From: an uncultured bacterium
Lineage (GTDB): Bacteria; Edwardsbacteria; AC1; EtOH8
DNA length: 64,000 nucleotides
Assembly (NCBI GenBank): GCA_963780225.1
Contig: CAWAAX010000026.1
Span: 13,403-77,402 of the forward strand
Direction: 5' to 3'
Part shown: positions 1 to 64,000 of the stretch, one piece after another
Numbering within the stretch: the first letter of the stretch is position 1
Layout of the letters: each line of letters begins with the position of its first letter
Notes under the pieces: generated by a model
Database searches by the model: none
Told to the model about the DNA's origin: nothing
The model's input: only the letters and a program-made list of their open reading frames with translations
Made by a program: the position numbers and the translations under genes

Positions 1-2
1 AG

Positions 3-992
3 CGGGGCCTGCCGGCCTATGTCTTCATCCCGGACCGTCAGAAGCTGAGCGCGGCCGGGCTGAACCCCCTGATCCTGGCCCAGCTGCTGCGGGCCGGCAA
101 AAGCGGCCAGGTGGCCACCACCCTGCGTCAGGGGGACCTGGACATCGACCTGGAGATCTCATTCCTGGGCGCCGAGACCGCCGGGCTGGCCCAGATGGAG
201 AGCTATCCCGTGGCCACCCCCTTCGGCGGGACGGTTCCCCTTAAGGCCCTGGGCACATTCCGGGAGGGCGAGTCTCCGGCCGAGATCAACCGCATCAACC
301 AGCGCCGCACCGCCAGCGTTACCGGGGAGTTCGCCCCCGGCTCCGGCAAGCGAAAACTGACGGCCCGGCTGGACCGGATAGTTTCGGAACTGAACCTGCC
401 CCGGGAGTACCAGGCCGAAAAGCGCGGGGCCCAGAAGGCCATCGCCCAAAGTTTCGGGACCCTGGGGATCGCCCTGCTGATCTCGGTGTTCCTGGTTTAC
501 ATAGTGATCGGGGTCCAGTTCAACAGCTTCATCATCCCCTTCATCATCACCCTTTCCATCCCCTTCTCCTTTCCGGGGGCGGTGGCCGGCCTGCTGGCCT
601 CGGGACAGGCCCTTAACCTTCCGTCATTCCTGGGGATCATCATGCTGGGCGGGATAGTGGTCAACAACGGCATCATCCTGCTGGACTTCATAATCGAAAA
701 CCGCCGCCGGGGCCGGGAGCGCAACAGCTCCATCCTGGAAGCGGTCCGGGTGCGGTTCCGGCCCATCCTGATGACCACCCTGACCACCATCCTGGGCATG
801 CTGTTCCTGGCCCTGGATATCGGCGGCGGGGGCGAGGCCCTTTCGCCCCTGGCCAACGCGGTGATGGGCGGACTGTCCTACAGCCTGCTGGTCTCGCTGA
901 TCCTGGTGCCGGTGGTCTACACCTTGTTTGACGACCTGATGTGCCGGTTCAACAAGGCCTGCCTGCCATCCCGGGCGGGGGAGGGAAACTGA
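3..992 (+). CDS. RND efflux transporter permease (AcrB/CzcA family), C-terminal part; the 5' end lies upstream of the window
   Basis: The reading frame is open from the window start. It encodes hydrophobic RND-type C-terminal TM helices (..FIIPFIITLSIPFSFPGAVAGLLASGQALNL..LVPVVYTLFDD), and the high-GC codon usage matches the neighbouring genes. Confidence 0.75.
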   Translation, partial: RGLPAYVFIPDRQKLSAAGLNPLILAQLLRAGKSGQVATTLRQGDLDIDLEISFLGAETAGLAQMESYPVATPFGGTVPLKALGTFREGESPAEINRINQRRTASVTGEFAPGSGKRKLTARLDRIVSELNLPREYQAEKRGAQKAIAQSFGTLGIALLISVFLVYIVIGVQFNSFIIPFIITLSIPFSFPGAVAGLLASGQALNLPSFLGIIMLGGIVVNNGIILLDFIIENRRRGRERNSSILEAVRVRFRPILMTTLTTILGMLFLALDIGGGGEALSPLANAVMGGLSYSLLVSLILVPVVYTLFDDLMCRFNKACLPSRAGEGN

Positions 993-1119
993 GCCGGGTT
1001 ATTTTAACCTGAGGCTTTCCCGGAGCAGACAGGAGCGCCTCCGCTGAAGCTCTGGCGCTTGAAGAAGTCTGGCATTGAAGCGTAAGCGGATCAACATGAT
1101 TTAAATATTAATACTTGAG

Positions 1120-1491
1120 CAAATGATTATCCCATCAGCTTCGGAGACAGGGAGAACGCTAGGTGCCAACCCCGGTTGTCGCGTTAAGAACCATCAGTGA
1201 GCATCGCAGTTGATGGCGGTTAATAGCTTGTCTGCGCCTGTTTGAGGGCTTGGCAAAAGACCGAGTTCAGACAAGCCCGCCGTCAGCGAGAAGCGCAGCG
1301 CCCGGATGGTTCTTTGCGACGAGCTTTCCTTCGATTAGTTAAGCACGATGTCATCTCAGGACATGTTTAAGTTCTTTTTCTGGGAGCCTGCCCTGAGTAT
1401 GCCTACTTGCCATGCAAACGAAAGGGGCGGTACAAAAAAGAAACGTCGTGCTGAGATGGGTGCTGTGCTTTACTGACGAAGTAAAGAACAT
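1120..1491. repeat. Copy A of a ~370-bp inverted repeat pair; noncoding, with several internal stem-loops. Its reverse complement is at 30713-31115
   Basis: I aligned 1120-1491 by eye against the reverse complement of 30713-31115. The core is about 90% identical, with a ~30-nt indel and divergent outer ends. Neither strand has a long ORF. Internal hairpins include GCTTGTCTG...CAGACAAGC and GGGCTTttgccAAGCCC. Confidence 0.85.
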
Positions 1492-1591
1492 ATATGAGAC
1501 AATATCGGTATTTTTACCTAACCAGCCATATTCCTTCTACTTTTCCGGAACAAGTCATAGTTACCCCAAATATAATTTAACAGACAACTCA

Positions 1592-2422
1592 ATGAACGAA
1601 ACCAGACAGACATCAACTTCCTCCTGCGGCTCCTGCTGCACCAAGCTGGTGCGGGTGGGCGTTAAACTGGGCAATAATGTGGTGCTGGAGGACATCAACC
1701 TGCACCTGCACTGCGGACAGCTGACGGCCATCGTCGGCCCCAACGGGGCCGGCAAGAGCACCCTGCTCAGGACCATTTTGGGCGAAGTTCCGCACACCGG
1801 GCATGTCCATTTTCTTGATTCGGGCCAGCAGCGCCGGGACAAGCCCTTCATCGGCTACGTGCCCCAGCGGCTGGAGTTCGACCCCTCGGCCCCGCTGACG
1901 GTGTCCGACCTGTTCGGCGCGGCCCTGCAAAAACGCCCGGCCTGGATGGGCCTGTCCCGCGGCCAGCGCAATATTGTAGAGGAGGCCCTGAACACCGCCG
2001 GGGCCGGGCACCTGCTGAACCGCAAGCTGGGACAGCTTTCGGGCGGCGAGCTGCAGCGGGTGATGCTGGCTTTGGCCTTGACCCCGCTGCCCGACCTGCT
2101 GCTTTTGGACGAGCCGGTCTCCGGGGTGGACATGGCCGGGGTGGACGCCTTCTATGAAATGGTCTCGCAGCTTCGGAAACGCTACCATCTGTCCATCATC
2201 CTGGTCACCCACGACCTGGCGGCGGTGGCCGGCTTCGCCGACCGGATGATATTCCTGAATAAAAAAATAATCGCCCAGGGCCCGCCGGCCCAGGTGCTGG
2301 GTCATCCCCTGGTCCAGCAGATCTTCGGGCGGCTGAAACCGGAGCCGAAGCAGGAAATCCCGGAAAATGCCGAACCGGTACCCCATGACTGCATCGCCTG
2401 CGAACTGGAGGCCAAGCCATGA
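1592..2422 (+). CDS. Metal (Zn/Mn-type) ABC transporter ATP-binding protein (ZnuC/MntB-like, ABC-3 system)
   Basis: Walker A GPNGAGKST, ABC signature LSGGELQRV and Walker B LLLLDEP are present. The N-terminus is Cys-rich (SSCGSCC). The stop overlaps the next gene by 4 bp. I place the start at ATG 1592, because the ORF-track start at 1412 falls inside the repeat. Confidence 0.85.
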   Translation: MNETRQTSTSSCGSCCTKLVRVGVKLGNNVVLEDINLHLHCGQLTAIVGPNGAGKSTLLRTILGEVPHTGHVHFLDSGQQRRDKPFIGYVPQRLEFDPSAPLTVSDLFGAALQKRPAWMGLSRGQRNIVEEALNTAGAGHLLNRKLGQLSGGELQRVMLALALTPLPDLLLLDEPVSGVDMAGVDAFYEMVSQLRKRYHLSIILVTHDLAAVAGFADRMIFLNKKIIAQGPPAQVLGHPLVQQIFGRLKPEPKQEIPENAEPVPHDCIACELEAKP

Positions 2423-3252
2423 TGAATTTTTGGCAGCAAATGATAGGGCTGCTGCCCTTTGAATGGGCAAAATTCGCCTTCATGCAGAACGCCCTGCTGG
2501 CGGCCCTGCTGGCCTCGCTGCTTTTGGGGGTGCTGGGCACCATGGTCATCAGCCGGCAGATGGCCTTCTTCTCCGATGCCATCGGGCACGCGGCCCTGAC
2601 CGGGGTGGCCATCGGCGCGCTGTTGGGGCTGGGCGACCCGCTGTGGGCCATGCTGATCTTCTCCGCCCTGCTGGCCCTGTCCTTCAGCTTCTTAAGGCAG
2701 CGCACCAAGGCCTCGGCCGACACCGTGATCGGGCTGATCATGTCCTTTGCCGTGGCTTTGGGCATAGTAATCCTTTCCCGGAGGGGCGGGTTCAGCCGTT
2801 ACTCCCAGTACCTGATCGGCGACATCCTGAGCGTGGGCCCGGCCGACATCGTCAAACTGCTGGTACTGCTTCTGGCGGTGGCTGGATTCTGGGTGTTCTA
2901 TTTCAACCAGATAATGCTGCTGAGCCTCAGCCCCTCGCTGGCCAAAAGCCGCCGGATCAACACCGGCCTGGCCGAGGCGGCCTTCTCGGTGATGACCGCT
3001 CTGGTGGTGACCGTGGCCATCCAGTGGGTGGGCCTGCTGGTGATCAACGCCCTGCTGATACTGCCGGCGGCCGCCGCCCGCAACCTGGCCGGCAACATGA
3101 GGCAGTACCTGTGGCTCTCGGCGGGTTTCGGCCTGGCGGCCGCGCTGACCGGGCTGATCGCCTCGTACTACTGGGCCACCGCCTCCGGCGCCACCATGGT
3201 GCTGGCGGCCATGGCGATCTACCTGGCGACCCTGGCGTTCAAAAGGAAGTAG
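2419..3252 (+). CDS. Metal ABC transporter permease (ZnuB/MntC-like, ABC-3 family)
   Basis: It is 277 aa and polytopic, is coupled to the upstream ATPase through an ATGA overlap, and has typical ABC-3 permease length and hydrophobicity. Confidence 0.8.
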   Translation: MMNFWQQMIGLLPFEWAKFAFMQNALLAALLASLLLGVLGTMVISRQMAFFSDAIGHAALTGVAIGALLGLGDPLWAMLIFSALLALSFSFLRQRTKASADTVIGLIMSFAVALGIVILSRRGGFSRYSQYLIGDILSVGPADIVKLLVLLLAVAGFWVFYFNQIMLLSLSPSLAKSRRINTGLAEAAFSVMTALVVTVAIQWVGLLVINALLILPAAAARNLAGNMRQYLWLSAGFGLAAALTGLIASYYWATASGATMVLAAMAIYLATLAFKRK

Positions 3253-3387
3253 CGTTCGGTTCATCTGAAAACACCACCGGATTAACCACGGAAGCACGGA
3301 ACAACTGAAGCCACGGAATAACTGAAATATTCCTCATTCAGTGTTTCAGTGGTAAAGGGAATATCATAAATATAATATTGGTAAACA

Positions 3388-4509
3388 ATGAAAAAAACAT
3401 TTTTCTCATTACTGGTCTTACTGCCGTTGCTCTGGTCCTCCGTCGCCCTGGCCACCCTTTAATGCGCCCAATGCCGGAAATGGATCACCGCCAAGGACAG
3501 TTACATCGAGCACGAGGGTAAGGTCTACTGCTCCCAAAAGTGCTTCGCCCAGGCCATGCCCAAGTGCGCCACCTGCGGAAAATCAATCGCCGACTGGCAA
3601 GGGACTGGCGGGCGGCTATGTCTATACCAAGGATAAATATTACTGTTCCGATGAATGCTTCCAAAAATCCCTGCCACTCTGCGCGTTCTGTAAAAAACCA
3701 ACCAAAGGCGGGCTGCGGTCTAACGAGGACCCCTCTAAAATCTACTGCTCCCAGGAATGTTATCAGACCACCCTGCCCAAATGCGCATTGTGCGGGACGG
3801 TCATGCAGTCCTGGACCGAGATCGAAGGCGCAAGAAATTCTGCGAAAGCTGCAAAAAACTTCCGGAATGCTTCAACTGCCAGAGGCCCGGGGCCGGCCGG
3901 GAGTCCAAGGACGGCCGCCGCTGGTGCGATTCCTGCATGGCGTTGGCGGTAATGGATAAAGCTGCGGCCCAGCAAATGTTCGAACAGATGCGCCAGGACA
4001 TCAAACAGCAGCTGGGAGTTCATACCGGAGACACCATCGCCTTTCATATGGTGGACGCCGACAGCCTGGCCCTTTTATTGGGGCACAAGAATTTTGCCGA
4101 GAGGGGTTTTTACCGTTATAATGTCCAATACACGGTGACAAAGAAGAAAGTAAAAAAAGTGACCCGGGAAATATTTGACATTTTCATCCTTTCCGGTCTC
4201 TCGCCTGCGAATTTCAGGGACGTGGCGGCCCATGAGCTGGCCCACGACATCAACTATCGTTATTTCCCCAAGGTCCAAGTCCAAAGGGAGGTGGAGGGCT
4301 TTGCCGAATATGTTTCAGCTTTGATGAACAAATACTGGGGCCAGGCCAAGGTCAACGAAAGCAAGATCCACAACCAGCAAAAGGAATACGCCGAGGCCTA
4401 CAAGTATTTTTTAAAGCTGGGAGAAAAGGGCGGACTGAATGCGGTGTGGGAACACATGGAACGGCAAAATCAAAATAAAAAAGCAAAAACAAAAAAAGAT
4501 CAAATGTGA
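3388..4509 (+). pseudogene. Disrupted gene: signal peptide, then four FCS/TRASH-like zinc-ribbon repeats (CxxC...YCSxxCF), then a C-terminal HExxH domain
   Basis: The signal peptide MKKTFFSLLVLLPLLWSSVALATL is followed by an in-frame TAA at 3460-3462. Repeat units KVYCSQKCF, KYYCSDECF, KIYCSQECY and KKFCESC follow. The frame goes from +1 to +2 near 3605 (a G-run) and back to +1 near 3830. The intact C-terminal ORF 3757-4509 carries AAHELAHD. Confidence 0.55.
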
Positions 4510-4522
4510 TCTAAAGAGCGTG

Positions 4523-5194
4523 ATGGTGCAAAACAATACTCGCTTAATTCTTGCATCCGCAGTTTGCTGTCTGCTGCTATCCTGCGGCAAGCCTGCCCAA
4601 CCCAAGGTATCCATGTGGGATAACTATGTTGATAGCGTTAAATACCGGATCCCGGAGAATGATTCCCTGGGCTACTTCAGCCTTTCTCCCGAGGGAAACA
4701 GGATCTGTGTGCTTTTCAAAAAAGGATCTCAATGGCACGTCATCATCAATGACAGACAATACGATACTTTTAAGGCAACCTTTAACGACAGTTTTGATCA
4801 AAAGCCAAAGGTGACAGTCAGCCCCGGAGGCCAAAGAGTAGGCCTGAGCTTTATCCGGAAAAAATCATGGCAGACCCGGTCCGAACTTCAGAAAAAAAGC
4901 AGTTCTTCTGTTGCCTCAACAGACACCAGCCAGTGGTATGTGCAGATAGACCAGAATATATTTGGCGGCTACGATGGCGATTTTGCCCCAAATATTATTT
5001 TCTCCCAAAGCGGCAGCACTTTCGGCTTCGTCTACAAGAAGGACGGCAAGTATTACGTGCAGGTGGGTGATACAACCTTCGGGCCTTATTTAAGGGCCGA
5101 TCTGGCGATCAACGAGAAAGAAGAAATTTACATTGCCTACATCAAAGAAGGTTATGCCAGCATCGAAAGGGTGGAGCAACTACCGGGCAGGTAA
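4523..5194 (+). CDS. Hypothetical lipoprotein
   Basis: ATG at 4523 followed by the lipobox-like LLLSCGK. No recognisable family. Confidence 0.55.
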   Translation: MVQNNTRLILASAVCCLLLSCGKPAQPKVSMWDNYVDSVKYRIPENDSLGYFSLSPEGNRICVLFKKGSQWHVIINDRQYDTFKATFNDSFDQKPKVTVSPGGQRVGLSFIRKKSWQTRSELQKKSSSSVASTDTSQWYVQIDQNIFGGYDGDFAPNIIFSQSGSTFGFVYKKDGKYYVQVGDTTFGPYLRADLAINEKEEIYIAYIKEGYASIERVEQLPGR

Positions 5195-5214
5195 ATCTCC
5201 AAGATAAGAAAACA

Positions 5215-5246
5215 GAAGAGCCCCGCCGTTGGCGGGGCTCTTCTGT
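5215..5246 (+). terminator. Rho-independent terminator for the 4523-5194 gene
   Basis: GC hairpin AGAGCCCCGCCgttgGCGGGGCTCT followed by a T-run. Confidence 0.6.
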
Positions 5247-5276
5247 TTGGGGGACAGGCCTCTATCTGTAAAAAAC

Positions 5277-5312
5277 AAAAGCCCCGCCATCGGCGGGACT
5301 TTTGAAACTGTG
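5277..5312 (-). terminator. Rho-independent terminator for the minus-strand micro-ORFs
   Basis: On the minus strand the hairpin AAAAGTCCCGCCGATGGCGGGGCTTTT is followed by a T-run. Confidence 0.5.
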
Positions 5313-5326
5313 TTAAGAAAACTCAG

Positions 5327-5368
5327 TTATTTCTTTTTCTTCTTGGCGGCTTTCTTCTTGGCTGGCAT
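5327..5368 (-). CDS. 13-aa lysine-rich micro-ORF (MPAKKKAAKKKKK)
   Basis: A GGAGGT Shine-Dalgarno sits 5 nt upstream of the ATG. I translated it by hand. Confidence 0.3.
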   Translation of the reverse strand: MPAKKKAAKKKKK

Positions 5369-5454
5369 GATTAAACCTCCTTTCTTACCGGAATTCCTCC
5401 GGTACTTAAAATTGTGGTTTGTTCTGTTAGCAAGCCAGATAATTTATGCCGATC

Positions 5455-5529
5455 TTACTTCTTTTTCTTTGCAACCTTCTTGACAGCCTTCTTCACGACC
5501 TTCTTGGCGGGTTTTTTTGCGCAAGCCAT
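5455..5529 (-). CDS. 24-aa lysine/alanine-rich micro-ORF (MACAKKPAKKVVKKAVKKVAKKKK)
   Basis: A GGAGGTG Shine-Dalgarno sits 6 nt upstream of the ATG. The composition matches the C-terminal tail of leuC at 48640-48807. Confidence 0.35.
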   Translation of the reverse strand: MACAKKPAKKVVKKAVKKVAKKKK

Positions 5530-5619
5530 TATTTTCACCTCCTTAAATTTAAAATATTAGAATCTTGTACTAATTGTGTATAAATATACAATATATTGTA
5601 TATTTGTCAAGAAAAAAAA

Positions 5620-5780
5620 TAAAAATATTTTTTGGTGGATAACTTTTATTACATTGCATAAAAATGGAATTATTGCAAAACCCTTTAAAATCAATAGTCT
5701 TAGAGTGTTTACAGATTATTTGTTTGCTGTAGATAAAAAAATATCCACAACACAATAGGTAGTGTTGTGGATAACTAAAT
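5620..5780. promoter_or_regulatory. AT-rich intergenic region with three DnaA-box-like 9-mers, one of them a perfect TTATCCACA
   Basis: GGTGGATAAC (~5633), ATATCCACA (~5744) and TGTGGATAA (~5768, perfect on the other strand) lie in a ~300-bp spacer of under 30% GC. Confidence 0.4.
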
Positions 5781-6007
5781 TTTGATTTTTCCAAAGATTT
5801 TTTTCAAAAAGTCCCAAGATCTTCAAGGGACAAGGGTTTTCAGGGAGGAGCTTCTAAAATATATTGTACAACCCGCATAAATACTATGGTTTTCAAAATT
5901 AAGCAAAAGAATTAAAATAAAAAACTTAAACGGCAAACATCATCGGTGCAAAAAATAAAACAGCCAAGAACCTGACGGGTCGAAAAGGATCTCCTGATTT
6001 TAAAGCA

Positions 6008-6802
6008 TCAATTATTATTGATGATCTCACGATGGGGGTAGGCCTGTCTTATTCCCCGTTCCAGCAGCAATTTTAAAATGTTTTCGTTCAGGTCGGAAAG
6101 GCTTTGCAGGTAAGCCTCTCCTTTGACCCATAAAAAAAGATCCAGTTTGGTGCCGCTTTCCCCGAAACCCTGTACTACCGTGAATGGATGAGGATCAGGC
6201 AAGGTGTGCTGATAACTGCGGGCTTCAGTTAAAATTATTTTCTTGACCGAAGCTAAATCAACGTCCGATCCCAGCCTAAAACTAAGACTAAGCCGCCGGG
6301 TCTTGTAGCGGGTAAGGTTTACTATTTTATTCTTGATCAGGTTTTCGTTGGGTATCCGGACGTAGAGGTTGTCGAAGGTCCGCAGCTTGGTGGACAGCAG
6401 GTCGATGGAGGTGACCGTGCCCTGTTGGCCCTCGAAGTCTATCACATCATCGATCTCGAAGGGCCGGTCCATCAGCAGGAAGAAGCCGGAGACGATGTTG
6501 GCCACCGAGGTCTGGGCGGCGAAACCCAAAGCCACCGACATGATGCCGGCCGCCGCCAGGATGGCGGTCAGCTTGACGTCAAAGATGTCCAGCACCGCCA
6601 CCAGCACCAGTATAATCACAGCATAATATACTACCTTGCCGATCATCATGGCGGTGTGCTTCTCCGATTTTTGGGCGGCGGCCTTCTCGGCCATCTTGGC
6701 CAGGGCCTTGGCGATGAAGAAACCGATGGCCATTGTGATCAGGCCTTTGACGGCCATGCCGGACTTGAGCCACTCGGGTAGTTGTTGGATGAATTCTTTC
6801 AT
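6008..6802 (-). CDS. Small-conductance mechanosensitive channel (MscS family)
   Basis: N-terminal TM helices and an MscS beta-domain (IDDVIDFEGQQGTVTSIDLLSTKLRTFDNLYVRIPN). I chose the start at internal Met 12, which has an AAGGAG RBS; the ORF track extends it to 6838. Confidence 0.8.
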   Translation of the reverse strand: MKEFIQQLPEWLKSGMAVKGLITMAIGFFIAKALAKMAEKAAAQKSEKHTAMMIGKVVYYAVIILVLVAVLDIFDVKLTAILAAAGIMSVALGFAAQTSVANIVSGFFLLMDRPFEIDDVIDFEGQQGTVTSIDLLSTKLRTFDNLYVRIPNENLIKNKIVNLTRYKTRRLSLSFRLGSDVDLASVKKIILTEARSYQHTLPDPHPFTVVQGFGESGTKLDLFLWVKGEAYLQSLSDLNENILKLLLERGIRQAYPHREIINNN

Positions 6803-6989
6803 GGGGGCTCCTTTTTTGCCACTAAGGCACAAAGGCACAAAGTGTAAATTATGTTGTTCGAAAGGAAATGTATTGTATGAGGCTATGGTTTCTTGTCACA
6901 AAAAATACTTTGAATTGAGCTGAAGGAATGCTAAGTTCCGCAGATTATTTCCCATTTCCCAGTTCCTATTTCCAATTTATTTATTTAGT

Positions 6990-7868
6990 CTACCGATGCA
7001 GTACCCTCTTGGCCAGGGCCGTGCCGCCGGCGCACCAATTCACCAGCCGGCTCCACAGGTCCTGCAGCCAGAACCAGGGGGAATCATGGTCGATTTTGTG
7101 CTTCAGGTCCCACAGGATGTCCGTAACATAGACCCCGCAGCGGCGCAGGGCGAAAAAGTCCGTTAGGTTGTTTTTTATGGGGGGCGAAAAACTGCAGGCC
7201 GAGAGATACCCGGCGTCAAGTGCTGCCTGCTTTACCGCTTCATTGTAAAGCCCGAAGGGGTAGGACAGGGTGGTCACCGGCAGGCCCAGGTTCTGTTCCA
7301 TCACTTTACGTGATCCCGCCAGCTCTTCTCTCAACTGCTCCGGACTTAAAGAACGCAGGTCCCGGTGGTTTTGGGTGTGGGAGCCGAACTCGATCCCGCA
7401 GGCCTGCATCTCCTTCATCTGTTCCCAGCTTAGGTGCCCAAACTTCAATCCGCCCCAGTTGATGTCCCAGTCATTCATTTTTCCTACGTAATCCGTGACC
7501 ACAAAGACGGTGGCGGTGAAGCCGTATTCCTTGAGCAATGGAAAGGCGTGCTGGTAAAGCCCGGCATAAGCGTCGTCAAAGGTCAGACAGAGGTATTTCT
7601 TCCCGCCGCAGTCTCCTTGTCGCATTAGTTCCACGGCCCGGGACAGGGTAACACTTTGGTAACCGTTCCGCTTGAAATAATCCAGATGCCCGGCAAAACG
7701 CTTGGGGGAGATCATGGTTCCGCCCAGCTCCAGCCGGGTATCCACCTTATGATAGGTCAGGATGGGAATGGATCCTTTGGCTGGCGGGCCGAAGCGCGCC
7801 TGCCAGAAAAAGTAGAGCAAAGCCCCGGCCAGGGCGAGTGACATTAGGAATATCATAAATATCTGCAT
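6990..7868 (-). CDS. Polysaccharide deacetylase family protein (NodB homology domain) with an N-terminal TM anchor
   Basis: NodB motif YLCLTFDDAYAGLY plus His-rich downstream motifs, and an N-terminal hydrophobic helix. Confidence 0.75.
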   Translation of the reverse strand: MQIFMIFLMSLALAGALLYFFWQARFGPPAKGSIPILTYHKVDTRLELGGTMISPKRFAGHLDYFKRNGYQSVTLSRAVELMRQGDCGGKKYLCLTFDDAYAGLYQHAFPLLKEYGFTATVFVVTDYVGKMNDWDINWGGLKFGHLSWEQMKEMQACGIEFGSHTQNHRDLRSLSPEQLREELAGSRKVMEQNLGLPVTTLSYPFGLYNEAVKQAALDAGYLSACSFSPPIKNNLTDFFALRRCGVYVTDILWDLKHKIDHDSPWFWLQDLWSRLVNWCAGGTALAKRVLHR

Positions 7869-8069
7869 TGTCTGAATTTTACCGCCTAAAGGCTCAGGTT
7901 GTCAACCAAAATATGATCTTGTTTTTTTGGTAAAACTCTTGACTTTTTATGCTCTTTGTGAAATAATTCACTTTCTGTGCTCCAAATATACCAATGGTCA
8001 TTATTTTTATTCTGACCGCGGTATTTAAGGGGCCATTCGTTCATTCTATCAAAGATACTATTTTATTTT

Positions 8070-8135
8070 GCCACAAAAAGCACAAGGGACACAAAATCGG
8101 AAAGAATATTTGTGTCTTGGTGTCTTTGTGGCACG
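8070..8135. promoter_or_regulatory. Imperfect palindrome upstream of the hydrogenase cluster; a second copy lies at 27176-27238
   Basis: GCCACAAAAAGCACAAGGGACACAAA, a 14-nt centre, then TTTGTGTCTTGGTGTCTTTGTGGC. A candidate -35 TTGACT is at 7943. Confidence 0.4.
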
Positions 8136-8169
8136 CAATCATTTCAATCATACTTAAGGCAATAAAAAT

Positions 8170-9255
8170 ATGCCGGAAAAGACGGTTTATTCGCTGGCCA
8201 AGGTCCAGGTGCCGGAGCTGATCGCCAAACTGCTGAAGTCCCAGAACGAGGTCTGGGCTCCGGTGAAGGGCGAGGGAGGCGACACCTTTTTGTCGCAGAT
8301 CGACTCGGCCAAGCAGATAGCCCCTGAATACGTCAACGGATTCCTGGGGGCCAAGCGCTATGTGTTTCCGCAGCTGGAGGAGCTGTTCCGCTTCAAGAAG
8401 GGCAAGAACGGCACTACTCTGGAAACGGAATCCGGCCAACCCCGGGCGGTGATCTGGGGGATAAGGCCCTGCGACATGTCGGCGGTTAACTATTTCGACA
8501 GCTTCTTTGGTCAGGGCGCCAAGTCCGGCCCGGACTGGAAATCGGGCGATCCTCTGCCGGACCCGTTATACGAAAAGAGGCGGGAGCGGGCGGTGTTCAT
8601 CACCCTGGCCTGCAACCAGGCCGGGCCGAAATGCTTCTGCGTCTGCACCGATTCCGGTCCGTTCCTCTCCAAGGGTTTTGACATCCAGTTGACCGACCTG
8701 GGCACCTATTATCTGGTTGAGGTGGGGAGCCCCAAGGGAGATGAGTTCGTCAAGGAGTTCAAGACCCTGTTCGGCACCGGGAACGAGAACGATGTCAAGC
8801 TCCGCCGGAAGCTGGAAACTGAGGCCGAGAAGACTTTCCAGCAGCCGGTAAGTTTCTTTGCCAAGGCCATGCGCAAGCTGGACGGCGGCAAGGTGGACCA
8901 GAAGTTCTGGGAGAAGGTGGCCGGATACTGCATCGGCTGCGGCGGCTGCATCTACGTCTGCCCCATGTGCAGCTGCTTTGACGTGGACGACAAGATGGAT
9001 TCCGATACCGAGGGCCTGCGCTACCGGGCTTGGGACACCTGCGACTTTGCCGGGTTCACCCGCGAGGTCTCGGGACACAACCCCCGGGCCTCAAGGGCCG
9101 ACCGCCGGAAACGCTGGTTCTACCACAAGCTGTCCATGGACTATCTGGAAAAGAACCCGGTGATCGGCTGCGTGGGCTGCGGCCGCTGCGTGGTCACCTG
9201 CCCCGGCGAGGTGGACATGGCCACGGTGGTGAGGTGGATGCGGAAGGTCGAGTGA
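8170..9255 (+). CDS. 4Fe-4S cluster protein, sulfhydrogenase beta (HydB) / anaerobic sulfite reductase AsrA-like
   Basis: Three Cys clusters (CNQAGPKCFCVC, CIGCGGCIYVCPMCSCFD, CVGCGRCVVTCPG). It pairs with the downstream PyrK-like flavoprotein. Confidence 0.7.
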   Translation: MPEKTVYSLAKVQVPELIAKLLKSQNEVWAPVKGEGGDTFLSQIDSAKQIAPEYVNGFLGAKRYVFPQLEELFRFKKGKNGTTLETESGQPRAVIWGIRPCDMSAVNYFDSFFGQGAKSGPDWKSGDPLPDPLYEKRRERAVFITLACNQAGPKCFCVCTDSGPFLSKGFDIQLTDLGTYYLVEVGSPKGDEFVKEFKTLFGTGNENDVKLRRKLETEAEKTFQQPVSFFAKAMRKLDGGKVDQKFWEKVAGYCIGCGGCIYVCPMCSCFDVDDKMDSDTEGLRYRAWDTCDFAGFTREVSGHNPRASRADRRKRWFYHKLSMDYLEKNPVIGCVGCGRCVVTCPGEVDMATVVRWMRKVE

Positions 9256-9258
9256 CCT

Positions 9259-9866
9259 GGGTTGCCCACTAAAACCCACGAAAAGGACGAAAAATAATTC
9301 ATGGTTTCGATCGGGGTTGCCCACTAAAACCCACGAAAACATTTACCATTTAAAATTCAAGGTTGCCCACGAAAAACACTAAAAGGCACGGAACATTTAA
9401 ATTTTACGATGGCTTGAAAAAACGCGGATAAAGTATATGAAGGTCGAATTATTATATAAAGATGAGAGCTATGCCATAATAGGCGCATGTTTCAATGTGT
9501 ATAAAAATATGGGGAGCGGATTTTTAGAGCCAGTTTATCAGGAATGCCTGGAAATTGAATTCGAAAGACAAAAAATTCCATTTGAGCCGCAGAAAGAACT
9601 TGCCTTAAAATACCAGGATAGAACATTAAAGCAAAAGTATAAGCCGGACTTTGTTTGTTACGGCAAAATAGTGGTGGAGATAAAAGCGGTAGAAAAGATC
9701 ATTGATGATCACAGGTCACAAATGTTGAATTATCTTAACGCCACCGGTTTTAAATTGGGCTTGCTGGTAAATTTTGGCCACCACCCCAGGATGGAAAACG
9801 AAAGATTTATCCTTTAAATAAAAATCCCGCTGAGCAGAAAAAATATTTTTTCGTGTATTTAGTGGG
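9259..9866. mobile_element. Small low-GC cassette carrying a GxxExxY gene, bounded by inverted TTGCCCACTAAA motifs
   Basis: GGTTGCCCACTAAAACCCACGAAAA occurs as direct repeats at 9260 and 9314, with a variant at 9361. The inverted copy TTTAGTGGGCAA is at ~9853. The cassette is about 40% GC between ~62% GC genes. Confidence 0.4.
9437..9817 (+). CDS. GxxExxY family protein (PD-(D/E)XK-like small protein)
   Basis: 126 aa with ...GSGFLEPVYQECLEIEF... and KPDFVCYGKIVVEIKAVEKI, the typical GxxExxY architecture. Low GC. Confidence 0.75.
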   Translation: MKVELLYKDESYAIIGACFNVYKNMGSGFLEPVYQECLEIEFERQKIPFEPQKELALKYQDRTLKQKYKPDFVCYGKIVVEIKAVEKIIDDHRSQMLNYLNATGFKLGLLVNFGHHPRMENERFIL

Positions 9867-9887
9867 CAAAACCAAAAGTAAGAGCCT

Positions 9888-10724
9888 ATGAACCCCAATA
9901 TCTACCTACCATACATAGCCGAGATCACCGACATCAAGCAGGAGACCGGCGATACCCGGACCTACGATGTCAAAATAAAGAACAAGGACGAGGCCAAGCT
10001 GTTCGTCTCCCGGCCCGGCCAGTTCGTGGAGGCCTCGGTGTTCGGGGCCGGCGAGGCACCCTTCGGGCTGACCACTTCGCCCAGGGAGCCCGGGGTGATG
10101 ACCTTTACCGTGCGGGCTTGCGGCAAGGTGACCAACGCCCTAGCCGAAATGAAGAAGGGCGAAGAGATAGGCATCAAGGGTCCCCTGGGCAACAGCTTTT
10201 TGGACAAGATAGACTCCAAGGGCAAGGACATTCTGGTGATCGGGGGCGGCATCGGGCTTCCGCCGCTGCGCTCCATGATAGACCACATCTTCAACAACCG
10301 TTCGGACTACCGGGAGTTCACCATCCTCTACGGCGCCAGGACCCCGGCCGACCGGGTCTACAAATATCAGCTTACCGACTGGGAAAAGAAGACCGACCTC
10401 AAGCTGATCCAGACGGTGGACGTGGCCGACAAGGACTGGACCGGCAACGTGGGGGTGGTCACCACTTTGTTCCCCAAGCTGAAACTGGACATCCCCAACA
10501 CCGTGGTCTACACCTGCGGTCCGCCCATCATGATCAAGTTCGTGATAATCGAACTGCTCAAGCTGGGTCTGCCGGAGAAGCAGATCGTGTCCACCTTGGA
10601 GCGCTACATGAAGTGCGGGGTGGGGAAATGCGGGCACTGCTGCATCGGGAACAAGTACGTCTGCACCGACGGGCCGGTGTTCGATTATACCGAGATCAAG
10701 GGGCTGGCCGAAGAGGCGTTCTAA
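9888..10724 (+). CDS. FAD/NAD(P)-binding oxidoreductase with a C-terminal [2Fe-2S] (sulfhydrogenase gamma HydG / AsrB / PyrK-like)
   Basis: FNR-like fold (RPGQFVEASVFGAGEAPF, ILVIGGGIGLPPLRSM) and the C-terminal cluster motif CGVGKCGHCCIGNKYVC. Confidence 0.75.
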   Translation: MNPNIYLPYIAEITDIKQETGDTRTYDVKIKNKDEAKLFVSRPGQFVEASVFGAGEAPFGLTTSPREPGVMTFTVRACGKVTNALAEMKKGEEIGIKGPLGNSFLDKIDSKGKDILVIGGGIGLPPLRSMIDHIFNNRSDYREFTILYGARTPADRVYKYQLTDWEKKTDLKLIQTVDVADKDWTGNVGVVTTLFPKLKLDIPNTVVYTCGPPIMIKFVIIELLKLGLPEKQIVSTLERYMKCGVGKCGHCCIGNKYVCTDGPVFDYTEIKGLAEEAF

Positions 10725-10817
10725 CGATAGGGATTACGATAGGCCATACAATGGGGATTCGATAGCGATACAATTGCAGTCTCAATGTATAACCATCGTA
10801 TAGCAAAGGAAGCTATC

Positions 10818-11384
10818 GTGCTTGACCTGATAGAGTATCTCCGCTCCCTGAACCAAAACTCCCTGATCATCGGGGTGGGCAATCCCCTGAGGGGCGACGA
10901 CGGGTTCGGACCGGCATTGATAGCAGGGCTTAACGGACGGACCGGCATCAGGCTGATGGACGCCGAGGAGATCCCGGAAGCCTTTCTGGATCAGGCGGTC
11001 CAAATGGCCCCGGACAAACTGCTGATCGCCGACGCGGTGGCCCTGGGCGGCCTGCCGGGGGAAGCGGCCCTGATGCCGCCGGAATCGCTGGGGCAGAAGA
11101 TAGCCATCTCCACCCACAACCTGCCGCTGCTGATGTTCATCAAGTTCTTCCGGGAACAAAGCCCCAACACCGAGGTGATGCTGCTGGGGGTTCAGCCCAA
11201 GGGGATAGAGTTCGGGAAGGAGCTGAGCCCGGAGATAAGGAAGACCATAGACAGTTTGGTGGCAATCATACTGACAAGAAACCTAACAGAAGGGCAATTC
11301 TTAACGGTTCAAATGCATAATCATAATACCAAACAGTTTTTCTTTAAAAATTGTTATTCGAATGAGGGTTTGATATACAGTTAG
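10818..11384 (+). CDS. Hydrogenase maturation endopeptidase (HycI/HybD family)
   Basis: Signature LIIGVGNPLRGDDGFGPALI. I chose the GTG start at 10818, which has an AAAGGAAG RBS; the ORF track starts at 10785. Confidence 0.75.
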   Translation: MLDLIEYLRSLNQNSLIIGVGNPLRGDDGFGPALIAGLNGRTGIRLMDAEEIPEAFLDQAVQMAPDKLLIADAVALGGLPGEAALMPPESLGQKIAISTHNLPLLMFIKFFREQSPNTEVMLLGVQPKGIEFGKELSPEIRKTIDSLVAIILTRNLTEGQFLTVQMHNHNTKQFFFKNCYSNEGLIYS

Positions 11385-11427
11385 AATTTAAAATAATAAA
11401 ATAAACTCAATGATATAAGAAATATAT

Positions 11428-12882
11428 GTGTTACCAATTTTACTATTCACCATGCTGTTGCTGCCCTTTGCCGGGGCGCTGGTCTCGCAGTGGCTGCCGG
11501 AGAAGAGGCAGGACGGCTTTGCCGCAGTCATCGTCAGCCTGGTGACCGCGGCCTCGCTGTGGGCGGTATTCCTGGGGCTGGGCAAAAGCGTTCATTCCAA
11601 CGTCCTGCCTTGGTGGCCGTGGCTGCCTGAGGGCACTGAAGTGATGGGCCTCCATCTGGACCCGCTGTCCATAGTCCTGCTGCTGGTGACCACCATCATC
11701 GGACTGGCGGTGACCTTCTACGCCCGGGACTACCTTACCCCCCAGAACAAGTATCATCCCATTACAGGCGGCAAGAAACGCTTTTACCTGTGGCACCTGT
11801 TGTTCGTGGGCGCCATGGTGGGGGTGGCCCTGTCCCCCAACTTCCTCCAGATGTTCATCTTCTGGGAGCTGACCACCATCTGCTCCTGGGCCCTGATCTC
11901 CTACTACCACGACAGCGAGTCGCTGGAGGCCGGGTTCGAGGCGCTGATCAAGACCTTCTTCGGGGGCATCTTCTTCCTGATCGCCCTGATAGTGCTGTTC
12001 GTCAACACCGGCAGTTTCGGCTTCGACGCCATCAATCTTTTGACCCCCCAGCTGAAGACGGTGGTCTTCATCCTGTTCCTGATAGCGGCCTGGGCCAAGT
12101 CATCCCAGATAGTCTTCTTCGCCTGGCTGCCCAACGCCATGGCCGCGCCCACCCCGGTCTCCTGCTACCTGCACGCGGCCGCCATGGTCAAGGCCGGAGT
12201 TTATCTGATGGCCCGGGTGGCCATCTCCACCGTGGGCTTCTCCTACGGGCTGGGTCTTTTGGTGGCGGTGTTTGCGGTGTTCACCATGCTGGCCGCGCTG
12301 TTCCTGTTCTTCTTCCAGACCGATCTTAAAAAATTCCTGGCCTATTCCACCATCGCCCACCTGGGATACATCTTCCTGGGCATAGGGCTGGGGGTGATGG
12401 GCAGCTACTACGGCTACCAGGGGGCCATCCTTCACATCATCTGCCACGCCCCGGCCAAGGCCCTGCTGTTCATCTGCGTGGGGAACATAGCCTACGCCAC
12501 CGGCACCCGCAACATGGACGAACTGGGCGGCCTGACCAAGACCATGCCGCTGACCTCGATCGCCTTCATCGTGGGAACTTTGGGCGTCACCGGCATCGCC
12601 CCGCTTTCCTGCTACTGGTCAAAACTTTTCCTGATGGAGGGCGTGATAGAGATGGGCGGCAAGACGGCCGTCTTCCTGATCATCCCCTTCGTGGCCGAGA
12701 TCATCATCGCCTTCGCCTGGTATTTCTTCATCGCCCACAAGGTGTTCTTCGGCGAGGCCTCGCCCCGGGTGAACCAGGCCCTTAAACTGCCCATGAACAC
12801 CAAGGTCATCCTGATCGTGCTGATGGTGCTGACCGTGATCGCCCCGCTGGTGGGTTTGCCGCTGGTGAAGTTGATACGGTAA
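11428..12882 (+). CDS. Complex I / Mrp antiporter-like membrane subunit (NuoM/N, MrpD, HyfD-like)
   Basis: 484 aa and polytopic, with the conserved proton-pumping core (WLPNAMAAPTPVSCYLHAAAMVKAGVYL). Confidence 0.8.
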   Translation: MLPILLFTMLLLPFAGALVSQWLPEKRQDGFAAVIVSLVTAASLWAVFLGLGKSVHSNVLPWWPWLPEGTEVMGLHLDPLSIVLLLVTTIIGLAVTFYARDYLTPQNKYHPITGGKKRFYLWHLLFVGAMVGVALSPNFLQMFIFWELTTICSWALISYYHDSESLEAGFEALIKTFFGGIFFLIALIVLFVNTGSFGFDAINLLTPQLKTVVFILFLIAAWAKSSQIVFFAWLPNAMAAPTPVSCYLHAAAMVKAGVYLMARVAISTVGFSYGLGLLVAVFAVFTMLAALFLFFFQTDLKKFLAYSTIAHLGYIFLGIGLGVMGSYYGYQGAILHIICHAPAKALLFICVGNIAYATGTRNMDELGGLTKTMPLTSIAFIVGTLGVTGIAPLSCYWSKLFLMEGVIEMGGKTAVFLIIPFVAEIIIAFAWYFFIAHKVFFGEASPRVNQALKLPMNTKVILIVLMVLTVIAPLVGLPLVKLIR

Positions 12883-12961
12883 GCCCGACCCCTCCCTTGA
12901 TCCCTCCCCGTTGCGGAGAGGGATAAGTTAGTTCGGTAAGGTAAACAAAAGAGGAGAGAGT

Positions 12962-13981
12962 ATGCATCCTCGTCACTATGTTTTGGGCATGTTCGCGGTT
13001 TTGTTGGCTGTTTGTATGGCATGCCCGCTTAATGCACAAGTAAAACAGCAAGGGACAAAGCAAACTGTTACGGCCAAGCCGGAAACGGTTTACGTGCAGG
13101 CAATCCAGCCAGAAAATACGAAGCAATTGGATAGAACAATAAGTGTTCTTAATATAATTATAACTGCAATTGGTGTTTTAGGTACAATCGTTACGTTGGC
13201 CTTTATGGTTGCAATTGCTCTAGGTTTTTTTGAAATAAACAAGTGGAGGGAGATTAGAGTACAAGCGGAGCAGCATAAAAAAGATGTGCAACAATGCCTT
13301 GAAGATATAAAAAAATATCTAGCTGTTGCAAAACAAGACAAAGACGAAATTAAAAAGACAAAGGAAGAAGCCGACGCTCTAATTGTGGGAATAAAACAAC
13401 TTTCGTTAAAGGAAAAACCATCGAAAGAAGTCAAGGCAAAGCTTGATGAATATGGGAAAAAGATAGAAATGCTTGAAGCCTTGGGTAGCCCATTGACGCC
13501 GGAAAATTATTATAACAAGGGAATTGACTTTTACTACAAAAGCAAATATGAGGTAGCTCTGAGTGCCTTTGAGAAAGCCATAGAACTTAAACCTGTATTT
13601 GCTCAAGCTTGGTGCAACAAAGGTGTCGTACTCAGTGAACTTGGGAATAACGAAGAAGCACTCAAAGCCCATGAGAAGGCCATAGAACTAAATCCAAATT
13701 ATGCCAACGCCTGGGACAATAAGGGCATTGTACTAAGCAAGCTGAAACGATATGGAGATGCACTTAAAGCACATGAGAAAGCAATAGTGATAAAGCCAGA
13801 TTTTGTAAATGCCTGGTTTAATAAGGCTTGTGTTTATTCATTAATGGGCGATAAGCAAAATTCCCTTATAAGTTTAAGCAAAACAATAAAGTTGGATTCT
13901 ACACGCAAAGAAGACGCAAAAAGTGACGAAGATTTTAAGACCCTATGGACAGACCCTGATTTTATAAAACTTGTAAGTTAA
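12962..13981 (+). CDS. TPR-repeat protein with an N-terminal signal/TM and a coiled coil; a low-GC insertion inside the hydrogenase operon
   Basis: Four or five TPR units (AWCNKGVVLSELGNNEEALKAHEKAIELNP, etc.). About 40% GC. Confidence 0.75.
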   Translation: MHPRHYVLGMFAVLLAVCMACPLNAQVKQQGTKQTVTAKPETVYVQAIQPENTKQLDRTISVLNIIITAIGVLGTIVTLAFMVAIALGFFEINKWREIRVQAEQHKKDVQQCLEDIKKYLAVAKQDKDEIKKTKEEADALIVGIKQLSLKEKPSKEVKAKLDEYGKKIEMLEALGSPLTPENYYNKGIDFYYKSKYEVALSAFEKAIELKPVFAQAWCNKGVVLSELGNNEEALKAHEKAIELNPNYANAWDNKGIVLSKLKRYGDALKAHEKAIVIKPDFVNAWFNKACVYSLMGDKQNSLISLSKTIKLDSTRKEDAKSDEDFKTLWTDPDFIKLVS

Positions 13982-13994
13982 ATTAAAGATACAT

Positions 13995-16043
13995 ATGAGC
14001 CTTCAATTCATCATACTCCTTTCCATGGGCTGGCTGCTGGCCGGCGCGGCCATTACCCTGGCCATGCCCTACTCCCGGCGCACCATCGGCTGGGTCTCGC
14101 TCTTCTTCCAGACCCTGGCGGCGGGCGGGTTCGGCTACGTGGCCGTCCAGGTGCTGGCCAACGGGACCTTCAGCCTGGACAAGCCGCTGTTCTCGGTGGC
14201 GGGGCTGGGGGCGGCCTTCCTGCTTAAGGTGGACGCGCTGTCGGCCATATTCCTGCTGGCCATCACCATCGTCTCCTGGGCGGCCGGGCTGTACTCGGTG
14301 CAGTACATCAAGCACTACAAGGAATCGCTGGGCCGCTACTATCCGCTGTTCCTGCTGTTCCTGTTGGGGATGTACGGGGTGGTGGTGGTGCGCGACCTGT
14401 TCTTCTTCATAGTCTTCTGGGAATTCATGACCCTGACCAGCTACGGCCTGGTGGTGTTCGAATGGGGCAACAAGCAGAGCGTCAACGCCGGCTTCAAGTA
14501 TTTCCTGATGACCCACATCGGCACCGCCGGCATCATCATCGCCGCCAACACCCTGTACCACTATTCGCAATCCTTTGACTTTGAGGCCCTGCGCCCGGTG
14601 ATGGCCCTGTTGAGCAGCGAGAACCCGGCCCTGCTGCACACAATCTTATTATTGTTCTTCGTGGGCTTTGCCACCAAGGCCGGCGTCTTCCCCTTCGGCG
14701 ACTGGCTGCCCGACGCCCACCCGGCGGCCCCGGCCCCGGTCAGCGCCATCCTTTCCGGGGTGATGATCAAGATGGGGATCTACGGGATCCTGAGGGTCTT
14801 TTGGGGGATGCTCCCGGTCTCCGACTTCTCCTATGTCTGGGGCACGGTGATGGCGGTGTTCGGCACGGTCTCGCTGTTCATCGGCACCATGACCATCATG
14901 TACCAGACCGACAGCAAGAGGTTCCTGGCCTTCAGCTCGGTGGGCCAGATCGGATACATCCTGCTGGCCGTCGGGGCCGGCCTGATGCTGACCCGGATCT
15001 CCCCGGCTTTGGCCACGGTGGCCCTGGTGGCCGGGCTGTTCCACCTGATCAACCACGCGGCCTTCAAGTCGCTGCTGTTCCTGACCGCCGGCTCGCTCCA
15101 GTATAGGACCGGAACCCGGGACCTGGACAAGATGGGCGGGCTGGCCAAATACATGCCCTGGACCGCCGCGGTGGCCATCATCGCCGCCCTGGGCATCTCC
15201 GGCATTCCTCCCCTCAACGGCTTCGCCAGCAAGTGGCTGATCTACCAGTCCACCATCAACGCCGGTTTCAACACGCCGATACTTCTGCTCTGCGGGCTGA
15301 TCGCCCTGTTCACCAGCCTTCTGACCCTGGCCAGCGTGATGGTAAAATACATCGGCCTGGCCTTTCTGGGCCAGCGCCTGCCCAGTAATAAAGATGTCAA
15401 CAGCGACGTGCCCCGCTCCATGATCTGGGCCCAGGGGATCCTGGCGGCTGTGGTCATCCTGGAGGGCGTGCTGGCCGGGTTCATCGTCCGCGGCCTGTAC
15501 AACGCCGCCAGCGGGCTCTTGACCCCGGACTACTGGCCCCAGTTCGGTTCGTTGTTCCACACGGCCTTCCTGGGCCTGCGCCTCAATTTCGGCGAGGGGC
15601 TGGTGGGCTTCTATAATCCCCTGTTCCTGCTGATCATCCTGGCCGGGCTGGCCTTGATCGCCGTGCTGTTCTGGTGGTCGGGCGGGGCCAAGCGCAGGGT
15701 GGTCTCCGAACTTTGGTACTCGGGCGAACGGCAGTCCCCGGCCTCGGTGCGCTATTCCTCCAGCAGCTACTTCAAGACCTTCAAGCAGAATTTCAACATC
15801 CGGATCGGCAAGTACACCCTGGAAGGCGTTTACCCCAAGTGGCCGTCGGTAAAGTTCAAGAAATCATTCAAACTCAAATACCTGCTGGACGTGGACAGCT
15901 GGCTGTACCGGCCCCTGGCCTTTTTGGGCCACAAGGCGCTGGAGATCTTCGCCGGCACACACAGCGGGTTCCCGCAGTGGTATCTGCTGTGGATGGTTAT
16001 CGGCGCGGCGGCGGCCATGCTGGTGATGTTTTTGGTGAGGTAG
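13995..16043 (+). CDS. NuoL/MrpA/HyfB-like large antiporter-type membrane subunit
   Basis: 682 aa (E. coli HyfB is 672 aa). Conserved core FPFGDWLPDAHPAAPAPVSAILSGVMIKMGIYG. Confidence 0.8.
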   Translation: MSLQFIILLSMGWLLAGAAITLAMPYSRRTIGWVSLFFQTLAAGGFGYVAVQVLANGTFSLDKPLFSVAGLGAAFLLKVDALSAIFLLAITIVSWAAGLYSVQYIKHYKESLGRYYPLFLLFLLGMYGVVVVRDLFFFIVFWEFMTLTSYGLVVFEWGNKQSVNAGFKYFLMTHIGTAGIIIAANTLYHYSQSFDFEALRPVMALLSSENPALLHTILLLFFVGFATKAGVFPFGDWLPDAHPAAPAPVSAILSGVMIKMGIYGILRVFWGMLPVSDFSYVWGTVMAVFGTVSLFIGTMTIMYQTDSKRFLAFSSVGQIGYILLAVGAGLMLTRISPALATVALVAGLFHLINHAAFKSLLFLTAGSLQYRTGTRDLDKMGGLAKYMPWTAAVAIIAALGISGIPPLNGFASKWLIYQSTINAGFNTPILLLCGLIALFTSLLTLASVMVKYIGLAFLGQRLPSNKDVNSDVPRSMIWAQGILAAVVILEGVLAGFIVRGLYNAASGLLTPDYWPQFGSLFHTAFLGLRLNFGEGLVGFYNPLFLLIILAGLALIAVLFWWSGGAKRRVVSELWYSGERQSPASVRYSSSSYFKTFKQNFNIRIGKYTLEGVYPKWPSVKFKKSFKLKYLLDVDSWLYRPLAFLGHKALEIFAGTHSGFPQWYLLWMVIGAAAAMLVMFLVR

Positions 16044-16133
16044 AACCTTAGACGGGATTAACATGATTTTCAAAACTTGGAGGTTAACTTCGACAGAAGA
16101 TCATCAATCAACAAGATTCTTTGGAGAAACATA

Positions 16134-16397
16134 ATGAAACTCCGGCTGGCATTAGTGGTCTTAGCGATGATGTTTACCAGTGCCTACGCTGATTTTGCGG
16201 AAGATTCTACAGCAGCACAACCGGTCGTACAGAAAACCACCGATTCATTACGGCAGTCGAATACTTGGCCCGGCACATATCATATTTGCTCTGTTGGACT
16301 GGGGAAGTACAGCCCGCGTCCGTACTTTTCGTATACGCCAGTCGGGATAAAGAACTGCTCAATGTCTTGCCGGAATCCAGTATTCGTCTGGTTTTAG
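16134..16397 (+). CDS. Small secreted hypothetical protein
   Basis: GGAG RBS and the signal peptide MKLRLALVVLAMMFTSAYA. No homology is recognisable. Confidence 0.3.
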   Translation: MKLRLALVVLAMMFTSAYADFAEDSTAAQPVVQKTTDSLRQSNTWPGTYHICSVGLGKYSPRPYFSYTPVGIKNCSMSCRNPVFVWF

Positions 16398-16891
16398 GTA
16401 TGGCCGTGACCGACAGGGTAGACCTGCTGGCGAACATTGACGGAGGGTATTTGCAGTGTGGGACTAAGCACCGGGTACGTTTCACCGCACAATTTCAGGC
16501 TCAGGCCTTGGGATCCGGTATAATTTTGGATCACGACAGGTGGATGTTTCCATACATTGCGCCTAATGTTGCCGAGGCGATTCTGAGATGAGGTACAGCA
16601 ACTAAGAATTATTCATTCATGTTTATTGCAAATAGGATTCGTACGGAGAACTGAGAAGCCACCTGGTATTAGCTGCGGATCGAGATACGCGGGGACTGAT
16701 ATCCGGCCGTGCACAATCATTTTACGCAAGCCGGATGAAATGGCTGTTAGGGATTTCTACGAATGGCGGTATAATTCATCATATATTGCAAGATACTTAT
16801 AATGAAGGGCAAGAGGTTCCAATAATGCTTTGCAGACAGTTAACCTTTCAACAATGGCAACATAAAGCAACATCTTAAACAAAGGGATACA

Positions 16892-18208
16892 ATGACCAAA
16901 CAGGAAATACTCTCTTTACTAAAGGCCAAGCTGGGCACCGGATTCATCGCCCACAGCGAGCCTATTCCCGACCAGCTGTGGGTGGAGGTCAAGCCCCAGG
17001 CCTCGGTCCAGGCCGTGGAGATACTGCACCGCACCACCAAGGCCCGCTATCTGGTGAGCGTGGGCTCGGACGAGCGGGAGCTAAAGAAGCGCTTCGGGGT
17101 CTACCACCTGTTCAGCTTTGACAAAGAACACTTCTTCGTCACCATCGACGTCTCGGCCGACCCCCACAAGCCGGTGCTGCCCTCCATCACCAACGTCATC
17201 GCCGGGGCCAACTGGTCGGAGCGGGAGATCCGCGATCTGTTGGGCGTGCAGTTCGAGGGCCATCCCGATCCCCGGAGATTAGTTCTGGCCGATGACTGGC
17301 CGAACGAGGTCTATCCGCTGCGCCGGGACTTCGACTACAGTTCCAAGCCGCCCTCCAACCCGGAGAACGCCTATCCCTTCAAGGACAACCCGCCCAACAC
17401 CACGGTGGTGGCCATGGGGCCGTATTTCCCGGTGTTCGAGGAAGCCACCTATTTCCGGCTGTACGTCGAGGGCGAAAAGGTGGTGGACGTGGACTACCGC
17501 GGATTTTACGCCCACCGGGGCATAGAAAAACTGGGCGACGCTTCGCTGACCTACAACCAGATACCCTTCATCGCCGAGCGGATCTGCGGTATCTGCGGCT
17601 TCGTCCACAACGTCTCCTTCTGCAAATTAGTGGAACACGCGGCCGGGATCAAGGTCCCGCGCCGGGCCGACTACATAAGAACCATCATGCTGGAGCTGGA
17701 GCGCATCCATTCCCACGCCCTGTGGCTGGGGGTGGCCGGGCACATCATCGGCTTTGACACCGTGCTGATGCAGACCTGGCGGATGCGGGAGCCCATCATG
17801 TGGCTGTGCGAAAAGCTGACCGGCAACCGCAAGACCTACGGCATGAACCTGATCGGCGGGGTGCGCCGGGACATCACCAAGGCCCAGGTGCCCGAGGTCC
17901 GCAAAAAGATCGACGCCATGGACAAGGAATGGCAGGCGGTGCTGGACGCCGTCAAGGACGACACCACATTAAGAATGAGATTAGAGAAGGTGGGGATCCT
18001 CAACCGCGAGCAGAGCCACGAGTGGGCGGCAGTGGGCCCGGTGGCCCGGGCGGCCGACATCGACATGGACTCCCGCAAGGACCATCCCTACTGCGCCTAC
18101 GACGCGGTGGATTTCAAGGTGATCACCGCCGACACCAACGACGTCTGGGGCCGGACCGTGGTCCGGATCCTGGAAACAATCGAATCGTTCAAGATCGTCC
18201 GCCAATGA
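16892..18208 (+). pseudogene. Truncated tandem duplicate of the 5' 1.3 kb of the hydrogenase large-subunit gene
   Basis: 16892-18205 is near-identical to 18205-19518, with a few synonymous or conservative differences. The junction ..GTCCGCCA|ATGACCAAACAGG creates a TGA, so the copy ends before the C-terminal Ni-binding motif. Confidence 0.7.
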
Positions 18209-19884
18209 CCAAACAGGAAATCCTCTCTTTACTAAAGGCCAAGCTGGGCACCGGATTCATCGCCCACACCGAGCCTATTCCCGACCAGCTGTGGGTGGAG
18301 GTCAAGCCCCAGGCCTCGGTCCAGGCCGTGGAGATACTGCACCGCACCACCAAGGCCCGCTACTTAGTGAGCGTGGGCTCGGACGAGCGGGAGCTAAAGA
18401 AGCGCTTCGGGGTCTACCACCTGTTCAGCTTTGACAAAGAACACTTCTTCGTCACCATCGACGTCTCGGCCGATCCCCACAAGCCGGTGCTGCCCTCCAT
18501 CACCAACGTCATCGCCGGGGCCAACTGGTCGGAGCGGGAGATCCGCGATCTGCTGGGCGTGCAGTTCGAGGGCCATCCCGATCCCCGGAGATTAGTTCTG
18601 GCCGATGACTGGCCGAACGAGGTCTATCCGCTGCGACGGGACTTTGACTACAGCTCCAAACCGCCCTCCAACCCGGAGAACGCCTATCCCTTCAAGGACA
18701 ACCCGCCCAACACCACGGTGGTGGCCATGGGGCCGTATTTCCCGGTCTTTGAAGAGGCCACTTACTTCCGGCTGTACGTCGAGGGCGAGAAGGTGGTGGA
18801 CGTGGACTACCGCGGATTTTACGCCCACCGGGGGATAGAAAAACTGGGCGACGCTTCGCTGACCTACAACCAGATACCCTTCATCGCCGAGCGGATCTGC
18901 GGCATCTGCGGCTTCGTCCACAACGTCTCCTTCTGCAAGCTGGTGGAGCACGCGGCCGGGATCAAGGTCCCGCGCCGGGCCGATTACATCCGGACCATCA
19001 TGCTGGAGCTGGAGCGCATCCATTCCCACGCCCTGTGGCTGGGGGTGGCCGGGCACATCATCGGCTTCGACACCGTGCTGATGCAGACCTGGCGGATGCG
19101 GGAGCCCATCATGTGGCTGTGCGAAAAACTGACCGGCAACCGCAAGACCTACGGCATGAACCTGATCGGCGGGGTGCGCCGGGATATCACCAAAGCCCAG
19201 GTGCCCGAGGTCCGCAAAAAGATCGACGCCATGGACAAGGAATGGCAGGCGGTGCTGGACGCCGTCAAGGATGATACCACATTAAGAATGAGGCTGGAGA
19301 AGGTGGGGATCCTCAACCGCGAGCAGAGCCACGAGTGGGCGGCGGTGGGCCCGGTGGCCCGGGCGGCCGACATCGACATGGACTCCCGCAAGGACCATCC
19401 CTACTGCGCCTACGACGCGGTGGACTTCAAGGTGATCACCGCCGACACCAACGATGTCTGGGGCCGGACCGTGGTCCGGATCCTGGAGACCATCGAATCG
19501 TTCAAGATCGTCCGCCAGTGTCTGGACGCTTTAATGGAACTGCCGGAGGGCGACATCATCACCGAGATCCGGGACGAGATCCCGGCCGGGCGGATAGCCA
19601 TCTCGGCTGTCGAAGCGCCCCGGGGCGAGGACGTCCACTTCCTGCTGACCGGCGGAGACAACCGGCCCTACCGCTGGCGGGTGCGGTGCCCAACATATCC
19701 CAACTTGCCCACCGTGCAGGTGATGGTCAAGGGCGAGCAGGTGGCCGACGTGCCGATCATCCTGGGCTCCATCGATCCCTGCTTCAGCTGCACCGAGCGG
19801 ATGGAGGTCTGCGACCTGTCAACAGGCAAGGTCAGGATCTACAGCCAGGAGGAACTGTTTAACTGGACCGCCAAGCGCAGTTAG
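18205..19884 (+). CDS. hyfG: [NiFe]-hydrogenase large subunit, group 4, with fused NuoC-NuoD domains (HyfG/HycE-like)
   Basis: 559 aa. The N-terminus is NuoC-like (WSEREIRDLLGVQFEGHPD). It carries the proximal Ni-binding motif RICGICGFVH and the distal motif DPCFSCTERMEV. Confidence 0.85.
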   Translation: MTKQEILSLLKAKLGTGFIAHTEPIPDQLWVEVKPQASVQAVEILHRTTKARYLVSVGSDERELKKRFGVYHLFSFDKEHFFVTIDVSADPHKPVLPSITNVIAGANWSEREIRDLLGVQFEGHPDPRRLVLADDWPNEVYPLRRDFDYSSKPPSNPENAYPFKDNPPNTTVVAMGPYFPVFEEATYFRLYVEGEKVVDVDYRGFYAHRGIEKLGDASLTYNQIPFIAERICGICGFVHNVSFCKLVEHAAGIKVPRRADYIRTIMLELERIHSHALWLGVAGHIIGFDTVLMQTWRMREPIMWLCEKLTGNRKTYGMNLIGGVRRDITKAQVPEVRKKIDAMDKEWQAVLDAVKDDTTLRMRLEKVGILNREQSHEWAAVGPVARAADIDMDSRKDHPYCAYDAVDFKVITADTNDVWGRTVVRILETIESFKIVRQCLDALMELPEGDIITEIRDEIPAGRIAISAVEAPRGEDVHFLLTGGDNRPYRWRVRCPTYPNLPTVQVMVKGEQVADVPIILGSIDPCFSCTERMEVCDLSTGKVRIYSQEELFNWTAKRS

Positions 19885-19942
19885 AAACGGTTTGAAACTG
19901 TTGGAAATGGTTTGAAATGTTTACAATTTACGAAGGGGTGGA

Positions 19943-20329
19943 GTGATGACGATAAAGAATTTTGAAGATCTAAAAATATGGCAAGTAGCCAAACAGTTAA
20001 CAAAACAGGTTTATTCGGCAGTCAACTTACAGAAATATAACCGGGATTATTCACTGGTTGACCAGACAAGGCGGGCATCGGTTTCAATCATGGCCAATAT
20101 CGCTGAAGGTTTTGAAAGGGAGAACAACAAGGAGTTCATTCAATACTTGTATATTGCCAAAGGATCTTGCGGGGAGTTGAGGAGCCATTTGTGGATCGCT
20201 CAGGAATTGATGTTTCTGACCGAGGTTGAAGGTAAAACTTTAAGAGAAGAAGCTGCCGGGCTATCAATCATGATTGCAAAGTTGATAATGTACCTAAAAA
20301 CCTCGCCCATTAAGGGATTCAAACAGTAA
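19943..20329 (+). CDS. Four-helix-bundle protein (23S rRNA intervening-sequence protein / Avd-like family), copy 1
   Basis: 128 aa with ..RDYSLVDQTRRASVSIMANIAEGFER..EFIQYLYIAKGSCGELRSHL... About 40% GC. It lies in the spacer between hyfG and the NuoH-like gene. Confidence 0.85.
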   Translation: MMTIKNFEDLKIWQVAKQLTKQVYSAVNLQKYNRDYSLVDQTRRASVSIMANIAEGFERENNKEFIQYLYIAKGSCGELRSHLWIAQELMFLTEVEGKTLREEAAGLSIMIAKLIMYLKTSPIKGFKQ

Positions 20330-20339
20330 GGGTGGTTTA

Positions 20340-21230
20340 ATGATCAGAATAGCAATAATGATATTTGTCCTATTGTTCGTCTCGCCGCTGCTGGAAGGCA
20401 TCCTGCGCAAGTTCAAGGCGCTGGTGCACTCCCGGATCGGGCCGCCGCTGCTGCAGCCGTACTGGGACATCCTTAAGCTTTTGGGCAAGGACGACGTTCG
20501 TTCGCCCCACGCTTTCCTGGGGCCGCTGCCGGCCTTTTTGGGCCTGGCCGCCATTCTGGCCGCCGGCCTGCTGGTGCCGCTGGGAAACAGCGCGCCCTTC
20601 GCCAGCGGAGATCTCTTCCTGTTCCTCTACCTGATCAGCTTCGCCTCGGTCTGCGTGATGCTGGCCGGCATGGACTCCGGCTCGCCCTACGGCTTTTTGG
20701 GCACCGCCCGGGAGATGATGACCTCGTTCGTGGTGGAACCGGTGCTGTTCATCGCCCTGATCACCGTGGCCATCAAGACCCGCAACTTCCGCTTCTCCGA
20801 CATGGCGGCCTACCAGCAGATCTCCGGAACCTCGCTTTCCACCATAATTTCAGGGCTGGCGCTGTTCCTGGGGATCCAGGCCCAGCTTTCCAAACTGCCA
20901 TTCGACATCCCCGAGGCCGAGGGAGAGTTGATGGGCGGCACCTTCGCCGAGATGTCCGGCCCGACCTTCGCCCTGTACCGCTGGGGCTTCATCGCCAAGC
21001 AGGTGATATTCTCCATGATCCTGGCCCAGTTGTTCTTCCCCTGGCCTTTGGGCTTGGTTGGCCTGTGGGCGGTGGTAGCCCAGATAGCCAAAGTGATCCT
21101 GATCGTGGTGCTGGTGGGGCTGATCGACGTGGTCAACCCCCGGCTGAGGATCGATCAGGCTATCGTCTACTATTTTGGGGTGATATTGATGGCTATCGTG
21201 GGGTTGGTCTTCGCACTGGTGGGAGCCTGA
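20340..21230 (+). CDS. NuoH/HyfC/HycD-like membrane subunit
   Basis: 296 aa and polytopic (E. coli HyfC is 315 aa). Its position and hydrophobicity fit a NuoH-type subunit. Confidence 0.75.
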   Translation: MIRIAIMIFVLLFVSPLLEGILRKFKALVHSRIGPPLLQPYWDILKLLGKDDVRSPHAFLGPLPAFLGLAAILAAGLLVPLGNSAPFASGDLFLFLYLISFASVCVMLAGMDSGSPYGFLGTAREMMTSFVVEPVLFIALITVAIKTRNFRFSDMAAYQQISGTSLSTIISGLALFLGIQAQLSKLPFDIPEAEGELMGGTFAEMSGPTFALYRWGFIAKQVIFSMILAQLFFPWPLGLVGLWAVVAQIAKVILIVVLVGLIDVVNPRLRIDQAIVYYFGVILMAIVGLVFALVGA

Positions 21231-21242
21231 TATTAAACAGAT

Positions 21243-21715
21243 AGTTTACAATTTACAGTTTAAAAGTTTGTTTGAATAACGCAAGGAGGTTTGTATGGGT
21301 ACGTTCAGAAAGTTTGAGGACATTACCGCTTGGCAAAAAGCGCGCGAGTTGACAAAGTTGGTTTACGAAATCACTAAGGACGGAAGTTTTTCAAAGGATT
21401 TTGGCCTGCGAGATCAAATAAGAAGAGCCGCTGTTTCTATGATGTCCAACATTGCAGAAGGGTTTGACAGGGGCGGCAGAAAAGAATTTATTCAGTTTTT
21501 ATCAATAGCCAAAGGCTCCACTGGCGAGGTCAAAAGCCAATTGTATATCGCATTGGACCAAAATTACATTACCAAAGATTTATTCGATAAAACATTTTCC
21601 TTGGCAGAGGAAGTCAATCGTTTGATCTTTAGTTTGATAAAGTACCTGGGAAATACTGAAATTAAGGGAATAAAATATAAAGTTAACTGATTACAATAAC
21701 TGTAAATTGTAAACA
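21243..21715. mobile_element. Four-helix-bundle gene cassette (copy 2), flanked by inverted repeats
   Basis: AGTTTACAATTTACAG at 21243-21258 and its inverse CTGTAAATTGTAAAC at 21701-21715 bracket the 4HB ORF. A related GTTTACAATTTACG lies upstream of copy 1 at 19921. Confidence 0.4.
21295..21690 (+). CDS. Four-helix-bundle protein (23S rRNA IVS/Avd-like), copy 2
   Basis: 131 aa with ..KDFGLRDQIRRAAVSMMSNIAEGFDR..EFIQFLSIAKGSTGEVKSQL.., a paralogue of copy 1. Confidence 0.85.
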   Translation: MGTFRKFEDITAWQKARELTKLVYEITKDGSFSKDFGLRDQIRRAAVSMMSNIAEGFDRGGRKEFIQFLSIAKGSTGEVKSQLYIALDQNYITKDLFDKTFSLAEEVNRLIFSLIKYLGNTEIKGIKYKVN

Positions 21716-21733
21716 ATACAACTGTAAACCGAT

Positions 21734-22201
21734 ATGATACTATCAAAGATAAAAGAAGCCATCATCTGCTTCAAGAACCTGAGGGTCACCTTTCCCTATC
21801 CCCTGAAGCGGAACATCGAGGCCCTGCCGGTGGAGGGATTCCGGGGCAAGCTGACCATTGACGTGTCCAAGTGCATTGGCTGCGCCGGCTGCGCCAACGT
21901 CTGCCCCTCGCGGCTGATCATCGTCACCGACAAGAAGGCGGTGCGCCGGCTGGACTTTTACCTGGAGCGCTGCACCTACTGCGGGCGCTGCGCCGACGTC
22001 TGCCCGGAGAAGGCCATTACCATGACCCAGGAGTTCGAGACCGCGACCAACGACGTCCACAACGACATGCACATCAGCGCCGAGGTCTACATGGGAACCT
22101 GCCAGCGCTGCGGAAGATGCTTCGAAACCCAGACCATTCTGGACAAGATGATGACCGTGGGGTTCAGGAATGGCGGGCAGGGAGAGGTGCTTAACGATTG
22201 A
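21734..22201 (+). CDS. 2x[4Fe-4S] ferredoxin-type subunit (NuoI/HyfH/HycF-like)
   Basis: CIGCAGCANVCP and CTYCGRCADVCP motifs. 155 aa. Confidence 0.8.
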   Translation: MILSKIKEAIICFKNLRVTFPYPLKRNIEALPVEGFRGKLTIDVSKCIGCAGCANVCPSRLIIVTDKKAVRRLDFYLERCTYCGRCADVCPEKAITMTQEFETATNDVHNDMHISAEVYMGTCQRCGRCFETQTILDKMMTVGFRNGGQGEVLND

Positions 22202-22360
22202 GGAGCTCGAAATAGGGCAAGGCGATGATGGAACTGCTGGGCAAGAGAGCGATACTATACGATAGAGGAGGCCGAAACAGGGGCAAGGCGATGATGGAGT
22301 TGTCAGACAAGTATGCGACAATATACGATGGGGTAAGTACGAAATAGGGCTGGACAAGGT
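22199..22360. repeat. About 2.5 tandem copies of a ~66-bp unit
   Basis: GAGGAGCTCGAAATAGGGCAAGGCGATGATGGAACTG...ATACGATA is followed by GAGGAGGCCGAAACAGGGGCAAGGCGATGATGGAGTTG...ATACGATG and a partial third copy. Confidence 0.55.
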
Positions 22361-22387
22361 TTAAAACGATGAAAACAATAAGATGAG

Positions 22388-22750
22388 GTGAGTATGGAAT
22401 TGAAATTCGAGAAACTGGAAGTATGGCGGATATCGCTGGAATGCATAGATAAGGTCTATGCGCTTTTGGAAAAATATCCCCGGTCCGAAGAATATATCCT
22501 AAAACAGCAAGGCAAGCGCTCCATAACCTCGGTCTCTCTGAACATTGCCGAAGGCAGCTGCAAGCACACCCAAAGGGAATTTGCCTATTTTGTAAATATT
22601 TCCATAGGCTCCCTGGTGGAAACCCTGGCCAATCTGAAAATAGGTCTGCAAAGAAAATACATCACTGACGCAGACTTTAAAGGCATTGAGCCCTTGCTGG
22701 ATAAAATGTATTTCAAGCTGATGGCTCTGGAAAAGGCCCTGCGGAAATAG
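22388..22750 (+). CDS. Four-helix-bundle protein (23S rRNA IVS/Avd-like), copy 3 (more diverged)
   Basis: 120 aa with ..KRSITSVSLNIAEGSCKHTQREFAYFVNISIGSLVETLANL... Low GC. Confidence 0.8.
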   Translation: MSMELKFEKLEVWRISLECIDKVYALLEKYPRSEEYILKQQGKRSITSVSLNIAEGSCKHTQREFAYFVNISIGSLVETLANLKIGLQRKYITDADFKGIEPLLDKMYFKLMALEKALRK

Positions 22751-22970
22751 TTTCCAAACTATCGGTGCGCCGCTTTTATCATTGCATCTCCAACGTTAAT
22801 CATTGCCGAACATTCATGACGGGCTTCTCAAACGTGAAAACGTTGCCGGGCTTAAATGGCTGGCATCTCAAACACCGCGCGGCGTTTAGTAAGGGCATCT
22901 CAATCGTTGCATTGCTTTTAGTTTTGCTTCTCAAACATCAAACCCAATTTATTAGCTTATAGGTCAAAGT

Positions 22971-23633
22971 ATGGGTGATCTAATCACAACCTTAATGGTC
23001 TGCCACTTCATAGCCTCGGTGGGCGCGGCCGAGATCAGGAACCTCAAGACCTCCACCATATTCCTGATGCTGCAGTCCCTGCTGTTGGCCCTGATCATTG
23101 CGGCCTTTGCCGGGCGCAGCCAGAACTACTCGCTTTACTGGTGGGTGGCTTTGACCGTGGCCACCAAGGTCATCATCATCCCCTGGCTGCTGTGGGTCCA
23201 CATCAAGAAGACCCAGGTGATGGAGATCAAGCCCCTGGTCAGCTTCGTGGTCTCGTTCATAGTGCTGGCCATCTTCCTGGTGGCCTTCTACCAGATGATC
23301 CACACCTACGCCAACTTCGTGGCCCCCACCGCGGCGGCGGCGGCGGAACCGGCCCGTTCGGCCCTGGCCCTTTCCTTCACCATCTTTGTGCTGGGGCTTT
23401 ACGTGCTGGTGATCCACCGGGACGCGGTCAAGATAATCATCGGCCTGCACCTGATAGAGAACGGCGTGCACCTGGCCCTGGTGACCCTGGTTCCCCAGCT
23501 GCCGGTGACCACCATCCTGGGCATCGTCTCCAACGTGGTGGTGGCCGCGGTGATGCTGCTGTTTTTAACCGACAGCATCTACAAGGCCTTCGGATCTTCC
23601 GATACCTTAAAACTCTCCAGCCTGAAGGGCTGA
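22971..23633 (+). CDS. HyfE-like (hydrogenase-4 component E) / NuoK-like membrane subunit
   Basis: 220 aa with six TM helices (E. coli HyfE is 216 aa). Assigned by context within the Hyf cluster. Confidence 0.55.
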   Translation: MGDLITTLMVCHFIASVGAAEIRNLKTSTIFLMLQSLLLALIIAAFAGRSQNYSLYWWVALTVATKVIIIPWLLWVHIKKTQVMEIKPLVSFVVSFIVLAIFLVAFYQMIHTYANFVAPTAAAAAEPARSALALSFTIFVLGLYVLVIHRDAVKIIIGLHLIENGVHLALVTLVPQLPVTTILGIVSNVVVAAVMLLFLTDSIYKAFGSSDTLKLSSLKG

Positions 23634-23701
23634 TGCTGTTCCTGCCGTATAGACCGGCCCGAGTCAGTAAAAACGTTTAACGTTTGAAAGGAACCAGGTA
23701 A

Positions 23702-24178
23702 ATGATAGATAAAAACATCCTTAAAAGCATCTCGCTGTTTTCCGATTTTTCGGACAAGGAGATCGGGAAAATTGCAGCCCTTTTTTCCGAGCGGTCCTTC
23801 AAGGAAAACGAGGTGCTGATACCGGAGCAGTCCGAGAACCGGGAGCTGATGATACTCTTGGAGGGCAGCGTGGCGGTGGAGGTGGGATTGAGCCTTTCGG
23901 CCAGCGCCGAAAAACTGATGCTGACCTCGGAGGACAATCCCGGGCGGATCATCGAATGGTCCTCGGCCATCGACACCACCAAAAGCGGCGGCACCGCCTC
24001 GGCCCGGGCCTTAAAGCCCACCAAAGTGCTGGTGGCCGACGGGCAGGCTTTGGTCAGCCTTTTTAAATCCGAGAAGGAACTGGGTTACAAAATGATGCAC
24101 AAGATCCTGCTGGTGATAGCCTCCCGGCTGAAGGACACCCGGCTGCAGCTGATCAGCATGGCGGCGCAGTGTCGGTAA
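23702..24178 (+). CDS. Stand-alone cyclic-nucleotide-binding (CAP effector-like) domain protein
   Basis: 158 aa with ..LFSDFSDKEIGKIAALFSERSFKENEVLIPEQSENRELMILLEGSVAV.., as expected for a cNMP-binding beta-roll. No HTH. Confidence 0.6.
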   Translation: MIDKNILKSISLFSDFSDKEIGKIAALFSERSFKENEVLIPEQSENRELMILLEGSVAVEVGLSLSASAEKLMLTSEDNPGRIIEWSSAIDTTKSGGTASARALKPTKVLVADGQALVSLFKSEKELGYKMMHKILLVIASRLKDTRLQLISMAAQCR

Positions 24179-24370
24179 CTGCGCACAGTCAGATTGCTTC
24201 ACTTCAACCGCAAAGCATGGGGCAATTCTCAGTGCAGGCGTCTGTAATGCAAGGGGTGCAGATCCCTTCGTCTGCAAAACATGGGGTACTTCTCGGGACA
24301 AGCCTCGCAATGACGGGGCAATGATAATAGTTTTGAAAACAGTACAAAAGCAATAAAATAGAGATATCAT

Positions 24371-25897
24371 ATGGTCGTTACTATCAATCCCACCGCGGTC
24401 TCGATCCTGCCGTTCCTGGTGTTCATGGTTCCCCTGTTCTTCGGGGGCCTGATCTTCGCCCTGGGCCGGTACGGCAAGTTCTTCCGGCAGGGTTTGGCCC
24501 TGATCGGGATCTTCGCCACCCTGGCCATCTCGGTGATGATGACCGGCCGGGTGCTGGGCGGCGAGGTGCTGACCTGGTGGAACAACAATTTCTACATCGA
24601 CGGCCTGGCCACCCTGATGGAACTGGCGGCCAGCGGGCTGGGGGCCATCGTGGTGGTCTACTCCATCTACTATTTCTCGGAGAAGACCGAGGCCGCCGAG
24701 GCCCACCCCTACACCAGCATGACCAGCTATTACGGGCAGATCATGGTCTTTTTGGGGCTGATGAACTGGACCTGCGCCACCAACAACATCATCATGATGT
24801 ACGTCTCGCTGGAGTTCACCACCCTGGCCACGGTGTTCCTGGTGACCTTTCACTGGAACAAACAGGCCTTGGAGGCCGGTTACAAGTATCTTCTCCTGGT
24901 CACGGTGGGCGTGATCTTCGCCCTGCTGGGCTCGGTCCTGCTCTACGCTGCGGCCATTCCCTACCTGCCGGTGTCAAGGGTCCTGCTTTTGACCGAGCTG
25001 GGGACCATTGCCACCAAGATACCAACTAACATCGTGCTTTTGGCCTCGGCCTTCCTGGTGGTCGGCTTCGGCACCAAAGCCGGGCTGGTGCCCTTCCACG
25101 CCTGGCTGCCGGACGCCCACGCCGAGGCCCCGGCCCCGGTAAGCGCTCTGCTTTCCGGCATCGTCATCAAAGTGGGGGCCTACGCCCTGGCCCGCACCAT
25201 CTCGGTCTTTGCCCCGCACTACGGCACCATCCCGCTGTTCATCGCCATTCTCTGCTCCATCTCCATGATCGTGGGAATGATGATGGCCATGATCCAGGAC
25301 GACCTGAAGCGGATGCTGGCCTACTCGTCAGTCGCTCAGATCGCCTACGTCATCGAGGGCCTGGGAATGGGAACCTACCTGGGTATCTACGGCGGCCTGA
25401 TGCACCTGCTGAACCATTCCATCGTCAAGGGCCTGCTGTTCCTGGCGGTGGGGGCGCTGATCTACGCCACCGGCAAGCGCAAGGTGTCCGAGTTGTCAAA
25501 GATCAAATTGAACATGCCCATCACCGCCTTCGCCTTTTTCGTGGGCATCTTCGCCCTGTCCGGGATGCCGCCCTTCAACGGCTTCGTCTCAAAATTCACC
25601 CTGTTCCTGGCGGTGGGACAGGCCAATCTTTTGTGGGCGGCTATCATCGGCATCATCACCTCGCTGTTCACTTTGGTCTGCTTCTTCAGGGCCGGGTACA
25701 AAATATTCTGGTCGCCCAAGGAAGTGCATGCTGTCGGCGCCGAAGCCACCACCGCCACCGAGGTCCCGGCCGGGATGTGGGTGGGCATGGTGATACTGGC
25801 CGTGGCGGCCATAGTGCTGGGGGTGTTCCCCCAGATAGTGCACCCGCTGTTGGACAGTGCCACCAAGTGCATTTTGAGGATCCTGATCGGAGGGTAA
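24371..25897 (+). CDS. NuoN/MrpD/HyfF-like antiporter-type membrane subunit
   Basis: 508 aa with FHAWLPDAHAEAPAPVSALLSGIVIKVGAYA. Confidence 0.8.
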   Translation: MVVTINPTAVSILPFLVFMVPLFFGGLIFALGRYGKFFRQGLALIGIFATLAISVMMTGRVLGGEVLTWWNNNFYIDGLATLMELAASGLGAIVVVYSIYYFSEKTEAAEAHPYTSMTSYYGQIMVFLGLMNWTCATNNIIMMYVSLEFTTLATVFLVTFHWNKQALEAGYKYLLLVTVGVIFALLGSVLLYAAAIPYLPVSRVLLLTELGTIATKIPTNIVLLASAFLVVGFGTKAGLVPFHAWLPDAHAEAPAPVSALLSGIVIKVGAYALARTISVFAPHYGTIPLFIAILCSISMIVGMMMAMIQDDLKRMLAYSSVAQIAYVIEGLGMGTYLGIYGGLMHLLNHSIVKGLLFLAVGALIYATGKRKVSELSKIKLNMPITAFAFFVGIFALSGMPPFNGFVSKFTLFLAVGQANLLWAAIIGIITSLFTLVCFFRAGYKIFWSPKEVHAVGAEATTATEVPAGMWVGMVILAVAAIVLGVFPQIVHPLLDSATKCILRILIGG

Positions 25898-26015
25898 CTA
25901 CGGCAAGGTGGACCCCTCCCTTGATCCCTCCCCGAAACGGAGAGGGAAAAGGTGTGAAATGGCCCGGTAGCACGAAATAAATCCAAATAAAACCAATATA
26001 CAATGGACAGATGAT

Positions 26016-27176
26016 ATGAAGAAGATAACGGCAATTCTCTTAATGGCAGGTGCCCTGGCAACCATGGTGTTCTCGGGCTGCGGGCCGGGCGGCCAGCAGA
26101 TCAAGATCGGGGTGGCCGGGCCGCTGACCGGCGAGCAGGGCAAGGCCGGCCAGGACCTGCTGCACGGGGTGCAGCTGGCGGTCTCCGAGTGCAATGCCCG
26201 GGGCGGGGTGCTGGGCAAGCGGGTGGTGATCATCGCCGGGGACGACCGGGCCGATGAAAAGGAGGCCAATGCCATAGCCCAGCGACTGTGCGACCAGGGG
26301 GTGGCCGGAGTGGTGGGGCACTACAACAGCCACTGCTCCATCGCCGGCAGCCGGATCTACAACCAGAGGATGATCCCCCAGATCACGCCTTCGTCCACCA
26401 ACCCCAGGTTCACCCAGCAGGGGTTTGACAACGTGTTCCGGACCTGCGGCCGCGACGACCAGCAGGGCAGGATAGCCGCCGACTACGCCTTCAACGTCAT
26501 GAAGGTCAAGAAAGTGGCCATCTTCTCCGACGGCACCACCTATGGGCTGGGGCTGGCCGAAGAGTTCAAAAAATCAATTCTCCTTTACAACAAACCCAAG
26601 GCGGTGGAAGTGACCATAGTGGCCGACGCCCAGATCCAGATGATCACCGAAGGCAAGGCCCCGGACTACGGCCCGCTGCTGGATCCCTTGATCAGCTACC
26701 AGCCCGACCTTATCTATTTCGGCGGCAGTTACCCCGAAGGGGCCATGCTGATCCGGCAGATCAAGGAACGCCGGCTGGCGGCGGCCTTCATGTCCGGCGA
26801 CGCCATCGCCAATTCGGAGCTGATCAAGCGGGGCGGAGTGGCCACCGAGGGAATATACTTCACCTTCGGCCCGGCGGTGGAGGACATGCCCCAGGCCGGC
26901 AGGTTCTACGATTCCTTCAAGGCCCGCTACGGCGAGCTGGGGCCCTACTCGGTCTACGCCTACGATGCGGCCACCGTGCTGCTGAAGAGCATAGAACTGG
27001 CCGGGACCACTAGCGGGGATTCCCTGGTCAAGGTGATTCATTCCGCCAAGTTCGCCGGAGCCATGGGCGAGCTGGAGTTTGACGGGAACGGGGACATCAA
27101 GGCCGCACCCTACGTGCTGTGGACGGTGAAGGGCGGGGAGTTCAAACCGGTCAAGGCGGAGACCCCGTTACAATAG
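26016..27176 (+). CDS. Periplasmic substrate-binding protein, branched-chain amino acid ABC transporter (LivJ/LivK-like, type I PBP); a lipoprotein
   Basis: Signal peptide with Cys (MVFSGCGPG). GVAGPLTGEQGKAGQDLLHGVQLAVSECNARGGVLGKRVVIIAGDD is typical of type I PBPs. Confidence 0.75.
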   Translation: MKKITAILLMAGALATMVFSGCGPGGQQIKIGVAGPLTGEQGKAGQDLLHGVQLAVSECNARGGVLGKRVVIIAGDDRADEKEANAIAQRLCDQGVAGVVGHYNSHCSIAGSRIYNQRMIPQITPSSTNPRFTQQGFDNVFRTCGRDDQQGRIAADYAFNVMKVKKVAIFSDGTTYGLGLAEEFKKSILLYNKPKAVEVTIVADAQIQMITEGKAPDYGPLLDPLISYQPDLIYFGGSYPEGAMLIRQIKERRLAAAFMSGDAIANSELIKRGGVATEGIYFTFGPAVEDMPQAGRFYDSFKARYGELGPYSVYAYDAATVLLKSIELAGTTSGDSLVKVIHSAKFAGAMGELEFDGNGDIKAAPYVLWTVKGGEFKPVKAETPLQ

Positions 27177-27238
27177 CCACAAAGACACAAAAGCACCAAG
27201 GGTTAATTAATTTGTGTCTTGGTGTCTTAGTGGCAAAC
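27176..27238. promoter_or_regulatory. Second copy of the GCCACAAAGACAC...GTGTCTTAGTGGC palindrome, upstream of the NuoB-like gene
   Basis: GCCACAAAGACACAAAAGCACCAAGGGttaattaaTTTGTGTCTTGGTGTCTTAGTGGC. Confidence 0.4.
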
Positions 27239-27270
27239 TATTTTGATATTATAAGATTAAGAGTAAAAAG

Positions 27271-27753
27271 ATGTTCCTGAAAAAACTTTGCGCCAAGGCC
27301 TTCCCCAAGTCGCTGTGGATCTATCACGTCAACACCGGGTCCTGCAACGGCTGTGACATCGAGATCGTGGACGTGATCACCCCCTATTACGACGCCGAGC
27401 GCTTCGGGATCAAGCTGGCCGGAAGCCCCCGCCACGCCGACATCATGCTGGTGTCCGGGCCGGTGACCAGGCAGGCCCTGCCGTCCTTAAAGCGGGCCTA
27501 CGAGGCCATCCCCGACCCCAAGATCGTGATCGTGGTGGGCTCCTGCGGGGCCGGCGGCAACCTGTGGTTTGACACCTATAACGTCACCGGCGGGGTGGAC
27601 AAGGTGATCCCGGTCAACTACTACATCCCGGGCTGCCCGCCCCGGCCCGAGGCCATCCTCTACGGCGTGGCAGTGGCCCTGGGGCTGGCCCCCAAGAAGG
27701 TTAAGGGCGAGGAGTCGGTGGAAGGGCCGATAAGGGAGGGAATGTGGAAATGA
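27271..27753 (+). CDS. hyfI: [NiFe]-hydrogenase small subunit, NuoB-like (HyfI/HycG/EchC-type)
   Basis: Four Cys for the proximal 4Fe-4S cluster (SCNGCD, GSCGAGG, GCPPRP). 160 aa. Confidence 0.85.
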   Translation: MFLKKLCAKAFPKSLWIYHVNTGSCNGCDIEIVDVITPYYDAERFGIKLAGSPRHADIMLVSGPVTRQALPSLKRAYEAIPDPKIVIVVGSCGAGGNLWFDTYNVTGGVDKVIPVNYYIPGCPPRPEAILYGVAVALGLAPKKVKGEESVEGPIREGMWK

Positions 27754-28667
27754 AACAACTGAATGCAAAATGCAAAATGCAAATAGCAAAAGGCCAAGGG
27801 ATCCATTTTGGTAAATTTGCAATTTACACTTTAATATTTTCACTTTGCATTGTCGGCTTTGCCGGTTGCGGAAACATCTCCCGGGGCAGCCTCAGCCAGG
27901 AAGCGGTGAAGATGGCGGTGCTGCCGGCCTATTCCACCGCTTTGACCGGCCAAAAATACCTGCCGCTGCTTAACTATCTCTCCCGGGAGACCGGTTACGA
28001 GGTCCAGTACATCTGGGGGCAGAGTTACGCCGGGCTGGGCGCAGCCATCGAGACCTCGGGGGCGGACTTCGTGATCTGCGATCCCTTGTCCTATCTGACC
28101 CTGCAGAAGACCCACCGGGCCAGACCGCTGGTGATCAGCGCTGTGTCCCTTGGCCGGACCGAAACGCAGGGCCTGATCTTCGTCCCGCAGGGTTCGGACA
28201 TCGCCGGTCCTTCAGCCCTTAAAGGCAAATTAGTGGCCATAGCGTCCATGCAGTCCTCCGATGGTTTTTTATCCCAGGCCTGCTACCTTAGATCTCTGGG
28301 CCTTTTGCCGGGAAGGGATTACCGGCTGTTGATCTGCGGCACCATGGATGAAGTGGTCAAAAAAGTGGCCGAAGGCAAGGCCCAGGCAGGTTTCGGCGGA
28401 ACAGGAATTCTGGACCAGTTGATGGCCGAAAAGCTGGTCTCCCTGGCCAGCACCGATCCGGTGCCGGGCTGGCTGTGCCTGAGCCTGAAGGGCGATAATT
28501 ACGAGGTGGAGGAAAAACTGACCCAGGCTTTCCTGCGGCTCAGTCAGGAGAATCCTGAACAGAAAAAGATACTGGACGGGCTGGGGTATTACGGTTTTGC
28601 CAGCCCGCAAGGTGCAGATATCAACGGTCTGGCGGAAAAGGCCCGGAGTCTGAACGTTCCATTCTAA
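27744..28667 (+). CDS. Periplasmic binding protein, PhnD/SsuA-like (type II PBP) lipoprotein
   Basis: Signal peptide ending ..FAGCGN, then ..MAVLPAYSTALTGQKYLPLLNYLSRETGYEVQYIWGQSYAGLGAAIETSGADFVICDP.. Confidence 0.55.
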   Translation: MEMKQLNAKCKMQIAKGQGIHFGKFAIYTLIFSLCIVGFAGCGNISRGSLSQEAVKMAVLPAYSTALTGQKYLPLLNYLSRETGYEVQYIWGQSYAGLGAAIETSGADFVICDPLSYLTLQKTHRARPLVISAVSLGRTETQGLIFVPQGSDIAGPSALKGKLVAIASMQSSDGFLSQACYLRSLGLLPGRDYRLLICGTMDEVVKKVAEGKAQAGFGGTGILDQLMAEKLVSLASTDPVPGWLCLSLKGDNYEVEEKLTQAFLRLSQENPEQKKILDGLGYYGFASPQGADINGLAEKARSLNVPF

Positions 28668-28705
28668 AGTGATCCTAATATCCCGACCAATAACATAAAG
28701 ATGAT

Positions 28706-30493
28706 ATGAAACAGACCTTTACCATTTGCCCCCATTGCGGCTGCGGCTGCGGCCTTTATCTGGTTCAGCAGGATGGCCGGACCGGAGGAGTGACCGCCAG
28801 CCAGGAACACTATTTTTCGGCCGGGCAGCTTTGCGCCCGGGGCTGGACCGGTTATCAGTTGTTATGGTCGCCGCTCCGGATAAAGACCCCGCTCTACAAG
28901 AAGAACGGCGGGCTGGCTCCCATCGGCTACGACAAGGGGCTGGAGGCCGCGGCCAAGAAGCTCAGATCCATCAAGGAAAAGCACGGCCCCCAGAGCATCG
29001 GGGTCATCGCCTCCTCCCGGCTGACGGTGGAGGAAGCCCAGGCCCTGCGCTCGTTCGCCAAAGACATTCTGGAAACCCCGAATTGCGACAGCGCCGCCCG
29101 GCTTGGGTACCTGCCGATGGAATTCCCGAAAACAGCCGCCACCACTGACATTGCCGGAGCCGACCTGATCCTGGTGCTGGGCGCAAACCTGATGGAAGAG
29201 AACCCCATGCTGGGGGCCAGGGTGGTCTCGGCCTGCAAGCCTGAGGCCGACCGGCCCTATCAGTCGGCCGACCTGAACCACGTCATCGCCGGCAAGCCGG
29301 CCCGGCTGGCGGTGATGGACAGCCGCAAAAGCGCGCTGGCCGGTGCGGCGGAATTGTTCCTGAAGACCGTTCCCGGCAATGAGGCCGGGGCGCTGCTGGC
29401 CCTGCTTAAAGTATTGATCGAAAAATACCAGATGGAATCCAAGGATCCGGCCTTCCGCAAGGTCAAGGAAGCCTTGGCCAAGATGACCTGGGAGAACCTG
29501 CTGTCCAACACCGGGCTGGTGCTGCCGGGCCTGGAGCAGCTGGGGGCCATGATCGCCTCCGCCAAGGCTCCGATGTTGATCTTCGGCCGCAGCCTGTTCA
29601 CCGGCCACGATGCGGCGGCGGCCCGCTCGGCCCTGGCCGGCCTGTCGCTGCTTCTGCCGGAAAAACTTTCGGTGCTTCAGGCCGCCGCCGCCGCCAACGA
29701 CTGGGGGTGCGCCCGGATCCTGCATCCGGACAAGGGCCAAGGCTATCTGGAGATGATGGAATCATTAACCTCCGGGAAACTAAAAGCCCTGGTGCTGGTG
29801 GGCGAGGACCCCCTGAAGACGCTGGGCGGAAAAGAGGGGGTTTCCCAGGCCCTGGCCCAGGCCGAGCTGGTGGTGGCCTTCGATCATTTTGTCTCCGAGA
29901 GCCATCAGTACGCCGAAGCGGTATTCCCGCTGGCCCTGTCCTTTGAAAAGGAAGGCTCGTTCTGCAACCTGGACGGTAAAAGGCAGAAATTCGAGCAGGC
30001 GCTCAAGCCGGAATTTGAGATCAAATCCCTGGAGGATTCCTTGAAGGCCATGGCATCAGTGATCGGCGGAAAACTGGATCCCAAGGATGAACTTACCCAG
30101 CCGGCCAAGGCCGGGTGGGATGCGGCCTTCGATCTGTCCAAAGCGGCTCCCCAGGGCTTTGTGCTGGAACTGGGCACGGCCTATCCCCATCTTTACGGGG
30201 ACGACCAGCTGACCTTCAACAGCTATCACCTGACCCGCGAATTTGCAGGCAACTACGTGGAACTGCATCCCGATGACATCAAGGAACTGGGGGTCAGGGC
30301 GGGATGGAAGATCAATGTCACTTCAGCTGCCGGAAGCCTGGTGGCCACGGCCCGGGCCAATCCCGATCTGGTGAAAAAGACCGCCTTCATGCCGGTCCAC
30401 TTCGGCGGCAACCTGCTGGCCCCGGCCAAGCCCAACCACCACCTGAAGACCCCGCAGCTGAGGGGCATCGCGGTCAAGATAGAGAAGACCTGA
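28706..30493 (+). CDS. Molybdopterin-oxidoreductase family protein, FdhF (formate dehydrogenase H)-like, apparently without the catalytic Cys/Sec
   Basis: The N-terminal 4Fe-4S motif (CPHCGCGCG...LCARGW) aligns with FdhF as far as KTPL and IKEKHGPQSIG. At the position of FdhF's VCH/VUH the sequence reads NCDSAARLGY. At 595 aa it is shorter than FdhF (715 aa). Confidence 0.7.
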   Translation: MKQTFTICPHCGCGCGLYLVQQDGRTGGVTASQEHYFSAGQLCARGWTGYQLLWSPLRIKTPLYKKNGGLAPIGYDKGLEAAAKKLRSIKEKHGPQSIGVIASSRLTVEEAQALRSFAKDILETPNCDSAARLGYLPMEFPKTAATTDIAGADLILVLGANLMEENPMLGARVVSACKPEADRPYQSADLNHVIAGKPARLAVMDSRKSALAGAAELFLKTVPGNEAGALLALLKVLIEKYQMESKDPAFRKVKEALAKMTWENLLSNTGLVLPGLEQLGAMIASAKAPMLIFGRSLFTGHDAAAARSALAGLSLLLPEKLSVLQAAAAANDWGCARILHPDKGQGYLEMMESLTSGKLKALVLVGEDPLKTLGGKEGVSQALAQAELVVAFDHFVSESHQYAEAVFPLALSFEKEGSFCNLDGKRQKFEQALKPEFEIKSLEDSLKAMASVIGGKLDPKDELTQPAKAGWDAAFDLSKAAPQGFVLELGTAYPHLYGDDQLTFNSYHLTREFAGNYVELHPDDIKELGVRAGWKINVTSAAGSLVATARANPDLVKKTAFMPVHFGGNLLAPAKPNHHLKTPQLRGIAVKIEKT

Positions 30494-30712
30494 GAGATAG
30501 TTTGAAACTGACTTCCGGTAACGGACAATAATCATCCCAACCATCGTTCGATCATGGTGCGGGCAGCTGCAAAGGCAGGCCTGTTCGCACCGTTTCTATA
30601 CCCCAAAGGGAACCAGGTATTTTTCCTGGTTGACATGAGGGCTTATTTGTATTATCCTTATGGGTCGTAACGATAAGATGGTGTACCAAGGAAACATGGA
30701 TTTCACCCAGGT

Positions 30713-31115
30713 ATGTTCTTTACTTCGTCAGTAAAGCACAGCACCCATCTCAGCACGGCGTTTCTTTTTTGTGCCGCCCCTTTCGTTTGCATGGCAAGGA
30801 GGCATACTCAGGGCAGGCTCCCAGAAAAAGAACTTAAACATGTCCTGAGATGACATCGTGCTTAGCTAATCGAAGGAAAGCTCGTCGCAAAATACTATCC
30901 GGGCCACGCTTACGCTAAAGCTTCAGCGGGCCCGCGTTGCGCTTCTCGCTGACGGCGGGCTTGTCTGAACTCGGGCTTTTGCCAAGCCCTCAAACAGGCG
31001 CAGACAAGCTTTTAACCGCCGTCAACTGCGATGCTCACTGATAGTATTTAACGCGACAACCAGGGTTGGTCCCGGTTGATCAACGAATTCCCCGAGATAA
31101 TTGGATAATCATTTG
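30713..31115. repeat. Copy B of the ~370-bp inverted repeat (reverse complement of 1120-1491), with a ~30-nt insertion
   Basis: See copy A. It ends 41 bp upstream of gatE. Confidence 0.85.
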
Positions 31116-31155
31116 GGTCATCTATAAATCATCATTAAGCTAAATAAACATTTTC

Positions 31156-33120
31156 ATGAGTTCAAAGTTAAATCCGCAGGATAACTACCGGGCCACCCTG
31201 GCCTCCACCGGATATGTTCCGATCAAAGAGGCCACCCAGGCCACCTACGACGCCATCGGCTTCATGTCGGGGCTGGAGGTGCACCAGCAGCTGCTGACCG
31301 ACCAGAAGCTGTTCTGCCGCTGCCCGGCCGGACGTTTTCAGAAGTCAGACGACTACGACGCCGAGATCGTCCGCCACATGCGGCCCACCCTTTCGGAGCT
31401 GGGGGAATACGACGGCACCGCTTTGATGGAGTTCCGGACCCGGAAGAACATCGTCTACCGCATCAAGAGCCCCACCGCCTGCACCTACGAGGTGGACGAC
31501 ACCCCGCCCTTCCCCCTGAACCGCCAGGCGCTGGAGATCGCCATCGAGATAGCCCTGCTCTCCAAGCTGAACCTGGTGGGCGAGGTCCACATCGCCCGCA
31601 AGCAGTACCTGGACGGCAGCATCCCCACCGGGTTCCAGCGCACCGCCATCATCGGGGTGGAGGGCTCGATCCCGCTGAAGCACAAGAAGGTCCGCCTGAT
31701 CCAGCTGTCGCTGGAGGAGGACTCCTGCCGCGAGGTCTCGGACATCGGCCACCTCCGGATCTACCGCACCGACCGGCTGGGCATGCCGCTGATAGAGACC
31801 GTGACCTATCCCGACATGAAAAACCCGGACGAGGTGAAGGAGGCCTGCGACTACATCCGCTTTTTGAACCGCAGCACCGGCAAGGTCCGCACCGGCATCG
31901 GGGCGGCCCGCCAGGACGTCAACGTCTCCTGCACCGGCGGCACCCGGGTGGAACTGAAGGGGGTCTCCCACACCAAGTGGATACCGCTTTTGACCCACAA
32001 TGAATGCTTCCGCCAGTGGGCTTTGCTGAAGATCCGCGATCTGCTCAAGAATAAGGTGAAACAGCCCAAGGACTGGAAGATGGTTTCCGAGCCGCTGAAA
32101 TCCCTATCCGGGAAGCTGGAGAGCCCGCGGGCCAGGGAACTTTTCAGCAACGGGAACAAGGTGATGGCGGTGAACCTGCCGGGATTTCATGGCATCCTGT
32201 CGCATTTTACCCAGCCGGGTAAATGCTTCGCCGACGATTTCTCGGAACGGCTGAAGGTGATCGCCTGCATCGAGAGACCGAACATGACCAGCTCCGAGGC
32301 ACTGGAGCCGGTGCTTTCGGACAAAGACTGGGACCAGGTCCGGACCCTGCTCCGCTCCTCTGATGGCGACGCCCAGATAGTCTTCTGGGGGCCGGAGGCG
32401 GACATCAAGACCGGACTGGAGACCATCGACGAGCGATGCCGGCTGGCCTTTGCTGGGGTGCCCAACGAGACCAGAAAAACATTTGAGGACGGGACCACCA
32501 TCTTCGAACGGGTGCTGCCCGGGGCCGACCGGATGTACCCCGACACCGATTCCAAGCCCATCCCGCTGGAGGACTCCCGGATCGAGGAGATCAGGAAGAT
32601 GGTGCCCAGCGAGGTGGCCGACCGCTACCGGCAGTTGAAGGACTGGGGCGTGCCGGAGGATTGCTATACCTACATCTTTGTCCGGAACCTGTATCCGGTG
32701 ATCGAGAAGATAGTCAAAGAACTGGGACAGGATCCCAAGACCGTAGGGGGTGTTTTCGGGCATCTTTTGAAGAACATCGAGGGACACTACCAGAGGTCGC
32801 CGGATTTCTCGTACGACCGCATCTATGACCTGTACAAATACGTAAAGGATAGCAAGCTGGATACCGAGATAGTCAAAACCATGCTGCCGGTGGTGTACCA
32901 GTATCCCAAGATGGACTTTGATTCGGTGCTGGTGAACCTTGAATTCAAGCGGTTCTCCAAGGATGAAGTAGTTTCCAAGATCCCGTTCCTGAAAGATAAA
33001 TACAAGAGCATCAAGACATCTAAACTTCCTGTGGCCGAGAAACACTGGGTCATGGGACAACTGAGAAAAATGGCAGTAGGGAATATTCCTCTGAAAGAAT
33101 TGATGGGAAGCATTGGTTAG
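31156..33120 (+). CDS. gatE: Glutamyl-tRNA(Gln) amidotransferase subunit E (archaeal-type GatE)
   Basis: The N-terminus has ..GLEVHQQLLTDQKLFCRCPA.. and the GatB/E core, and the protein is 654 aa. The final ~50 codons are low GC, and an alternative C-terminus remnant lies at 34258-34413. Confidence 0.8.
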   Translation: MSSKLNPQDNYRATLASTGYVPIKEATQATYDAIGFMSGLEVHQQLLTDQKLFCRCPAGRFQKSDDYDAEIVRHMRPTLSELGEYDGTALMEFRTRKNIVYRIKSPTACTYEVDDTPPFPLNRQALEIAIEIALLSKLNLVGEVHIARKQYLDGSIPTGFQRTAIIGVEGSIPLKHKKVRLIQLSLEEDSCREVSDIGHLRIYRTDRLGMPLIETVTYPDMKNPDEVKEACDYIRFLNRSTGKVRTGIGAARQDVNVSCTGGTRVELKGVSHTKWIPLLTHNECFRQWALLKIRDLLKNKVKQPKDWKMVSEPLKSLSGKLESPRARELFSNGNKVMAVNLPGFHGILSHFTQPGKCFADDFSERLKVIACIERPNMTSSEALEPVLSDKDWDQVRTLLRSSDGDAQIVFWGPEADIKTGLETIDERCRLAFAGVPNETRKTFEDGTTIFERVLPGADRMYPDTDSKPIPLEDSRIEEIRKMVPSEVADRYRQLKDWGVPEDCYTYIFVRNLYPVIEKIVKELGQDPKTVGGVFGHLLKNIEGHYQRSPDFSYDRIYDLYKYVKDSKLDTEIVKTMLPVVYQYPKMDFDSVLVNLEFKRFSKDEVVSKIPFLKDKYKSIKTSKLPVAEKHWVMGQLRKMAVGNIPLKELMGSIG

Positions 33121-33152
33121 GGGTTAGCCGCCATTAAGATTGATAGATGAAC

Positions 33153-34220
33153 ATGAAAGATCAGCAAATCAAGGACAGGGGTTTGATTAAAACGCGCCAA
33201 CCCGAGAAAAACCTTTATGCCAAGATTCGAGCGATCATTGAGAAGGCGCGCGGCAATGTGGCGAGGGCTGTCAACACGGAAATGCTGGCGGCGTATTGAC
33301 AGGTTGGGAGAGAAATTGTGGAAGAGGAACAGCGCGGGAAGGTTCGCGCCGGTTACGGTGAAAAGGCATTAAGACGGATATCGGAAAAGCTGATGGCTGA
33401 TTTTGGAAAAGGCTTTGATGAGTCAAACCTGCGCAACATAAGGCAATTCTATCTGGCCTATCCAAAACGTGACGCACTGCGTCACGAATTAAGCTGGACA
33501 CATTACCGCATTCTAATGCGGGTGGAGAACCCCGGGGCGAGGTCTTTCTATGAAATTGAATGCGTTAAAAATAGCTGGTCTGCCCGTGAACTGGAACGTC
33601 AAAAAGGTTCTCTTTTGTTTGATCGGCTGGCTTTGAGCAAAGACAAAAAGGGCCTTATAAAACTGGCGCAAAAGGGGCAGGAGATCCAGAGCTACGCCGA
33701 CATGATAAAAGACCCCTATGTCTTGGAATTCACCGGGCTTTCCCCGCAGTCGAAGCTTTATGAAAGCTCCCTGGAACAAGCCCTGATAGATAACCTTTCC
33801 AGATTTTTGCTTGAATTGGGCAAGGGATTCACCGTTGTCGCCCGGCAAAAGAGGATTTCGCTGGATGGGGACCACTTCCATATCGATCTTGTTTTCTACA
33901 ACACCATTCTGAAATGCTATGTGATCATTGACTTAAAGATCGGCAAGCTGGCGCATCAGGATATCGGACAGATGCAGATGTATGTTAATTATTATGACAG
34001 GGAAGTCAGGCAAAACGACGACAATCCCACGGTGGGGCTTATTTTATGCGAGGATAAAAAAGACGCGGTTGTTCGTTACACTCTTTCCAAAGACAATAGG
34101 CAAATATTCGCATCGCGGTATAAATTGTATTTACCCAGCGAGAAGGAATTGCTGTGCGAATTAAGAAAGGACCGCCGCTTGCTGGAAGAATCCGGGCGGA
34201 CAGACAAACGGGTAAAATAA
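33153..34220 (+). pseudogene. DUF1016/YhcG-like PD-(D/E)XK nuclease-domain protein with an in-frame TGA at codon 49
   Basis: MKDQQIKDRG...NTEMLAAY then TGA (33297-33299) then QVGREIVEEEQRGK... The stop falls where family members have a conserved Trp (AAYWQVG). An alternative GTG start is at 33318. About 45% GC. Confidence 0.6.
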
Positions 34221-34257
34221 CAAACGGAATTGGATGGAAGCAATTCTCTAAGGGAAT

Positions 34258-34413
34258 ATACTTTACCAGATGCCGGGCCTGAATGAGAAGCACATGGGCA
34301 TCAGAACATCAAACCTACCGGAAGCCGAGAAACACTGGGTCATAGGGCAATTGATGAAGCCGGCGTTGGGGAACATTAAACTGGCAGATCTTTGGAACCT
34401 GATCAAAGCCTAA
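34258..34413 (+). other. Displaced duplicate of the gatE 3' end (last ~50 codons)
   Basis: It translates to ILYQMPGLNEKHMGIRTSNLPEAEKHWVIGQLMKPALGNIKLADLWNLIKA*, which aligns with the GatE C-terminus KIPFLKDKYKSIKTSKLPVAEKHWVMGQLRKMAVGNIPLKELMGSIG*. Confidence 0.65.
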
Positions 34414-34453
34414 TACGGTCAACCTGAAAACAGCAATTGAGAACCAGACGATA

Positions 34454-35839
34454 ATGAACGACGATTTCTTCCAAGGCTACAAAGGCGGGGGGCTGGAGGT
34501 CCTCAAGAAATTCAACGTCCGGGTGTGGGGACAGGCCGAGGTGCTTACCAGCCGCGGGCATTTCAAGGGCACGGTACTGCCCCGGTCGGAGAGCGACGAC
34601 GACCAGCACATAGTGCTGAAGATAGCCACCGGCTACAATGTGGGCATAGACATCGCCACCATCACCGGGATGACCGAGACCGGCTACAAGAAGGCCAACT
34701 ACAAGATCCCGGAGAAGGAGTTCCCCATCACCCCCGGCCTGCCCAAGGTAAAACTGCTGGGGACCGGGGGCACCATCGCCAGCCGGCTTGATTACCGCAC
34801 CGGCGCGGTGATCCCGGCCTTCACTCCGGGCGAGCTCTATGGCGCGGTGCCGGAGCTGGCCGACATCTGCAATTTGTCCACCGAAAAACTGTTCGCCGTC
34901 TTTAGTGAAAACATGGGGCCGGAGCAGTACAAGAAGCTGGCGGTGGCCATCGGCAAGGAGATCGAGAACGGGATCGACGGCATCGTGATCGGCCACGGCA
35001 CCGACACCCTGCATTACACCGCGGCCGCCCTGACCTACATGGTCCAGAACCCGCCGGTGCCCATCGTTTTGGTAGGCTCCCAGCGCTCCTCCGACCGCCC
35101 CAGCTCCGACGCCGCCCTGAACCTGATGCACGCCACTACCGCCGCCGGGCACGGGGACATCGCCGAGGTGATGGTCTGCATGTTCGGGCCCACCTCCGAC
35201 GAATACGGCTTTCTGCACCGGGGCACCCGGGTCCGCAAGATGCACTCCTCCTACCGTTCCACCTTCCGCACCATCGGGGACACCCCGCTGGCCACAGTTA
35301 CCCGCCAGGGGGTCAAGCCCATCAAGCAGGATTACCATCCCCGGCGCAAGGACCGCCAGGTCAAGATCATGCCCTACTTTGAGGAGAAGATAGGAATGAT
35401 CTACTATTACACCAACATGCAACCGGACATGATAGACTCCATGGTGGACAGCGGCTACAAGGGGATCATCATCATCGGCACCGGATTGGGGCACGTCAAC
35501 AAGCCGCTGTACCCGGCCATCGAACGGGCGGTGGCCAAGGGGGTCCACATCTTCATGACAGTGCAGACACTGTGGGGCTACGTCCACATGTTCGTCTATG
35601 ACACCGGGCGCGATCTGATGGCCAAGGGAGTGGTGCCGCTGGAGAACATGCTTCCCGAAGCCGCCTACATCAAGCTGGGCTGGGTGCTGGGACAGACCCA
35701 GGACCGGGAGGAAGTAAACCGGATGATGCTGGCGCCGGTCAGCGACGAGATTACCCCCCGGGAGCCCTATAACGGGTATCTGATCTATCAGGGCGGGGTA
35801 CCCGAGGTGGAGGAGTTCATCAGGAAGGTGCATAAGTAA
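34454..35839 (+). CDS. gatD: Glutamyl-tRNA(Gln) amidotransferase subunit D (archaeal-type GatD; asparaginase-like domain)
   Basis: Asparaginase-fold signature KLLGTGGTIASR, IVIGHGTDTLHYTAAAL, and 461 aa. Confidence 0.8.
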   Translation: MNDDFFQGYKGGGLEVLKKFNVRVWGQAEVLTSRGHFKGTVLPRSESDDDQHIVLKIATGYNVGIDIATITGMTETGYKKANYKIPEKEFPITPGLPKVKLLGTGGTIASRLDYRTGAVIPAFTPGELYGAVPELADICNLSTEKLFAVFSENMGPEQYKKLAVAIGKEIENGIDGIVIGHGTDTLHYTAAALTYMVQNPPVPIVLVGSQRSSDRPSSDAALNLMHATTAAGHGDIAEVMVCMFGPTSDEYGFLHRGTRVRKMHSSYRSTFRTIGDTPLATVTRQGVKPIKQDYHPRRKDRQVKIMPYFEEKIGMIYYYTNMQPDMIDSMVDSGYKGIIIIGTGLGHVNKPLYPAIERAVAKGVHIFMTVQTLWGYVHMFVYDTGRDLMAKGVVPLENMLPEAAYIKLGWVLGQTQDREEVNRMMLAPVSDEITPREPYNGYLIYQGGVPEVEEFIRKVHK

Positions 35840-35847
35840 ATAATGAT

Positions 35848-35878
35848 TAAAGCCCCGTTAACGCGGGGCTTTTTTCTT
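35848..35878 (+). terminator. Rho-independent terminator after gatD
   Basis: AAAGCCCCGttaaCGCGGGGCTTTTTTC. Confidence 0.6.
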
Positions 35879-36021
35879 TTCCCAAAACCGCCCTAAAATA
35901 TCTTTAATAAATTGCTTGCTTTAAACGGCTTATTGGTATAAAATATACTGTTATACTCCATAGCTATGCCTGCCCATAAAATTCCATAAGTAGCCATTAC
36001 TGGCGCAAGGAGCACGATATA

Positions 36022-38667
36022 ATGAAACTGACAAGATTCCAATGGTACCGGGCCGGGTTGATATTTTTGCTGGCGGTGCTGATCGCCGCCGGGCTGGTAC
36101 TGTTTAAGACCACCCGGCAGCTTGCGCTGACTGTGGATAACGGATCATCCAAACTGGAGATCCTGTCGGCCATAGGCCGGGTGCGCCTGCTGGCGCGGGA
36201 GATGGAAATGACCCGGCCGGCGCCCGGTACGCCGCAGGACGATCCGGCGGCCGTCCGCTACGGGAACACGGTCGAAAATGCCAGGGCGGAGATAACCGCA
36301 TTGGCCAGGCAGACGGCCGACTGGCCGGTGCAGTTGGAACGGGTCGCCTTGCTTAATACCCTGGTCCAGGATCAGGTCTATAAGATGACCCCAGTACTGC
36401 CTAAACCGGCGGCAGGCAAGGGAAAGGGTCTCGCCGGGATAAAGCCGGAAACGGTCCCCGGGCCGGATTTCAGCGGCATCAAGACCATTCTCAACCGCAT
36501 GGAGGAGGATGAGGGAAAGGTCGTTGCTTCATGGCGCAATAACCTGTGGAACTCTCTCCGGATGCTGGCTGTTGCGGTAGTAGTGATAGTGATCGCCGCC
36601 GGCATCGTCGCCGTGGTGGCCTATCTTCTGATGTTGATCGAATTCTCCCGGCGCCGGTCGACCGAGCGGCTGTTGCGGGAGAGCCAGCTTCGCTTCGGCC
36701 TGCTGATTGACGAAGCCATGGACTTCTCCCTGGTTGTGCTTGACGCCTCCGGCCGGATGGTCGACTGGAACCTGGGGGCGAAGCGGATGTTTGGATACAG
36801 CGCCGGCGAGGTCAGGCGCAAGCACTTCTCCAAACTCTTTCCTCAGGAGCAGGTTCAGCAGGGCCTCCCGGAAAGGCATCTGAAAGCGGCGATTAACAGC
36901 GGACAGGACCGCGACGAGGGGATTCTGATCCGCCACGATTCCGGATCTTTTCCGGTCCGGAAAGCGGTCTATGCTCTGCGGGATGACGCCGGCAGGCTGA
37001 GCGGCTTTGCCGCGGTGATCCAGGATATAACCGAAGAACAACATTCCCGGGAAGAAGTGGCCAAGCTCGGCCTGTCGCTGGAGAACTCGACCGATCTGGT
37101 AGCCATCACCACGGCCGATGGGATCATAGAACAAGTCAACCGGGCGCTGCTGGCGGCGACCGGATACGCCCTGGAGGAACTGTTGGGAAAGCCGCTGGAC
37201 TCTCTGCGGCCGGCCGGCTCCAAACCCAAGCCCCAAGATACGGAAGGACAGGCCTCGTTCATCCGCAAGAAGAACGGAGATCAGCTGCAGGTGTCGCAGA
37301 CCACGGCCCCGGTCATTGACAAAGCCGGGCGTACCACCCATCTGGTAGTCACGTCAAAGGATGTCACCGCCCAGAAACAGCTGGAGGTTAAATTATCTTT
37401 CCTGCATCAGCACGATCCGCTGACCGGCCTGTTCAACCGGAACTATTTCCAGGCCCAGGCCAAAGAGGAAATAGACCGGAGGACCGGCGGGAGCGCAATG
37501 CTGATCATCTGTATCGACCGCTTCCGGCAGATCAATGACGTTTTCGGCATCAATGCCGGAAACCTGGTGCTGATGCAGCTGGCCGAATGCCTGCGAAAAG
37601 AAGTGGGCCACCGGGGCGTGATAGGGCGCATGGGCAGCGACGAGTTCGGCATCGTCCTCCGGGACGTGCACGATCCAGAAGACGTGACCGCCATAGTTAT
37701 GGCCGTCAAGAAGCACGCCGCCCGGCGGGTGGCAGTCAACGGCCGCAAGCTGTTTCTGACCTTGTCAGCCGGCGCCTCGCTTCATCCCGACGACGGCATC
37801 GATTCCGAGACACTGCTGAAGAACGCCGATGTGGCTTTGGTCCATGCCAAATCCAGCGGATTGAACCAGTTCCGCATGTACTCGAACGAGATCAATAACC
37901 GGATGTCGGCCCTGATGTCCATGGAACAACAGCTGTTCGGCGCCCTTCAGAATAACGAATATACCGTCAGTTATCAGCCTTATTTCGAGCTGAACCACCG
38001 GCGGATCGCCGGGGCCGAGGCCCTGATCCGATGGGTCAACAGCGAACTGGGCACGGTCTCCCCCGACCGGTTCATCAAGGCCCTGGAGACCACCGGCCTG
38101 ATCATAGACGTCGGCAACTGGGTGCTTAAGGCGGCCTGCCTTCAGGCCAAGAAGATGGAAAGCACCAAGCACAGATTCCCGCTGTCGGTAAACCTGTCGC
38201 CGTCGCAGTTCCGTTACGACGGTTTGGTGGACACGGTCAAAGAAATAATAGGCGAAACCAACATCGACCCCCGGCTGCTGACCATGGAGGTTACCGAGAG
38301 CGTCTTTGTAGAGGACCTGGGTTTCGCCCAGTCGGTGCTGAAACAGCTGAAAAAAGTCGGAGTGGCCATATCCATAGACGACTTCGGCACCGGCTATTCA
38401 TCGCTGAGCTACCTCAAGAAGTTGCCGGTGGACGTTGTAAAAATAGACCAAACCTTTGTGCACGACGTTACCAGCGATCCCGACACCGCCTCCATCGTCA
38501 CTTCGATCACCAACATGGCCAAGAGCCTGGGCCTGAAGACCATCGCCGAAGGGGTGGAAACCGAGGAGCAGTGCAAGGTGCTGCGCCTGCTGCGATGCGA
38601 CATGGGGCAGGGGTATTTCTTCAGCCCGGCCATGAATGCGGTGGACTTTGAGAGGTCGTTGGTCTAA
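36022..38667 (+). CDS. Membrane sensor protein with PAS domains, a degenerate GGDEF (GSDEF) and an EAL domain (predicted c-di-GMP phosphodiesterase)
   Basis: N-terminal TM helices and two PAS domains. The GGDEF site reads RMGSDEFGIVL. The EAL motif AEALIRW and the downstream EAL-domain residues are intact. Confidence 0.85.
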   Translation: MKLTRFQWYRAGLIFLLAVLIAAGLVLFKTTRQLALTVDNGSSKLEILSAIGRVRLLAREMEMTRPAPGTPQDDPAAVRYGNTVENARAEITALARQTADWPVQLERVALLNTLVQDQVYKMTPVLPKPAAGKGKGLAGIKPETVPGPDFSGIKTILNRMEEDEGKVVASWRNNLWNSLRMLAVAVVVIVIAAGIVAVVAYLLMLIEFSRRRSTERLLRESQLRFGLLIDEAMDFSLVVLDASGRMVDWNLGAKRMFGYSAGEVRRKHFSKLFPQEQVQQGLPERHLKAAINSGQDRDEGILIRHDSGSFPVRKAVYALRDDAGRLSGFAAVIQDITEEQHSREEVAKLGLSLENSTDLVAITTADGIIEQVNRALLAATGYALEELLGKPLDSLRPAGSKPKPQDTEGQASFIRKKNGDQLQVSQTTAPVIDKAGRTTHLVVTSKDVTAQKQLEVKLSFLHQHDPLTGLFNRNYFQAQAKEEIDRRTGGSAMLIICIDRFRQINDVFGINAGNLVLMQLAECLRKEVGHRGVIGRMGSDEFGIVLRDVHDPEDVTAIVMAVKKHAARRVAVNGRKLFLTLSAGASLHPDDGIDSETLLKNADVALVHAKSSGLNQFRMYSNEINNRMSALMSMEQQLFGALQNNEYTVSYQPYFELNHRRIAGAEALIRWVNSELGTVSPDRFIKALETTGLIIDVGNWVLKAACLQAKKMESTKHRFPLSVNLSPSQFRYDGLVDTVKEIIGETNIDPRLLTMEVTESVFVEDLGFAQSVLKQLKKVGVAISIDDFGTGYSSLSYLKKLPVDVVKIDQTFVHDVTSDPDTASIVTSITNMAKSLGLKTIAEGVETEEQCKVLRLLRCDMGQGYFFSPAMNAVDFERSLV

Positions 38668-38739
38668 AACTGTCTGGTTGCATTGCTCATCTCCACTAAT
38701 GAAGTCATCTATATCAAGCTGGGCGGGATGATGTGGTTG

Positions 38740-38982
38740 GAGGAGTTCATAGAGAAGTTTCATCCGCCTACGCAGGACACCACGAGCTATGCCCGTGGGG
38801 CTCCATAAATGTACAAAGCCTCGTTAGCACGGGGCTTTTTTTATTTCCCTGAAGTCGTTTTAAAATATCTCCAATAAAGTGCTTGCTTAAAACAACTTAT
38901 TGATATAAAATATACTGTCAAACTCCATTACTACGTCTGCATAAAAAATCTTATAAAAATACCCCAAACGAGGAGGTATCTT
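38740..38982. repeat. Duplicate of the gatD 3' end, terminator and 5' leader module (compare 35790-36020)
   Basis: ..GGAGGAGTTCATAGAGAAGTTTCAT.., the terminator AGCCTCGTTAGCACGGGGCTTTTTTT and the AAAATATCTCCAATAAAGTGCTTGCTTAAAACAACTTATTGATATAAAATATACTGT segment parallel 35790-36020. Confidence 0.6.
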
Positions 38983-40653
38983 ATGCCGTCAGCCAGAAAA
39001 AAATCAGGGCTTTCGCCCGTCCGGCCCGCCAGGACGGCCTTGCTGCCCACCGCCAAGAGCGAGCTTTCCAGCCTTAAGATGAAACTCAAGGTGCTTCAGC
39101 GGGTCAACGAGATCGCCGCCAGCACCTTCGACGTCCAGCCACTGCTGGACCGGGCCATGGATTTGGTGACCGAGATCGCGCCCTCCGAGGCCGGGTCGCT
39201 GCTGCTGTTGTCCTCCGACCGCACCTACCTGAAATTCTCCATCGTCAAGGGGCCGGCCGCTCACAAGCTGGAGGGGCTGGAGATACCCATTGGGCAGGGC
39301 ATTGCCGGCTGGGTGGCCAAGACCGGGATCCCGCTGACCGTCAACGACGTTCAGAGCGAGCCCAAGTGGAAGAAGGAGATCGCCGATAACGTGGACTTTC
39401 CCACCCGCAGCATCCTTTGCGTCCCGCTAAAATCGAGGGCCGAGGTGATCGGCGTGGTGGAGCTGATCAATAAACTGCGGGACGAGGATTACAACGATGA
39501 CGACCTGGAGATCATAGAACTGTTAGGCGCCCATCTTTCCACCCTGATCGAGAACAGCCGGCTCTATTCCGAGGCCCGGGAGAAGGTGGAGAGGATCACC
39601 GCCATGGCCGAGACCAGCGCCCTGATCTCCTCCTCGCTGGATGTCAAGCGGGTGCTGGAGACGGTGATGAACGTGGCCAAGGACGTGATAGATGCCGAGG
39701 CCTCATCCATCTTCCTGTACGATGAGGAGAGGCACGAGTTCTTCTTTGAGATCGCCACCGGCGACGCCGGCGACGCGGTCAAGCAGATCCGAGTTCCCTG
39801 GGGCAAGGGGATGGTGGGCTGGGCGGCCGAGCACATGCAAACCCTTTTGATCCCTGACGTCACCAAGGACCCCCGGTTCTATTCCAAGGTAGACGAGAAA
39901 TCGAAATTTATCACCCGCAACGCCATCACCGTTCCGCTGAAACCCAAGAACAAACTGATCGGGGTGGCCCAGGTGCTCAATAAGAAAGGCGGGCTGTTCA
40001 CCCGCGAGGACGTGGAGCTGTTCGAGACCCTGGCCCGCCAGGCGGCGGTGGCCATCGAGAACGCCAGCCTTTATACCGACCTTCAGGAGCTGTTCCTTAA
40101 CTCCATCCGGACCGTGGTCAGCCTGATCGACGCCAAAGACGACTACACCGCCGGCCATTCCTCCCGGGTCACCAAGTATTCCATGATGATTGCCGACCAG
40201 CTGGGCTTTTCACCCGAGGACCGCAAGCGGCTGGAGCTGGCGGCCCTGCTCCACGACGTGGGCAAGATCGGGATGCCGGACGCCATCTTAAAGAAACCGT
40301 CGGGGCTGACCCCCGAGGAGTTCGCCATCGTCAAGGACCACCCCAACAAGGGGGCCGAGGCCCTGGAGCCGATCAAGCAAATGAAGGACATCATCCCCGG
40401 GGTGCGCCACCACCACGAGAAGCTGGACGGACGGGGCTACCCGGCCGGGCTGGCCGGCGACCAGGTGCCGATGGATGCCCAGATCATCTGCGTGGGGGAT
40501 TCCTACGACGCCATGAACTCCGACCGTCCCTACCGCAAGGGTTTGGGGATGGAGGAATCGGTCAGACGCCTGCGCCAGGATGCTGGCACCCAGTTCAATC
40601 CGGCCCTGGTGGAAGCATTTGTCAAAGCGCTGGAGAAGGAGAACAAAAAATGA
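38983..40653 (+). CDS. GAF-GAF-HD-GYP domain protein (c-di-GMP phosphodiesterase class)
   Basis: Two GAF domains, then the HD domain with HDVGKIG and HHEKLDGRGYPAGL (HD-GYP signature). Confidence 0.85.
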   Translation: MPSARKKSGLSPVRPARTALLPTAKSELSSLKMKLKVLQRVNEIAASTFDVQPLLDRAMDLVTEIAPSEAGSLLLLSSDRTYLKFSIVKGPAAHKLEGLEIPIGQGIAGWVAKTGIPLTVNDVQSEPKWKKEIADNVDFPTRSILCVPLKSRAEVIGVVELINKLRDEDYNDDDLEIIELLGAHLSTLIENSRLYSEAREKVERITAMAETSALISSSLDVKRVLETVMNVAKDVIDAEASSIFLYDEERHEFFFEIATGDAGDAVKQIRVPWGKGMVGWAAEHMQTLLIPDVTKDPRFYSKVDEKSKFITRNAITVPLKPKNKLIGVAQVLNKKGGLFTREDVELFETLARQAAVAIENASLYTDLQELFLNSIRTVVSLIDAKDDYTAGHSSRVTKYSMMIADQLGFSPEDRKRLELAALLHDVGKIGMPDAILKKPSGLTPEEFAIVKDHPNKGAEALEPIKQMKDIIPGVRHHHEKLDGRGYPAGLAGDQVPMDAQIICVGDSYDAMNSDRPYRKGLGMEESVRRLRQDAGTQFNPALVEAFVKALEKENKK

Positions 40654-42929
40654 GCAATGCAATGAGAAGCAAAAAGACCACCGGCGCATTGGTAGGAATC
40701 GGAGTTGTGTTCGCAGTGATTTTGTTGTCGAGGCTTTTGAATTTCTTTAACACAATGGAAAACAAGGCCTACGACCTACGGTGCAATCTCATGGTCGGTC
40801 CGGTTGGCGAACAGAACATCGACGACGTGGTAATTGTGGATATCGACGATGCATCACTGGCTCAGCTGGGGAGGTTCCAAAACTGGCCAAGGCTTTACCA
40901 CGCTAAGGTGGCGGATTATCTTGCTCAAGGCGGGGCAAAGGCGATCACTTTTGATATATATTTCACGGAAAGCGACAGCCTGAAACCCGAGATGGTGGAT
41001 TTTTTCGTGCAAACCAAAAAGGAAAATGTTGACGCCAGTCTGGCACAACTGCCGTCTCTCAAAATATCTTCAAACAGAACTTCTGAAGTAATATCAACGG
41101 TGCTTAACAATTGGGGATATGACAAAGAATTCAGTGAGGTCGCCCAGGCTGCGGGGAAAGTGTATTTCCCGTTAATATTCGTTACCTCTGGAACCGGTGA
41201 CACCATTGGAAAAGCAGATACGTCGATAATACAACACGGTTTCAAGTTCGAACCTGCAATAAGCCGGATATTTTCGGCTCTGGACTTTCAAGGAAACCCA
41301 ATTAATCCCGATTTGTTGCTGCCTGTCAGCCAACTAATGAGTGCGGCTAAAGGTACTGGCTATTATAATATCATGCCAGATATTGATGGTGTCACAAGGC
41401 GGCAAATGCTATTTATTACTTATGCCGGGACCTCATATCCTTCGCTTGATTTGCGCATTGTTATGGATGCCCTCGGGGTAAAACAGAATGAGGTAACAGT
41501 AGAACCCGGAAAATTTATTCGGCTGGGCGATAAACGAACCATACCGATTGACGATGACAATTGGATGCGCATCACTTATTTCGGATCATTCAAGAAATTC
41601 CGTTATATTTCATATGCTGACGTGTTGACTGAAAACGTGCCGGCCGAATATTTCAAAAACAAAATTGTACTTATCGGTACATCCGCGGCTGGCTTGATGG
41701 ACTTGCGGGTAGTGCCATTTTCCAATCAGTTTCCCGGACCGGAGATACATGCCAATATTATGGAGACATTGCTTACCGGCCGGTTTATCAACGCACTGCC
41801 GGAGTGGGTTAATCTCGCGATCCTTGTAATTACCGGTCTGTTAACAGTATTTATCTCCCTGCGATTCAAGCCGGTAAATGCCAGCCTGGTGCTGTTCGGG
41901 CTGGTAATTATATATTTTGCAGCCGCCATCATGCTATTCAACAAGGCACTTTTGTGGATAGAGGTTGTCCGGCCGCTGACCGTAATCCTGTTCACCAACA
42001 TGGCCATTTTGGGCTACCGCTACCTGACCGAGGAAAAACAGAAGGTCTGGATCAAGAACATGTTCCAGGGCTACATGTCCAAGGACCTGGTGGACAAGAT
42101 CATGGCCAACCCCGAGATGCTGCTGATGGGCGGCGACAAGAAGGAGGTCACCGTCTTCTTCTCCGACATCAAGGGCTTCTCCAGCTTCTCCGAGAAGCTG
42201 GGAACCCCGGAACGGCTGATCGCCCTGATCAACGAGTACCTGGGGGCCATGTCCGACGTGGTGCTGGAATACGGCGGCTACATCAGCAAATACGAGGGCG
42301 ACGCCATCATGGCCTTCTGGGGCGCACCCACCGACGATCCCAAGCATGCCGAGACCGCCATCAAGTGCGTCTGGGCCATGAACCAGCGCCTGCAGACGCT
42401 TAACGCCGACCTGGCCAAGCGCAGCATGCCCAATCTTTTCACCCGGTTCGGGCTTAACACCGGCCTGGTGACCGTGGGCAACGTGGGCTCGGAAAAGAAG
42501 AAGAGCTATACCGCCATGGGCGACTCCATCAACCTGGGCTCGCGGCTGGAGGGGGCCAACAAGGAATACGGCACGGCCATCATGATGTCGGAATTCACCT
42601 ACGCCAAGGTACAGGGCCTGTACCCGGTGCGGGAGCTGGACATGCTGAGGGTGGTGGGCAAGGAACAGCCGGTAAGGGTCTACGAACTACTGGGAATTTC
42701 CGAGGCCGACGTCAGCGAAAAGAAAAAGAAGGCGGTGGAGATATACCTGAAGGGCCTGGAGCTCTATCGTTCCAAGCAGTGGGACCAGGCCGAGGCCGTG
42801 TTCCGGCAGGCTTTGGAAGTGGATCCCGACGACGGGCCAAGCAAGACGTATATCGACCGCTGCGAGGACTTCAAGGTCCTGCCGCCGCCGGAGAACTGGG
42901 ACGGCGTGTTCGTTATGAAGACGAAATAG
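40650..42929 (+). CDS. CHASE2-domain class III adenylate/guanylate cyclase with C-terminal TPR
   Basis: Periplasmic CHASE2-like region bounded by TM helices. The cyclase core has FSDIKGFSSFSEKL and ...GDAIMAFWGAP.. Confidence 0.8.
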   Translation: MSNAMRSKKTTGALVGIGVVFAVILLSRLLNFFNTMENKAYDLRCNLMVGPVGEQNIDDVVIVDIDDASLAQLGRFQNWPRLYHAKVADYLAQGGAKAITFDIYFTESDSLKPEMVDFFVQTKKENVDASLAQLPSLKISSNRTSEVISTVLNNWGYDKEFSEVAQAAGKVYFPLIFVTSGTGDTIGKADTSIIQHGFKFEPAISRIFSALDFQGNPINPDLLLPVSQLMSAAKGTGYYNIMPDIDGVTRRQMLFITYAGTSYPSLDLRIVMDALGVKQNEVTVEPGKFIRLGDKRTIPIDDDNWMRITYFGSFKKFRYISYADVLTENVPAEYFKNKIVLIGTSAAGLMDLRVVPFSNQFPGPEIHANIMETLLTGRFINALPEWVNLAILVITGLLTVFISLRFKPVNASLVLFGLVIIYFAAAIMLFNKALLWIEVVRPLTVILFTNMAILGYRYLTEEKQKVWIKNMFQGYMSKDLVDKIMANPEMLLMGGDKKEVTVFFSDIKGFSSFSEKLGTPERLIALINEYLGAMSDVVLEYGGYISKYEGDAIMAFWGAPTDDPKHAETAIKCVWAMNQRLQTLNADLAKRSMPNLFTRFGLNTGLVTVGNVGSEKKKSYTAMGDSINLGSRLEGANKEYGTAIMMSEFTYAKVQGLYPVRELDMLRVVGKEQPVRVYELLGISEADVSEKKKKAVEIYLKGLELYRSKQWDQAEAVFRQALEVDPDDGPSKTYIDRCEDFKVLPPPENWDGVFVMKTK

Positions 42930-42990
42930 GCATTATATTTTAGCCACGCCCTTAAGGACGTGGCTAAATAAAACAAAAATCATAAATTTA

Positions 42991-44244
42991 ATGACCAACA
43001 ACGCCCGGGCCTACGACGTCCTTAAAATAGCCGACTTCCGGAAATTCATGGCCGGCCGGTTCTTTGTGGTCGTCTCCATCCAGATGGTGTCGGTGATCGT
43101 TGGCTGGCAGGTCTACGAGCTGACCCGCGACCCGCTGGCCCTGGGGATGATAGGTCTGGCCGAGGCCCTGGCCTTCTTTTCGGTGGCCTTGTTCGGCGGG
43201 CACTACGCCGACAGCCACGACCGCCAGCGGACCATGGCCGTTACCTCCGCCCTGTTGACCCTGTGCGCCGGGACCCTGCTGTGGCTCTCCTGGTGCTGCG
43301 GGGTCCTTCTTACCAGAACAACCCTTCCGATCTACGGCGTGATAGCCCTGATGGGTTTGATCCGGGCCTACCTGGCGCCTTCCACCATGGCCCTGTCGGC
43401 CCAGATAGTGCCCCGCGAGCTGTACGCCCGGATGTCGGCTTACAACAGCCTGGTGTTCCAGATCGGGGCGGTGGGCGGTCCGGCGGTGGCGGGGTTGATC
43501 TACGGTTTTTTCGGGGTTCGGGCGGCCTACGCCACAGCCCTGGCCATGGGGATCATCGGCTCGGCCGCGGTATTCCTGATCAAGTCGCAGGGGGTGCCCC
43601 GCCGCAACATGGAAGAGCCGGTGCTGGCAAGCCTGGCCAGCGGGGTGAAGTTCGTGTTCGGTAACCCAATAGTTCTGCCGGCCATGAGCCTGGATATGTT
43701 CGCTGTGCTGTTCGGCGGGGCCACCGCCATGCTGCCGATGGTGGCCGATACCATTTTGCACGTCGGGCCCAAGGGGCTGGGCTTCTTAAGGGCGGCCCCG
43801 GCCGCCGGGGCGGCGGTGATGGCCCTGGCTTTGGCCCACAGGCCTCCGCTACATAATGCGGGGAAGAAACTGCTGTGGGTGGTAGCCGGCTTCGGGGCCT
43901 GCATGATGATCTTCGCCCTGTCCCGCAATTTCTGGCTGTCGATGGCGGCCCTGGCCCTCTCCGGTGCGGTGGACAACATCAGCGTGGTGATCCGCCAGAC
44001 CATCGTCCAGCTTTACACCCCGGATGAGATGCGGGGCCGGGTGTCGGCGGTCAACAGCGTGTTCATAGGCTCCTCCAACGAGATCGGGTCCTTTGAGTCC
44101 GGGGTGGTGGCCAAGCTGATGGGTTTGGTGCCGTCGCTGGTGTTCAACAGCGGGATGACATTTGTCGTCGCGGGCGCGGTGGCCTGGGCGGCGCCCAAGC
44201 TGAGGAGGCTGGATCTGAGGGAACACATGGGACAGAAAGAATAA
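42991..44244 (+). CDS. MFS transporter
   Basis: 417 aa with 12 predicted TM helices and the MFS-like motif region GLIRAYLAPSTMAL. Confidence 0.75.
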   Translation: MTNNARAYDVLKIADFRKFMAGRFFVVVSIQMVSVIVGWQVYELTRDPLALGMIGLAEALAFFSVALFGGHYADSHDRQRTMAVTSALLTLCAGTLLWLSWCCGVLLTRTTLPIYGVIALMGLIRAYLAPSTMALSAQIVPRELYARMSAYNSLVFQIGAVGGPAVAGLIYGFFGVRAAYATALAMGIIGSAAVFLIKSQGVPRRNMEEPVLASLASGVKFVFGNPIVLPAMSLDMFAVLFGGATAMLPMVADTILHVGPKGLGFLRAAPAAGAAVMALALAHRPPLHNAGKKLLWVVAGFGACMMIFALSRNFWLSMAALALSGAVDNISVVIRQTIVQLYTPDEMRGRVSAVNSVFIGSSNEIGSFESGVVAKLMGLVPSLVFNSGMTFVVAGAVAWAAPKLRRLDLREHMGQKE

Positions 44245-44254
44245 TTCTGCCACG

Positions 44255-44571
44255 GAGGCACAGAGACACTGAGCATACCAATATTGTTTAGCACAAGGGA
44301 ATAGTTGTATTATTAACCAGGTCACTTAATTTGAAGCATAGCACTCTAAGGAAAACGAATATATACATTCGGTAGCAAAGCCAGTGGCATATCTCAGTAC
44401 AAGTCCTATAAGGAAGCCAGGAAAGCAGGAATCAATCCTGGTTCCCACAGTTTAGTACTCATGGTTCGACAGACTCACCACAAGTGGCTTCATGGATTCC
44501 TAATAAAAAATGTTAATTATTTATTGACCCCATTAATATTGATCCCTCTGTGCCTCTGAGTCTCTGTGGCG
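44255..44571. repeat. Structured intergenic element bounded by inverted GCCACGGAGGCACAGAGACAC / GTCTCTGTGGC motifs; shares a ~120-bp module with 63850-63990
   Basis: Terminal inverted motifs are at 44258 and 44545. The internal ..TAAGGAAGCCAGGAAAGCAGGAAT..CATGGATTCCTAATAAAAAA..TATTTATTGACCCCATTAATA recurs at the window end. Confidence 0.4.
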
Positions 44572-44615
44572 ATCTATGGTAAAATCCAAATACCAAAAGG
44601 AGCAGATATACTTAA

Positions 44616-45365
<750 letters not shown>

Positions 45366-45438
45366 GGAGCGCGGCATTACATGATGAAGGTCCCGGTTTG
45401 GGAAGATCAGGATATTTCAGGGAAGCATTTGTGATCTG

Positions 45439-46623
45439 ATGAACTTCGGACGAACCAAACATATCATTCTTATCCTGGCCTTGCTCTGGTCCGGCCTCTT
45501 TTCTCCGGCCTTAAGCCAGGAGACGGACTCCCAGGAGGGCCAGCTCAAGGCCATCCGGCAGAAGCTAGCCGAGGCCCGGGAACGGGCCCAGGAACTGAAG
45601 GGCCAGGAGAAGAACATTTTGGGCCAGATGGAACGGATGGCCGAGCAGATAAACCTGACCCGTCAGGTGCTGAACGCCCTCAGGGAAAAGGAGGCCAGGC
45701 TTAATTCCGAGATCAAGAAACTGGACGGCCAGATGCTGAGGGCCGAATCCCAAATGGTCCGGCGCCAGGCCCTGATGGAGACCCGGATCCGGCAAATGTA
45801 CAAGCGGGGCCGGCTGTACGAATGGGAGGTGCTGGTGACCCGGGCCAGTTTTGCCGACATCGTCAGGCGCTATAAATATCTCCGGCTCTTTTCCCTTCAG
45901 GACCGGAGGCTCTATGACACCATCAAGGAAGAGAGGACCCAGATATCCCGGGACAAGGCCGACCGCCAGGAACGGCTGATCACCCTGGCCCAGGTCAAGG
46001 GCGAGACCGAGCGGGAGATGGCCAATTTAAAGGATGACGAGCAACAGCAAAAAAAACTGCTGGACCGGGTCCGCCAGGAGAAGGTCTCCAAGGAAGCGCT
46101 GGTAAAAGAACTGGCGGCGGCCGCCAAAAAACTGCAGAACCTGATAGACGATCTGGAGCGGCAGCGCAAGGCCGAGCTGCAGAAGCGCCGGAAGACGGTC
46201 CCGGCTCCCGGCACCACCGTGCTGGAGCGCAAGCAGGGCGGCCTGTTATGGCCGGCCGAGGGGAAGCTGTATTCTAGTTTCGGGCTGAAGAAGCATTCCA
46301 AGTACAACACCTATATCCAGAACAACGGCATCGACATCTATTCCTCCTACGGCTCGACGGTGGTGGCGGTGGCCCCGGGCAAGGTGGTCTATGCCGAGCG
46401 CTTTCTGGGATACGGCAATGTTATCCTGGTAGACCACGACGGCGGTTATTACACCCTGTACGGCAATCTGACCGACATGCTGGTCTTCACCGGTTCGTCC
46501 GTGGCCGAAGGTCAGGTGATAGCCAAGGTGGGGGGCAACGTGGATGGGCCGATCATGCACTTCGAGGTCCGCAAGAGCGGCAAGCCGGTGGACCCGGTCC
46601 AATGGCTTAAAAGAAAAAGGTAA
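45439..46623 (+). CDS. M23 family peptidase (EnvC-like: coiled coil plus LytM domain)
   Basis: Signal peptide, a long coiled coil, and the C-terminal LytM fold (GIDIYSSYGSTVVAVAPGKVVYAE..VDHDGGYYTLYGNL). Confidence 0.8.
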   Translation: MNFGRTKHIILILALLWSGLFSPALSQETDSQEGQLKAIRQKLAEARERAQELKGQEKNILGQMERMAEQINLTRQVLNALREKEARLNSEIKKLDGQMLRAESQMVRRQALMETRIRQMYKRGRLYEWEVLVTRASFADIVRRYKYLRLFSLQDRRLYDTIKEERTQISRDKADRQERLITLAQVKGETEREMANLKDDEQQQKKLLDRVRQEKVSKEALVKELAAAAKKLQNLIDDLERQRKAELQKRRKTVPAPGTTVLERKQGGLLWPAEGKLYSSFGLKKHSKYNTYIQNNGIDIYSSYGSTVVAVAPGKVVYAERFLGYGNVILVDHDGGYYTLYGNLTDMLVFTGSSVAEGQVIAKVGGNVDGPIMHFEVRKSGKPVDPVQWLKRKR

Positions 46624-46717
46624 GGGGGTAAAATAGCCCAGGCATTAATGCCTGGGCTGTTTTTATTCATACGATAAAGGCCATTAGAATCAGAATTAAC
46701 CGAACCTTTCTGGTTTA

Positions 46718-47977
46718 TTGGTGTTTATGTTTGTAACTAAAGGAGAAACCGGTTTGATAAAAGACCGCACGAATGAAGAGTTGGTCTTAGAAGCTCAGAA
46801 CGGAAGTGTTTTAGCCTTTGCCGAGCTGGTTAGACGCCATCAAAAAGCTGTAAAGAAAGACCTGTCATATTCCTTCGGTATGGCCGGCGAGGCGGACGAT
46901 ATAGCTCAGGAGGCCTTTTTGAGAGCCTACCAAAAGCTGTATCTGCTGAAACCACCCCACAATTTCCTGGCCTGGGTGCAAAAGATCGCCGCCAACATGG
47001 CCCGCAACCAGCTGATCAGGGGCCCCCGTTTTGTTACCCTCGAACAATCCGAAGCATTTGAGACGGCCGTTCCGGAAGAGGATGATGGGGAAAGCGATCT
47101 GACGGCCAGGCTCGGTCCGGTGCTGCAGGCTCTGGCCGGTCTTTCCGCACCGCTGCGGGAGACCACCAGGCTATTTTACCTGAGCCGGTTTTCCCAAACA
47201 CAAATAGCCCAACGGCTGGATGTCCCCTTGGGTACAGTCAAGCGCAGACTTTGGGACAGCCGCCTGCAAATCAGAAAGGAGATCAAAATGAACGGAAAAG
47301 GCAGAACTGCGGAAGCATTGGCCGCCGCTCCAAAAATAACTATCCGGGAACTGCCGGGGGAAATTCTGGAAATAAAGACCAAAGGGCCGGGCCTGTACTT
47401 CGGGTCGGTCCTGGAAGAAGGCCACTCGGAGAGCTGTGCCTTTTTTGACTATCCCGGCGGCATTCCCACATCAACCGTGCAAACCAAGGTGGTCAGAAAG
47501 GTGGAGATGCTGGGCCGGAAATGTTATGAAGTGTTGCTGGAGCATTCCAACTGCGAGCCGCCGGAGTCCAATGAGTTGAATTATTTTGAGGATGCCGGAA
47601 AAGACTTTCGCTGGCTGATGAGCATAGGCGCAGATGGATCATATCCCGGGGTCAGGTTTTTAAAGGAGGATGAGGAGGCCTTCCCCAGGATATTCAGAAC
47701 CGGTGAGAACGAAAGTTATTCGGCCCGGGTGGTGGATCTGACGGTGGGAGAGGTTAAATACGGTAAGTGCCTGGCCGTGTTATGGTCGTGGCAGGACGGC
47801 ACCCCGGCCGAAAATATCTATACTGCGGAAGGACGGGAGGTGCTGCACCGGCGGTATGTCGGTCCCCAGGCCAAACCGTCGCGCAATTATGATCATTCCA
47901 AATTGAATGGGGATTCCTCAAAAGTATTCCGGGGACAGGAATACCGGCTGTGGTATGATACGGTCTTGATGAACTAA
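46718..47977 (+). CDS. ECF-type sigma-70 factor with a ~220-aa C-terminal extension
   Basis: Region 2 (DIAQEAFLRAYQKL) and region 4 (TQIAQRLDVPLGTVKRRL), then an unrelated C-terminal domain. Confidence 0.65.
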   Translation: MVFMFVTKGETGLIKDRTNEELVLEAQNGSVLAFAELVRRHQKAVKKDLSYSFGMAGEADDIAQEAFLRAYQKLYLLKPPHNFLAWVQKIAANMARNQLIRGPRFVTLEQSEAFETAVPEEDDGESDLTARLGPVLQALAGLSAPLRETTRLFYLSRFSQTQIAQRLDVPLGTVKRRLWDSRLQIRKEIKMNGKGRTAEALAAAPKITIRELPGEILEIKTKGPGLYFGSVLEEGHSESCAFFDYPGGIPTSTVQTKVVRKVEMLGRKCYEVLLEHSNCEPPESNELNYFEDAGKDFRWLMSIGADGSYPGVRFLKEDEEAFPRIFRTGENESYSARVVDLTVGEVKYGKCLAVLWSWQDGTPAENIYTAEGREVLHRRYVGPQAKPSRNYDHSKLNGDSSKVFRGQEYRLWYDTVLMN

Positions 47978-48035
47978 CGTCTCCATTATTAACCCAGCCT
48001 TTAAGGCTGGGTCAATAATGCCCATAAGAAAGCCC

Positions 48036-48100
48036 CCCGCCACACTTCGACTAAGCTCAGTGTCCGGCGGGGGGCTTTCTTGTTTTTTTTAATTACCTAA
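48036..48100 (+). terminator. Rho-independent terminator
   Basis: GCCCCCCGCC...GGCGGGGGGC followed by a T8 run. Confidence 0.6.
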
Positions 48101-48142
48101 ATGTTTTCGCGACTTTTAGTGCCCTTTAGTGGGAAAGCTATC

Positions 48143-48637
48143 CTATTTTTTACCGTCCATGATCATCTTCCTGGTATAAGGTATCAGCCCCCCGGCGTCG
48201 ATGATGGCCTGGCGGGCTTTTGGCAGGGGTACTATGTCGAAGCTCTTGCCGGTGGTCTTGTTGATCACCTTGCCGTTCTCGATCTCCAGCTCGTCGCCTT
48301 CGCCGGCCTCGATGTTGGGACAGATCACCATGTACAAACCGACGTTGATGGAGTTCTGCAGGAAGATCCGGGAGAAGTTCTTGGCGATCACCTTCAATCC
48401 CCAGCCCACCAGGCAGGAGGCGGCCTGTTCCCGGGAGGAGCCGCAGCCGAAGTTCTTGTCGGCCACGATGAAACTGCCGGGCTCGATCTGCTTGGCCTTG
48501 AGTTTTTTGTTGAACTCTACATCGTCCACGAAGGCGAACTGGGGGGTCTCGGTGGGGAGCACCGTGGCCATGAAGCGGCCGGGATAAATGATATCGGTGG
48601 AGATATCGGCGCCCAATTTCAATACTACTTTACCCAT
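48143..48637 (-). CDS. leuD: 3-isopropylmalate (or homoaconitate) dehydratase small subunit
   Basis: ..IIYPGRFMATV...GCGSSREQAA.. aconitase swivel domain. 164 aa. Confidence 0.85.
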   Translation of the reverse strand: MGKVVLKLGADISTDIIYPGRFMATVLPTETPQFAFVDDVEFNKKLKAKQIEPGSFIVADKNFGCGSSREQAASCLVGWGLKVIAKNFSRIFLQNSINVGLYMVICPNIEAGEGDELEIENGKVINKTTGKSFDIVPLPKARQAIIDAGGLIPYTRKMIMDGKK

Positions 48638-48639
48638 GA

Positions 48640-50079
48640 TTATTTCCTCCCTTTCTTGGTGACACCCCGAGCCTGTCGAGGGGCAGTTTTCTTGGCTATT
48701 TTCACGGCCTTCTTGGCTGGCTTCTTGGCGGGCTTGGCGGTTCGTTTGACGTTTGACGTTTTACGTTTAACGTTCTTGGCTTTCGGCGCCGGGCTCACGG
48801 TGCGGGGATCGGTGATCTCTCCCGTTATGGCCGAAGCCGCGGCGGTGGCCGCCGAGCACAGGTAGACCTCGGCGTTGGGGTTTCCCATCCGTCCCTTGAA
48901 GTTCCGGTTGGTGGTGGCCAAAGCCTTGTCGCCGTCGGCCAAAGCGCCCTGGTGCACGCCCAGGCAGGGGCCGCAGCCGGAGTTCATCACCACCGCGCCG
49001 GCCGTCATGAATATCTCCACGTAACCCTTCTTCAAAGCCTGCTGATAGATCCTGGTCGAAGCCGGGAACACCAGCATCCGGACGCTGCGGGCCACTTTCT
49101 TGCCCTTAAGAATGCCGGCTGCTATCGCCAGGTCATCCAGCCGGCCGTTGGTGCAGGAGCCGATCACGATCTGCTGGACCTTGATGCCGCGGGCTGCGCC
49201 CACCGGCTTGACGTTGTCCACGGTATGGGGGAAGGCGATCTGGGGCTCCAGCTTGGAGGCGTCGATCTCCACCACCTGTTCGTAGACCGCGTCCGGGTCC
49301 GGCCCGAACAGTTCGGGGATATTCTTGACCCCGGCTTCCTGCTTCAGGTAGCGGACGGTCTCGGCGTCCGGCGGGACGATGCCGCCGGTGGCCCCGGCCT
49401 CCACCGTCATGTTGCAGAGCACCAGGCGGCCGGAGGTGGACATCTTTTTTATGGTCTCGCCGTGGAACTCGATCACCTTGAAGTTGGCGCCCTCGGCGGA
49501 CAGCTTGCCGATCAGGTTCAAAATTATATCCTTGGGCTCGACGTATTTCGGCAGTATTCCGTTGACCACCACCTTGATGGTGCCCGGCACTTCCACGTTC
49601 AGGATCTTTCCCAAAGCCCAGACTGCTGCCATTTCGGTGGCCCCGATGCCGAAGGAGAAGGCCCCCAGCGCTCCGTGGCTGGTGGTGTGACTGTCGGTGC
49701 CCACGATGACCGAGCCCGGCAGGTCGTAACCGTTCTCGGGCAGGATCTGATGGCAGATGCCGCCCTCGTCGCCGCGGATGTCGTGGAATTTGGTGATGCC
49801 CTGTTTGGCCACGAACTCGCGGATCTTCTTCTGGTTCCCGGCGGTCTTGGAGCTCTCGGCCGGCACCCGGTGGTCAAAGATGATGGCGATCTTGGAAGGA
49901 TCCCATATCTTGGCCTCGATACCGGTGTCCTTGTAGATCTCGTTGAACTGGTTGATCACCAGCGCGCCGTTCTCGTGGGACATGGCCAGGTCTACCTTGG
50001 GCTCGACCACGTCGTTCACCTTGACGGATGCCTGGCCGGTGGCCTTGGCCAGGATTTTTTGGACCATTGTCATTCCCAT
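48640..50079 (-). CDS. leuC: 3-isopropylmalate (or homoaconitate) dehydratase large subunit with a ~55-aa Lys/Ala/Pro-rich C-terminal tail
   Basis: Aconitase-family motifs (VGTDSHTTSHG, GSCTNGR, NSGCGPCLG). The tail PAPKAKNVKRKTSNVKRTAKPAKKPAKKAVKIAKKTAPRQARGVTKKGRK is in frame with no stop. Confidence 0.85.
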   Translation of the reverse strand: MGMTMVQKILAKATGQASVKVNDVVEPKVDLAMSHENGALVINQFNEIYKDTGIEAKIWDPSKIAIIFDHRVPAESSKTAGNQKKIREFVAKQGITKFHDIRGDEGGICHQILPENGYDLPGSVIVGTDSHTTSHGALGAFSFGIGATEMAAVWALGKILNVEVPGTIKVVVNGILPKYVEPKDIILNLIGKLSAEGANFKVIEFHGETIKKMSTSGRLVLCNMTVEAGATGGIVPPDAETVRYLKQEAGVKNIPELFGPDPDAVYEQVVEIDASKLEPQIAFPHTVDNVKPVGAARGIKVQQIVIGSCTNGRLDDLAIAAGILKGKKVARSVRMLVFPASTRIYQQALKKGYVEIFMTAGAVVMNSGCGPCLGVHQGALADGDKALATTNRNFKGRMGNPNAEVYLCSAATAAASAITGEITDPRTVSPAPKAKNVKRKTSNVKRTAKPAKKPAKKAVKIAKKTAPRQARGVTKKGRK

Positions 50080-50273
50080 TCGGGCTCTCCTTATATTACC
50101 GTTTATGATGAAATATTTTATCCGCAGACTGTGTAGCGAGCGATGGCCGAACTGTTACCGCAGATTATGTTTTAATAACTCTCTGTGCCGGAAGCCTGCC
50201 CTGAGCAAGACAAGTGACTTAGCGAGCGAAGGGTTTACCCTGAGTTTATCGAAGGGTGGCTCTGTGGCTAATC

Positions 50274-50906
50274 TTAGATCTCCCGCGCCGGGGTCAGCAC
50301 CTGCTCAAAGTAAAACTTGATGGCGCTCATGGCCTGGTTCCTATAACTCCCGGACACTCCCTTCTCGCCGCTCAGGTATTCCAGGTAAGCCTTGATCTCC
50401 GCCGGGCCCAGCTCCTGGGGCGGCCGGTGCCCGGTATGGGCCAGCAACAAATTAAAATGAGACACATAGACCCGGACGGTGGCCTCGCTGTAATTGCGCT
50501 GGCGGAGTTGTTCCAGGTACTCCGGCGGCAGGGCCGGGCTTTGGGAAGATGAACGCCTTCTTTTCCGCCCGTCCGTCCGGGGCCCGTCAGCGCTCCGTTT
50601 GGCCCGCCGGCTGGGCGGGGGCGCGCCGGTGACCTCGGCCAGGCCGTCCAGCTTGGCTTGGAGGTAGGCCAGCCAGTTCTCCCGCCAGGGCATCAGCCCC
50701 TCATGGGATCCGGCCCGCCAGTGCAAGCTGGGCAGTCTCTTTTTGATCTCGGCCACTGGGATCTCATCGCCGATATCCAGCTTGATCCATTTCCGGCCCA
50801 GATGGGTGATGGGTTCACAGTAGATGGTCATCCGGCCCGCCGCTGGGTCTGGTTGGGTTCCGGGAATGTCGTGAGTTCCGTCATTCATTATCTTCTTCGT
50901 ATCCAC
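50274..50906 (-). CDS. Orphan protein whose C-terminus is a phage-integrase N-terminal SAM-like (core-binding) domain; no catalytic domain
   Basis: ..YSEATVRVYVSHFNLLLAHTG..LGPAEIKAYLEYL..VSGSYRNQAMSAIKFYFEQVL is typical of XerD/integrase CB domains. There is an Arg/Ser-rich linker. It lies 5 bp downstream of the fusion gene. Confidence 0.5.
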   Translation of the reverse strand: MDTKKIMNDGTHDIPGTQPDPAAGRMTIYCEPITHLGRKWIKLDIGDEIPVAEIKKRLPSLHWRAGSHEGLMPWRENWLAYLQAKLDGLAEVTGAPPPSRRAKRSADGPRTDGRKRRRSSSQSPALPPEYLEQLRQRNYSEATVRVYVSHFNLLLAHTGHRPPQELGPAEIKAYLEYLSGEKGVSGSYRNQAMSAIKFYFEQVLTPAREI

Positions 50907-50911
50907 CGCTT

Positions 50912-53017
50912 TTATATCGCCTGTTTTTCCTTCATGGCCTTGATCTCTTCGGCGGTGTAGCCCAGCTGGGTCAGGATCTCCTGCTGGTGCTGGCCCAATG
51001 TCGGCGGCGGGGCGTCGATGCTGGCTGGGGTGGCCGAGAACTTGGCCGACAGGTTGAACAGCTTAAGCTCGCCCAGATCCTTATCCTGGATGGTCTCGAT
51101 GGTCTTGCGGTACTTTACCTGCCCGGCGGCCAGGGCCTTCTCCAGGCTAAAGATGTCGCCGGTGGGGATGCCCTTGGCGTTCAGCGCCTCCACCCAGTAA
51201 TCGGTGGTCTGTATTTTCAATTTTTCTTCCAGCAGGGGGGTCAGCGCCTTGCGGTTCTTCTTGCGGGTGTCCCGCTCCTGGAACCGGGGATCGGTCAAAA
51301 GTTCCGGCACGCCCAGCACGGTGGCCAGGTCCTCCCACTGTTTCTGCTGGTTGGCGGCGATGTTGACGAAGCCGTCCTTGGTGACGAAGGTCCCGGAGGG
51401 GGCGGCGGTGAAGTTGTCGTTGCCCATGGCCACCGGCTGCTGTCCTCCGATCAGCAGGTTGGCCGCCACCCAGCCCATCAGGGGCATGATGGAGTCCAGC
51501 AGGGCGATGTCTATGAACTGGCCCTCGCCAGTCTTCTCCCGGTAATACAGGGCGGCCATGATGGCGAAGGCGGCGTTAAGCCCGCCCACCGTGTCGCAGA
51601 CCGGGAAGCCGGCCCGCAAGGGATGCAGGCGCTCGTCGCCGTTGACGTCCATCACCCCGGACAGGCCCTGGATGATCTGGTCGTAGGCCGGCTTAAAGGC
51701 GTCTGGCCCGGCCTGGCCGAACCCGGAGATGGCGCAGTAAACTATCTTGGGATTGATCTTCTTGATCTCGGCGTAGGAAAAGCCCAGCCGGTCCATCACC
51801 CCGGGGCGGAAATTCTCCACCACCACGTCGGCGGTCTTCAGCAGCTTGCGGAAGATCTCCTTGGCCTCCTCGGCCTTCAGGTTCAGGGTGATGGACTTCT
51901 TGTTGGCGTTCTGGGCCAGAAAGGAGGTGCCCATCAGCTTCTGGTTCAGGGCAGGAACTGCCCCCAGCTTGCGGGCAAGGTCGCCGCCCTCGGGGTTCTC
52001 GATCTTGATCACCTCGGCCCCCAAAAGAGCCAGGTGCATGGTGGAAAAGGGCCCGGACAGGACGTTGGTCATGTCCAGCACCCGGATGTTCTGCATCATT
52101 TTTTTAGGCCTCGGTTTTATCAGTGAGCCGGACCTGAGCACGGCGCCCGGCAGTTCGCGGTTAAAGAATACGGAGACTTCCTGGGCCACATCCAGCAGAC
52201 GGAACAGGTCGATGTCGGTCCTAAGCTCTGCCCGCTGCAGGGAGTGGACAAAATCCTCGGTGCTGACGTTGCCGGCCGCCACCTTGGTGAAGGGGCATCC
52301 GCCCAGGCCGCCCACCGCCGTCTCGATGTATTTCACCCCGGAGTTCAGGGCCGCGTAGCAGTTGGCCATCCCCAGCCCGTAGGTGTTGTGGAAATGGCAG
52401 GCCAGTTCCACGTTCGGGTCCATCTTCCGGATGGCTGAAAACAGCCGTTCCACCTGCTGGGGGTTGGCATGCCCGGCGGTGTCGGCCAGGCTGATGTTTT
52501 TGATCCCGGCCTCCAGGTACTTCTTGACCATGGCCAGCACCTTGTCCTCCGGTATGGGGCCGTCGAAGCCGCAGCCGAAGGCCGACTGGACCGAGGCCTG
52601 GACCTTTTTGCCGGCGTCCTGGGCCTTTTTGGCCATTGACAGGATCTGTTCCATGGCTTTTTCAGGGCTCATCCCGGTGTTCTTCTGGCTGTGGGTCTCG
52701 CTGGCCGAGACGCCCATGCAGAACATCTCCACCCCGCAGGCCAGCCCCCGCTCAAAACCCTTTTCGTTCAGCACCAGTCCGGAGAGGATGGTCTTGGGGT
52801 TCGGCTTGCCGTTCTTGGCGTAATGCTCGAACAGGGAGTCGGTGTCGGCCATCTGGGGCACCTTCACCTGGTGGACAAAGGAGCCCACCTGGATGATGTC
52901 CACCCCGGAACCCATCAGGGCGTCGATCCATTTGATCTTGAGGTCCGTGGGAACCGGCTGTTTTTCTATCTGCAGGCCGTCCCGCAGGCCTACTTCGTGA
53001 ATGAAGATTTCAGGCAT
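50912..53017 (-). CDS. Fusion protein: an HMG-CoA lyase-like (DRE-TIM metallolyase) N-terminal domain plus a family III CoA-transferase (CaiB/BaiF) C-terminal domain
   Basis: The N-terminus EVGLRDGLQIEKQPVPTDLKIKWIDALMGSGVDIIQVGSFVHQVKVPQM aligns with HMGCL. The C-terminal half has NIRVLDMTNVLSGPFSTMHLALLGAEVIKIENPEGGD. Confidence 0.75.
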   Translation of the reverse strand: MPEIFIHEVGLRDGLQIEKQPVPTDLKIKWIDALMGSGVDIIQVGSFVHQVKVPQMADTDSLFEHYAKNGKPNPKTILSGLVLNEKGFERGLACGVEMFCMGVSASETHSQKNTGMSPEKAMEQILSMAKKAQDAGKKVQASVQSAFGCGFDGPIPEDKVLAMVKKYLEAGIKNISLADTAGHANPQQVERLFSAIRKMDPNVELACHFHNTYGLGMANCYAALNSGVKYIETAVGGLGGCPFTKVAAGNVSTEDFVHSLQRAELRTDIDLFRLLDVAQEVSVFFNRELPGAVLRSGSLIKPRPKKMMQNIRVLDMTNVLSGPFSTMHLALLGAEVIKIENPEGGDLARKLGAVPALNQKLMGTSFLAQNANKKSITLNLKAEEAKEIFRKLLKTADVVVENFRPGVMDRLGFSYAEIKKINPKIVYCAISGFGQAGPDAFKPAYDQIIQGLSGVMDVNGDERLHPLRAGFPVCDTVGGLNAAFAIMAALYYREKTGEGQFIDIALLDSIMPLMGWVAANLLIGGQQPVAMGNDNFTAAPSGTFVTKDGFVNIAANQQKQWEDLATVLGVPELLTDPRFQERDTRKKNRKALTPLLEEKLKIQTTDYWVEALNAKGIPTGDIFSLEKALAAGQVKYRKTIETIQDKDLGELKLFNLSAKFSATPASIDAPPPTLGQHQQEILTQLGYTAEEIKAMKEKQAI

Positions 53018-53039
53018 GTTTGTCTGATATAAGGTTTGT

Positions 53040-53135
53040 GGTTAATAACCAGGAGGAGTGTCATTCCTGCGAAAGCAGGAATCCATTTATTTTCTGGATT
53101 CCCGCCTGCGCGGGAATGACAATGAAAAGCACGAA
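53040..53135. repeat. Nested hairpins of ATTCC(C)-N8-(G)GGAAT type between the leuB-like and fusion genes
   Basis: GTCATTCCtgcgaaagcaGGAATC...GATTCCCgcctgcgcGGGAATGAC. Confidence 0.4.
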
Positions 53136-53138
53136 AGG

Positions 53139-54257
53139 TTACAGTTTCTTGGCGATGGCCTCGGCCATTTCCAGGGTCTTGGCGCTGCCGCCCATGTCGT
53201 AGGTCCGGACCTTGCCTTCCAGGATGACGGCGGCGGTGGCCTTCTCTATCTTGTCGGCCTTTTCGGTCTCGCCCAGCCAGGTCAGCATCATCTTGGCGGC
53301 CAGAATGGTGGCGATGGGGTTGGCCTTGTACATGCCGGCGTATTTGGGGGCCGAGCCGTGGGTGGGCTCGAACACCGCCAGTTTCTGGCCGATGTTCCCG
53401 GAACAGCCGAAGCCCAGGCCGCCCACCATCTGGGCGCACAGGTCGGAAATGATGTCGCCGAACAGGTTGGTGGCCACCAGCACCTCGTAGTTCATGGGGT
53501 TCTTTAACAGCCACATGCAGATGGCGTCCACGTTGGCGTCGTCGCACTGGATGCCGGGATAATCCTTGGCCACTTCCTTGCCGATCTCCAGGAACAGGCC
53601 CTCGGTGGCCCGCACCACGTTGGCCTTGTGGACGATGGTCACCTTCTTGCGGTTGTACTTCTTGGCGTATTCAAAGGCCGCCCGGACGATCCGCTCCGAG
53701 CCTTTCCTGGTGTTGATCTTGCAGGTCATGGCGTACTGGTCCAGGGCCACGTCCTTGAAGGCGGAGAAAGGTTTGGATATCTTGGCCAGCACATCCCTCA
53801 GTTCCTGGGGCACTGGGTTGAACTCCACCCCGGAGTACAGCCCCTCGGTATTCTCCCGGAACACCACCAGGTCTATCCCCTCCTTAAAATTGATGGGGCT
53901 TCCCGGGTAGGCCTTGCAGGGACGCAGGCAGGTGTAGAGGTCGAACAGCTGGCGCATCCGGACGATGGGCGAGCGGTAGACCATTCCCTTGCCCTGAAGC
54001 TCGGGGATGAGTTCCTTCTCGGCGGCCTTGACTGGCTTGGAGGTGATGGCTCCGAACATGGCGGCATCCACCTTGCCTAAAAGATCTATGGTCCGCTGGG
54101 GGAAGGCTTCGCCCTCCTTGCACCAGAATTCCCAGCCGATGTCTCCGTGGGTGTATTCGGCGTCAAACTTGACTGCGTCCAGCACTATCTTGGCGGCTTC
54201 CATAACTTCGATTCCGATGCCGTCTCCCGGCAGCCAGGCTATCTTGTACTTGGCCAT
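53139..54257 (-). CDS. Isopropylmalate/isocitrate dehydrogenase family enzyme (LeuB-like)
   Basis: 372 aa with ..LPGDGIGIEV.. and ..NLFGDIISDLCAQMVGGLG.. (beta-decarboxylating dehydrogenase signature). Confidence 0.75.
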   Translation of the reverse strand: MAKYKIAWLPGDGIGIEVMEAAKIVLDAVKFDAEYTHGDIGWEFWCKEGEAFPQRTIDLLGKVDAAMFGAITSKPVKAAEKELIPELQGKGMVYRSPIVRMRQLFDLYTCLRPCKAYPGSPINFKEGIDLVVFRENTEGLYSGVEFNPVPQELRDVLAKISKPFSAFKDVALDQYAMTCKINTRKGSERIVRAAFEYAKKYNRKKVTIVHKANVVRATEGLFLEIGKEVAKDYPGIQCDDANVDAICMWLLKNPMNYEVLVATNLFGDIISDLCAQMVGGLGFGCSGNIGQKLAVFEPTHGSAPKYAGMYKANPIATILAAKMMLTWLGETEKADKIEKATAAVILEGKVRTYDMGGSAKTLEMAEAIAKKL

Positions 54258-54394
54258 GAGGGTCTCCTTGTGGATATTGTTAAATGTTTAATAATCTTAT
54301 GGTAAGATTATCATTTTACCTTAAATAAATGCATTATGTCAAGGGAAACGGGGCAAGGGAAACTACCGCCGGGGGCTGGTCCGCAGCCCGGCTG

Positions 54395-54742
54395 TCACTG
54401 CGATCTCTTGATCTTCCGGTGGTCAGCTTTTTTCATTTTTTTATGGTCATCGCTGACCATGCTGTCCTGGTTGGCCCACTGGGTGATGTGCCTTAGCAAG
54501 ATCGGAACATATTGATTGGCGGCCGCCGAGGAGAGCCGGTAATTGACCCATAGAGTATCCCGCTTATCCTCCACCAAGCCGGCATTTTTAAGCTGATGGA
54601 GGTGCCGGGAGACGCAGGGCTGGGAAATGCCCAGGATCGAGGTTAACTCGTTCACGTTCATGGGCTTTTCCTGCAGCATCTTCAGGATTCTGATCCGGTT
54701 CTGGTCGCTCAGGGCCTTGAAAACTTTTACCAAGTTTTTCAT
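54395..54742 (-). CDS. ArsR/SmtB family transcriptional regulator
   Basis: HTH core LSDQNRIRILKMLQEKPMNVNELTSILGISQPCVSRHLHQL. Confidence 0.8.
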   Translation of the reverse strand: MKNLVKVFKALSDQNRIRILKMLQEKPMNVNELTSILGISQPCVSRHLHQLKNAGLVEDKRDTLWVNYRLSSAAANQYVPILLRHITQWANQDSMVSDDHKKMKKADHRKIKRSQ

Positions 54743-55130
54743 GTGCTCCGTCTCAATATGCTTATATAGCTATATGGATATATGAATGATATCAAAAATC
54801 ACGGCAGGTTGTCAAGGATGTTTTTTATTGCCACGAGCTTTAGCTCGAGGTTAAAAGGTCCATCAAACGGATTGGGGTTTTAACCCCTTGTTGTTATTGG
54901 CCAGCGATTCGATTTAATTTTCTGGGGCTGAAGCCCTTTGGGTTTTAAAACATTGCCTGACACGACCTAAAGGTCGTGGCAACATAATAAGAACAATCAA
55001 CAAATACATCATCCCTTGATGCCGGAAAAACAAAAAACGCCTGTCAAAACTCCGGTTTTCGGCTTGCACAAACGGGCATATTTGTGATATCATAATAGGT
55101 TGAACCCGTAAGCTAACCCAAACTCCGGCA

Positions 55131-55874
55131 TTGGTTATGAACAAAAAAGACAGATCTCCGGTGATCGGGCTAAGCGCCCTGCGCAGCCCGGACCAGACCA
55201 GCTACCACCATATCCTGACCGGGCCCTATGTCCGGTGCATCACGGCGGCCGGGGGGTATCCGATCGTCCTGCCGGCGATAGTTGACCGCTGTGAGGAAGC
55301 CCTGTCAATGGTGGACGGACTGCTGCTGATCGGGGGCGGCGACATAGAAGGGAAGCACCTTGGCGCCGAGAACCATCCCAAGGCAAAATTCTTCAACCCT
55401 TTGCGGGACGAGTTCGAGCTGGCCCTCATCAAACTGGCGGCCCAAAGGAAGATGCCGATGCTGGGGGTCTGCCGGGGAATGCAGATGATGAATGTGGCCC
55501 TGGGCGGCTCGCTGTACCAGGACATAAACGACGAGCAGGGCACGGACTTTGACCACCAGCGGGAGAAGACCCCGGACCTGCCGGTGCATGCGGTCAGCAT
55601 TGCCTCCGAGAGCTGTCTGGCCTCCATCCTGGGGACCACCTCGCTCCCGGTCAACAGCGTCCATCACCAGGCGATAAAGGATGTTTCCTCCAAACTCAAG
55701 GCCGTGGCCTGGGCCCCGGACGGGGTGATAGAGGCGGCCGAGGCCTGCGGGGAGTCTGGTTTCATGCTGGGAGTGCAGTGGCACCCGGAGCGGATCGCGG
55801 AAAAACAGCCGGAGCAGCTGAGGCTGTTTGAAAGATTTGTCGGGGCGGCGGGAAACTATGCGCAAAGGAAATAG
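55131..55874 (+). CDS. Class I glutamine amidotransferase, peptidase C26 (PuuD / gamma-glutamyl hydrolase-like)
   Basis: Catalytic Cys motif GVCRGMQMM and HH in HPER. Confidence 0.75.
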   Translation: MVMNKKDRSPVIGLSALRSPDQTSYHHILTGPYVRCITAAGGYPIVLPAIVDRCEEALSMVDGLLLIGGGDIEGKHLGAENHPKAKFFNPLRDEFELALIKLAAQRKMPMLGVCRGMQMMNVALGGSLYQDINDEQGTDFDHQREKTPDLPVHAVSIASESCLASILGTTSLPVNSVHHQAIKDVSSKLKAVAWAPDGVIEAAEACGESGFMLGVQWHPERIAEKQPEQLRLFERFVGAAGNYAQRK

Positions 55875-56048
55875 TGGCCACAGGATACTAACTACTGACT
55901 ACCGTATACACTATCCAGTAGCCAGTAGCCAGTAGGTCACAAGTATAGTGTGGAAAATTGACGGGATACACAGGAATTGCTATAAATAAAATTCGCGATT
56001 CGCGAATCGCGAATTTAAACTTAGGACCAATTTAATGGTGAGGGTAAA

Positions 56049-56561
56049 ATGAAAAAGCATAGTGGGATGAGACCCCATGACATTGTAGTATTACTAAAAA
56101 TATCCTCAAAAAAAGAACAACCATGGCTGATGAAAGATTTGGCCATGGAGCTTGATATTAGCGCTAGCGAAGTAAGCGAAAGCCTTAATCGTTCCATGTT
56201 GGCGGGATTGCTGGCCTCCGATAAGAAAAAAATAATGCAGTCCGCCTTGCTGGAGTTCTTAAAATACGGTATTCGTTATGTATATCCGCAAAAACCAGGT
56301 TCAATAGTAAGAGGTGTTCCAACGGCACTTTCATATTTGCCATTGAAAAAGTATATCATTAGCAATGATGCATTTGTTTGGGCGTATGCAGAAGGTAACG
56401 TAAGGGGGCAAAGTATTGAACCCTTGCATCCATCAGTACCCAAAGCATGTATGCGGGATAATAAATTGCATGAGCTTTTAGCACTTGTAGATGCTCTGCG
56501 CGTGGGTAAAATCCGGGAGCAAAATATTGCTATTGAGGAACTTGAAAGAAGACTTTTGTGA
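56049..56561 (+). CDS. Hypothetical winged-helix-like protein (possible AbiEi-like antitoxin); low GC
   Basis: It overlaps the downstream nucleotidyltransferase gene by 4 bp and is about 38% GC. Confidence 0.3.
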   Translation: MKKHSGMRPHDIVVLLKISSKKEQPWLMKDLAMELDISASEVSESLNRSMLAGLLASDKKKIMQSALLEFLKYGIRYVYPQKPGSIVRGVPTALSYLPLKKYIISNDAFVWAYAEGNVRGQSIEPLHPSVPKACMRDNKLHELLALVDALRVGKIREQNIAIEELERRLL

Positions 56562-57259
56562 TAAATAAAAGTAGTAATCTAAAAGCAATTGTTAAAATCG
56601 CAGAAGCGCTCGAAGAGTTAAAGGAAGAAGTAGTATTTGTTGGTGGGGCTGTCGTTGGTCTGTATGCTAACGATTCTGCAGCTGAAGATGTTAGACCAAC
56701 AAAAGATGTTGATATTATTGTGCATATCGTTTCTACTGTTGAATTGGAGAAGCTTAGATTGAAGCTTGTGGGAAAAGGCTTTAAACAAAGTCCTGAAGAA
56801 AAGGTTATTTGTCGGTTTTTATACCAAGGCATTAAATTGGATGTAATGAGCACTAAGGAAGTGGGGTGGGCACCTTCTAATTCATGGTTTGGTCCTGGTT
56901 TTAAACATTTAGAAAACCATAAAATTGGTGCTATAACCGTTAATCTATTACCATTGTCTTATTATTTAGCGACGAAATTTGCAGCTTTTCATGATAGAGT
57001 TGGTACTGACCCTCGCTTTAGCAAGGACTTTGAAGACATAACATATTTACTAGACAATAGGACTGATTTAGTTGAATCATTAACACGTGCGCCCGAAGAT
57101 GTAAAAAAATATTTGCATGTTGAATTTAAAAGAATACTATCAGATAAAATCCTGCAAGAAGCACTTATGGCAAATATGAGTCACCTAATACAAACAAAAC
57201 GTTATAAAATGGTAGAGTCAAAGTTAAAGGAAATTGTAAAGGATTTTAAACAAGGTTAA
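56558..57259 (+). CDS. Pol-beta-superfamily nucleotidyltransferase (AbiEii/MNT-like); low GC
   Basis: FVGGAVVGLY...RPTKDVDIIV matches hG[GS]...DhD. About 36% GC. Confidence 0.45.
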   Translation: MINKSSNLKAIVKIAEALEELKEEVVFVGGAVVGLYANDSAAEDVRPTKDVDIIVHIVSTVELEKLRLKLVGKGFKQSPEEKVICRFLYQGIKLDVMSTKEVGWAPSNSWFGPGFKHLENHKIGAITVNLLPLSYYLATKFAAFHDRVGTDPRFSKDFEDITYLLDNRTDLVESLTRAPEDVKKYLHVEFKRILSDKILQEALMANMSHLIQTKRYKMVESKLKEIVKDFKQG

Positions 57260-57282
57260 TATTACCTTAGGAGCAAAATCAA

Positions 57283-59094
57283 TTGTCCCAAGATCACATC
57301 CGTAATTTCTGCATCATCGCCCATATAGACCACGGGAAATCCACCCTGGCCGACCGCCTGCTGGAGGTCACCGGCACCATCATGAAGAAGGACATGCAGG
57401 AGCAGGTGCTGGACAGCATGGACCTGGAGCGGGAGCGGGGCATCACCATCAAGATGCATCCCATCCGGATGAACTACCGGGCCAAATCCGGGGAAGAATA
57501 CGTCTTTAACCTGATAGACACCCCGGGCCACGTGGACTTCGGCTACGAGGTCTCCCGTTCGCTGGCCGCCTGCGAGGGCGCCATCCTGGTGGTTGACGCC
57601 ACCCAGGGGGTGGAGGCCCAGACTGTGGCCAACCTTTACCAGGCGGTCAATCACAACCTGACCATCATTCCGGTGATCAACAAGATAGACCTGCCCTCGG
57701 CCGAGGTGGAAAGATGCCGGGTCCAGATAGTGGAGCTTTTGGGCTGTGACCCCTCCGAGATCATTCTGGCCAGCGCCAAGACCGGCCAGGGCATTCAGGA
57801 ACTGCTGGAGGAGATCATCGTCCGGGTGCCGGCGCCCAAGGGCCAGGCCCTGGCCCCGCTCAAGGCCCTGATCTTCGACTGCATCTTCGACGTCTACCGG
57901 GGCGCGGTGCCCTACATCCGGATCGTGGAGGGCCGGCTGGAAAAGGGGATGCGGATCAGGCTTTTCTCCAATCAAAAAGAATTCGAGGTCACCGAGGTGG
58001 GCACCCTGGGAATGGGGATGCACCCCAAGGCTTCGCTGGAACAGGGCGAGGTGGGCTACGTGGTGGGCGGGATCAAGACCGTCTCCGAAGCCCGGGTGGG
58101 CGACACCGTCACCGACGCCCGGAACCCGGCCCCGGAGGCCCTGCCGGGCTACAAGCAGGTGAAGCCAATGGTCTACGCCGGGCTGTACCCCACCGAGAAC
58201 CAGCAGTATCCCGACCTGCGGGTGGCTTTGGAAAAACTGGTCTTGAACGACTCAGCCCTGCATTACCAGCCCGAGACCTCCAGCGCATTGGGCTTCGGCT
58301 TCCGCTGCGGGTTTTTGGGAATGCTCCACATGGAGATAGTCCAGGAGCGGCTGGAGCGGGAATACAACCTGTCGTTGATCAACACCGTGCCCAACGTGGA
58401 ATACCGGGTGATCCAGACCGACGGCCAGGTGCTGGTGATAGACAACCCCTCGGACCTGCCCAACGAGGTCAAGGTGGAGCAGATCGAGGAGCCGTTCGTC
58501 AACGCCGAGATAGTGGTGCCGGCAGAGTTCATCGGCAACATAATGAAGCTGGGCCAGGACCGGCGGGGCATCTACCAGAAGCTGGAATACCTGGACCCCA
58601 CCCGGGCTTTGCTGTTCTACCAGTTCCCGTTGTCCGAGATCATCTTCGATTTTTACGACAAGCTGAAGAGCCTGTCCAAGGGCTATGCCTCGCTGGATTA
58701 TGAGTTCCTGGAATACCGCCAGTCCGACCTGGTGAAGCTGGACATCCTGATCAACGGCGACCCGCTGGACGCGCTCTCCGCCATCATCCACAAGGACCAC
58801 GCCCAGGAGTGGGGCAAGCGCCTGGCGGTGAAGCTGCGCAAGATCATCCACCGCCAGCAGTACGAGGTGGCCATCCAGGCGGCCATCGGCAGCCGGATCA
58901 TCGCCCGGGAGAGCGTCAAGCCCTACCGCAAGAACGTGATCGCCAAGTGCTACGGCGGCGACATCAGCCGCAAGCGCAAATTGCTGGAGAAGCAGAAGGA
59001 GGGCAAGAAGCGGATGAAGCAGGTGGGCAACGTGGAGATCCCGCAGGAGGCTTTCTTGGCGGTGCTCAAAGTGGGGGATGAGGAGAGCGAATAG
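57283..59094 (+). CDS. lepA: Elongation factor 4
   Basis: [32 protein letters not shown] and the LepA-specific C-terminus. 603 aa. Confidence 0.9.
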
Positions 59095-59256
59095 ATGCCA
59101 TTGCAAATCAATGGAAATTCTAAATATCAATATCGAAACTCTAAACAAACTCAAAATCATCAAATCTCAAATACTTCAAACTGTTTAGTGATTTAAACAT
59201 TTGAAATTAGTATTTGTTTAGGTTTTAGAGTTTTGAGTTTAGAAATTTGCAAAATT

Positions 59257-59550
59257 ATGTTCCAAAATTTGTTCTCCGACAAGTTCAAGCTGGCCTTTCT
59301 TGTGGCCGCGGTACTGCTGGCCTGGGTGGCGGTGCTGGAGTTCATGTTCATCACCCAGCAATCTATGGATATAGAAAGGCTGAAGACCAGGAACGGCGAA
59401 CTGGAGTCCGACCTGGCCGGGCTGGCGGCCCTGGTGCCCAATAAACTGACCAAGGCCGAGGCCGAAAAGCAGGGATTCAAGAACATCTTCATCATGTACA
59501 ACGACGAGGGCCGGGCGGTGGAAGTGAAGTTTGACAGGAACAAGTTTTAG
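59257..59550 (+). CDS. Small membrane coiled-coil protein (FtsB/DivIC-like?)
   Basis: A TM helix (LAFLVAAVLLAWVAVLEFMFI) followed by a short coiled coil. Weak assignment. Confidence 0.3.
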   Translation: MFQNLFSDKFKLAFLVAAVLLAWVAVLEFMFITQQSMDIERLKTRNGELESDLAGLAALVPNKLTKAEAEKQGFKNIFIMYNDEGRAVEVKFDRNKF

Positions 59551-59608
59551 GAACAAAATAGTCAGGGCATCCGTAGTATACTAATCAAAGATAACAGGGG
59601 ATCCCTCT

Positions 59609-60901
59609 TTGAACGCTGCAAATAACGCCACTACCTTGATAAGAGAAGGCAGACTTTTTAACACGTTAAAGAAGTATTCGCAAGCTAAAACGTGCTTTAT
59701 AAAAGCTGCAGAACTGCATTACTCGTGTCATAACGATGAGAGCGCGAATTGGGCTTATGCGGCAGCTGCATATATGGCGATCATGAACAAGCAAATTGAT
59801 GAAGGTCTTGCCCTTTTGAACAAAGCCGCCCAGTTGGGTTATACAGATTTAGAGAAAATCAATGATTTGGCCAAAGTAAAGAACGGGACCAAATATTTAG
59901 GGGACCTGAAAACGTTCAGAAAAATCCACAAGAGAGTAAACTCTAACGCCAAGCCCATAGCCATTGTAAAATATGAGAATCAAAACATTGACAATTGGAA
60001 ATGGATGAGGTTTTGCGAAAAGACAGATTTGGACCGCTTCATGAAACGGTTGCCGCAGTTTAAGGCGTCAAGTGAATGGGATCTATTTATAAAGTGTCTT
60101 GATTGGGTAAATCAAAGTTTTTCCCATGACCCGGCAAACAAACCAAGTAATTCAAGTCCGGTGACCATTCTTAACGAGGCCCGGCAAAAGAAAATGTTTA
60201 CTTGCCAGGAGTATGCAATTCTTTTTGCCGCTGTAATGCAAACTCATCGCTATCCGGCACGGGTGATCGCTCTTCTGAAGGAAGATTATAGTTACGGTTC
60301 CGGAAAAGGGCATTGGGCAACGGAAGTGTGGAGCAATACACTGGATAAATGGGTGTTATTTGATCCGCAGAATAATTGTTATTGGAAAAGCGGCAAAGAA
60401 GCCTTGAATGCCATTGAAATAAGGGATTTTGTTTTAAAAAAGAAACAACGTCTTATGGCAGCTTATTCTAAAGGTAAACATTTGAGCGCCATGAAATCCT
60501 GGCTGGATCAATTCGCTGTTATTTGGTACTATAGAAATCAGAACTATTTTAAAAACTGGTCTTCTTTGTCCACGGTGGAAGAGTTGAGCAAATCCCCGGC
60601 CCTGCTTTTCCAAATGAAACCACGTTCAATGTTTAAGCAGCACACTGAACGTGATCATCTTTATCCAAAAATGAATAAAATAAACCATGAATGTCAAGTA
60701 ATCAAAGATAGGTTGTCATTCATTCTCGACAATTCATTTGCTTATTTTGAAGGTTACGAATTTAGCGTTACTGGCACATCCTGGGGAGATTGTCAAAGCA
60801 AATTATCGCTGTCTTTAAAACCGGGGAAAAACCAAATATTATTTAGGGCAAAAAATCAGGTTTCAAAACCAGTGGGTTTGTCTGTAGTTTTGGAAAAATA
60901 A
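59609..60901 (+). CDS. Transglutaminase-like cysteine-protease-domain protein with N-terminal TPR-like repeats; low GC
   Basis: Cys-His-Asp core: FTCQEYAILFAAVMQ..GHWATEVWSN..WVLFDPQNN. Confidence 0.55.
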   Translation: MNAANNATTLIREGRLFNTLKKYSQAKTCFIKAAELHYSCHNDESANWAYAAAAYMAIMNKQIDEGLALLNKAAQLGYTDLEKINDLAKVKNGTKYLGDLKTFRKIHKRVNSNAKPIAIVKYENQNIDNWKWMRFCEKTDLDRFMKRLPQFKASSEWDLFIKCLDWVNQSFSHDPANKPSNSSPVTILNEARQKKMFTCQEYAILFAAVMQTHRYPARVIALLKEDYSYGSGKGHWATEVWSNTLDKWVLFDPQNNCYWKSGKEALNAIEIRDFVLKKKQRLMAAYSKGKHLSAMKSWLDQFAVIWYYRNQNYFKNWSSLSTVEELSKSPALLFQMKPRSMFKQHTERDHLYPKMNKINHECQVIKDRLSFILDNSFAYFEGYEFSVTGTSWGDCQSKLSLSLKPGKNQILFRAKNQVSKPVGLSVVLEK

Positions 60902-60935
60902 ATTTACCAACACATAATTTCAAGCGAGCATACTA

Positions 60936-61643
60936 ATGTCCGAAAAATACACCTTCAAGAAACTCTGGCACGACTGGCTGTGGCCCCTGATCTGGGCGGT
61001 GCTGGTGGTCAAATTAGTGATCAATCCCTTCATCCTGGAAGCCTACGAAGTACCGACCGGTTCGATGGAAAACACCATCCTGCCGGGCGACCGCTTGATT
61101 GTGGAAAAATTCAGCTACGGTCTGCACATTCCCTTCACCAAGATATCCATCCTGCCCCTGACCTCGCCTAAGTCCGGTCAGGTGGTGGTCTTCAAAAGCC
61201 CGCTGGAGAAGTTGAATCTGGTTAAACGGTGCATTGCAGTGGCCGGGGACACGGTAGAGGTGAGGGACAAAAAACTTTACGTCAACGGAAAAGAGCGGCC
61301 GGAACCTTTTGTCATTCACCGGGACAGTTTTGCAGTGCCGGTGATGAACCCGCCCATGACCCAGGGGCAGTTCCAGAAGGAATGGGAACACCGTCAGCTG
61401 CTGCAGACCTACGCGGTGCGGGACAATTTCGGCCCAATAGTGGTGCCCAAGGACTGCTTCTTTATGATGGGCGACAACCGCGACGAGTCCTTCGACTCCC
61501 GCTTCTGGGGGCCGCTGCCGCGCAATCTTATCCGGGGCCGGGCCCTGTTCGTCTACTGGTCGTTCGACCGTTTTTCGGAATTGCCATTAACCAGCCTTTG
61601 GCGGCGCTTCCGGTTGCTGCGGATAGGACGGAAGCTCTGGTAG
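60936..61643 (+). CDS. lepB: Signal peptidase I
   Basis: Ser box VPTGSMENTI and Lys box ..MMGDNRDESFDSRFWGPLP.. Confidence 0.85.
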   Translation: MSEKYTFKKLWHDWLWPLIWAVLVVKLVINPFILEAYEVPTGSMENTILPGDRLIVEKFSYGLHIPFTKISILPLTSPKSGQVVVFKSPLEKLNLVKRCIAVAGDTVEVRDKKLYVNGKERPEPFVIHRDSFAVPVMNPPMTQGQFQKEWEHRQLLQTYAVRDNFGPIVVPKDCFFMMGDNRDESFDSRFWGPLPRNLIRGRALFVYWSFDRFSELPLTSLWRRFRLLRIGRKLW

Positions 61644-61804
61644 TCGGGTTACTAAAACTTTACCACGGAAGCACGGAACATCCGAATCACGGAACTAAAA
61701 TCAAATACTCTAGTTTTATTTAATCTTCATCTTTCCGTGTTTCGGTGGTTAGCTCCGGTTAATATCATTTTCATCATTCAAACAACTCCTTCTAAGGAAA
61801 CAGT

Positions 61805-62527
61805 ATGGCTGTTCGGCAAAACAACGTAAAAAAATCCTGGTACCGGGACTGGGGCGAATCCATAATCTGGGCGGTGGTGATGGCCCTGATCATCCGGGCC
61901 CTGGTCATCCAGGCCTTCAAGATCCCCTCCGGCTCCATGGAGGACACCCTGCTGGTGGGCGACTTTTTGATGGTCAACAAGTTCATCTACGGGGTGAACA
62001 TACCGTTCACCAATCAAACCATACTGCCGGGGATCAGACAGCCCAAGGCCGGGGACATCATCGTCTTCAAATACCCATTGGACAAGAGGGACTTTATCAA
62101 GCGCTGCGTGGCGGTGGAGGGCGATACGGTGGAGGTGCGGAACAAGAAGCTCTACGTCAATGGTCAAAGGCCGGACGAGCCCTATGCAGTGAACAAGGCC
62201 TGGGGGGAAAGCATTACCCTGCCCCAGATGCTGTCGGCGGAGCTCTGGCGCAATGATTATCAGCGGGACTGGGAACAGCGCAAGTTCCTGAACCTGCCGA
62301 TGCGGGATAATTTCGGCCCGGTGGTAGTGCCCAAGGACTGCGTCTTTGCCATGGGCGACAACCGGGACAATTCGCTGGACTCCCGTTTCTGGGGGCCGCT
62401 GCCCAAAAGTCTGATCCTGGGCAAGGCGGTTTTCATCTACTGGTCCTGGGATTCCGAGAACGGAGAGCCGTTCTGGAAGGTTTGGGAGAATATCAGGTTC
62501 AACCGGCTGGGCGACATGATCAGGTAA
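61805..62527 (+). CDS. lepB: Signal peptidase I, second tandem paralogue
   Basis: IPSGSMEDTL and AMGDNRDNSLDSRFWGPLP. Confidence 0.85.
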   Translation: MAVRQNNVKKSWYRDWGESIIWAVVMALIIRALVIQAFKIPSGSMEDTLLVGDFLMVNKFIYGVNIPFTNQTILPGIRQPKAGDIIVFKYPLDKRDFIKRCVAVEGDTVEVRNKKLYVNGQRPDEPYAVNKAWGESITLPQMLSAELWRNDYQRDWEQRKFLNLPMRDNFGPVVVPKDCVFAMGDNRDNSLDSRFWGPLPKSLILGKAVFIYWSWDSENGEPFWKVWENIRFNRLGDMIR

Positions 62528-62671
62528 GCGGACCGGGGTGCAATCCGCAGATTGAACAGATTTACGCAGATTATTCCATAGGACTTCTTTTATATTCATT
62601 TAGACTAACCGGGGCACTTAGGATAATTGTCTTTTGGCCGAGAATCACACAGCAACTGATGGAGACAACTG

Positions 62672-63787
62672 ATGTCCGATATTCTGGTCAAGGCCGTAGA
62701 ATCGAAAAAGGAACTGGAGCAATTCATAAAACTGCCCTGGACGATATACCGGAACGACCCCAGCTGGGTGCCGCCACTGATTGCCGAGCAGAAGAAAATG
62801 CTGGATGCCGGGCACAACCCGTTCTTTCAGCATGCCCGGGCCGCCTATTTCCTGGCCAGCCGGAACGGGGAAGTTTTGGGGCGGGTCAGCGCCCACATAG
62901 ACGACAACAGCAACAAGTTCCATAACGAGAAATGCTGCTTCTTCGGCTTCTTTGAATCGGTAGACGATCCAAACGTGGCCAAGGCTCTATTCGCCGCAGC
63001 GGAAAAATGGGCCCGGGAGAACGGCATGGAGACGGTGCGGGGGCCGTTCAATTTCACCACCAACGACACCGCAGGCCTGCTGATAGACGCCTTCGACCGC
63101 CCCCCGGTGATAGAGATGACCTACAACCCGCCGTACTATGCGGCCCTGGTCGAAGCCTGCGGGTACGCCAAGGCCATGGACCTGTTGGCATATTTCCTGG
63201 ACGTCCAGCACATCGACCGCGACAGGATCAAGATGCTGGCCCGGCGGTGCGAACAAAAGGGAATAACCTTCCGCTCCATCAATAAGAAGGCGTTCGAGCA
63301 GGAGGTCAAGATATTCAAGGAGGTCTATAACCAGGCCTGGAGCCAGAACTGGGGCTTCGTTCCGCTGACCGAGGCCGAGATCGACCATTACGCCAAAAGC
63401 TTCAAGGACATCGTGGAACCCGAGTACGTGATCTTTGCCTTTGACGGCGAGAAGCCGGTGGGATCGCTGTGGGCTTTGCCGGATTACAATCATTCCATCA
63501 AGCGGCTCAACGGCAAAATGGGCCCGCTGGAGATAATGAAATTCCTCTGGCACAACCGCAGCATCACCCATGCCCGAGTGATGACCGCCGGGGTGATAAA
63601 GGATTACCAGAAGAGGGGCATCGAGGCCGGGCTGGTAAGCCGGGTGATCGAGAACGCCGTTAAAAAGGGCACCAAGACCGGGGAGCTTTCCTGGGTGCTG
63701 GAGAACAACCTGATGATGAACCGGCTGGGCGAAGCGGTGGGGGCCAGGGTCTATAAGACCTACAGAGTGTATGAGAAAAAGATCTGA
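62672..63787 (+). CDS. Hypothetical protein (possible acyl-CoA N-acyltransferase fold)
   Basis: An intact 371-aa ORF with host-like GC. I recognise no motif with confidence. Confidence 0.35.
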   Translation: MSDILVKAVESKKELEQFIKLPWTIYRNDPSWVPPLIAEQKKMLDAGHNPFFQHARAAYFLASRNGEVLGRVSAHIDDNSNKFHNEKCCFFGFFESVDDPNVAKALFAAAEKWARENGMETVRGPFNFTTNDTAGLLIDAFDRPPVIEMTYNPPYYAALVEACGYAKAMDLLAYFLDVQHIDRDRIKMLARRCEQKGITFRSINKKAFEQEVKIFKEVYNQAWSQNWGFVPLTEAEIDHYAKSFKDIVEPEYVIFAFDGEKPVGSLWALPDYNHSIKRLNGKMGPLEIMKFLWHNRSITHARVMTAGVIKDYQKRGIEAGLVSRVIENAVKKGTKTGELSWVLENNLMMNRLGEAVGARVYKTYRVYEKKI

Positions 63788-63849
63788 AAATATTAATCAG
63801 AGTATTTTATTGATTGCATAACGTCAGGAAATAACCGAATTGACTTTAT

Positions 63850-63990
63850 AAGGAAACCCTGCCTTCGCTAAAGCTACGGCGGGCAGGCAGGAAGGCAGGA
63901 ATTAACCAGGGTTTTCTAATGGTTAGGATTCATGGTTTCATGGATTCCTAATAAAAAACAATCTATTTACTGATCCTATTAATAAAAAAA
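63850..63990. repeat. Second copy of the intergenic module seen at 44400-44540
   Basis: ..TAAGGAAACCCTGCC..GGCAGGAAGGCAGGAAT..CATGGTTTCATGGATTCCTAATAAAAAA..TATTTACTGATCCTATTAATA. Confidence 0.4.
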
Positions 63991-64000
63991 GCCGCCCCTG

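Follow-up and report, generated by a model that had tools for sequence, protein, structure and literature searches.

A hydrogenase cluster between two probable copies of a MITE family with a structured RNA interior

The window (the whole 64-kb stretch of DNA that was analysed) carries a group-4 [NiFe]-hydrogenase/complex-I-like gene cluster, as the first-pass annotation had it, inside a segment of about 29 kb that is bracketed by two oppositely oriented copies of a noncoding sequence. Copy A (+ strand) lies between an acrB-like gene (111-992) and a znuC-like gene (1592-2422); copy B (- strand) lies between a Mo-oxidoreductase gene (28706-30493, +) and gatE (31156-33120, +). A repeat search finds two long inverted pairs in the window, and no more: 1300-1492 with 30712-30904 (193 nt, 96% identity) and 1166-1301 with 30934-31069 (136 nt, 94% identity). 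A covariance model of the core likewise finds two sites only in the 64 kb (E = 1e-41 and 5e-29), far above chance, since the third-ranked site has E = 0.08. The inverted repeat noticed in the first pass is thus real, but its extent, put at 1120-1491 and 30713-31115, was underestimated: the homologous unit runs from a terminal repeat at 1124/31111 through a diverged tail to about 1563/30648. Along the segment from CAAATGATTATCC to CCAACCC the two copies align with merely about 45% identity. (An exact look-up of the GatE and ZnuC proteins of the window returned no record; an archaeal origin, suggested by GatE, was rejected, the homologues being bacterial: TA06, Edwardsbacteria, Bacteroidota.)

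Copy A spans about 440 bp (1124-1563, +), a length set by the match to the 5' terminal repeat at 1124 and by alignment of the tail with its positional orthologue (L040). The 5' terminal inverted repeat, TGATTATCCCATCAGCTTCGG (1124-1144, +), departs at three positions from the family consensus TGATTATCCAATCAGCTCAGG, and the homology boundary of 65 copies coincides with its position. Domain 1, the rod-like RNA (1174-1326, +; covariance-model match of 167 bits, E = 1e-41; MFE z-score -4.5), is made up of P1 (GUCGC/GCGAC), P2, an irregular helix with AGUGAGCAUCGCAG/CGAGAAGCGCA, P3, P4 and P5. The stem-loops quoted earlier for this sequence correspond to P4 (GCTTGTCTG/CAGACAAGC) and P5 (GGGC...GCCC); both are present, and co-vary in other copies. 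Domain 2 (1327-1491, +), delimited by alignment to short-form copies, has the long form of a subfamily that includes L063, L088 and L075, in which the pyrimidine/purine hairpin (GUUCUUUUUCU ... AAAAAAGAAAC) is enlarged by an outer helix and a bigger loop. The tail (1492-1563, +) matches the family tail ...CTTTCTACTTTTCCTGAGCAAGTTAGATAGTCA and can be aligned with L040 up to ...CAAGTCATAGTTA; its 3' terminal repeat, CCGGAACAAGTCATAG at 1545-1560, is degenerate, and the end coordinate 1563 is approximate. A stand-alone small hairpin motif, CCGCTGAAGC...GCGTAAGCGG, occupies 1036-1092 (+); the pattern search that found it gave 5 matches against 0.41 expected, and the same motif frames an insertion in copy B.

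Copy B spans about 464 bp (30648-31111, -), with its 5' terminal repeat at 31091-31111 and a 3' end, ...GGATAATACA, placed by eye from the sequence. Domain 1, insertion included, extends over 30880-31061 (-; 119 bits, E = 5e-29); the covariance model aligns its 3' end wrongly where the insertion intervenes, and P1', GCGACGAGC, is placed at 30888-30880 by alignment. The insertion is an optional 31-nt hairpin, GCGGGCCCGCUGAAGCUUUAGCGUAAGCGUG (30905-30935, -), in the 3' bulge beside P2: it is absent from copy A and occurs, often further expanded, in many family members. Domain 2 (30712-30879, -) has the long form and is 96% identical to that of copy A. The positional orthologues of copy B in three relatives (L001, L003 and L093) have the short form, and so domain 2 of copy B is a converted tract. 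Copies A and B have derived states in common that are missing from their positional orthologues, a pattern that indicates patchy gene conversion, to which the unusually high identity of the two copies is probably due. (A faint Y1-transposase-like ORF lies near the copy B orthologue in L001.)

The first-pass annotation had reckoned that many copies genome-wide would point to a MITE or IS remnant. Many copies are what is found: at least 15, in unrelated contexts, in the MAG UBP2_UBA5202, and 83 metagenome matches, about 75 of them judged real, with at least 45 contigs coming from one sediment metagenome; two further matches are in an Edwardsbacteria MAG and two in a Gammaproteobacteria MAG. Many of the metagenome matches sit at contig ends. 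The copies show no orientation bias relative to neighbouring genes, and clustering of flanking ORFs yields no conserved neighbour protein (transposase, TnpB or reverse transcriptase). Full units measure about 318-463 bp and are without coding capacity: the recurrent "ORFs" are artefacts spanning conserved sequence, and the insertions (23, 31 and more nt) have lengths that three does not divide.

The ends of the unit confirm this identification. Homology across copies begins at ...AAATGATTATCC and stops at ...GATAGTCA, and these ends are mutually reverse-complementary, forming terminal inverted repeats of 21-25 bp with TG...CA termini; the 5' end and the reverse complement of the 3' end, TGACTATCTAACTTGCTCAGG, match at 16 of 21 positions. 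Target-site duplications are AT-rich and 7-12 bp long. Among the 29 copies with both ends present, to which the counts of terminal repeats and flank duplications refer, 14 are flanked by exact direct repeats that are 7 nt or longer (12 at most), compared with 1.6% in a mismatched-flank control; neither window copy has a clear target-site duplication. Altogether, A and B are very probably separate insertions, in opposite orientations, of a non-autonomous DNA transposon (MITE) whose family is abundant in bacteria of the TA06/Edwardsbacteria type. The canonical copy would read: the 5' terminal repeat TGATTATCCAATCAGCTCAGG and a leader of about 40 nt; a rod-shaped RNA domain of 150 nt, into which up to three optional hairpins are inserted; a U-tract and a pyrimidine/purine hairpin; and a tail of about 100 nt closed by the 3' repeat CCTGAGCAAGTTAGATAGTCA.

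Intergenic regions are too diverged for base-exact excision footprints, and the clearest case of insertion is a nested one. A related contig, L080, is collinear with the window over 2621-9246 except at one place, 5898-6010, where the window has 112 nt and L080 has 745 nt. The window's empty site is filled in L080 by a MITE pair: an outer short MITE with the same terminal repeats and, nested in it, a MITE that has the RNA core; duplications flank both. Presence and absence are also seen elsewhere, the element being found in L068 and missing from L079. The outer MITE belongs to a second, shorter family that has the same ends and is without the RNA; it is the only other find of a terminal-repeat search of related loci, which covered about 650 kb of related sequence and detected neither an autonomous element nor a transposase with such ends. 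A transposase that recognises the shared ends presumably moves these elements in trans. An origin in phages or plasmids was rejected: BLAST gave no match in a phage or plasmid collection, three viral-contig scans gave chance matches only (checked with the covariance model), and a 24-nt terminal-repeat match inside a phage ORF (L119) was judged coincidental.

Is the bracketing of the hydrogenase cluster special, as had been suggested? It is incidental, because two copies per 64 kb is about the background density of an element that is multi-copy elsewhere; the claim of bracketing is itself an ordinary one, and the arrangement would be a coincidence of two insertions. Two more elaborate readings had been raised. 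In the first, the repeats are a functional switch, recombination between the arms inverting the 29-kb segment. The arms are indeed inverted, longer than 330 bp and 94-96% identical; the window copies do exchange sequence; and synteny breaks just left of copy A, L040 having lpxC there and not acrB. Yet the L040 break does not join what an A x B inversion would join, no contig has the acrB-element-Mo-oxidoreductase (reverse complement) junction, and the three relatives keep the copy B junction as it is in the window, in the order Mo-oxidoreductase, element (-), gatE. No recombinase is found nearby, among the main interior ORFs, and dozens of copies of the repeat lie elsewhere in both orientations. 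A switch is accordingly very improbable; what survives of the recombination idea is its weaker form, the probable gene conversion between A and B. In the second reading, the hydrogenase cluster is the load of a composite or non-autonomous transposon of 29 kb, with A and B as its ends. That inverted copies flank a coherent gene cluster is in its favour, but each copy is complete, with an end pair of its own, and gene order in relatives runs unbroken across copy B into gatE-gatD. The main interior ORFs have no transposase or integrase domain, as already noted in the first pass, and no duplication flanks the 29-kb unit. This reading is hardly credible. Antisense cross-talk between the znuC and gatE leaders would, for its part, be non-specific, because copies occur in both orientations relative to their neighbours.

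To return to the MITE: its interior appears to encode a structured RNA. The rod is 150 nt long and has five helices. Its cells are paired in 92% of cases, compared with 29-49% when partners are slid, in an alignment that was fitted to the model and whose P1/P2 part cannot be relied on where a copy has insertions. Double changes occur in 34 of the 44 rod pairs and the covariation score is 0.18 (0.02-0.05 for slid partners), counts that are partly due to shared ancestry among the copies; none of 500 shuffles attains any of the five structure measures. The version in the Gammaproteobacteria MAG is recognised at E = 1e-16 to 1e-19 with its stems all replaced, with compensation, and its loops the same; that gamma-type module ends in an intrinsic terminator of its own. 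A hairpin in the leader co-varies, by eye, in one subfamily only. Directly 3' of the rod stands the module of U-tract and pyrimidine/purine hairpin; that P1 and the U-tract form an intrinsic terminator is not favoured, on account of a 4-5-nt spacer between stem and U-run, and the element has no recognisable promoter. Rfam yields no match, either in the whole window at gathering thresholds or, at permissive E-values, in the two copies and eight further loci, and ARAGORN finds nothing. The first-pass suggestion of a structured noncoding RNA that belongs to no Rfam family is borne out by this result and by the compensatory substitutions, and the module can be called moderately novel. The interior is, to all appearances, under RNA-level selection: a cargo presumably transcribed and selected as RNA, and probably related to the free-standing, terminator-ended small-RNA genes of the Gammaproteobacteria MAG.

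Might the conserved fold act instead in DNA, as a cruciform, a single-strand hairpin or H-DNA, for example during transposition? In DNA a rod hairpin is a palindrome just as well, and the U-tract and pyrimidine tracts form the mirror repeat that H-DNA requires. Against such a role, G·U-type pairs outnumber A·C-type pairs by 72 to 16 on the sense strand (P3-P5), all three of the tracts assigned to a triplex are on the same strand, P2 has tandem G·A pairs in place of Watson-Crick pairs, and asymmetric invariant loops are kept across phyla while the stems change. Action in DNA is quite improbable. The strong covariation would also suit a pair of ordinary chromosomal small-RNA genes, paralogues whose terminal repeats are the closing helix of the RNA: those repeats would pair in RNA, and the gamma-type relatives do resemble free-standing genes with a terminator. 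Such genes should not, however, have flanking direct repeats of variable sequence at about half of their copies, nor a nested insertion with an empty site, nor a second family with the same ends and no RNA, nor at least 15 copies in unrelated contexts of one MAG; this explanation is quite improbable.

The module next to the rod invites a more specific proposal. Of 50 copies that could be parsed, 46 have a purine tract A(a)GA(b) with the same run lengths as the U-tract T(a)CT(b), the (a,b) classes being (6,5), (5,4) and (3,4), with (5,5) in addition; one paralogue has truncated CUUUUG/GAAAAG tracts. This tract-length co-variation is as expected for a U·A-U triple helix. The U-tract is unpaired in MFE folds, and in a register test of two pyrimidine tracts and one purine tract the register is kept across sequence classes, although these number only about five that are independent, four of which would also suit an antiparallel pairing of the U-tract. 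In the proposed structure, the major groove of the UUCU4CUU/A5GA4GAA hairpin would take up the first U-tract (U5CU4 or U6CU5), which precedes that hairpin, and the resulting U·A-U/C+·G-C triple helix would block 3'-exonucleases; the rod RNA would then be long-lived, and a partner would bind to its invariant loops. That the cargo is a self-contained RNA stability module with such a predicted triplex has, in our estimation, a little less than an even chance. The window copies, with their remodelled domain 2, are without the canonical first U-tract.

For annotation, the consequence is that the hydrogenase cluster is neither mobile nor invertible as a unit and that its flanking repeats should be masked as a MITE family. 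The same family accounts for broken contigs and for local breaks of synteny in TA06/Edwardsbacteria assemblies, and its dispersed copies show concerted evolution (gene conversion). With it come about 100 natural variants of a candidate RNA class that Rfam does not contain; their conserved loops seem to imply a specific partner. As a bacterial major-groove triple helix that belongs neither to a riboswitch nor to an intron, the pyrimidine-pyrimidine-purine module would be unusual and, if true, usable as a compact RNA-stabilising part in bacterial engineering.

How does this element compare with known systems? Abundance, structure and intergenic placement are shared with REP/REPIN-RAYT and with IS200/IS605-derived elements (PATEs, omega-RNA), but these lack the terminal inverted repeats and target-site duplication that the MITE family has; no TnpB, IscB or RAYT gene recurs beside the copies, and the Rfam HEARO and IS605-related models give no match. 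The rod architecture recalls 6S RNA (E. coli ssrS), as do GUGAGCAU, CGAGAAGC and UGCGACGA, which occur in the same order; the motifs pair differently, however, and the MITE is multi-copy and mobile. 6S RNA was rejected on two counts: the Rfam 6S, 6S-Flavo and Bacteroidales-1 models match no copy at E up to 5-10, and the covariance model of the family (R1) matches nothing in the ssrS locus at E up to 10. The motif resemblance is treated as chance.

The hairpin MITEs of bacteria are closer: Correia/NEMIS in Neisseria, ERIC/IRU in enterobacteria, RUP and BOX in Streptococcus. These are noncoding, multi-copy, intergenic elements of less than 500 bp, with terminal inverted repeats and target-site duplications; they are mobilised in trans and form stable hairpins when transcribed. 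The present family resembles them in its small size, noncoding and multi-copy character, intergenic position, terminal repeats, target-site duplications and hairpins. It differs in that its interior is also conserved, with compensatory changes and invariant asymmetric loops, and in that the RNA module also exists outside the MITE, in another phylum and with entirely different stems. We know of no comparable selection on typical MITE interiors.

The U-rich motif 1 of MALAT1 has the composition U5CU4. The MITE module likewise combines a U-rich tract that contains one C (U5CU4) with a second pyrimidine strand and with an A-rich purine strand interrupted by a single G, and it shares with ENE/MALAT1-type elements the co-variation of tract lengths and the association with a mobile element: triple-helix stability elements of this type are also found in plant and fungal transposable-element RNAs (PMC12501189, PMC7583470). 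The differences are of arrangement and of host. The ENE is a U-rich internal loop that clamps a 3' tail; in the bacterial module, the putative triplex would place Hoogsteen strand, 2-nt linker, Watson-Crick strand, loop and purine strand within one hairpin. One can tentatively think of the cargo, as a possible if rather unlikely reading, as a bacterial counterpart of the eukaryotic and viral ENE, its triplex stabilising a rod RNA of a hitherto undescribed cross-phylum class (TA06/Edwardsbacteria and Gammaproteobacteria) that a transposon captured in TA06 and multiplied to dozens of copies per genome.

A repeat search of the 64-kb window yields exactly two long inverted-repeat pairs, 1300-1492/30712-30904 (193 nt, 96% identity) and 1166-1301/30934-31069 (136 nt, 94% identity). 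Alignment shows them to be a single repeat, interrupted in one of its two copies by a 31-nt insertion (30905-30935). The inverted repeats noted in the first-pass annotation are real. Their bracketing of the hydrogenase cluster is incidental: both are members of a new MITE family. Copy A (~1124-1563, + strand) has an AcrB-family gene on one side and znuC/znuB on the other; copy B (~30648-31111, - strand) lies between a molybdopterin oxidoreductase gene and gatE, and a covariance model of the core, scanned across the window, finds these two only.

The evidence for a MITE comes from comparing many copies. Their homology starts at (A)AATGATTATCC, ~62 nt 5' of the first RNA helix, and reaches ...CCTGAGCAAGTTAGATAGTCA, ~100 nt past the repeat as first noted; each end is the reverse complement of the other, making terminal inverted repeats of 21-25 bp with TG...CA termini (TGNTTATCCAAT...ATTGGATAANCA). 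Exact, AT-rich, copy-specific direct repeats of 7-12 nt flank 14 of the 29 copies having both ends, against 1.6% in a control that combines the left flank of one copy with the right flank of another. IS200/IS605-type and REP-type elements are ruled out by these terminal repeats and duplications. The window copies have degenerate 3' ends and lack a recognisable target duplication, which fits their age, copy B being common to three relatives. Empty sites are also found. The related locus L080 is collinear with window 2621-9246 except for an extra 630 nt at window 5898-6010, consisting of a short MITE (same ends, no RNA core) entered by a full RNA-core copy, each with its own duplication, so that the window represents the empty site; similarly, L079 lacks a copy present in L068. 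The short element belongs to a second MITE family (~190-225 bp, interior ...TATCCGCAGATTTCACAGATT...; L080 3473-4046, L094 4416-4640) that shares the terminal repeats of the RNA-core element and in L080 served as its insertion target. No autonomous partner with these ends was detected in the related sequence examined.

How widely is the element spread? A metagenome scan for two invariant blocks, AGTGAGCATCGCAG N60-90 CGAGAAGC, gave 83 loci, of which ~75 are true copies, at least 45 of them on separate contigs of a single sediment metagenome (JGI, contigs Ga0315268_*). Many matches lie at the edges of contigs, where a repeat that breaks assemblies would be expected. Among species-representative genomes the pattern occurs 15 times in the MAG UBP2_UBA5202, which also carries a copy-B orthologue on its contig, twice in an Edwardsbacteria MAG, twice in a Gammaproteobacteria MAG and as one full copy on a contig labelled Alphaproteobacteria; three further matches are due to chance. 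Flanking genes are unrelated from copy to copy, and orientation relative to neighbouring genes is unbiased. Phage, plasmid and viral collections contain nothing real, and no account of an element of this kind turned up in a search of the literature.

By its GatE homologues the window belongs to candidate division TA06/Edwardsbacteria-type bacteria and not to archaea. The GatD/GatE amidotransferase (31156-33120, 34454-35839) is of archaeal type, and its close homologues occur widely in MAGs of TA06, Edwardsbacteria and Bacteroidota. The segment between the copies encodes a group-4 [NiFe]-hydrogenase/complex-I-like cluster with small PF05635 and PD-(D/E)XK genes interspersed; no transposase or integrase was detected among its main ORFs, in agreement with the first reading. 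Three PF05635 genes (23S rRNA intervening-sequence protein/four-helix-bundle; 19943-20329, 21295-21690, 22388-22750) sit among the hydrogenase/complex-I subunit genes; a PDDEXK_3 gene lies upstream (9437-9817), and a YhcG nuclease gene occupies the gatE-gatD interval (33318-34220). In relatives the same slots hold other small genes (L003 has an NTase/HEPN pair, and in L005 a bAvd-like gene separates gatE from gatD), and this looks like turnover of selfish or defence-like genes inside operons. The hydrogenase large-subunit region also has a 300-nt direct repeat (16890-17189/18203-18502; 98% identity, 1313 bp spacing) and overlapping ORFs, 16892-18208 and 17800-19884, each with Complex1_30kDa, NiFeSe_Hases and Complex1_49kDa domains; the repeat is either a recent tandem duplication that truncated the first copy or an assembly artefact.

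The interior of the MITE appears to be selected as RNA. In both window copies the predicted fold is much more stable than in shuffled controls (z = -4.5 and -6.6). Domain 1 is a ~150-nt rod made up of P1 (GUCGC/GCGAC), P2 (10 bp), an irregular helix with invariant strands AGUGAGCAUCGCAG and CGAGAAGCGCA, P3 (11 bp), P4 (9 bp) and an apical P5 with invariant flanks UGUUUGAGG and CGAGUUC. Copies A and B differ in P2 by three double compensatory changes (AAGAACCAUC/GAUGGUUCUU versus AAAUACUAUC/GAUAGUAUUU), and a third common version has tandem G·A in place of two pairs. Across 102 distinct copies in the model alignment, pairing holds in 92% of cells, compared with 29-49% when partners are slid by 1-3 columns, and 34 of 44 pairs change on both sides, values reached in none of 500 shuffles; these cell counts overstate the number of independent events, the copies being related by descent, and for copies with insertions, window copy B among them, the alignment fitted to the model cannot be trusted in P1/P2. 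In helices unaffected by insertions G·U exceeds A·C by 72 to 16, a bias that points to RNA of sense-strand polarity for the element (+ in copy A, - in copy B). Hairpin insertions are confined to three fixed places, a kind of variation seen in structured RNAs. One such optional insertion (copy B, 30905-30935) has the frame CCGCTGAAGC...GCGTAAGCGG, to which other copies add nested hairpins; the frame also stands alone just after the acrB stop codon (1036-1092) and near the window end (63860-63890), and may be a separate tiny repeat family. Rfam has no match: none in the whole window at gathering thresholds, and none for either copy at E up to 10. The window contains no tRNA or tmRNA.

The rod is followed by domain 2, in the order GAGC-U5CU4-GG-UUCU4CUUGUU-loop-A5GA4GAAC (60 nt; GAGCUUUUUCUUUUGGUUCUUUUCUUGUUGGCGGCACAAAAAGAAAAGAACA). 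The purine strand pairs with the second pyrimidine strand as a hairpin, and MFE folds leave the first U-tract unpaired. The composition of that tract matches the purine strand in parallel register (U5CU4/A5GA4, U6CU5/A6GA5, U5CU5/A5GA5; U3CU4/A3GA4 in the gamma type, the version of a Gammaproteobacteria MAG and some other loci; CUUUUG/GAAAAG in a diverged paralogue), a rule obeyed by 46 of 50 parsed copies. The correspondence comes from about five independent sequence classes, four of which also fit an antiparallel alternative pairing. Covariation in the rest of the hairpin, outside the A-tract, is of the ordinary kind (CUGAC/GUCAG versus CCUUC/GAAGG). The pattern is that expected for U·A-U/C+·G-C triples, and a triple helix may form here, a prediction to which we give slightly less than even weight. 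In the subfamily of the window copies the region has been remodelled to a longer hairpin and the first U-tract lost. Two antiporter-like genes carry a repeated hairpin at their 3' ends, GACCCCTCCCTTGATCCCTCCCCG...CGGAGAGGGA (12875-12927 and 25899-25951); a similar one, CCCTCTCC...GGAGAGGG, stands in for part of domain 2 in L074.

Orthologues in the same positions (L040 for copy A; L001, L003 and L093 for copy B) have the short canonical form of domain 2, and their apical part and P3' are unlike those of the window copies. At these positions copy A matches copy B, yet each keeps its own P2 type, leader and tail. The simplest reading of these alignments is patchy gene conversion between the copies in the host genome, which would make the arms more alike (94-96%) than typical family members. 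The relatives compared give no evidence of reciprocal exchange, as in the inversion of the intervening segment proposed earlier: the junctions at copy B are identical in three of them, and no contig joins acrB to a reversed oxidoreductase. L040 does break synteny exactly at the MITE, with a divergent lpxC upstream where the window has the AcrB-family gene; this is not the junction expected of an A x B inversion.

The gamma-type module occurs at six loci, drawn from the Gammaproteobacteria MAG and from further sediment and saline metagenomes, every stem different and the loops the same (covariance-model E of 1e-16 to 1e-19 in five, 4e-11 for the partial L047 copy). Terminal repeats are not recognisable in them, and a GCGGCG...CGCCGC UUUC terminator closes the module. 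Lying outside the MITE, they argue that the RNA predates its carrier, the TA06 transposon, and has a wider range. At some of these loci a second copy, more diverged, is placed head-to-head with the first (L025 1114-1425, L098 6224-6654); L085 has a tandem dimer (846-1182), 186 nt apart, next to an RNase P RNA gene. The module of rod and candidate triplex is thus an RNA supported by covariation, one that Rfam lacks and that occurs in at least two phyla.

Does it resemble any known RNA? The element shares three short motifs, in order, with 6S RNA (E. coli ssrS); identity with 6S is rejected by the failure of both the Rfam 6S models and a reciprocal model search on ssrS. For the predicted triplex the likeness is to the ENE/MALAT1-type elements, whose U·A-U/C+·G-C triples follow a similar pattern.

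Follow-up and report, generated by a model that had tools for sequence, protein, structure and literature searches.

A group 4 [NiFe]-hydrogenase operon with a soluble hydrogenase-type beta/gamma pair and a degenerate formate dehydrogenase-like protein in an uncultured bacterium

Introduction

Among [NiFe]-hydrogenase gene clusters, those equivalent to the one described here were placed in group 4b, on a HydDB basis, by an in silico study (Takano et al., 2026, Front Microbiol; PMC13582414). There, a formate dehydrogenase (Fdh)-like protein without Cys/Sec co-occurs with homologues of the gamma and beta subunits of Pyrococcus furiosus soluble hydrogenase I (SHI), AlphaFold models join these proteins in one complex, and the modelled Fe-S network branches into three arms that end at the large subunit, SHI-gamma and the Fdh-like protein. 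The same study describes CxxU and UxxU selenocysteine variants, both of which are found among the nearest relatives of our locus. An 'enigmatic' group 4 hydrogenase of Saganbacteria, accompanied by asrA/asrB-like genes and a molybdopterin oxidoreductase that defied classification (Matheus Carnevali et al., 2019; PMC6349859), may be of the same kind. The cluster type is already described and widespread, and is known from genomes only. Here we analyse one such cluster in a 64,000-nucleotide stretch of DNA (the window) from an uncultured bacterium (GCA_963780225.1, CAWAAX010000026.1:13403-77402), and compare it with a set of 83 related loci from many phyla.

Results and discussion

An intact operon with a conserved gene order

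ORF and profile searches located the Hyf-like subunits D, B, G, C, H, E, F and I within positions 8170-30493 on the + strand (Table 1), in ORFs of precisely the lengths quoted in the initial annotation, whose E. coli sizes are also correct. A family or domain could be assigned to all 12 core genes, with Pfam and NCBIfam E-values from 1e-10 to 1e-148: three Proton_antipo_M proteins, a fused Complex1_30kDa+49kDa/NiFeSe_Hases protein, NADHdh, 2x[4Fe-4S], Oxidored_q2 and Oxidored_q6, together with Fer4_22, FAD/NAD/2Fe-2S, HycI and molybdopterin families. The beta/gamma-like pair and maturation protease proposed for the 5' end are present as HydB-like, HydG-like and HycI proteins. The reported absence of HyfA agrees with tblastn, which gave no match in the window to HyfA, HycB, HycH or HyfJ; neither a FocA/B channel nor an FhlA/HyfR regulator was found there. 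No internal terminator is convincing (16 terminator-like matches vs 21 expected from shuffles), and a consensus scan, which is weak evidence, gave two sigma-70-like promoter matches 5' of the first gene, at 7939-7967 (10/12 positions plus a TG extension) and 8068-8097 (9/12 positions). The core genes appear subject to purifying selection, the large subunit sharing 98% protein and 94% DNA identity with that of locus L001. The locus is a genuine, intact operon for a membrane-bound [NiFe]-hydrogenase built like E. coli hydrogenase-4.

Table 1. Features of the hydrogenase locus and its 5' region, in window coordinates.
Coordinates	Strand	Feature	Length (aa)	Evidence or remark
7939..8097	+	Two sigma-70-like promoter matches, 5' of first gene		Consensus scan only; weak evidence
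8170..9255	+	HydB/ShyB-like (sulfhydrogenase beta-like) poly-[4Fe-4S] subunit	361	Fer4_22 1.4e-27
9437..9817	+	Insert: GxxExxY / PDDEXK_3 protein	126	PF13366 3e-41, TIGR04256 2e-41
9888..10724	+	HydG/ShyC/AsrB-like FAD + NAD(P)-binding + [2Fe-2S] subunit	278	FAD_binding_6, NAD_binding_1, DHODB_Fe-S_bind
10785..11384	+	HycI-type large-subunit maturation endopeptidase	199	PF01750 1.6e-15; TIGR00072 1.2e-30, over cutoff
11428..12882	+	HyfD-like antiporter-like subunit	484	NF005097 494 bits, over 430 cutoff (equivalog)
12962..13981	+	Insert: TPR protein, N-terminal signal/TM region	339	TPR families; strain-variable
13995..16043	+	HyfB-like (NuoL-like) antiporter-like subunit	682	NF005086 2e-130
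16044..16889	+	Low-GC spacer: degraded four-helix-bundle (IVP) pseudogene remnant + small signal-peptide ORF
16890..18204	+	Copy 1 of 1313-bp tandem duplication (5' 1311 nt of large-subunit gene)	438	ORF 16892-18208
18205..19884	+	Full-length HyfG/HycE-like fused NuoC-NuoD [NiFe] large subunit	559	Both CxxC motifs + C-terminal extension
19943..20329	+	Insert IVP1: four-helix-bundle / 23S-rRNA-IVS protein		PF05635 3.7e-33, TIGR02436
20340..21230	+	HyfC/HycD/NuoH-like membrane subunit	296	PF00146 2.4e-52
21241..21717	+	Insert IVP2, ORF 21295-21690		PF05635 5.9e-37
21734..22201	+	HyfH/HycF/NuoI-like 2x[4Fe-4S] subunit	155	Fer4 families; NF006076, NF009053 ~1e-27
22388..22750	+	Insert IVP3		PF05635 4e-24
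22971..23633	+	HyfE-like (NuoK-like) membrane subunit	220	NF008556 1e-29, PF00420
23702..24178	+	Stand-alone cNMP-binding-domain protein	158	PF00027 1e-6; lineage-conserved
24371..25897	+	HyfF-like antiporter-like subunit	508	NF005044 4.6e-86
26016..27176	+	LivJ/K-type solute-binding lipoprotein (Peripla_BP_6)	386	PF13458 2e-47; lineage-conserved
27271..27753	+	HyfI/HycG/NuoB-like small subunit, [4Fe-4S] cysteines	160	PF01058 8.5e-30
27744..28667	+	PhnD-like solute-binding lipoprotein	307	PF12974 2e-43; lineage-conserved
28706..30493	+	Degenerate FdhF-like MopB protein	595	Molybdop_Fe4S4, Molybdopterin, Molydop_binding

The backbone runs D-B-G-C-H-E-F-I-MopB. The initial annotation gave this order with FdhF as the last gene and called it scrambled; the backbone sequence stands, but the genes are not contiguous, nine more ORFs being interleaved, and the last is not a true FdhF (see below). 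Nor is the order scrambled: relatives in more than 15 phyla usually show MopB-HydB-HydG-HycI-(D)-B-G-C-H-(E-F)-I, the same order being canonical across the clade, and MopB alone is displaced here, from the 5' to the 3' end. A short-form cluster (locus L049) occurs in a cultured bacterium, Chitinibacter tainanensis DSM 15459.

Two classes of interleaved genes

The nine interleaved genes comprise six low-GC, strain-variable inserts of foreign composition and three lineage-conserved genes, core-gene GC3 values of 0.8-0.9 serving as the reference. The GxxExxY insert (GC3 0.43) is flanked by inverted repeats (9363-9384/9848-9869 and 9262-9273/9858-9869) and is absent in loci L007 and L011, while the slot of the TPR insert (GC3 0.35) holds an unrelated 178-aa ORF in L001-L006. 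Within the low-GC spacer (GC 0.45), positions 16565-16889 align to the 3' part of L001's intact IVP gene, and tblastn gives an IVP match that contains in-frame stops. As to the three four-helix-bundle/23S-IVP proteins, the IVP1 slot (GC3 0.49) is empty in L001-L006; IVP2 lies between the arms of a 20-nt inverted repeat with 95% complementarity (21241-21260/21698-21717; score 17 vs a shuffle maximum of 10), and its slot in L007 holds a methyltransferase; IVP3 is present in L002, L005 and L006 and absent in L001, L003, L004 and L007.

The cNMP-binding gene is found at the same position in L001-L007 and L011 and has a host-like GC3 of 0.78; small proteins like it flank long-form clusters in Acidobacteriota. 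Genes for both solute-binding lipoproteins, the LivJ/K-type (GC3 0.86; lipobox ...FSGC) and the PhnD-like (lipobox ...FAGC; gene start overlapping the end of hyfI), are present in L001-L004, L007 and L011, and a 34%-identical PhnD-like homologue lies between HyfF and HyfI in a Dehalococcoidaceae locus, L022.

The catalytic subunit and its tandem duplicate

Both Ni-binding CxxC motifs noted earlier, which read RICGICGFVH and DPCFSCTER, are present in the large subunit, and a 27-aa C-terminal extension follows the second; with the family matches, the motifs bear out a true group 4 [NiFe]-hydrogenase and not a complex I relic. The best solved relative is E. coli HycE (7z0s_E), aligned over its full length with 448 bits, vs 257 bits for MbhL. 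The proposed group 4a label is not supported: identity is 41% to E. coli HycE and 38% to HyfG vs 50-57% to the MopB/HydBG clade, and the HydDB-based study places such clusters in 4b.

The two copies of the tandem duplication (16890-18204 and 18203-19517) are ~97% identical. The truncated ORF of copy 1 has no C-terminal CxxC and ends in a TGA codon that overlaps the copy 2 start codon (ATG). The copies differ at 42 positions, 36 of them third codon positions, amounting to 37 synonymous changes and one non-synonymous change by codon. Because the differences are almost all synonymous, they point to a strain chimera or recent recombination, and neither copy shows pseudogene-like drift. Loci L001-L007 and L011 do not carry the duplication. 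In this assembly the upstream duplicate deprives the full-length gene of its own ribosome-binding site, and expression of the full-length large subunit may be impaired if the assembled structure is real.

That missing site, the truncated copy before the catalytic gene and seven compositionally foreign segments in intergenic gaps would fit a locus that is decaying or non-functional in this organism, with inserts and duplicate as a road to pseudogenes. We consider this improbable: none of the 12 core ORFs is broken and their motifs are in place, the core genes maintain 84-94% DNA and up to 98% protein identity across independent assemblies with different inserts, and the near-absence of non-synonymous differences between the copies argues against it as well.

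Membrane arm and nucleotide-binding module

Each of the antiporter-like subunits HyfB, HyfD and HyfF matches its E. coli namesake best (33%, 37% and 34% identity respectively), and in all three the Glu of TM5 is retained, as is the Lys of TM7, TM8 and TM12. The HyfC-like subunit is 35% identical to HycD, and the HyfI-like subunit, with Cys motifs visible in its translation, 51% identical to HycG. The HycI-type protease is 29% identical to E. coli HycI.

Cys clusters are likewise visible in the HydB-like subunit, whose sole PDB relative is the beta subunit of P. furiosus SHI (9nez_B, 9.9e-37, full length) and whose ShyB (8.7e-50) and HydB (7.6e-46) matches both lie under the equivalog cutoffs. 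The top PDB match of the HydG-like subunit is SHI gamma (9nez_C, 8.4e-47). Since both proteins score far below the NCBIfam equivalog cutoffs, any nucleotide specificity is putative, and so is NAD(P)H as the donor in preference to others.

The pair also matches the AsrA (3.4e-34) and AsrB (3.2e-62) models, and the GxxExxY gene parts its two ORFs, features that would suit an unrelated AsrAB-type sulfite/sulfur reductase unit that simply lies beside the hydrogenase genes. The odds of this seem to us exceedingly small: an AsrC/siroheme subunit was not found in the window, in 68 of the 83 loci, across many phyla, the pair is immediately flanked by MopB on one side and HycI on the other, and here it shares the strand of the other genes with no terminator, the separating gene being a strain-variable insert that L007 and L011 do not have. 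The pair thus belongs to the cluster, as initially proposed; it adjoins the hydrogenase genes in those same 68 loci, which answers the question, raised beforehand, of a separate sulfite reductase unit.

A degenerate MopB protein in place of formate dehydrogenase

The MopB protein keeps its [4Fe-4S] cysteines (C8, C11, C15 and C42), but the Sec/Cys-His pair is replaced by Gly-Tyr, in a motif ARLGY where formate dehydrogenases have ARxC/U-H, and the Arg333 position is Ala. Among relatives the U140, H141 and R333 columns are variable (G, Y, H, W, S, I, V and others), and the residue matching FdhF Lys44, beside the FeS cluster, stays Arg or Lys. The Cys/Sec-His pair is missing in all 45 alignable relatives linked to HydB/HydG, the sole canonical Fdh (locus L022) standing without HydB/HydG.

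These residues bear on the proposed identification as FdhF, in which the locus would encode a classical formate hydrogenlyase of the hydrogenase-4 type (group 4a) with formate as donor. The Hyf-like subunit set, the HycI protease and MopB's top family and PDB matches, which are formate dehydrogenases, speak for it. Judged from sequence, however, this reading is largely refuted and very improbable: Sec/Cys140, His141 and Arg333 are all missing, the Fdh-alpha model reaches 228 bits vs a cutoff of 666, the HyfA/HycB connector, FocA/B and FhlA/HyfR were not found in the window, and the large subunit is merely 38-41% identical to HyfG/HycE. Formate is an unlikely substrate because the Sec/Cys-His-Arg set is missing, here as in the 45 HydB/HydG-linked relatives.

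MopB also matches NuoG models (1e-35) and NuoG chains. In our reading, this relic most likely serves as a scaffold or Fe-S subunit akin to NuoG. Molybdoenzymes in which no protein residue binds Mo do exist, arsenite oxidase being an example, and the strict co-conservation of MopB with HydB/HydG (59 of 83 loci) could reflect a catalytic role at some other site.

A proposed NAD(P)H:H+/H2 oxidoreductase

We propose, with a probability of roughly 0.6, that the locus is one operon for an ion-translocating group 4 NAD(P)H:H+/H2 oxidoreductase in which the MopB relic acts as an Fe-S or scaffold subunit. The peripheral module would consist of the SHI-type beta/gamma pair (three [4Fe-4S] clusters; FAD, an NAD(P)-binding site and a [2Fe-2S] cluster) and the FdhF-derived protein, which would contribute its [4Fe-4S] site only, Mo-ligand and catalytic residues being gone; together they would replace HyfA and formate dehydrogenase. 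Electrons would pass from NAD(P)H through FAD and [2Fe-2S] in the HydG-like subunit, the [4Fe-4S] chain of the HydB-like subunit, HyfH and HyfI to the Ni-Fe site, or in reverse, and HyfC/HyfE and the three antiporter-like subunits would couple the redox reaction to the movement of protons or sodium ions. When H2 is low, membrane potential could help to push its formation from NAD(P)H; when H2 is high, its oxidation could reduce NAD(P)+ and pump ions.

H2 formation from NAD(P)H is endergonic under standard conditions, and a reaction of ~18 kJ/mol is hard to square with three pumping modules, unless these run in reverse or a third substrate is involved.

A third substrate is the substance of the proposal of Takano et al. 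(2026), in which a cofactor-binding MopB would turn one over in an electron-confurcating/bifurcating hydrogenase, coupling it to H+/H2 and NAD(P)+/NAD(P)H, whether or not ions are also translocated. The three-armed Fe-S network of the AlphaFold models (PMC13582414), the co-conservation of MopB with HydB/HydG and the retained Arg/Lys at the Lys44 position are consistent with this, and a low-potential third substrate would ease the energetics of pumping with NAD(P)H alone. We regard it as possible but rather unlikely: the Mo-ligand, catalytic His and catalytic Arg columns of MopB are highly variable, which is not how a conserved active site looks, MopB identity between genomes is ~28-31% where that of the large subunits is ~53-56%, and no candidate substrate-related genes are conserved nearby in related loci.

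Comparison with known systems

Like complex I (Nuo), the enzyme of our preferred oxidoreductase reading would combine NuoH, NuoK and antiporter-like pumps with homologues of NuoB/C/D/I, a flavoprotein module that oxidises a nucleotide, and a domain of Fdh origin without molybdopterin chemistry (NuoG there, the MopB protein here). Where complex I has a quinone pocket, however, the window encodes an intact Ni-Fe centre; its flavoprotein is of the SHI-gamma/PyrK type, not NuoEF, and its MopB is a separate polypeptide. With P. furiosus SHI (group 3b, 9NEZ) it shares beta and gamma subunits that align over their full length, with FeS, FAD and NAD(P) domains, but these score well under equivalog cutoffs and are joined to a group 4 enzyme in the membrane, where SHI has a cytosolic alpha/delta dimer of group 3b.

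E. coli hydrogenase-4 (HyfABCDEFGHIJ, formate hydrogenlyase-2) and hydrogenase-3 (Hyc, 7Z0S) have the same fused NuoCD subunit with a HycI-processed C-terminal extension and the NuoB-/NuoI-like subunits, and hydrogenase-4 also has HyfC, HyfE and three antiporter-like subunits, HyfB, D and F, to which those of the window are nearest one-to-one. In contrast, the window's subunits are 33-51% identical to these and differently ordered, lack HyfA/HycB, HyfJ/HycH, HyfR and FocB, and are partnered by an NAD(P)H-type beta/gamma module instead of a functional FdhF.

Compared with the group 4b-type clusters (PMC13582414), the window's lineage has MopB at the 3' rather than the 5' end and embeds a cNMP-binding protein and two solute-binding lipoproteins, while the window itself has strain-variable foreign genes in every other intergenic gap and a partly duplicated large-subunit gene. 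Its large subunit is of the Cys type, and the 4b placement is that study's, for equivalent clusters. The shared inventory is extensive, comprising large and small subunits, HyfC-like and HyfE-like proteins, several antiporter-like subunits, an Fdh-like protein without the catalytic Cys/Sec, and SHI-beta/gamma homologues.

A conserved group 4 hydrogenase operon

The operon in the window (see the table for features and positions) is a genuine, intact group 4 [NiFe]-hydrogenase operon of a conserved type described only from genomes. ORF listing and profile searches returned exactly the subunit sizes quoted in the initial annotation, and its core observation, a Hyf-type hydrogenase cluster, is real and far beyond chance. 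Both Ni-binding CxxC motifs that it had noted are present in the large subunit (RICGICGFVH, residues 230-239, and DPCFSCTER, residues 524-532), and together with a 27-residue tail beyond the Arg of the second motif they give the arrangement expected for a HycI-processed enzyme. These L1 and L2 motifs lie in a NuoD-like fold, as in group 4 large subunits, and the group 4 accessory set is complete, with a NuoB-like protein carrying one [4Fe-4S] cluster, a NuoI-like protein carrying two, a NuoH-like protein and antiporter-like membrane subunits. The hydrogenase-4 set is likewise present (HyfB, HyfD, HyfF, HyfE, HyfC, the fused NuoCD large subunit and the HycI-type protease).

The best solved relative of the large subunit is Escherichia coli HycE (7z0s_E), which aligns over the full length at 448 bits versus 257 for MbhL. 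The large subunit shares 41% and 38% identity with E. coli HycE and HyfG, versus 50-57% with a clade of relatives that combine HydB/HydG with a molybdopterin-family protein (MopB) devoid of catalytic residues. The first two values make the earlier label 'group 4a' doubtful, and clusters of the same architecture have been labelled 4b (Takano et al., 2026; PMC13582414); from its sequence, the large subunit is likely 4b sensu HydDB. CxxU and UxxU selenocysteine variants have been reported in one large 4b subclade (Takano et al., 2026; PMC13582414), and such variants are found among the nearest relatives (48-53% identity) in Chloroflexota, Armatimonadota, KSB1 and Desulfobacteraceae. Eight related loci (L022, L023, L026, L028, L031, L043, L063 and L082) have an in-frame TGA at one or both Cys of the N-terminal CxxC, exactly the positions of the reported variants, which indirectly links the clade of the window to that subclade. 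The large subunit of the window itself is of the Cys type.

The membrane-protein families found in the operon are limited to Proton_antipo_M (three copies), NADHdh and Oxidored_q2. Each antiporter-like subunit is closest to its E. coli namesake (HyfD 37%, HyfB 33%, HyfF 34%), and the HyfD equivalog model scores 494 bits against a cutoff of 430. All three keep Glu in TM5 and Lys in TM7, TM8 and TM12 (the columns of NuoM E144, K234, K265 and E407), so that each putative ion channel looks competent.

Features of the window with their positions and the basis of their assignment
Feature	Position	Strand	Length	Basis or remark
Hydrogenase operon	8170-30493	+		ORF listing and profile searches
Sulfhydrogenase-beta-like Fer4_22 protein (HydB-like)		+	361 aa	profile search
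Gamma-like FAD/NAD/[2Fe-2S] protein (HydG-like)		+	278 aa	profile search
HycI-type protease	operon	+		profile search
Proton_antipo_M subunits (three)	operon	+	484, 682, 508 aa	profile search
NiFe large subunit	operon	+	559 aa	fused Complex1_30kDa/49kDa/NiFeSe_Hases domains (profile search)
NuoH-like subunit	operon	+	296 aa	profile search
NuoK/HyfE-like subunit	operon	+	220 aa	profile search
NuoI-like subunit	operon	+	155 aa	profile search
NuoB-like subunit	operon	+	160 aa	profile search
Molybdopterin-family protein MopB	3' end of operon	+	595 aa	profile search
GxxExxY/PDDEXK_3 protein	9437-9817	+		profile search
TPR protein	12962-13981	+		profile search
Three four-helix-bundle '23S rRNA intervening sequence' (IVP) proteins	19943-20329, 21295-21690, 22388-22750	+		profile search
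Stand-alone cNMP-binding protein	23702-24178	+		profile search
LivJ-type binding protein	26016-27176	+		profile search
PhnD-type binding protein	27744-28667	+		profile search; overlaps hyfI stop
Operon gaps used as insert slots	9256-9887, 12883-13994, 16044-16889, 19885-20339, 21231-21733, 22202-22970	+		same-strand low-GC small genes
Tandem copies of large-subunit gene	16890-18204, 18203-19517		1313 bp	~97% identical
Inverted repeats around second IVP gene	21241-21260/21698-21717
Inverted repeats around GxxExxY gene	9363-9384/9848-9869
Repeat with hairpin	12875-12927, 25899-25951		53 nt	85% identical
gatE	31156-33120			above NCBIfam equivalog cutoff
YhcG-type PD-(D/E)XK nuclease	33318-34220			PADLOC candidate PDC-S02
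gatD	34454-35839			above NCBIfam equivalog cutoff
Three signalling genes	36022-42929
AbiEii-like two-gene pair	56049-57259			PADLOC candidate PDC-M21A/B

Distribution and gene order

We compared the operon with 83 related genome loci from Acidobacteriota, Gemmatimonadota, Planctomycetota, Verrucomicrobiota, Spirochaetota, Armatimonadota, Aminicenantes, Chloroflexota, KSB1 and others. The nearest proteins (98% identical) belong to the same species group, on six contigs (L001-L006), and the next (84-87%) to loci L007, L011 and L087, the last from bacterium UBP2_UBA4780; beyond these three, identity is at most 57%. The recurrent order is MopB-HydB-HydG-HycI-(HyfD)-HyfB-HyfG-HyfC-HyfH-(HyfE-HyfF)-HyfI, in a short form with one antiporter-like subunit and a long form with three plus HyfE. 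The order D-B-G-C-H-E-F-I had been read correctly, but the survey contradicts its description as scrambled: this order is the norm of the clade, and the sole rearrangement in the lineage of the window is the position of MopB at the 3' end.

HydB and HydG lie beside the hydrogenase in 68 of the 83 loci, with MopB as well in 59, the remainder being mostly incomplete contigs. The pair is hence an integral part of the cluster, as had been proposed, rather than a separate unit. A separate AsrAB sulfite reductase was rejected on this synteny and on the absence of AsrC, as profile searches of the window revealed no ORF for that siroheme subunit; the AsrA and AsrB models also score under their cutoffs on the pair. 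An 'AsrA/AsrB' annotation beside such hydrogenases should not be taken as evidence for sulfite reduction.

Co-occurrence of a Cys/Sec-less Fdh with homologues of the gamma and beta subunits of Pyrococcus furiosus soluble hydrogenase I (SHI) has been described within HydDB group 4b (Takano et al., 2026; PMC13582414). The window has the same combination in one cluster, a Cys-less Fdh-like subunit with SHI-beta and SHI-gamma homologues, along with HyfE-like, HyfC-like and multiple antiporter subunits and the catalytic large and small subunits. A Saganbacteria cluster that may be of this kind was called 'enigmatic' (Matheus Carnevali et al., 2019; PMC6349859), and the literature searched yielded no biochemical study of this cluster type. 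A complete short-form cluster occurs in a cultured isolate, Chitinibacter tainanensis DSM 15459 (locus L049, NZ_KE386951.1; MopB-HydB-HydG-HycI-HyfB-HyfG-HyfC-HyfH-HyfI), with a large subunit 50% identical to that of the window, and the predicted NAD(P)H-linked activity could readily be assayed in this isolate.

The putative NAD(P)H module and the FdhF-like subunit

The best solved relatives of the HydB-like and HydG-like proteins are the beta (9nez_B) and gamma (9nez_C) subunits of P. furiosus SHI, with full-length alignments; 9nez_B is the only solved relative of the HydB-like protein at E ≤ 0.001. The HydB/HydG and ShyB/ShyC equivalog models score 157-170 bits against cutoffs of 600-750. 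Judged by domain content and length, the two proteins are homologues of sulfhydrogenase beta and gamma, not equivalogs. The reported absence of HyfA was borne out by tblastn with E. coli HyfA, HycB, HycH and HyfJ, none of which had a match at E ≤ 1e-3 in the window.

MopB, the 'FdhF' of the initial annotation, reads ARLGY in HMMER alignments where solved formate dehydrogenases read ARxC/U-H. In an alignment that includes E. coli FdhF and 47 members of the clade, the [4Fe-4S] cysteines C8, C11, C15 and C42 are invariant; at the positions of Sec140, His141 and Arg333 the window has Gly, Tyr and Ala, and its relatives vary widely. None of the 45 MopB proteins that could be aligned and that occur together with HydB/HydG has Cys/Sec-His, and the sole canonical MopB is that of a Dehalococcoidaceae locus (L022) whose cluster is without HydB/HydG. 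Loss of the Sec/Cys-His-Arg residues makes formate an unlikely substrate; on this ground a formate hydrogenlyase was rejected, and it leaves the formate coupling suggested earlier unsupported. The protein shares the N-terminal [4Fe-4S] motif of FdhF but falls short of the curated family score (Fdh-alpha model TIGR01591, 227.6 bits vs a cutoff of 666), and NuoG models also match it. The MopB domain of complex I NuoG has kept its Fe-S cluster and lost molybdenum chemistry, and in its sequence the MopB of the window looks like a similar relic that keeps only the Fe-S cluster. 'FdhF' beside such hydrogenases should not be taken as evidence for formate metabolism.

These residues also bear on the main rival to a two-substrate NAD(P)H/H2 reaction. 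AlphaFold models showed a three-armed Fe-S network, from which bifurcation or confurcation with a third substrate was suggested (Takano et al., 2026; PMC13582414). A third substrate would ease the energetics, as three pumps are set against a reaction of ~18 kJ/mol, but the would-be active-site columns of MopB are variable rather than conserved, and we rate this proposal lower for that reason.

Duplication of the large-subunit gene

A tandem duplication, missed in the initial annotation, places a 438-aa large-subunit ORF without the C-terminal CxxC 5' of the complete gene. Of the 42 positions at which the copies differ, 36 are third codon positions, and of the differing codons 37 are synonymous and one is non-synonymous. 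With nearly all differences synonymous, both copies must have been functional alleles while they diverged in separate genomes, and an old pseudogene formed in place is ruled out as the source of the upstream fragment by the same ratio (37/38). The junction shows only 'CA' microhomology; the stop of the first copy overlaps the ATG of the second (ATGA), and the second copy, as read from the sequence, has lost its ribosome-binding site. The duplication was found in no related contig or locus compared, neither the truncated nor the full-length product is on record, and JGI metagenome contigs do not contain the 33-nt junction, a single 20-nt match being an unrelated chance match. The duplication either arose in assembly as a chimera of strains or records a very recent recombination with a sibling strain in which one junction was homologous and the other illegitimate.

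Genes interleaved with the hydrogenase backbone

Nine further same-strand ORFs, likewise overlooked before, were found by profile searches to interrupt the hydrogenase backbone. They differ in GC3, which is 0.80-0.91 in the core, 0.35-0.56 in strain-variable inserts and 0.67-0.86 in the cNMP-binding, LivJ-type and PhnD-type genes. These last three are conserved in the lineage, the cNMP-binding gene in L001-L007 and L011, and the LivJ- and PhnD-type genes in L001-L004, L007 and L011. Lipoprotein signal peptides on both binding proteins indicate that they are extracytoplasmic; no ABC permease or ATPase genes adjoin their genes. A 34%-identical PhnD-like homologue lies between HyfF and HyfI in L022, and long-form clusters of Acidobacteriota have small cNMP-only proteins at their flanks.

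The variable inserts differ even between assemblies ~90% identical in DNA. Almost every operon gap serves as a slot, with contents that vary among the close assemblies (the window, L001-L007 and L011): the HyfD/HyfB slot holds the TPR gene in the window vs a 178-aa ORF in L001-L006, the HyfG/HyfC slot an IVP gene in the window and nothing in L001-L006, and the HyfC/HyfH slot a methyltransferase gene in L007, while the HyfH/HyfE slot is occupied in some assemblies and vacant in others. The slot between HyfF and the solute-binding lipoprotein gene in L001-L004 holds an NTase-HEPN pair with a perfect 43-nt direct repeat on both sides. This repeat (L001 17244-17286 and 18124-18166; the same in L002) is the 5' coding region of the LivJ-type lipoprotein gene, so that the insertion came with a duplication of the 5' end of the downstream gene, much like the hyfG duplication of the window; a further lipoprotein signal peptide, divergent in sequence, is encoded upstream. 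A Verrucomicrobiota locus (L057) carries a 65%-identical GxxExxY gene in its HyfH/HyfI gap.

Operon gaps may be landing pads for rRNA-intervening-sequence-like cassettes that carry four-helix-bundle, GxxExxY and toxin-antitoxin or defence genes. Significant inverted repeats bracket the second IVP gene and the GxxExxY gene, and inserts so bracketed might be excised from the mRNA; such flanks were rejected as a trait shared by inserts in general, being clear only for these two in the window, with weak RNA duplex z-scores. Rfam showed no RNA family anywhere in the window, PADLOC gave no match for the IVP or GxxExxY proteins, and a literature search on four-helix-bundle or GxxExxY genes inside operons returned nothing useful. 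Separately, copies of a 53-nt repeat with a CCCTCCCC...GGAGAGGG hairpin lie directly 3' of the stops of the paralogous hyfD and hyfF, before the TPR and LivJ-type genes, and could be a REP-like or attenuator-like element.

Genomic neighbourhood

Beyond the operon, gatE and gatD encode an archaeal-type Glu-tRNA(Gln) amidotransferase, GatDE. An archaeal origin, suspected from these genes, was rejected, as the window is otherwise bacterial (LepA, signal peptidase I, ScpA, ECF sigma) and the close relatives are recorded as UBP2 bacteria. The YhcG-type nuclease gene that separates the two, matching a candidate defence system, is the same kind of insertion as the operon inserts. Immediately downstream, three signalling genes encode PAS-GGDEF-EAL, GAF-GAF-HD and CHASE2-adenylate/guanylate cyclase proteins, and the cyclase could, speculatively, be relevant to the cNMP-binding protein of the operon. 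The pair matching an AbiEii-like nucleotidyltransferase toxin system is directly upstream of lepA.

Proposed function and comparison with known systems

We infer that the operon most likely encodes a complex for reversible, ion-coupled electron transfer between NAD(P)H and H2. Electrons would pass from NAD(P)H to the FAD and [2Fe-2S] cluster of the gamma-like subunit, then along the beta-like [4Fe-4S] chain, which would take the place of HyfA/HycB, and would reach the Ni-Fe site by way of HyfH and HyfI. The redox reaction would be coupled to ion movement via HyfC and HyfE with HyfB, HyfD and HyfF, its direction reversing with H2 pressure and membrane potential, and a scaffolding or Fe-S role would fall to MopB. 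A broader reading, in which the clade is an H2-linked counterpart of complex I, tied here to cNMP sensing and two lipoproteins, with operon gaps as cassette landing pads, is tentative, and we put its probability at roughly 0.3.

If the proposed function is right, direct NAD(P)H/H2 exchange across an ion-translocating complex could occur in many uncultured, soil or sediment phyla (Acidobacteriota, Gemmatimonadota, Verrucomicrobiota, Planctomycetota, Spirochaetota, Aminicenantes and UBP2), and models of fermentative redox balance and H2 cycling would change. It would also provide an extant example of a formate-dehydrogenase subunit turned cofactor-less scaffold, as in complex I.

The canonical HydDB 4b enzymes (Thermococcus Mfh2-Mnh2, Mrp-linked and formate- or CO-respiring) include an Mrp module, whereas profile searches of the window found no full module of this type (MnhB/C/E/F/G-like small subunits). 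Compared with E. coli hydrogenase-4 and formate hydrogenlyase (4a), the window is without the HyfA/HycB connector and the HycH/HyfJ assembly factor. On the broader reading, this widespread clade may work as an NAD(P)H:H+ oxidoreductase that pumps or is driven by the pmf, with an FdhF-derived subunit that, like NuoG, has already lost its molybdenum chemistry; if so, it would represent an extant stage intermediate between a formate hydrogenlyase and complex I.

Follow-up and report, generated by a model that had tools for sequence, protein, structure and literature searches.

A predicted nuclease gene bracketed by mirror-image arms of short tandem repeats between two hydrogenase-type genes

Two hydrogenase-type genes that are normally adjacent are separated, in a genome of Candidatus Edwardsbacteria (UBP2), by a short stretch of DNA that carries repeats in both orientations and a small low-GC ORF. 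The question raised by this locus is whether the stretch is a mobile cassette, and if so of what kind. It was examined within a 64,000-nucleotide stretch of DNA, referred to here as the window, and related loci are designated by L numbers. A reading made from the sequence alone had described a GxxExxY-protein cassette with terminal inverted motifs, of foreign composition, splitting a normally adjacent gene pair and representing the same phenomenon as four-helix-bundle cassettes.

The described arrangement was confirmed. The 25-mer GGTTGCCCACTAAAACCCACGAAAA occurs exactly at 9260-9284 and 9315-9339, where 0 matches are expected by chance, and a degenerate third copy (GGTTGCCCACGAAAAACACTAAAAGGCACGGAAC) lies at 9361-9393. 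The inverse, TTTAGTGGGCAA, is present at 9858-9869 on the + strand. When up to 1 mismatch was allowed, the 12-mer gave 5 matches against 0.35 expected, and no shuffle reached 5. The inverted match proved longer than had been noted, with 22 nt at 86% complementarity between 9363-9384 and 9848-9869, and it runs out to GGTT/AACC at 9260-9263 and 9870-9873. The end coordinate first assigned to the element, 9866, cuts the right arm, and the element spans about 9260-9873. The same arrangement is present in two independent assemblies (L001, GCA_030655055.1; L002, UBA5202), so it is not an assembly artefact. The features of the locus, and of related hairpins in the window, are as follows.

8170-9255 (+): upstream host gene, a HydB/ShyB/AsrA-like 4Fe-4S subunit outside the cassette (PF17179 Fer4_22, E 1e-27; NCBIfam matches to ShyB, HydB and AsrA all below their curated cut-offs; GC3 0.84)
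9260-9314 (+): outer left module, arm copy 1 (9260-9284, GGTTGCCCACTAAAACCCACGAAAA) followed by GGACGAAAAATAATTCATGGTTTCGATCGG, read as a decayed ORF-less hairpin (units, short loop, degenerate TTTCG)
9315-9360 (+): second left module, arm copy 2 (9315-9339, an exact 25-mer) plus an AT-rich tail
9361-9393 (+): proximal left arm of three units spaced 9 and 10 nt apart, GGTTG CCCACGAAAAA CACTAAAAGG CACGGAAC, in the canonical family layout of units just upstream of the ORF
9437-9817 (+): cargo ORF of 126 aa, a GxxExxY protein, predicted as a minimal RecB/Cas4-like PD-(D/E)XK nuclease
9846-9873 (+): right arm, TTTTTTCGTGTATTTAGTGGGCAAAACC, the reverse complement of the left-arm units (two units), identical in L001
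9888-10724 (+): downstream host gene, a HydG/AsrB-like FAD/NAD-binding subunit outside the cassette (PF00175, PF10418 and PF00970; NCBIfam matches below their cut-offs; GC3 0.86)
8069-8133 (no strand assigned): related ORF-less hairpin of the same unit type in the leader of the hydB-like operon, GCCACAAAAA GCACAAGG GACACAAAA and reverse complement, an inverted repeat with 30-nt arms and a 5-nt loop
3283-3352 (no strand assigned): related ORF-less hairpin, ACCACGGAA GCACGGAA ... TTCAGTG TTTCAGTGGT, between two + strand genes (RNA fold z -2.1)
61655-61752 (no strand assigned): related ORF-less hairpin, ACCACGGAA GCACGGAA ... TTCCGTG TTTCGGTGGT (RNA fold z -4.1; 0 of 200 shuffles fold as well)

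Because the profile matches of both neighbours fall below the curated cut-offs, the two genes are only 'like' the named families. A lone arm was also found at 48100-48137. The three left copies are best read as two decayed ORF-less hairpin modules plus the cassette's own left arm, and L001 has three full modules of ~56 nt at this place.

Profile searches assigned the ORF to the GxxExxY family (TIGR04256, 141 bits against a cut-off of 35, E 2e-41; PF13366 PDDEXK_3, 140.8 bits against a cut-off of 22, E 3e-41). The residues G28-x-x-E31-x-x-Y34 (the GxxExxY motif, G28-F-L-E31-P-V-Y34 in this protein), D71 (PDF), E81-x-K83 (E81-I-K83) and Q95-x-x-x-Y99 are invariant in 36 homologues, which is the full motif set of RecB/Cas4-type nucleases. 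A PDB sequence search found nothing (best E 0.49), and no sequence relative has a solved structure. An AlphaFold2 model (pLDDT 94) was therefore used for a fold search, in which the best matches were Cas4 SSO0001 (E 3e-4, TM 0.58), followed by LHK-Exo and lambda exonuclease. Nuclease activity was not assayed, and the function of the family is listed as unknown, with multiple horizontal transfers (PMC3424549). PADLOC gave only marginal hits (Cas4 E 0.016), with no significant hit to known defence-system models (best E 0.004), and PHROGs gave weak 'endonuclease' hits. An exact-sequence look-up of the window's protein and of protein P0001 found no contig on record, and the genomic context was obtained instead from protein P0002 and from a genome scan.

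The sequence-only reading had itself conceded that it would fail if the motif occurred only here and only in direct orientation, or if GC and codon usage matched the host. Neither proved to be the case. Local GC falls to 0.36-0.40 against 0.58-0.65 on either side, and the ORF has a GC of 0.37 against about 0.60 and a GC3 of 0.43 against 0.84-0.91 in host genes. In nearly every related locus, ORF GC is about 0.1 below both flanks. A scan of one genome per species returned 520 relatives of the protein, of which the best 80 loci (60-97% identical) were kept; these come from Planctomycetota, Verrucomicrobiota, Acidobacteriota, Calditrichota, Marinimicrobia, Ignavibacteriota, Dependentiae and others. 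Together with L001 and the window, 82 loci were analysed by aligning the 350 nt upstream of each ORF to the reverse complement of the 250 nt downstream. In 65 of the 82 loci the bracketing inverted repeat scored z >= 5 against shuffles (median z 9.2), whereas 0 of 142 equally spaced, displaced control windows in the same loci did so (median 0.23).

The arms share a consensus across Planctomycetota, Verrucomicrobiota, Acidobacteriota, Calditrichota, Marinimicrobia and others. An outer (T)TG/AA is followed by CC(A/G)C(G/T)AA(A/T) and then by one to three further C(A/G)C(G/T)AA(A/T) units spaced 9-10 nt apart, while the downstream arm is the reverse complement; the arm usually consists of about three tandem CACGAAA-type units. 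The window's TTGCCCACTAAAACCCACGAAAA, built of CCCAC(G/T)AAAA units, is one variant of this arm. Forward units pile up within about 40 nt upstream of the start codon and reverse units within about 40 nt after the stop, with 282 forward units on the left and 237 reverse units on the right in the 400-nt flanks, against a background of 1.1-1.3 per kb. Besides the shared core, the two arms of a locus match each other better than arms of other loci (25.6 against 21.2 of 34 positions), and the own partner is the best match in 11 of 42 loci. There are therefore two layers of constraint, namely unit sequence and complementarity. A scan of viral sequences found 16 relatives, of which the closer ones (49-66% identical) have arm-like hairpin variants and low GC, while the distant ones (about 30%) have neither arms nor a GC contrast, so not every PDDEXK_3 gene is a cassette.

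A comparison of synteny with genomes that lack the insertion, which had also been put forward as a check, revealed that the spacer between the two genes takes several states among genomes whose HydG protein is 78-97% identical. It is empty, with 32 nt, in L083 (HydG 90% identical). In L183/L184 it keeps only a right arm, TTTTCGCGTGTTTAGCGGGCAA, homologous to that of the window and at the same place. In L082 (HydG 92% identical) it holds a 127-aa 23S_rRNA_IVP four-helix-bundle ORF, in L085 a four-helix ORF plus a secretion-tail gene, and in L084, which encodes the identical HydG protein, the secretion-tail gene preceded by a lone arm, GCCACGGAGGCACAGAGACACAGAGA. Three unrelated ORFs are present in L186, and the GxxExxY cassette is present in the window, L001 and L002. 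A distant relative, L185, has the two genes 79 nt apart. The junctions in relatives are replaced wholesale, including the last codons of hydB, rather than cleanly interrupted.

The proposed kinship with four-helix-bundle cassettes could also be examined. The window has three such ORFs (19943-20329, 21295-21690 and 22388-22750; PF05635, E 1e-24 to 1e-37; GC3 0.44-0.56), the second of which is flanked by a 20-nt, 95% inverted repeat of TTTACA(A/G) units. A metagenome scan with that protein gave 80 loci, and of the 76 that could be analysed, 52 have bracketing inverted repeats with z >= 5. These arms have a period of exactly 7 nt, with a mode of four units and a usual range of three to five, while periods of 5, 6, 8, 9 and 10 nt show only background. 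Examples are (GTTTCGR)n, (GTTTAAR)n, (CAGTCCR)n and (GGACTGA)n, each with its reverse complement downstream. Arm length is therefore about 28 nt in both cargo families, whatever the unit length. The four-helix ORFs at the hydB-hydG spacer (L082, L085) carry arms of CCCTAAA, CACGAAT and TCCGAAA units, closer to the GxxExxY type. A telomere-like polarity (C/A-rich 5' arm, G/T-rich 3' arm) was considered and rejected, since the window's four-helix subfamily has the opposite polarity while the L082/L085 four-helix cassettes share the GxxExxY polarity. Thus, the interpretation given by the sequence-only reading was supported in its four parts (terminal inverted motifs, foreign composition, splitting of an adjacent pair and equivalence to the four-helix cassettes), although it had missed that the arms are built of short tandem sub-repeats conserved across phyla and that the left copies include decayed hairpin modules.

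Evidence on expression and movement was then sought. No + strand promoter-like site lies between 9256 and 9436, that is, between the hydB stop and the ORF. Both neighbours are co-oriented with the ORF in 55 of 73 loci, with median gaps of 62 and 70 nt. The minimum-free-energy fold of 9256-9887 pairs 9262-9273, within arm copy 1, with 9858-9869 in the right arm (12 bp), plus 9 more pairs, closing the whole element; however, the fold z-score of the whole cassette is modest (-2.2). Cassettes 80-86% identical sit in unrelated flanks (L003/L007, L034/L057, L050/L071), and some cassettes are more conserved than their syntenic flanks (L020/L035, 91% against 76%). In L003, ORF-less hairpins flank the ORF on both sides and are multiplied in tandem with an 18-nt linker, and their loops keep ORF-start-like and ORF-end-like sequence, so that they are best read as internal-deletion derivatives. 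No excess of 3-6-nt direct repeats was found at arm boundaries in 42 loci compared with permuted partners, which gives no evidence of target-site duplication. The only ORF of the cassette is the 126-aa protein, and no recognised transposase (DDE, HUH, serine or tyrosine) is encoded; the element thus shares terminal inverted repeats with classical insertion sequences, transposons and MITEs but lacks these two other features. The 64 kb of the genome analysed holds one GxxExxY cassette, three ORF-less hairpins and one lone arm, all of diverged unit variants, a sample too small to tell whether near-identical copies are multiplied within one genome. Rfam found no family in the window and no rRNA match in 18 related GxxExxY loci.

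The explanation favoured here, with moderate confidence, is that the element is one copy of a widespread, very compact selfish gene cassette of the same kind as the ORF-bearing intervening sequences (IVS) of 23S rRNA genes, here lodged in a protein-coding operon. What the analysis demonstrates is a promoter-less ORF for a small RecB/Cas4-like nuclease, with two arms of about 28 nt that are reverse complements of each other and are each built of two to four tandem 9-10-nt CC(A/G)C(G/T)AAA units, filling the whole spacer between two co-transcribed host genes in their orientation, at a site that is a turnover hot spot in the lineage. The remainder is inference: the ORF would be expressed by read-through from the host operon, and in the transcript the arms would pair into a 21-28-bp stem that closes off the cassette, as the 28-bp stem of the Coxiella IVS does, which makes it a likely RNase III substrate and keeps the insertion cheap for the host. 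Spread and replacement at the DNA level would occur without target-site duplication, by recombination rather than classical transposition, and ORF-less hairpins would be internal-deletion derivatives. How the cassette moves, and whether the arms act in RNA or DNA, was not settled by these data. Pairing in the sense transcript is not demonstrated, since mismatches tolerable as wobble in the sense RNA number 40 against 31 antisense for GxxExxY arms (p 0.34) and 60 against 48 for four-helix arms (p 0.29), giving no strand-specific G:U signature. Moreover, a pure pairing constraint explains neither why the same 7-nt core is kept in every unit and across phyla nor why the arm is a tandem array, and the DNA-nuclease fold predicted for the cargo points to a DNA-level activity.

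These same points lend some weight to an autonomous DNA-level element, which is possible but held only tentatively. In this view, the GxxExxY nuclease, probably as an oligomer, would recognise the tandem units in its own arms, either as duplex or as a folded single-strand hairpin, and make the breaks that drive copying into new intergenic sites or into ORF-less hairpins, a homing or 'peel-and-paste'-like route without target-site duplication, with ORF-less hairpins as its non-autonomous (MITE-like) derivatives. The catalytic set is complete and invariant, the unit core is conserved in sequence and not just in pairing in both arms, arm type travels with cargo type (9-10-nt CACGAAA units with GxxExxY, heptamers with the window's four-helix subfamily), hairpins with the same units occur in the same genome and next to cassettes, sometimes in tandem, and some cassettes exceed their syntenic flanks in conservation, as homing elements do. 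However, four-helix-bundle cassettes have the same architecture but no nuclease, the window's ORF-less hairpins differ from the cassette arms (CCACGGAAGCACGGAA against CCCACTAAAACCCACGAAAA) and so offer little homology for repair, 126 aa leaves little room for sequence-specific recognition, no excised or circular forms and no identical copies at two sites of one genome were seen, and the junctions in relatives are not clean insertions. A host-serving module, in which the hairpin arms are an operon-internal processing or stability signal that uncouples hydB-like and hydG-like expression and the nuclease is a domesticated or defence-type passenger, is unlikely. The cassette is retained at 94-96% identity in three related assemblies, hairpins of the same unit type sit in leaders and spacers of other operons in the window, and heptamer direct repeats upstream of start codons have been proposed as a post-transcriptional regulatory network in Beggiatoaceae and cyanobacteria (PMC4679880); yet close relatives do without the cassette or carry unrelated cargo at the same spacer, its composition is strongly foreign, no significant defence-model hit was obtained, and the same package sits between unrelated genes in many phyla. 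Coincidence between REP-like host repeats and an unrelated horizontally acquired ORF can be practically dismissed, although the genome does carry several unrelated palindromic repeat families (for example 53059-53121), because the association of ORF and arms across phyla, with a shared arm consensus and none in the controls, already refutes it.

Among described systems, the closest is the ORF-bearing IVS of 23S rRNA genes (Leptospira; Coxiella burnetii IVS with the S23p ORF). Both are elements of about 430-630 nt with a small ORF bordered by complementary termini that form a stem, lower GC than the host, a sporadic and horizontally patterned distribution, no recognisable transposase and passive transcription within a host transcript (PMC4990558), and the S23p/four-helix-bundle family is the alternative cargo at this very spacer in L082. 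The present cassette lies between protein-coding genes and not in a helix of an rRNA gene, its cargo is a GxxExxY nuclease, and its arms are arrays of short tandem units with a cross-phylum consensus, a feature that the Coxiella paper does not mention. RNase III cleaves the IVS of Coxiella, Salmonella and Leptospira (PMC4990558), but excision by RNase III without re-ligation was not examined for this cassette. Thus, it may work like an IVS but cannot be filed as one, and the link to rRNA IVS is by architecture only; GxxExxY genes are reportedly placed in rRNA IVS by NCBI's family notes, a placement that was not verified here.

In RAYT/REPIN systems, a REP-associated tyrosine transposase gene is flanked by inverted REP hairpins, so that a single small gene is likewise bracketed by inverted copies of a short repeat that also occurs as ORF-less hairpins elsewhere in the genome. 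Here, however, the gene is not an HUH/Y1 transposase, the arms are tandem unit arrays rather than REP palindromes, and the cassettes are often multi-copy and sit inside operons. Free-standing homing endonuclease genes, for example in T4-like phages, are also nuclease ORFs inserted precisely between conserved, co-transcribed genes at sites polymorphic for presence, absence and alternative cargo, and the site studied here is indeed empty with conserved flanks in a close relative (L083); but homing endonuclease genes are not bracketed by inverted repeat arms, four-helix-bundle cargo shares the architecture without being a nuclease, and cleavage of the empty allele was not assayed. Integron gene cassettes share promoter-less, co-oriented small ORFs, each associated with an imperfect inverted-repeat recombination site whose structure matters more than its sequence, and some loci (L003, L073) show hairpin-ORF-hairpin arrays. 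This analogy was dropped because the arms lack the attC core sites (RYYYAAC, or R''/R' GTTRRRY) and there is no cassette array, the cassettes being solitary between housekeeping genes with arms that bracket the ORF instead of both lying downstream of it; no integrase or attI was seen among the genes annotated near the cassette, though no dedicated integrase search of the window was made. Tandem heptamer repeats (STRR; TAACTGA repeats) are known from Beggiatoaceae, cyanobacteria and Bacteroidetes as arrays of 2-6 heptamers of unknown function in intergenic regions just upstream of start codons, shared across distant phyla with no known transfer mechanism (PMC4679880), and STRR arrays reportedly occur inside the RNase P RNA gene of heterocystous cyanobacteria (Vioque 1997). 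They are described as direct repeats with essentially no inverted partner and no associated cargo ORF, while the present arrays come in reverse-complement pairs around an ORF.

A more far-reaching reading, which would be of considerable interest but is considered unlikely, is that GxxExxY and four-helix-bundle cassettes together form a previously undescribed class of autonomous mini-elements. The small cargo protein would bind the tandem sub-repeats of its own arms, one subunit per unit, as a ring-forming RecB/Cas4-like nuclease for arms of about three 9-10-nt units or a pentameric Avd-like bundle for arms of about four to five heptamers. That binding would drive hairpin-mediated copying, without target-site duplication, into transcribed spacers and into non-essential helices of structural RNAs, and the same process would be the origin of rRNA intervening sequences and of the tandem heptamer arrays of cyanobacteria and Beggiatoaceae.

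The individual cassette is one member of a very large family, GxxExxY proteins numbering in the thousands (7280 hits at E <= 1e-10). Literature searches for GxxExxY, PF13366, TIGR04256, PF05635 and related names, confined to open-access work, found no description of paired inverted arrays bracketing GxxExxY or four-helix ORFs. The family-wide architecture appears undescribed, comprising tandem-unit arms with a cross-phylum consensus, parallel heptamer arms for the four-helix family, ORF-less derivatives and a polymorphic operon spacer. The rRNA intervening sequences with S23p-type ORFs have been known for three decades, yet their origin, their mobility and the role of their ORFs have gone unexplained (PMC4990558). 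The present results give a handle on this old problem by providing both cargo families with a concrete, testable cis-element, in that each comes packaged with about 28-nt arms of defined tandem units, sits in operon spacers that turn over between close relatives, and leaves ORF-less hairpins behind. They also link three scattered observations, namely IVS, tandem heptamer repeats and 'hypothetical' small ORFs that split operons. For annotation, the architecture explains a common class of low-GC interruptions of conserved gene pairs and offers a simple sequence signature for finding them.

Three low-GC 23S_rRNA_IVP (four-helix-bundle) ORFs, at window 19943-20329, 21295-21690, and 22388-22750, were found between genes of one + strand membrane-complex operon. 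Each of these ORFs had its own arm type, namely GTTTGAA/GTTTACA units, TTTACAR units with a 20-nt, 95% inverted repeat, and GGCAAGGCGATGATGG-type repeats. A low-GC TPR gene (window 12962-13981; GC 0.39, GC3 0.35) was located between two Mrp/Nuo-like antiporter subunit genes. This gene was absent from the 91%-identical relative L001, in which a 47-nt spacer was present at that position, and no unit-type arms were evident in the short flanks of the gene. A further low-GC pair could be observed in a high-GC neighbourhood (window 56049-57259), which consisted of a 170-aa ORF with a weak winged-helix/repressor-like hit, followed by an overlapping 233-aa AbiEii-type nucleotidyltransferase toxin (PF08843 E 1e-7).

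Three ORF-less hairpins and one lone arm in the window were built of the same CCAC(G/A)(G/A)AA-type tandem units as the cassette arms, and were located in operon spacers and in the leader of the hydB-like operon:
3283-3352, ORF-less hairpin
8069-8133, ORF-less hairpin
61655-61752, ORF-less hairpin
48100-48137, lone arm

Another hairpin (window 59115-59247), with arms of CTCTAAA/TCGAAA-type units and their reverse complement, was located upstream of a low-GC transglutaminase-like gene (59609-60901). A different, REP-like palindrome family (TGTCATTCCTGCGAAAGCAGGAATCCA / GGATTCCTGC...GCAGGAATGAC) was also recurrent in this lineage, and was found at window 53059-53121, at 2366-2415 of L184 and at about 3350-3372 of L084, the latter two being loci from genomes that were compared at the hydB-hydG spacer; one copy was present inside the hydB-hydG spacer of L184. 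In addition, a 300-nt direct repeat at 98% identity was present at window 16890-17189 and 18203-18502, with the two copies 1313 nt apart. One copy starts at the start codon of ORF 16892-18208 and the other just before the stop of that ORF, so two successive coding stretches appear to begin with the same ~100 codons, although the start of the second gene was not determined.

Further features were observed in the related loci. At the same hydB-hydG spacer, another Edwardsbacteria genome (L186, 597-2488) carried two paralogous ~60-aa Cys-rich ORFs and a 420-aa ORF with no Pfam hit. In L044, a Pirellulales contig, two Acido-Lenti-1 sRNA matches (Rfam RF01687, 58 and 54 bits) were found in inverted orientation at 7660-7705 and 7808-7853, about 3.3 kb from a GxxExxY cassette. 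In L003, another locus with a GxxExxY ORF, ORF-less hairpins of about 100 nt (arm, loop, arm) flanked this ORF on both sides (3830-4000 and 4385-4615) and were tandemly multiplied with an 18-nt linker, while their loops resembled the start and end of the cassette interior.

Follow-up and report, generated by a model that had tools for sequence, protein, structure and literature searches.

A tandem partial duplication of a hycE-like [NiFe]-hydrogenase gene on an Edwardsbacteria contig, with copies that differ as strain alleles do

Results

Structure of the repeat and its junction

On a contig from an uncultured member of Edwardsbacteria, the gene for a [NiFe]-hydrogenase large subunit is directly preceded by a shorter version of itself. 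Is this shorter version a gene with a role of its own, the remnant of a recent duplication, or the result of joining sequence from two strains, whether in a cell or in a computer? We compared the window (the whole stretch of 64,000 nucleotides analyzed) with itself at an offset of 1313 and found near-identity from 16890 to 18204, with a background identity of ~25% on either side. This comparison bears out the first-pass annotation, which had described a tandem 1.3-kb duplication of the 5′ end of the large-subunit gene, and it delimits a head-to-tail repeat with a unit of 1313 bp. Such a repeat, 1.3 kb long at 97% identity, cannot have arisen by chance, and there is no second high-identity repeat in the 64-kb window.

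16890..18202, + strand: repeat copy 1, 1313 bp; the 2 bp 5′ of the ATG and codons 1–437 of the hycE-like gene, with the native flank on its 5′ side (offset-1313 profile)
18203..19515, + strand: repeat copy 2, 1313 bp; runs unbroken into the remainder of the hycE-like gene (offset-1313 profile)
18201..18208, + strand: novel junction CC/CAATGA, with the break after CC and the microhomology ‘CA’ at 18203–18204 (base-by-base comparison)

The join links gene position 1313–1315 to position −2/+1. It has the form of an illegitimate join: one novel junction with a short microhomology, and collinear native flanks on both sides. The microhomology is exactly 2 bp (‘CA’ at 19516–19517, equal to 18203–18204), which is weak evidence, since by our own calculation a match of 2 bp or more is expected in ~16% of random blunt joins. 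There are no Ns in the window and no gap at or near the junction. Because the repeat length is 3n + 2, the frame of copy 1 ends in ...CGC CAA TGA, and the TGA of the first open reading frame (ORF1; 18206–18208) overlaps the ATG of the second (ORF2; 18205–18207) as ATGA. The ATG of copy 2 does therefore lie across the TGA that ends copy 1 (18205–18208) and copy 2 is intact, as had been noted before.

The SNPs nearest to the junction are 20 nt away on one side and 25–27 nt away on the other; examples of SNPs are a C in copy 2 at gene positions 18 and 65 and an A in copy 1 at 1284 and 1287. Reading an assembler k-mer size from these distances was dropped as numerology, 20 nt and 25–27 nt being inconsistent with each other. 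The gene tail 3′ of the repeat reads ...CAGTGTCTGG / ...CCAGTGTCTGGACG. Scans for promoters and terminators and for Rfam families gave nothing relevant.

Coding capacity of the two copies

16892–18208, + strand: ORF1, 438 aa; NuoC-like domain and N-terminal two thirds of the NuoD-like/[NiFe] large-subunit domain (Pfam PF00329, PF00374, and partial PF00346)
18205..19884, + strand: ORF2, 559 aa; intact HycE-type (group 4) [NiFe]-hydrogenase large subunit (PF00329, PF00374, PF00346)

ORF2 has the fused NuoC-like 30-kDa and NuoD-like 49-kDa domains of the HycE type with similarity over the full length, and it aligns end to end with Escherichia coli HycE, the group 4 membrane-bound enzyme with a fused NuoC-like N terminus (PDB 7Z0S/7Z0T chain E). 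Against formate hydrogenlyase subunit 5 in 7Z0S chain E the match has E = 3.6e-133 over residues 18–558, and ORF2 shares with HycE both Ni-binding motifs (RICGICGFVH at 18892–18921, residue 230; DPCFSCTER at 19774–19800, residue 524) and the C-terminal extension. It is also 98% identical to the single-copy proteins of relatives.

The cysteines of RxCGxC and DPCxxC ligate the Ni-Fe centre of [NiFe] hydrogenases. Whereas ORF2 has the N-terminal and the C-terminal motif, ORF1 has the first only (RICGICGFVH at 17579–17608): it ends at residue 437 (approximately HycE residue 458), without the C-terminal DPCxxC and without the HycI cleavage site, and its PF00346 match is partial (profile positions 2–154 of 271). 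Two of the four cysteine ligands and ~120 residues of the fold are thereby missing, and the earlier description of a 438-aa NuoC plus N-terminal NuoD fragment with the first Ni motif and no DPCxxC is accurate. ORF1 retains the native ribosome-binding region (AAAGGGATACA ATG). The sequence 5′ of ORF2 is the coding sequence of copy 1, which leaves ORF2 without a separate Shine-Dalgarno region. An exact-protein look-up of ORF1, ORF2, and three neighboring proteins found no matching record, and with it no contig of this strain from a second, independent assembly.

The genes around the repeat are those of a HycE-type operon, with a HycI endopeptidase, HycD-, HycF-, and HycG-like proteins, and antiporter-like subunits, as in the E. 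coli system.

10785..11384, + strand: HycI-type maturation protease gene (Pfam PF01750)
11428–12882, 13995–16043, and 24371–25897: three PF00361 genes for antiporter-like subunits (Pfam)
16565..16891, + strand: native upstream flank; degraded remnant, with in-frame stops, of a PF05635 ‘23S rRNA IVS protein’ gene
20340..21230, + strand: HycD/NuoH-like membrane subunit (PF00146)
21734–22201: 2x[4Fe-4S] subunit, HycF-like (Fer4, Pfam)
22971–23633: NuoK-like subunit (Pfam)
27271–27753: NuoB-like small subunit, HycG-like (PF01058)

HycI-type proteases process the C terminus of the large subunit, which here is present in ORF2 only. The flank at 16565–16891 is homologous to that of single-copy relatives (blastn, locus L001 5716–7316 against window 16565–18207). 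In relatives the PF05635 gene 5′ of hycE is intact; the tblastn match of the L001 IVP protein to the window is interrupted by stop codons.

Occurrence in related loci

Among ~30 related loci, the hycE-like gene is single-copy in each one that carries it, including close relatives with flanks like those of the window. A degenerate 31-mer for the junction (AARATHGTNCGNCAATGACNAARCARGARAT) had no matches in genome_contigs or metagenome_contigs, so that a conserved two-gene arrangement is seen neither in the related loci nor, as a junction, in the two collections. Neither in E. coli nor in the relatives examined does an ORF1-type fragment lie beside HycE, and no homologue of ~438 aa occurs among the top 120 database clusters except for fragments at contig ends. 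The tandem structure is thus known from a single MAG contig.

Differences between the copies

The copies had been called near-identical, with a few substitutions such as HSEP versus HTEP and synonymous changes. These examples are correct, but the number of substitutions is 42, more than a few (no indels; 96.8% identity, or 3.2% of sites). HSEP/HTEP (codon 22, AGC/ACC) is the only amino-acid difference; the other 41 differences are synonymous (dS 0.147, dN 0.001, omega 0.007). In a truncated, unconstrained copy ~77% of changes are expected to be nonsynonymous, and the probability of observing at most one under neutrality is 5e-25. The divergence therefore arose inside functional full-length genes, and a dS of 0.147 is about the divergence seen between strains.

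Comparison with related alleles points the same way. Of the 42 differing sites, 21 have both states represented among three related loci (L001, L011, and L035; Fisher P = 4e-5, third codon positions). At five sites (65, 160, 162, 441, and 630, Ser22 included) copy 1 alone has the outgroup state. The differences are clustered in patches (P = 0.0002), and the gene pool is a mosaic, with Rmin = 15 in 1.3 kb (five sequences). An allele from another metagenome (L041) has 39 differences to copy 1 and 38 to copy 2, the copies being 36 apart over the same range. A further locus, L073, has a copy-1-type upstream flank but is nearer to copy 2 (16 versus 20 differences). Changes private to one copy number four in copy 1 and nine in copy 2, all of them synonymous and none a stop or an indel. 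An exact match of either copy to the allele of a sampled strain would prove a chimera, but there is none; the nearest alleles are 3–4% away. Judged from their substitutions, the copies are shown to be two pre-existing or imported alleles of an Edwardsbacteria/UBP2 gene pool with heavy recombination.

We considered a recombination breakpoint where the repeat ends, the tail being only 86.7% identical to L001. It was rejected, as there is no step at position 1313; the low identity is due to an excess in the last ~100 bp, which is partly an indel register shift.

The recent tandem duplication of the first-pass annotation amounts to a model in which one allele was duplicated in situ and the copies then diverged through point mutation. 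The tandem arrangement with a microhomology junction is consistent with this model, and the copies are indeed each other's nearest sequences by a small margin (42 differences, compared with 50–64 to other alleles), sharing states at sites 234, 237, 528, and 651 that are unseen in the other sampled alleles. However, the model would have to produce one nonsynonymous change in 42, place half of the differences at sites where other strains carry both states, revert five copy-1 states to the ancestral base, and cluster the differences like recombination tracts; and an event with a dS as large as that between strains would not be recent. The substitution pattern essentially refutes the model, and we consider it extremely unlikely.

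An old duplication is a different proposal: the truncated NuoC plus NuoD(N) protein would be expressed, in translational coupling with the full-length subunit, and retained by selection, for instance because it regulates the hydrogenase complex or serves as a scaffold in its assembly. An omega of 0.007 across 437 codons without a stop or indel in copy 1, the retained ribosome-binding region, and an ATGA overlap typical of coupled genes would all suit such a protein. The low omega, however, is fully explained by the evolution of the alleles inside intact genes. The fragment is missing from all related loci, close relatives with similar flanks included, and has no ~438-aa homologue in the database clusters beyond the contig-end fragments; it lacks half of the Ni-Fe cysteine ligands together with part of the fold; and there is no positional orthology, L073 being nearer to copy 2 and L041 equidistant. 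We regard an old, maintained fragment as very unlikely. The dominant-negative or scaffold role suggested earlier is unsupported, since the structure is absent from the ~30 related loci. It is hardly credible that ORF1 is a real expressed protein, coupled through the ATGA and retained because it scaffolds or negatively regulates the assembly of the hydrogenase.

Decay is equally absent from copy 1, which has no raised dN/dS, internal stop, or frameshift and is truncated by the junction alone. Its earlier designation as a possible pseudogene is apt only insofar as the fragment would have been dead on arrival. Since copy 1 is undecayed, the join is either very young or was made in silico.

Discussion

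A join in a cell or in the assembly

We give about an even chance to a very young, lineage-private, microhomology-mediated partial duplication of the hycE-like gene that was joined in a cell, the copies being different pre-existing alleles. Under this reading a single non-homologous join at the 2-bp ‘CA’ would have formed the repeat. DNA of a co-occurring strain may have been integrated illegitimately, in the homology-facilitated manner; alternatively, a fresh tandem duplication may have formed, with different strain variants entering its copies later, in the cell or during assembly. ORF2 would be the working large subunit, translated by stop-start coupling at the ATGA. ORF1 would be a fragment dead on arrival, presumably unable to ligate the NiFe centre or to undergo HycI maturation, and probably destined for loss through recombination between the copies or for decay.

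Homology-facilitated illegitimate recombination (HFIR) joins foreign DNA at short microhomologies beside a homologous anchor (PMC6382021), and its documented joints comprise 3–10 bp. The head-to-tail repeat and its single novel junction with short microhomology resemble HFIR and microhomology-mediated tandem duplication, and the foreign-allele content of one copy would fit a homologous anchor and an illegitimate end (PMC6382021). The microhomology here, at 2 bp, is shorter than in documented HFIR joints, and, whereas fresh duplications have identical copies, population alleles separate these two at 3.2% of sites.

The main competing explanation is a heterotype (strain-type) false duplication, in which two co-occurring strains have one intact gene each and their allelic 5′ segments were set head to tail, whether through scaffolding, gap closing, or contig merging or by way of a chimeric long read or an MDA chimera. 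In that case there would be a single normal gene in the genome and no ORF1. This is a serious contender that falls somewhat short of an even chance. The differences between the copies had been taken to make an assembly artefact unlikely. That argument runs backwards. The differences exclude the trivial case, in which one and the same sequence was duplicated, but leave room for an artefact, since adjacent duplicates that differ by strain-type or haplotype-type variants are the characteristic sign of a heterotype false duplication (Ko et al. 2022, PMC9516828). MAG scaffolds are likewise recorded with local duplication errors, duplicate sequence at scaffold joins (IDBA-UD/CLC), and artificial concatenation (Chen et al. 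2020, PMC7111523). Two allelic versions standing side by side as apparent paralogues, with a false partial gene gain, would match both kinds of error.

Several observations suit such an artefact and count against a join in a cell. The copies differ by strain-type variants only, and by analogy would look exactly like a heterotype false duplication; copy 1 is undecayed; and the structure is unique to one MAG contig, all relatives being single-copy. The start of copy 2 all but coincides with the ATG. Upstream regions differ among strains, so it is at this point that inter-strain homology begins, and contigs tend to break there. For a join in a cell, a start within 2 bp of the start codon (about three positions out of hundreds) is an unlikely coincidence unless selection filtered the outcome. 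Moreover, in a RecA-proficient cell a repeat this long (1.3 kb) and this similar (97% identity) would be expected to be unstable.

Other observations run against the artefact. False duplications usually have a gap or unsupported sequence between the copies, together with half the read depth, whereas here there are no Ns between them. A junction overlap of only 2 bp offers no k-mer overlap, so a de Bruijn-graph assembler would presumably need reads that contain the junction. The 1.3-kb overlap far exceeds the duplicate sequence typical of scaffold joins, and no further duplication of this kind occurs within the window. On balance, the gap-free junction, the microhomology, and an ATGA that keeps the intact copy translatable favor a join in a cell as most likely.

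Implications for annotation

On either account this is an ordinary, isolated case, neither a new gene nor a new system. In this MAG, annotation pipelines will nevertheless call an additional protein of 438 aa, as a ‘NADH-quinone oxidoreductase subunit C’ or a hydrogenase protein, that may reflect either a newly formed by-product or a mistake in the assembly. Near-perfect synonymous-only divergence of tandem copies, moreover, need not mean selection on both, as it can simply result when two functional alleles of a population that recombines come to lie side by side. Should the join be real, the locus would be a snapshot of a merodiploid intermediate in inter-strain recombination within an uncultured candidate phylum, of modest population-genetic interest.

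Some synonymous codons differ between the copies at two nucleotides (CTG/TTA and AGA/CGG), and such swaps looked odd for 3% divergence; they are accounted for by whole alleles common to other strains or to the outgroup.

Structure of the repeat and of the hydrogenase gene

When the window is compared with itself at an offset of 1313 bp, 25-30 of every 30 bases are identical over 16890-18204, with background identity on either side. The two copies, whose boundaries can be set base by base, share 96.8% identity and differ by 42 substitutions and no indels. The first-pass annotation had described this tandem repeat correctly apart from its count of only "a few substitutions". It is the only high-identity repeat pair in the 64-kb window, and no Ns were found there.

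Features of the repeat region (window positions)
16890-18202: copy 1, the first 1313-bp unit, 5′ part of a hycE-like gene
18203-19515: copy 2, the second unit
16892-18208: ORF1, truncated, beginning in copy 1, 438 aa
18205-19884: ORF2, intact hydrogenase large subunit gene beginning with copy 2, 559 aa

The bases CA at 18203-18204 recur at 19516-19517, a 2-base microhomology at the junction. Because the repeat unit is 3n+2 long, copy 1 reads ...CGC CAA TGA, and this stop overlaps the ATG of copy 2. Copy 2 is without its native ribosome-binding region, being preceded by ...AAGATCGTCCGCCA in place of the native ...AAAGGGATACA.

By all the defining features tested, ORF2 is an ordinary HycE-type group 4 hydrogenase large subunit. 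Pfam finds NuoC-like, NiFeSe_Hases, and NuoD-like matches; residues 18-558 align with Escherichia coli HycE (formate hydrogenlyase subunit 5; PDB 7Z0S chain E; E = 3.6e-133); and both Ni-Fe cysteine motifs are present (RICGICGFVH, residue 230; DPCFSCTER, residue 524). Other genes of the operon specify a HycI protease, three antiporter-like subunits, HycD/NuoH-like and NuoK-like subunits, a 2x[4Fe-4S] subunit, and a NuoB-like small subunit. ORF1, in contrast to large subunits of this type, lacks the C-terminal motif: it ends at residue 437, and the second cysteine motif, the site of HycI processing, and ~120 fold residues are missing. Given what is established of [NiFe]-hydrogenase chemistry, ORF1 is unable to hold the metal centre.

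Between the NuoB-like small subunit gene (27271-27753, PF01058) and the other hydrogenase genes stands a gene for a periplasmic solute-binding protein (26016-27176); for a core subunit this is an unusual place. Just upstream of hycI lies a PD-(D/E)XK nuclease family gene (9437-9817, PF13366), flanked by a Fer4_22 protein gene on one side and a FAD/NAD oxidoreductase gene on the other.

Divergence and origin of the two copies

Synonymous changes make up 41 of the 42 differences, the sole exception being Ser22 in copy 1 and Thr22 in copy 2 (Nei-Gojobori dS = 0.147, dN = 0.001, omega = 0.007); with no constraint, the probability of one or fewer nonsynonymous changes in 42 is 5e-25. The between-copy dS is as large as that of either copy to the single-copy genes of other strains (to L001, 0.16 for copy 1 and 0.22 for copy 2). 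Over the 1313 bp, the copies show 42 raw differences, compared with 50 and 64 to L001 and 57 and 61 to L011.

We aligned both copies with the single-copy genes of L001, L011, and L035, which are close strains, and of two outgroups (L012 and L018). Of the 42 differing sites, 21 have both the copy-1 and the copy-2 state represented among the other strains; for third codon positions taken alone, the enrichment is 4.5-fold (Fisher P = 4e-5). Copy 1 alone has the outgroup state at five sites (65, 160, 162, 441, and 630, the Ser22 codon among them), and a derived duplicate could only have reached these states by five reversions. The differences are also clustered (17 neighboring pairs lie ≤9 nt apart, where 8 are expected; P = 0.0002), and affinities change between clusters: copy 2 matches L011 and L035 at 543-561, and L035 and the outgroup at 780-789 and 1089-1092. 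Recombination must have occurred at least 15 times within the 1.3 kb to account for the five sequences (Hudson-Kaplan Rmin), and the four-gamete test fails for 717 of 1225 site pairs. The allele L041 comes from an unrelated JGI metagenome, and downstream its gene order is that of the window; it has 39 differences to copy 1 and 38 to copy 2, where the copies are 36 apart over the same range. L073 has the window-type upstream flank and is thus the positional equivalent of copy 1, yet it is nearer to copy 2 (16 vs. 20 differences).

Taken together, the shared and ancestral states, the clustering, the mosaicism, and the L041 and L073 distances identify the copies as two alleles of one heavily recombining gene pool. 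The first-pass model, a recent duplication followed by mutation, is hardly tenable given the 21 sites with both states elsewhere, the five outgroup states, and the clustered differences. Every copy variant has passed selection within an intact gene, which is enough to account for the extreme omega; selection on the truncated ORF need not be invoked. A truncated paralogue maintained by selection is very unlikely. More generally, where tandem copies have diverged only synonymously, juxtaposed functional alleles can be the source, and selection on both is not required.

Only four changes are private to copy 1, all synonymous, with no stops or indels, so copy 1 has existed as a free-running fragment for practically no evolutionary time. 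We reject ORF1 as a decaying pseudogene in the usual sense on the same counts, and as a conserved gene because the relatives examined are single-copy.

Distribution among relatives

The ORF1 and ORF2 proteins are both on record from a single 251,996-bp contig (NCBI/ENA). A 98%-identical protein occurs at ten loci (a UBA MAG, JGI metagenomes, and Logan assemblies), each with one gene copy and all identical in gene DNA, and ~20 further relatives in genome and metagenome collections likewise have one copy each. A junction-spanning degenerate pattern gave no matches in these collections, and exact-protein look-up of five proteins from the window did not yield an independent assembly of the same strain.

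The hycE-like gene (e.g., L001 6001-7680) shows 100% DNA identity over 11 contigs from different projects (L001-L010 and L015: a UBA MAG, several JGI metagenomes, and Logan assemblies of five SRA runs). Their flanks differ slightly, being of an L001 or an L002 type. One hycE-like allele is thus very widely distributed.

Origin of the junction

A single non-homologous join, linking gene position 1313-1315 of one allele to position -2/+1 of another, fits all the data. We put the chance that it was made in a cell at about even. The junction has microhomology and no gap; a k-mer graph should be unable to yield a 2-bp overlap unless the junction was in the reads; and clean assembly would be expected of a real two-allele tandem, as neighboring SNPs are never more than 108 bp apart. 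With the ATGA layout, the intact copy stays translatable by stop-start coupling despite the lost ribosome-binding region. Homology-facilitated illegitimate recombination (HFIR) is documented as a means by which diverged DNA is integrated, using one homologous anchor together with one microhomology joint (PMC6382021). Alternatively within a cell, a fresh duplication may have had identical copies, and the assembler may have threaded a co-occurring strain's variants into one of them.

That the join is an artefact is a substantial possibility, rated slightly below a join in a cell. What defines heterotype false duplications is that the adjacent duplicates are distinguished solely by haplotype or strain variants (PMC9516828), and metagenome scaffolds are known with duplicated sequence at joins and artificial concatenations (PMC7111523). 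The structure has been seen once only. Copy 2 starts ≤2 bp from the start codon, where a random biological breakpoint would rarely fall; assembly breakpoints tend to fall where between-strain homology begins, as it does here because upstream regions differ among strains. The event is of a known kind, either a microhomology/HFIR-type tandem duplication or a heterotype false duplication, and represents no new system. The 438-aa protein called in this MAG is best regarded as suspect.

Variation in spacers and flanks

Small PF05635 genes ("23S rRNA intervening-sequence protein", a four-helix bundle) lie in spacers of the hydrogenase operon, at positions that vary from strain to strain.

PF05635 genes and remnant
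Window 16565-16891: remnant
Window 19943-20329, 21295-21690, and 22388-22750: genes
L001 5566-5985 and 8862-9275: genes
L002 10024-10380: gene

In the window, such a gene follows hycE, and what precedes hycE is only a remnant full of stops; in L001 an intact gene precedes hycE and none follows. The pattern looks like that of a small mobile or selfish gene polymorphic for insertion and loss within the operon. Another strain-specific swap lies between two antiporter-like subunit genes, where the window has a gene for a 339-aa TPR-repeat protein (12962-13981); in L001-L007 its place is taken by a 178-aa ORF that carries no annotation.

The 850-bp stretch upstream of copy 1 holds a small ORF (16135-16397) with a signal-peptide-like N terminus (MKLRLALVVLAMMFTSAYA...) and no Pfam match. 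L073 has the same stretch (84.5% identity to window 15971-16528), which is therefore a real feature of this sub-lineage. Farther along, an intergenic module occurs at 35850-36021 and 38817-38982 (~76% identical), upstream of two consecutive large genes (36022-38667 and 38983-40653). In each module a GC-rich hairpin leads into a T-run (AGCCCCGTTAACGCGGGGCTTTTTT) and then into an AT-rich stretch; the module looks like a duplicated terminator-plus-promoter region.
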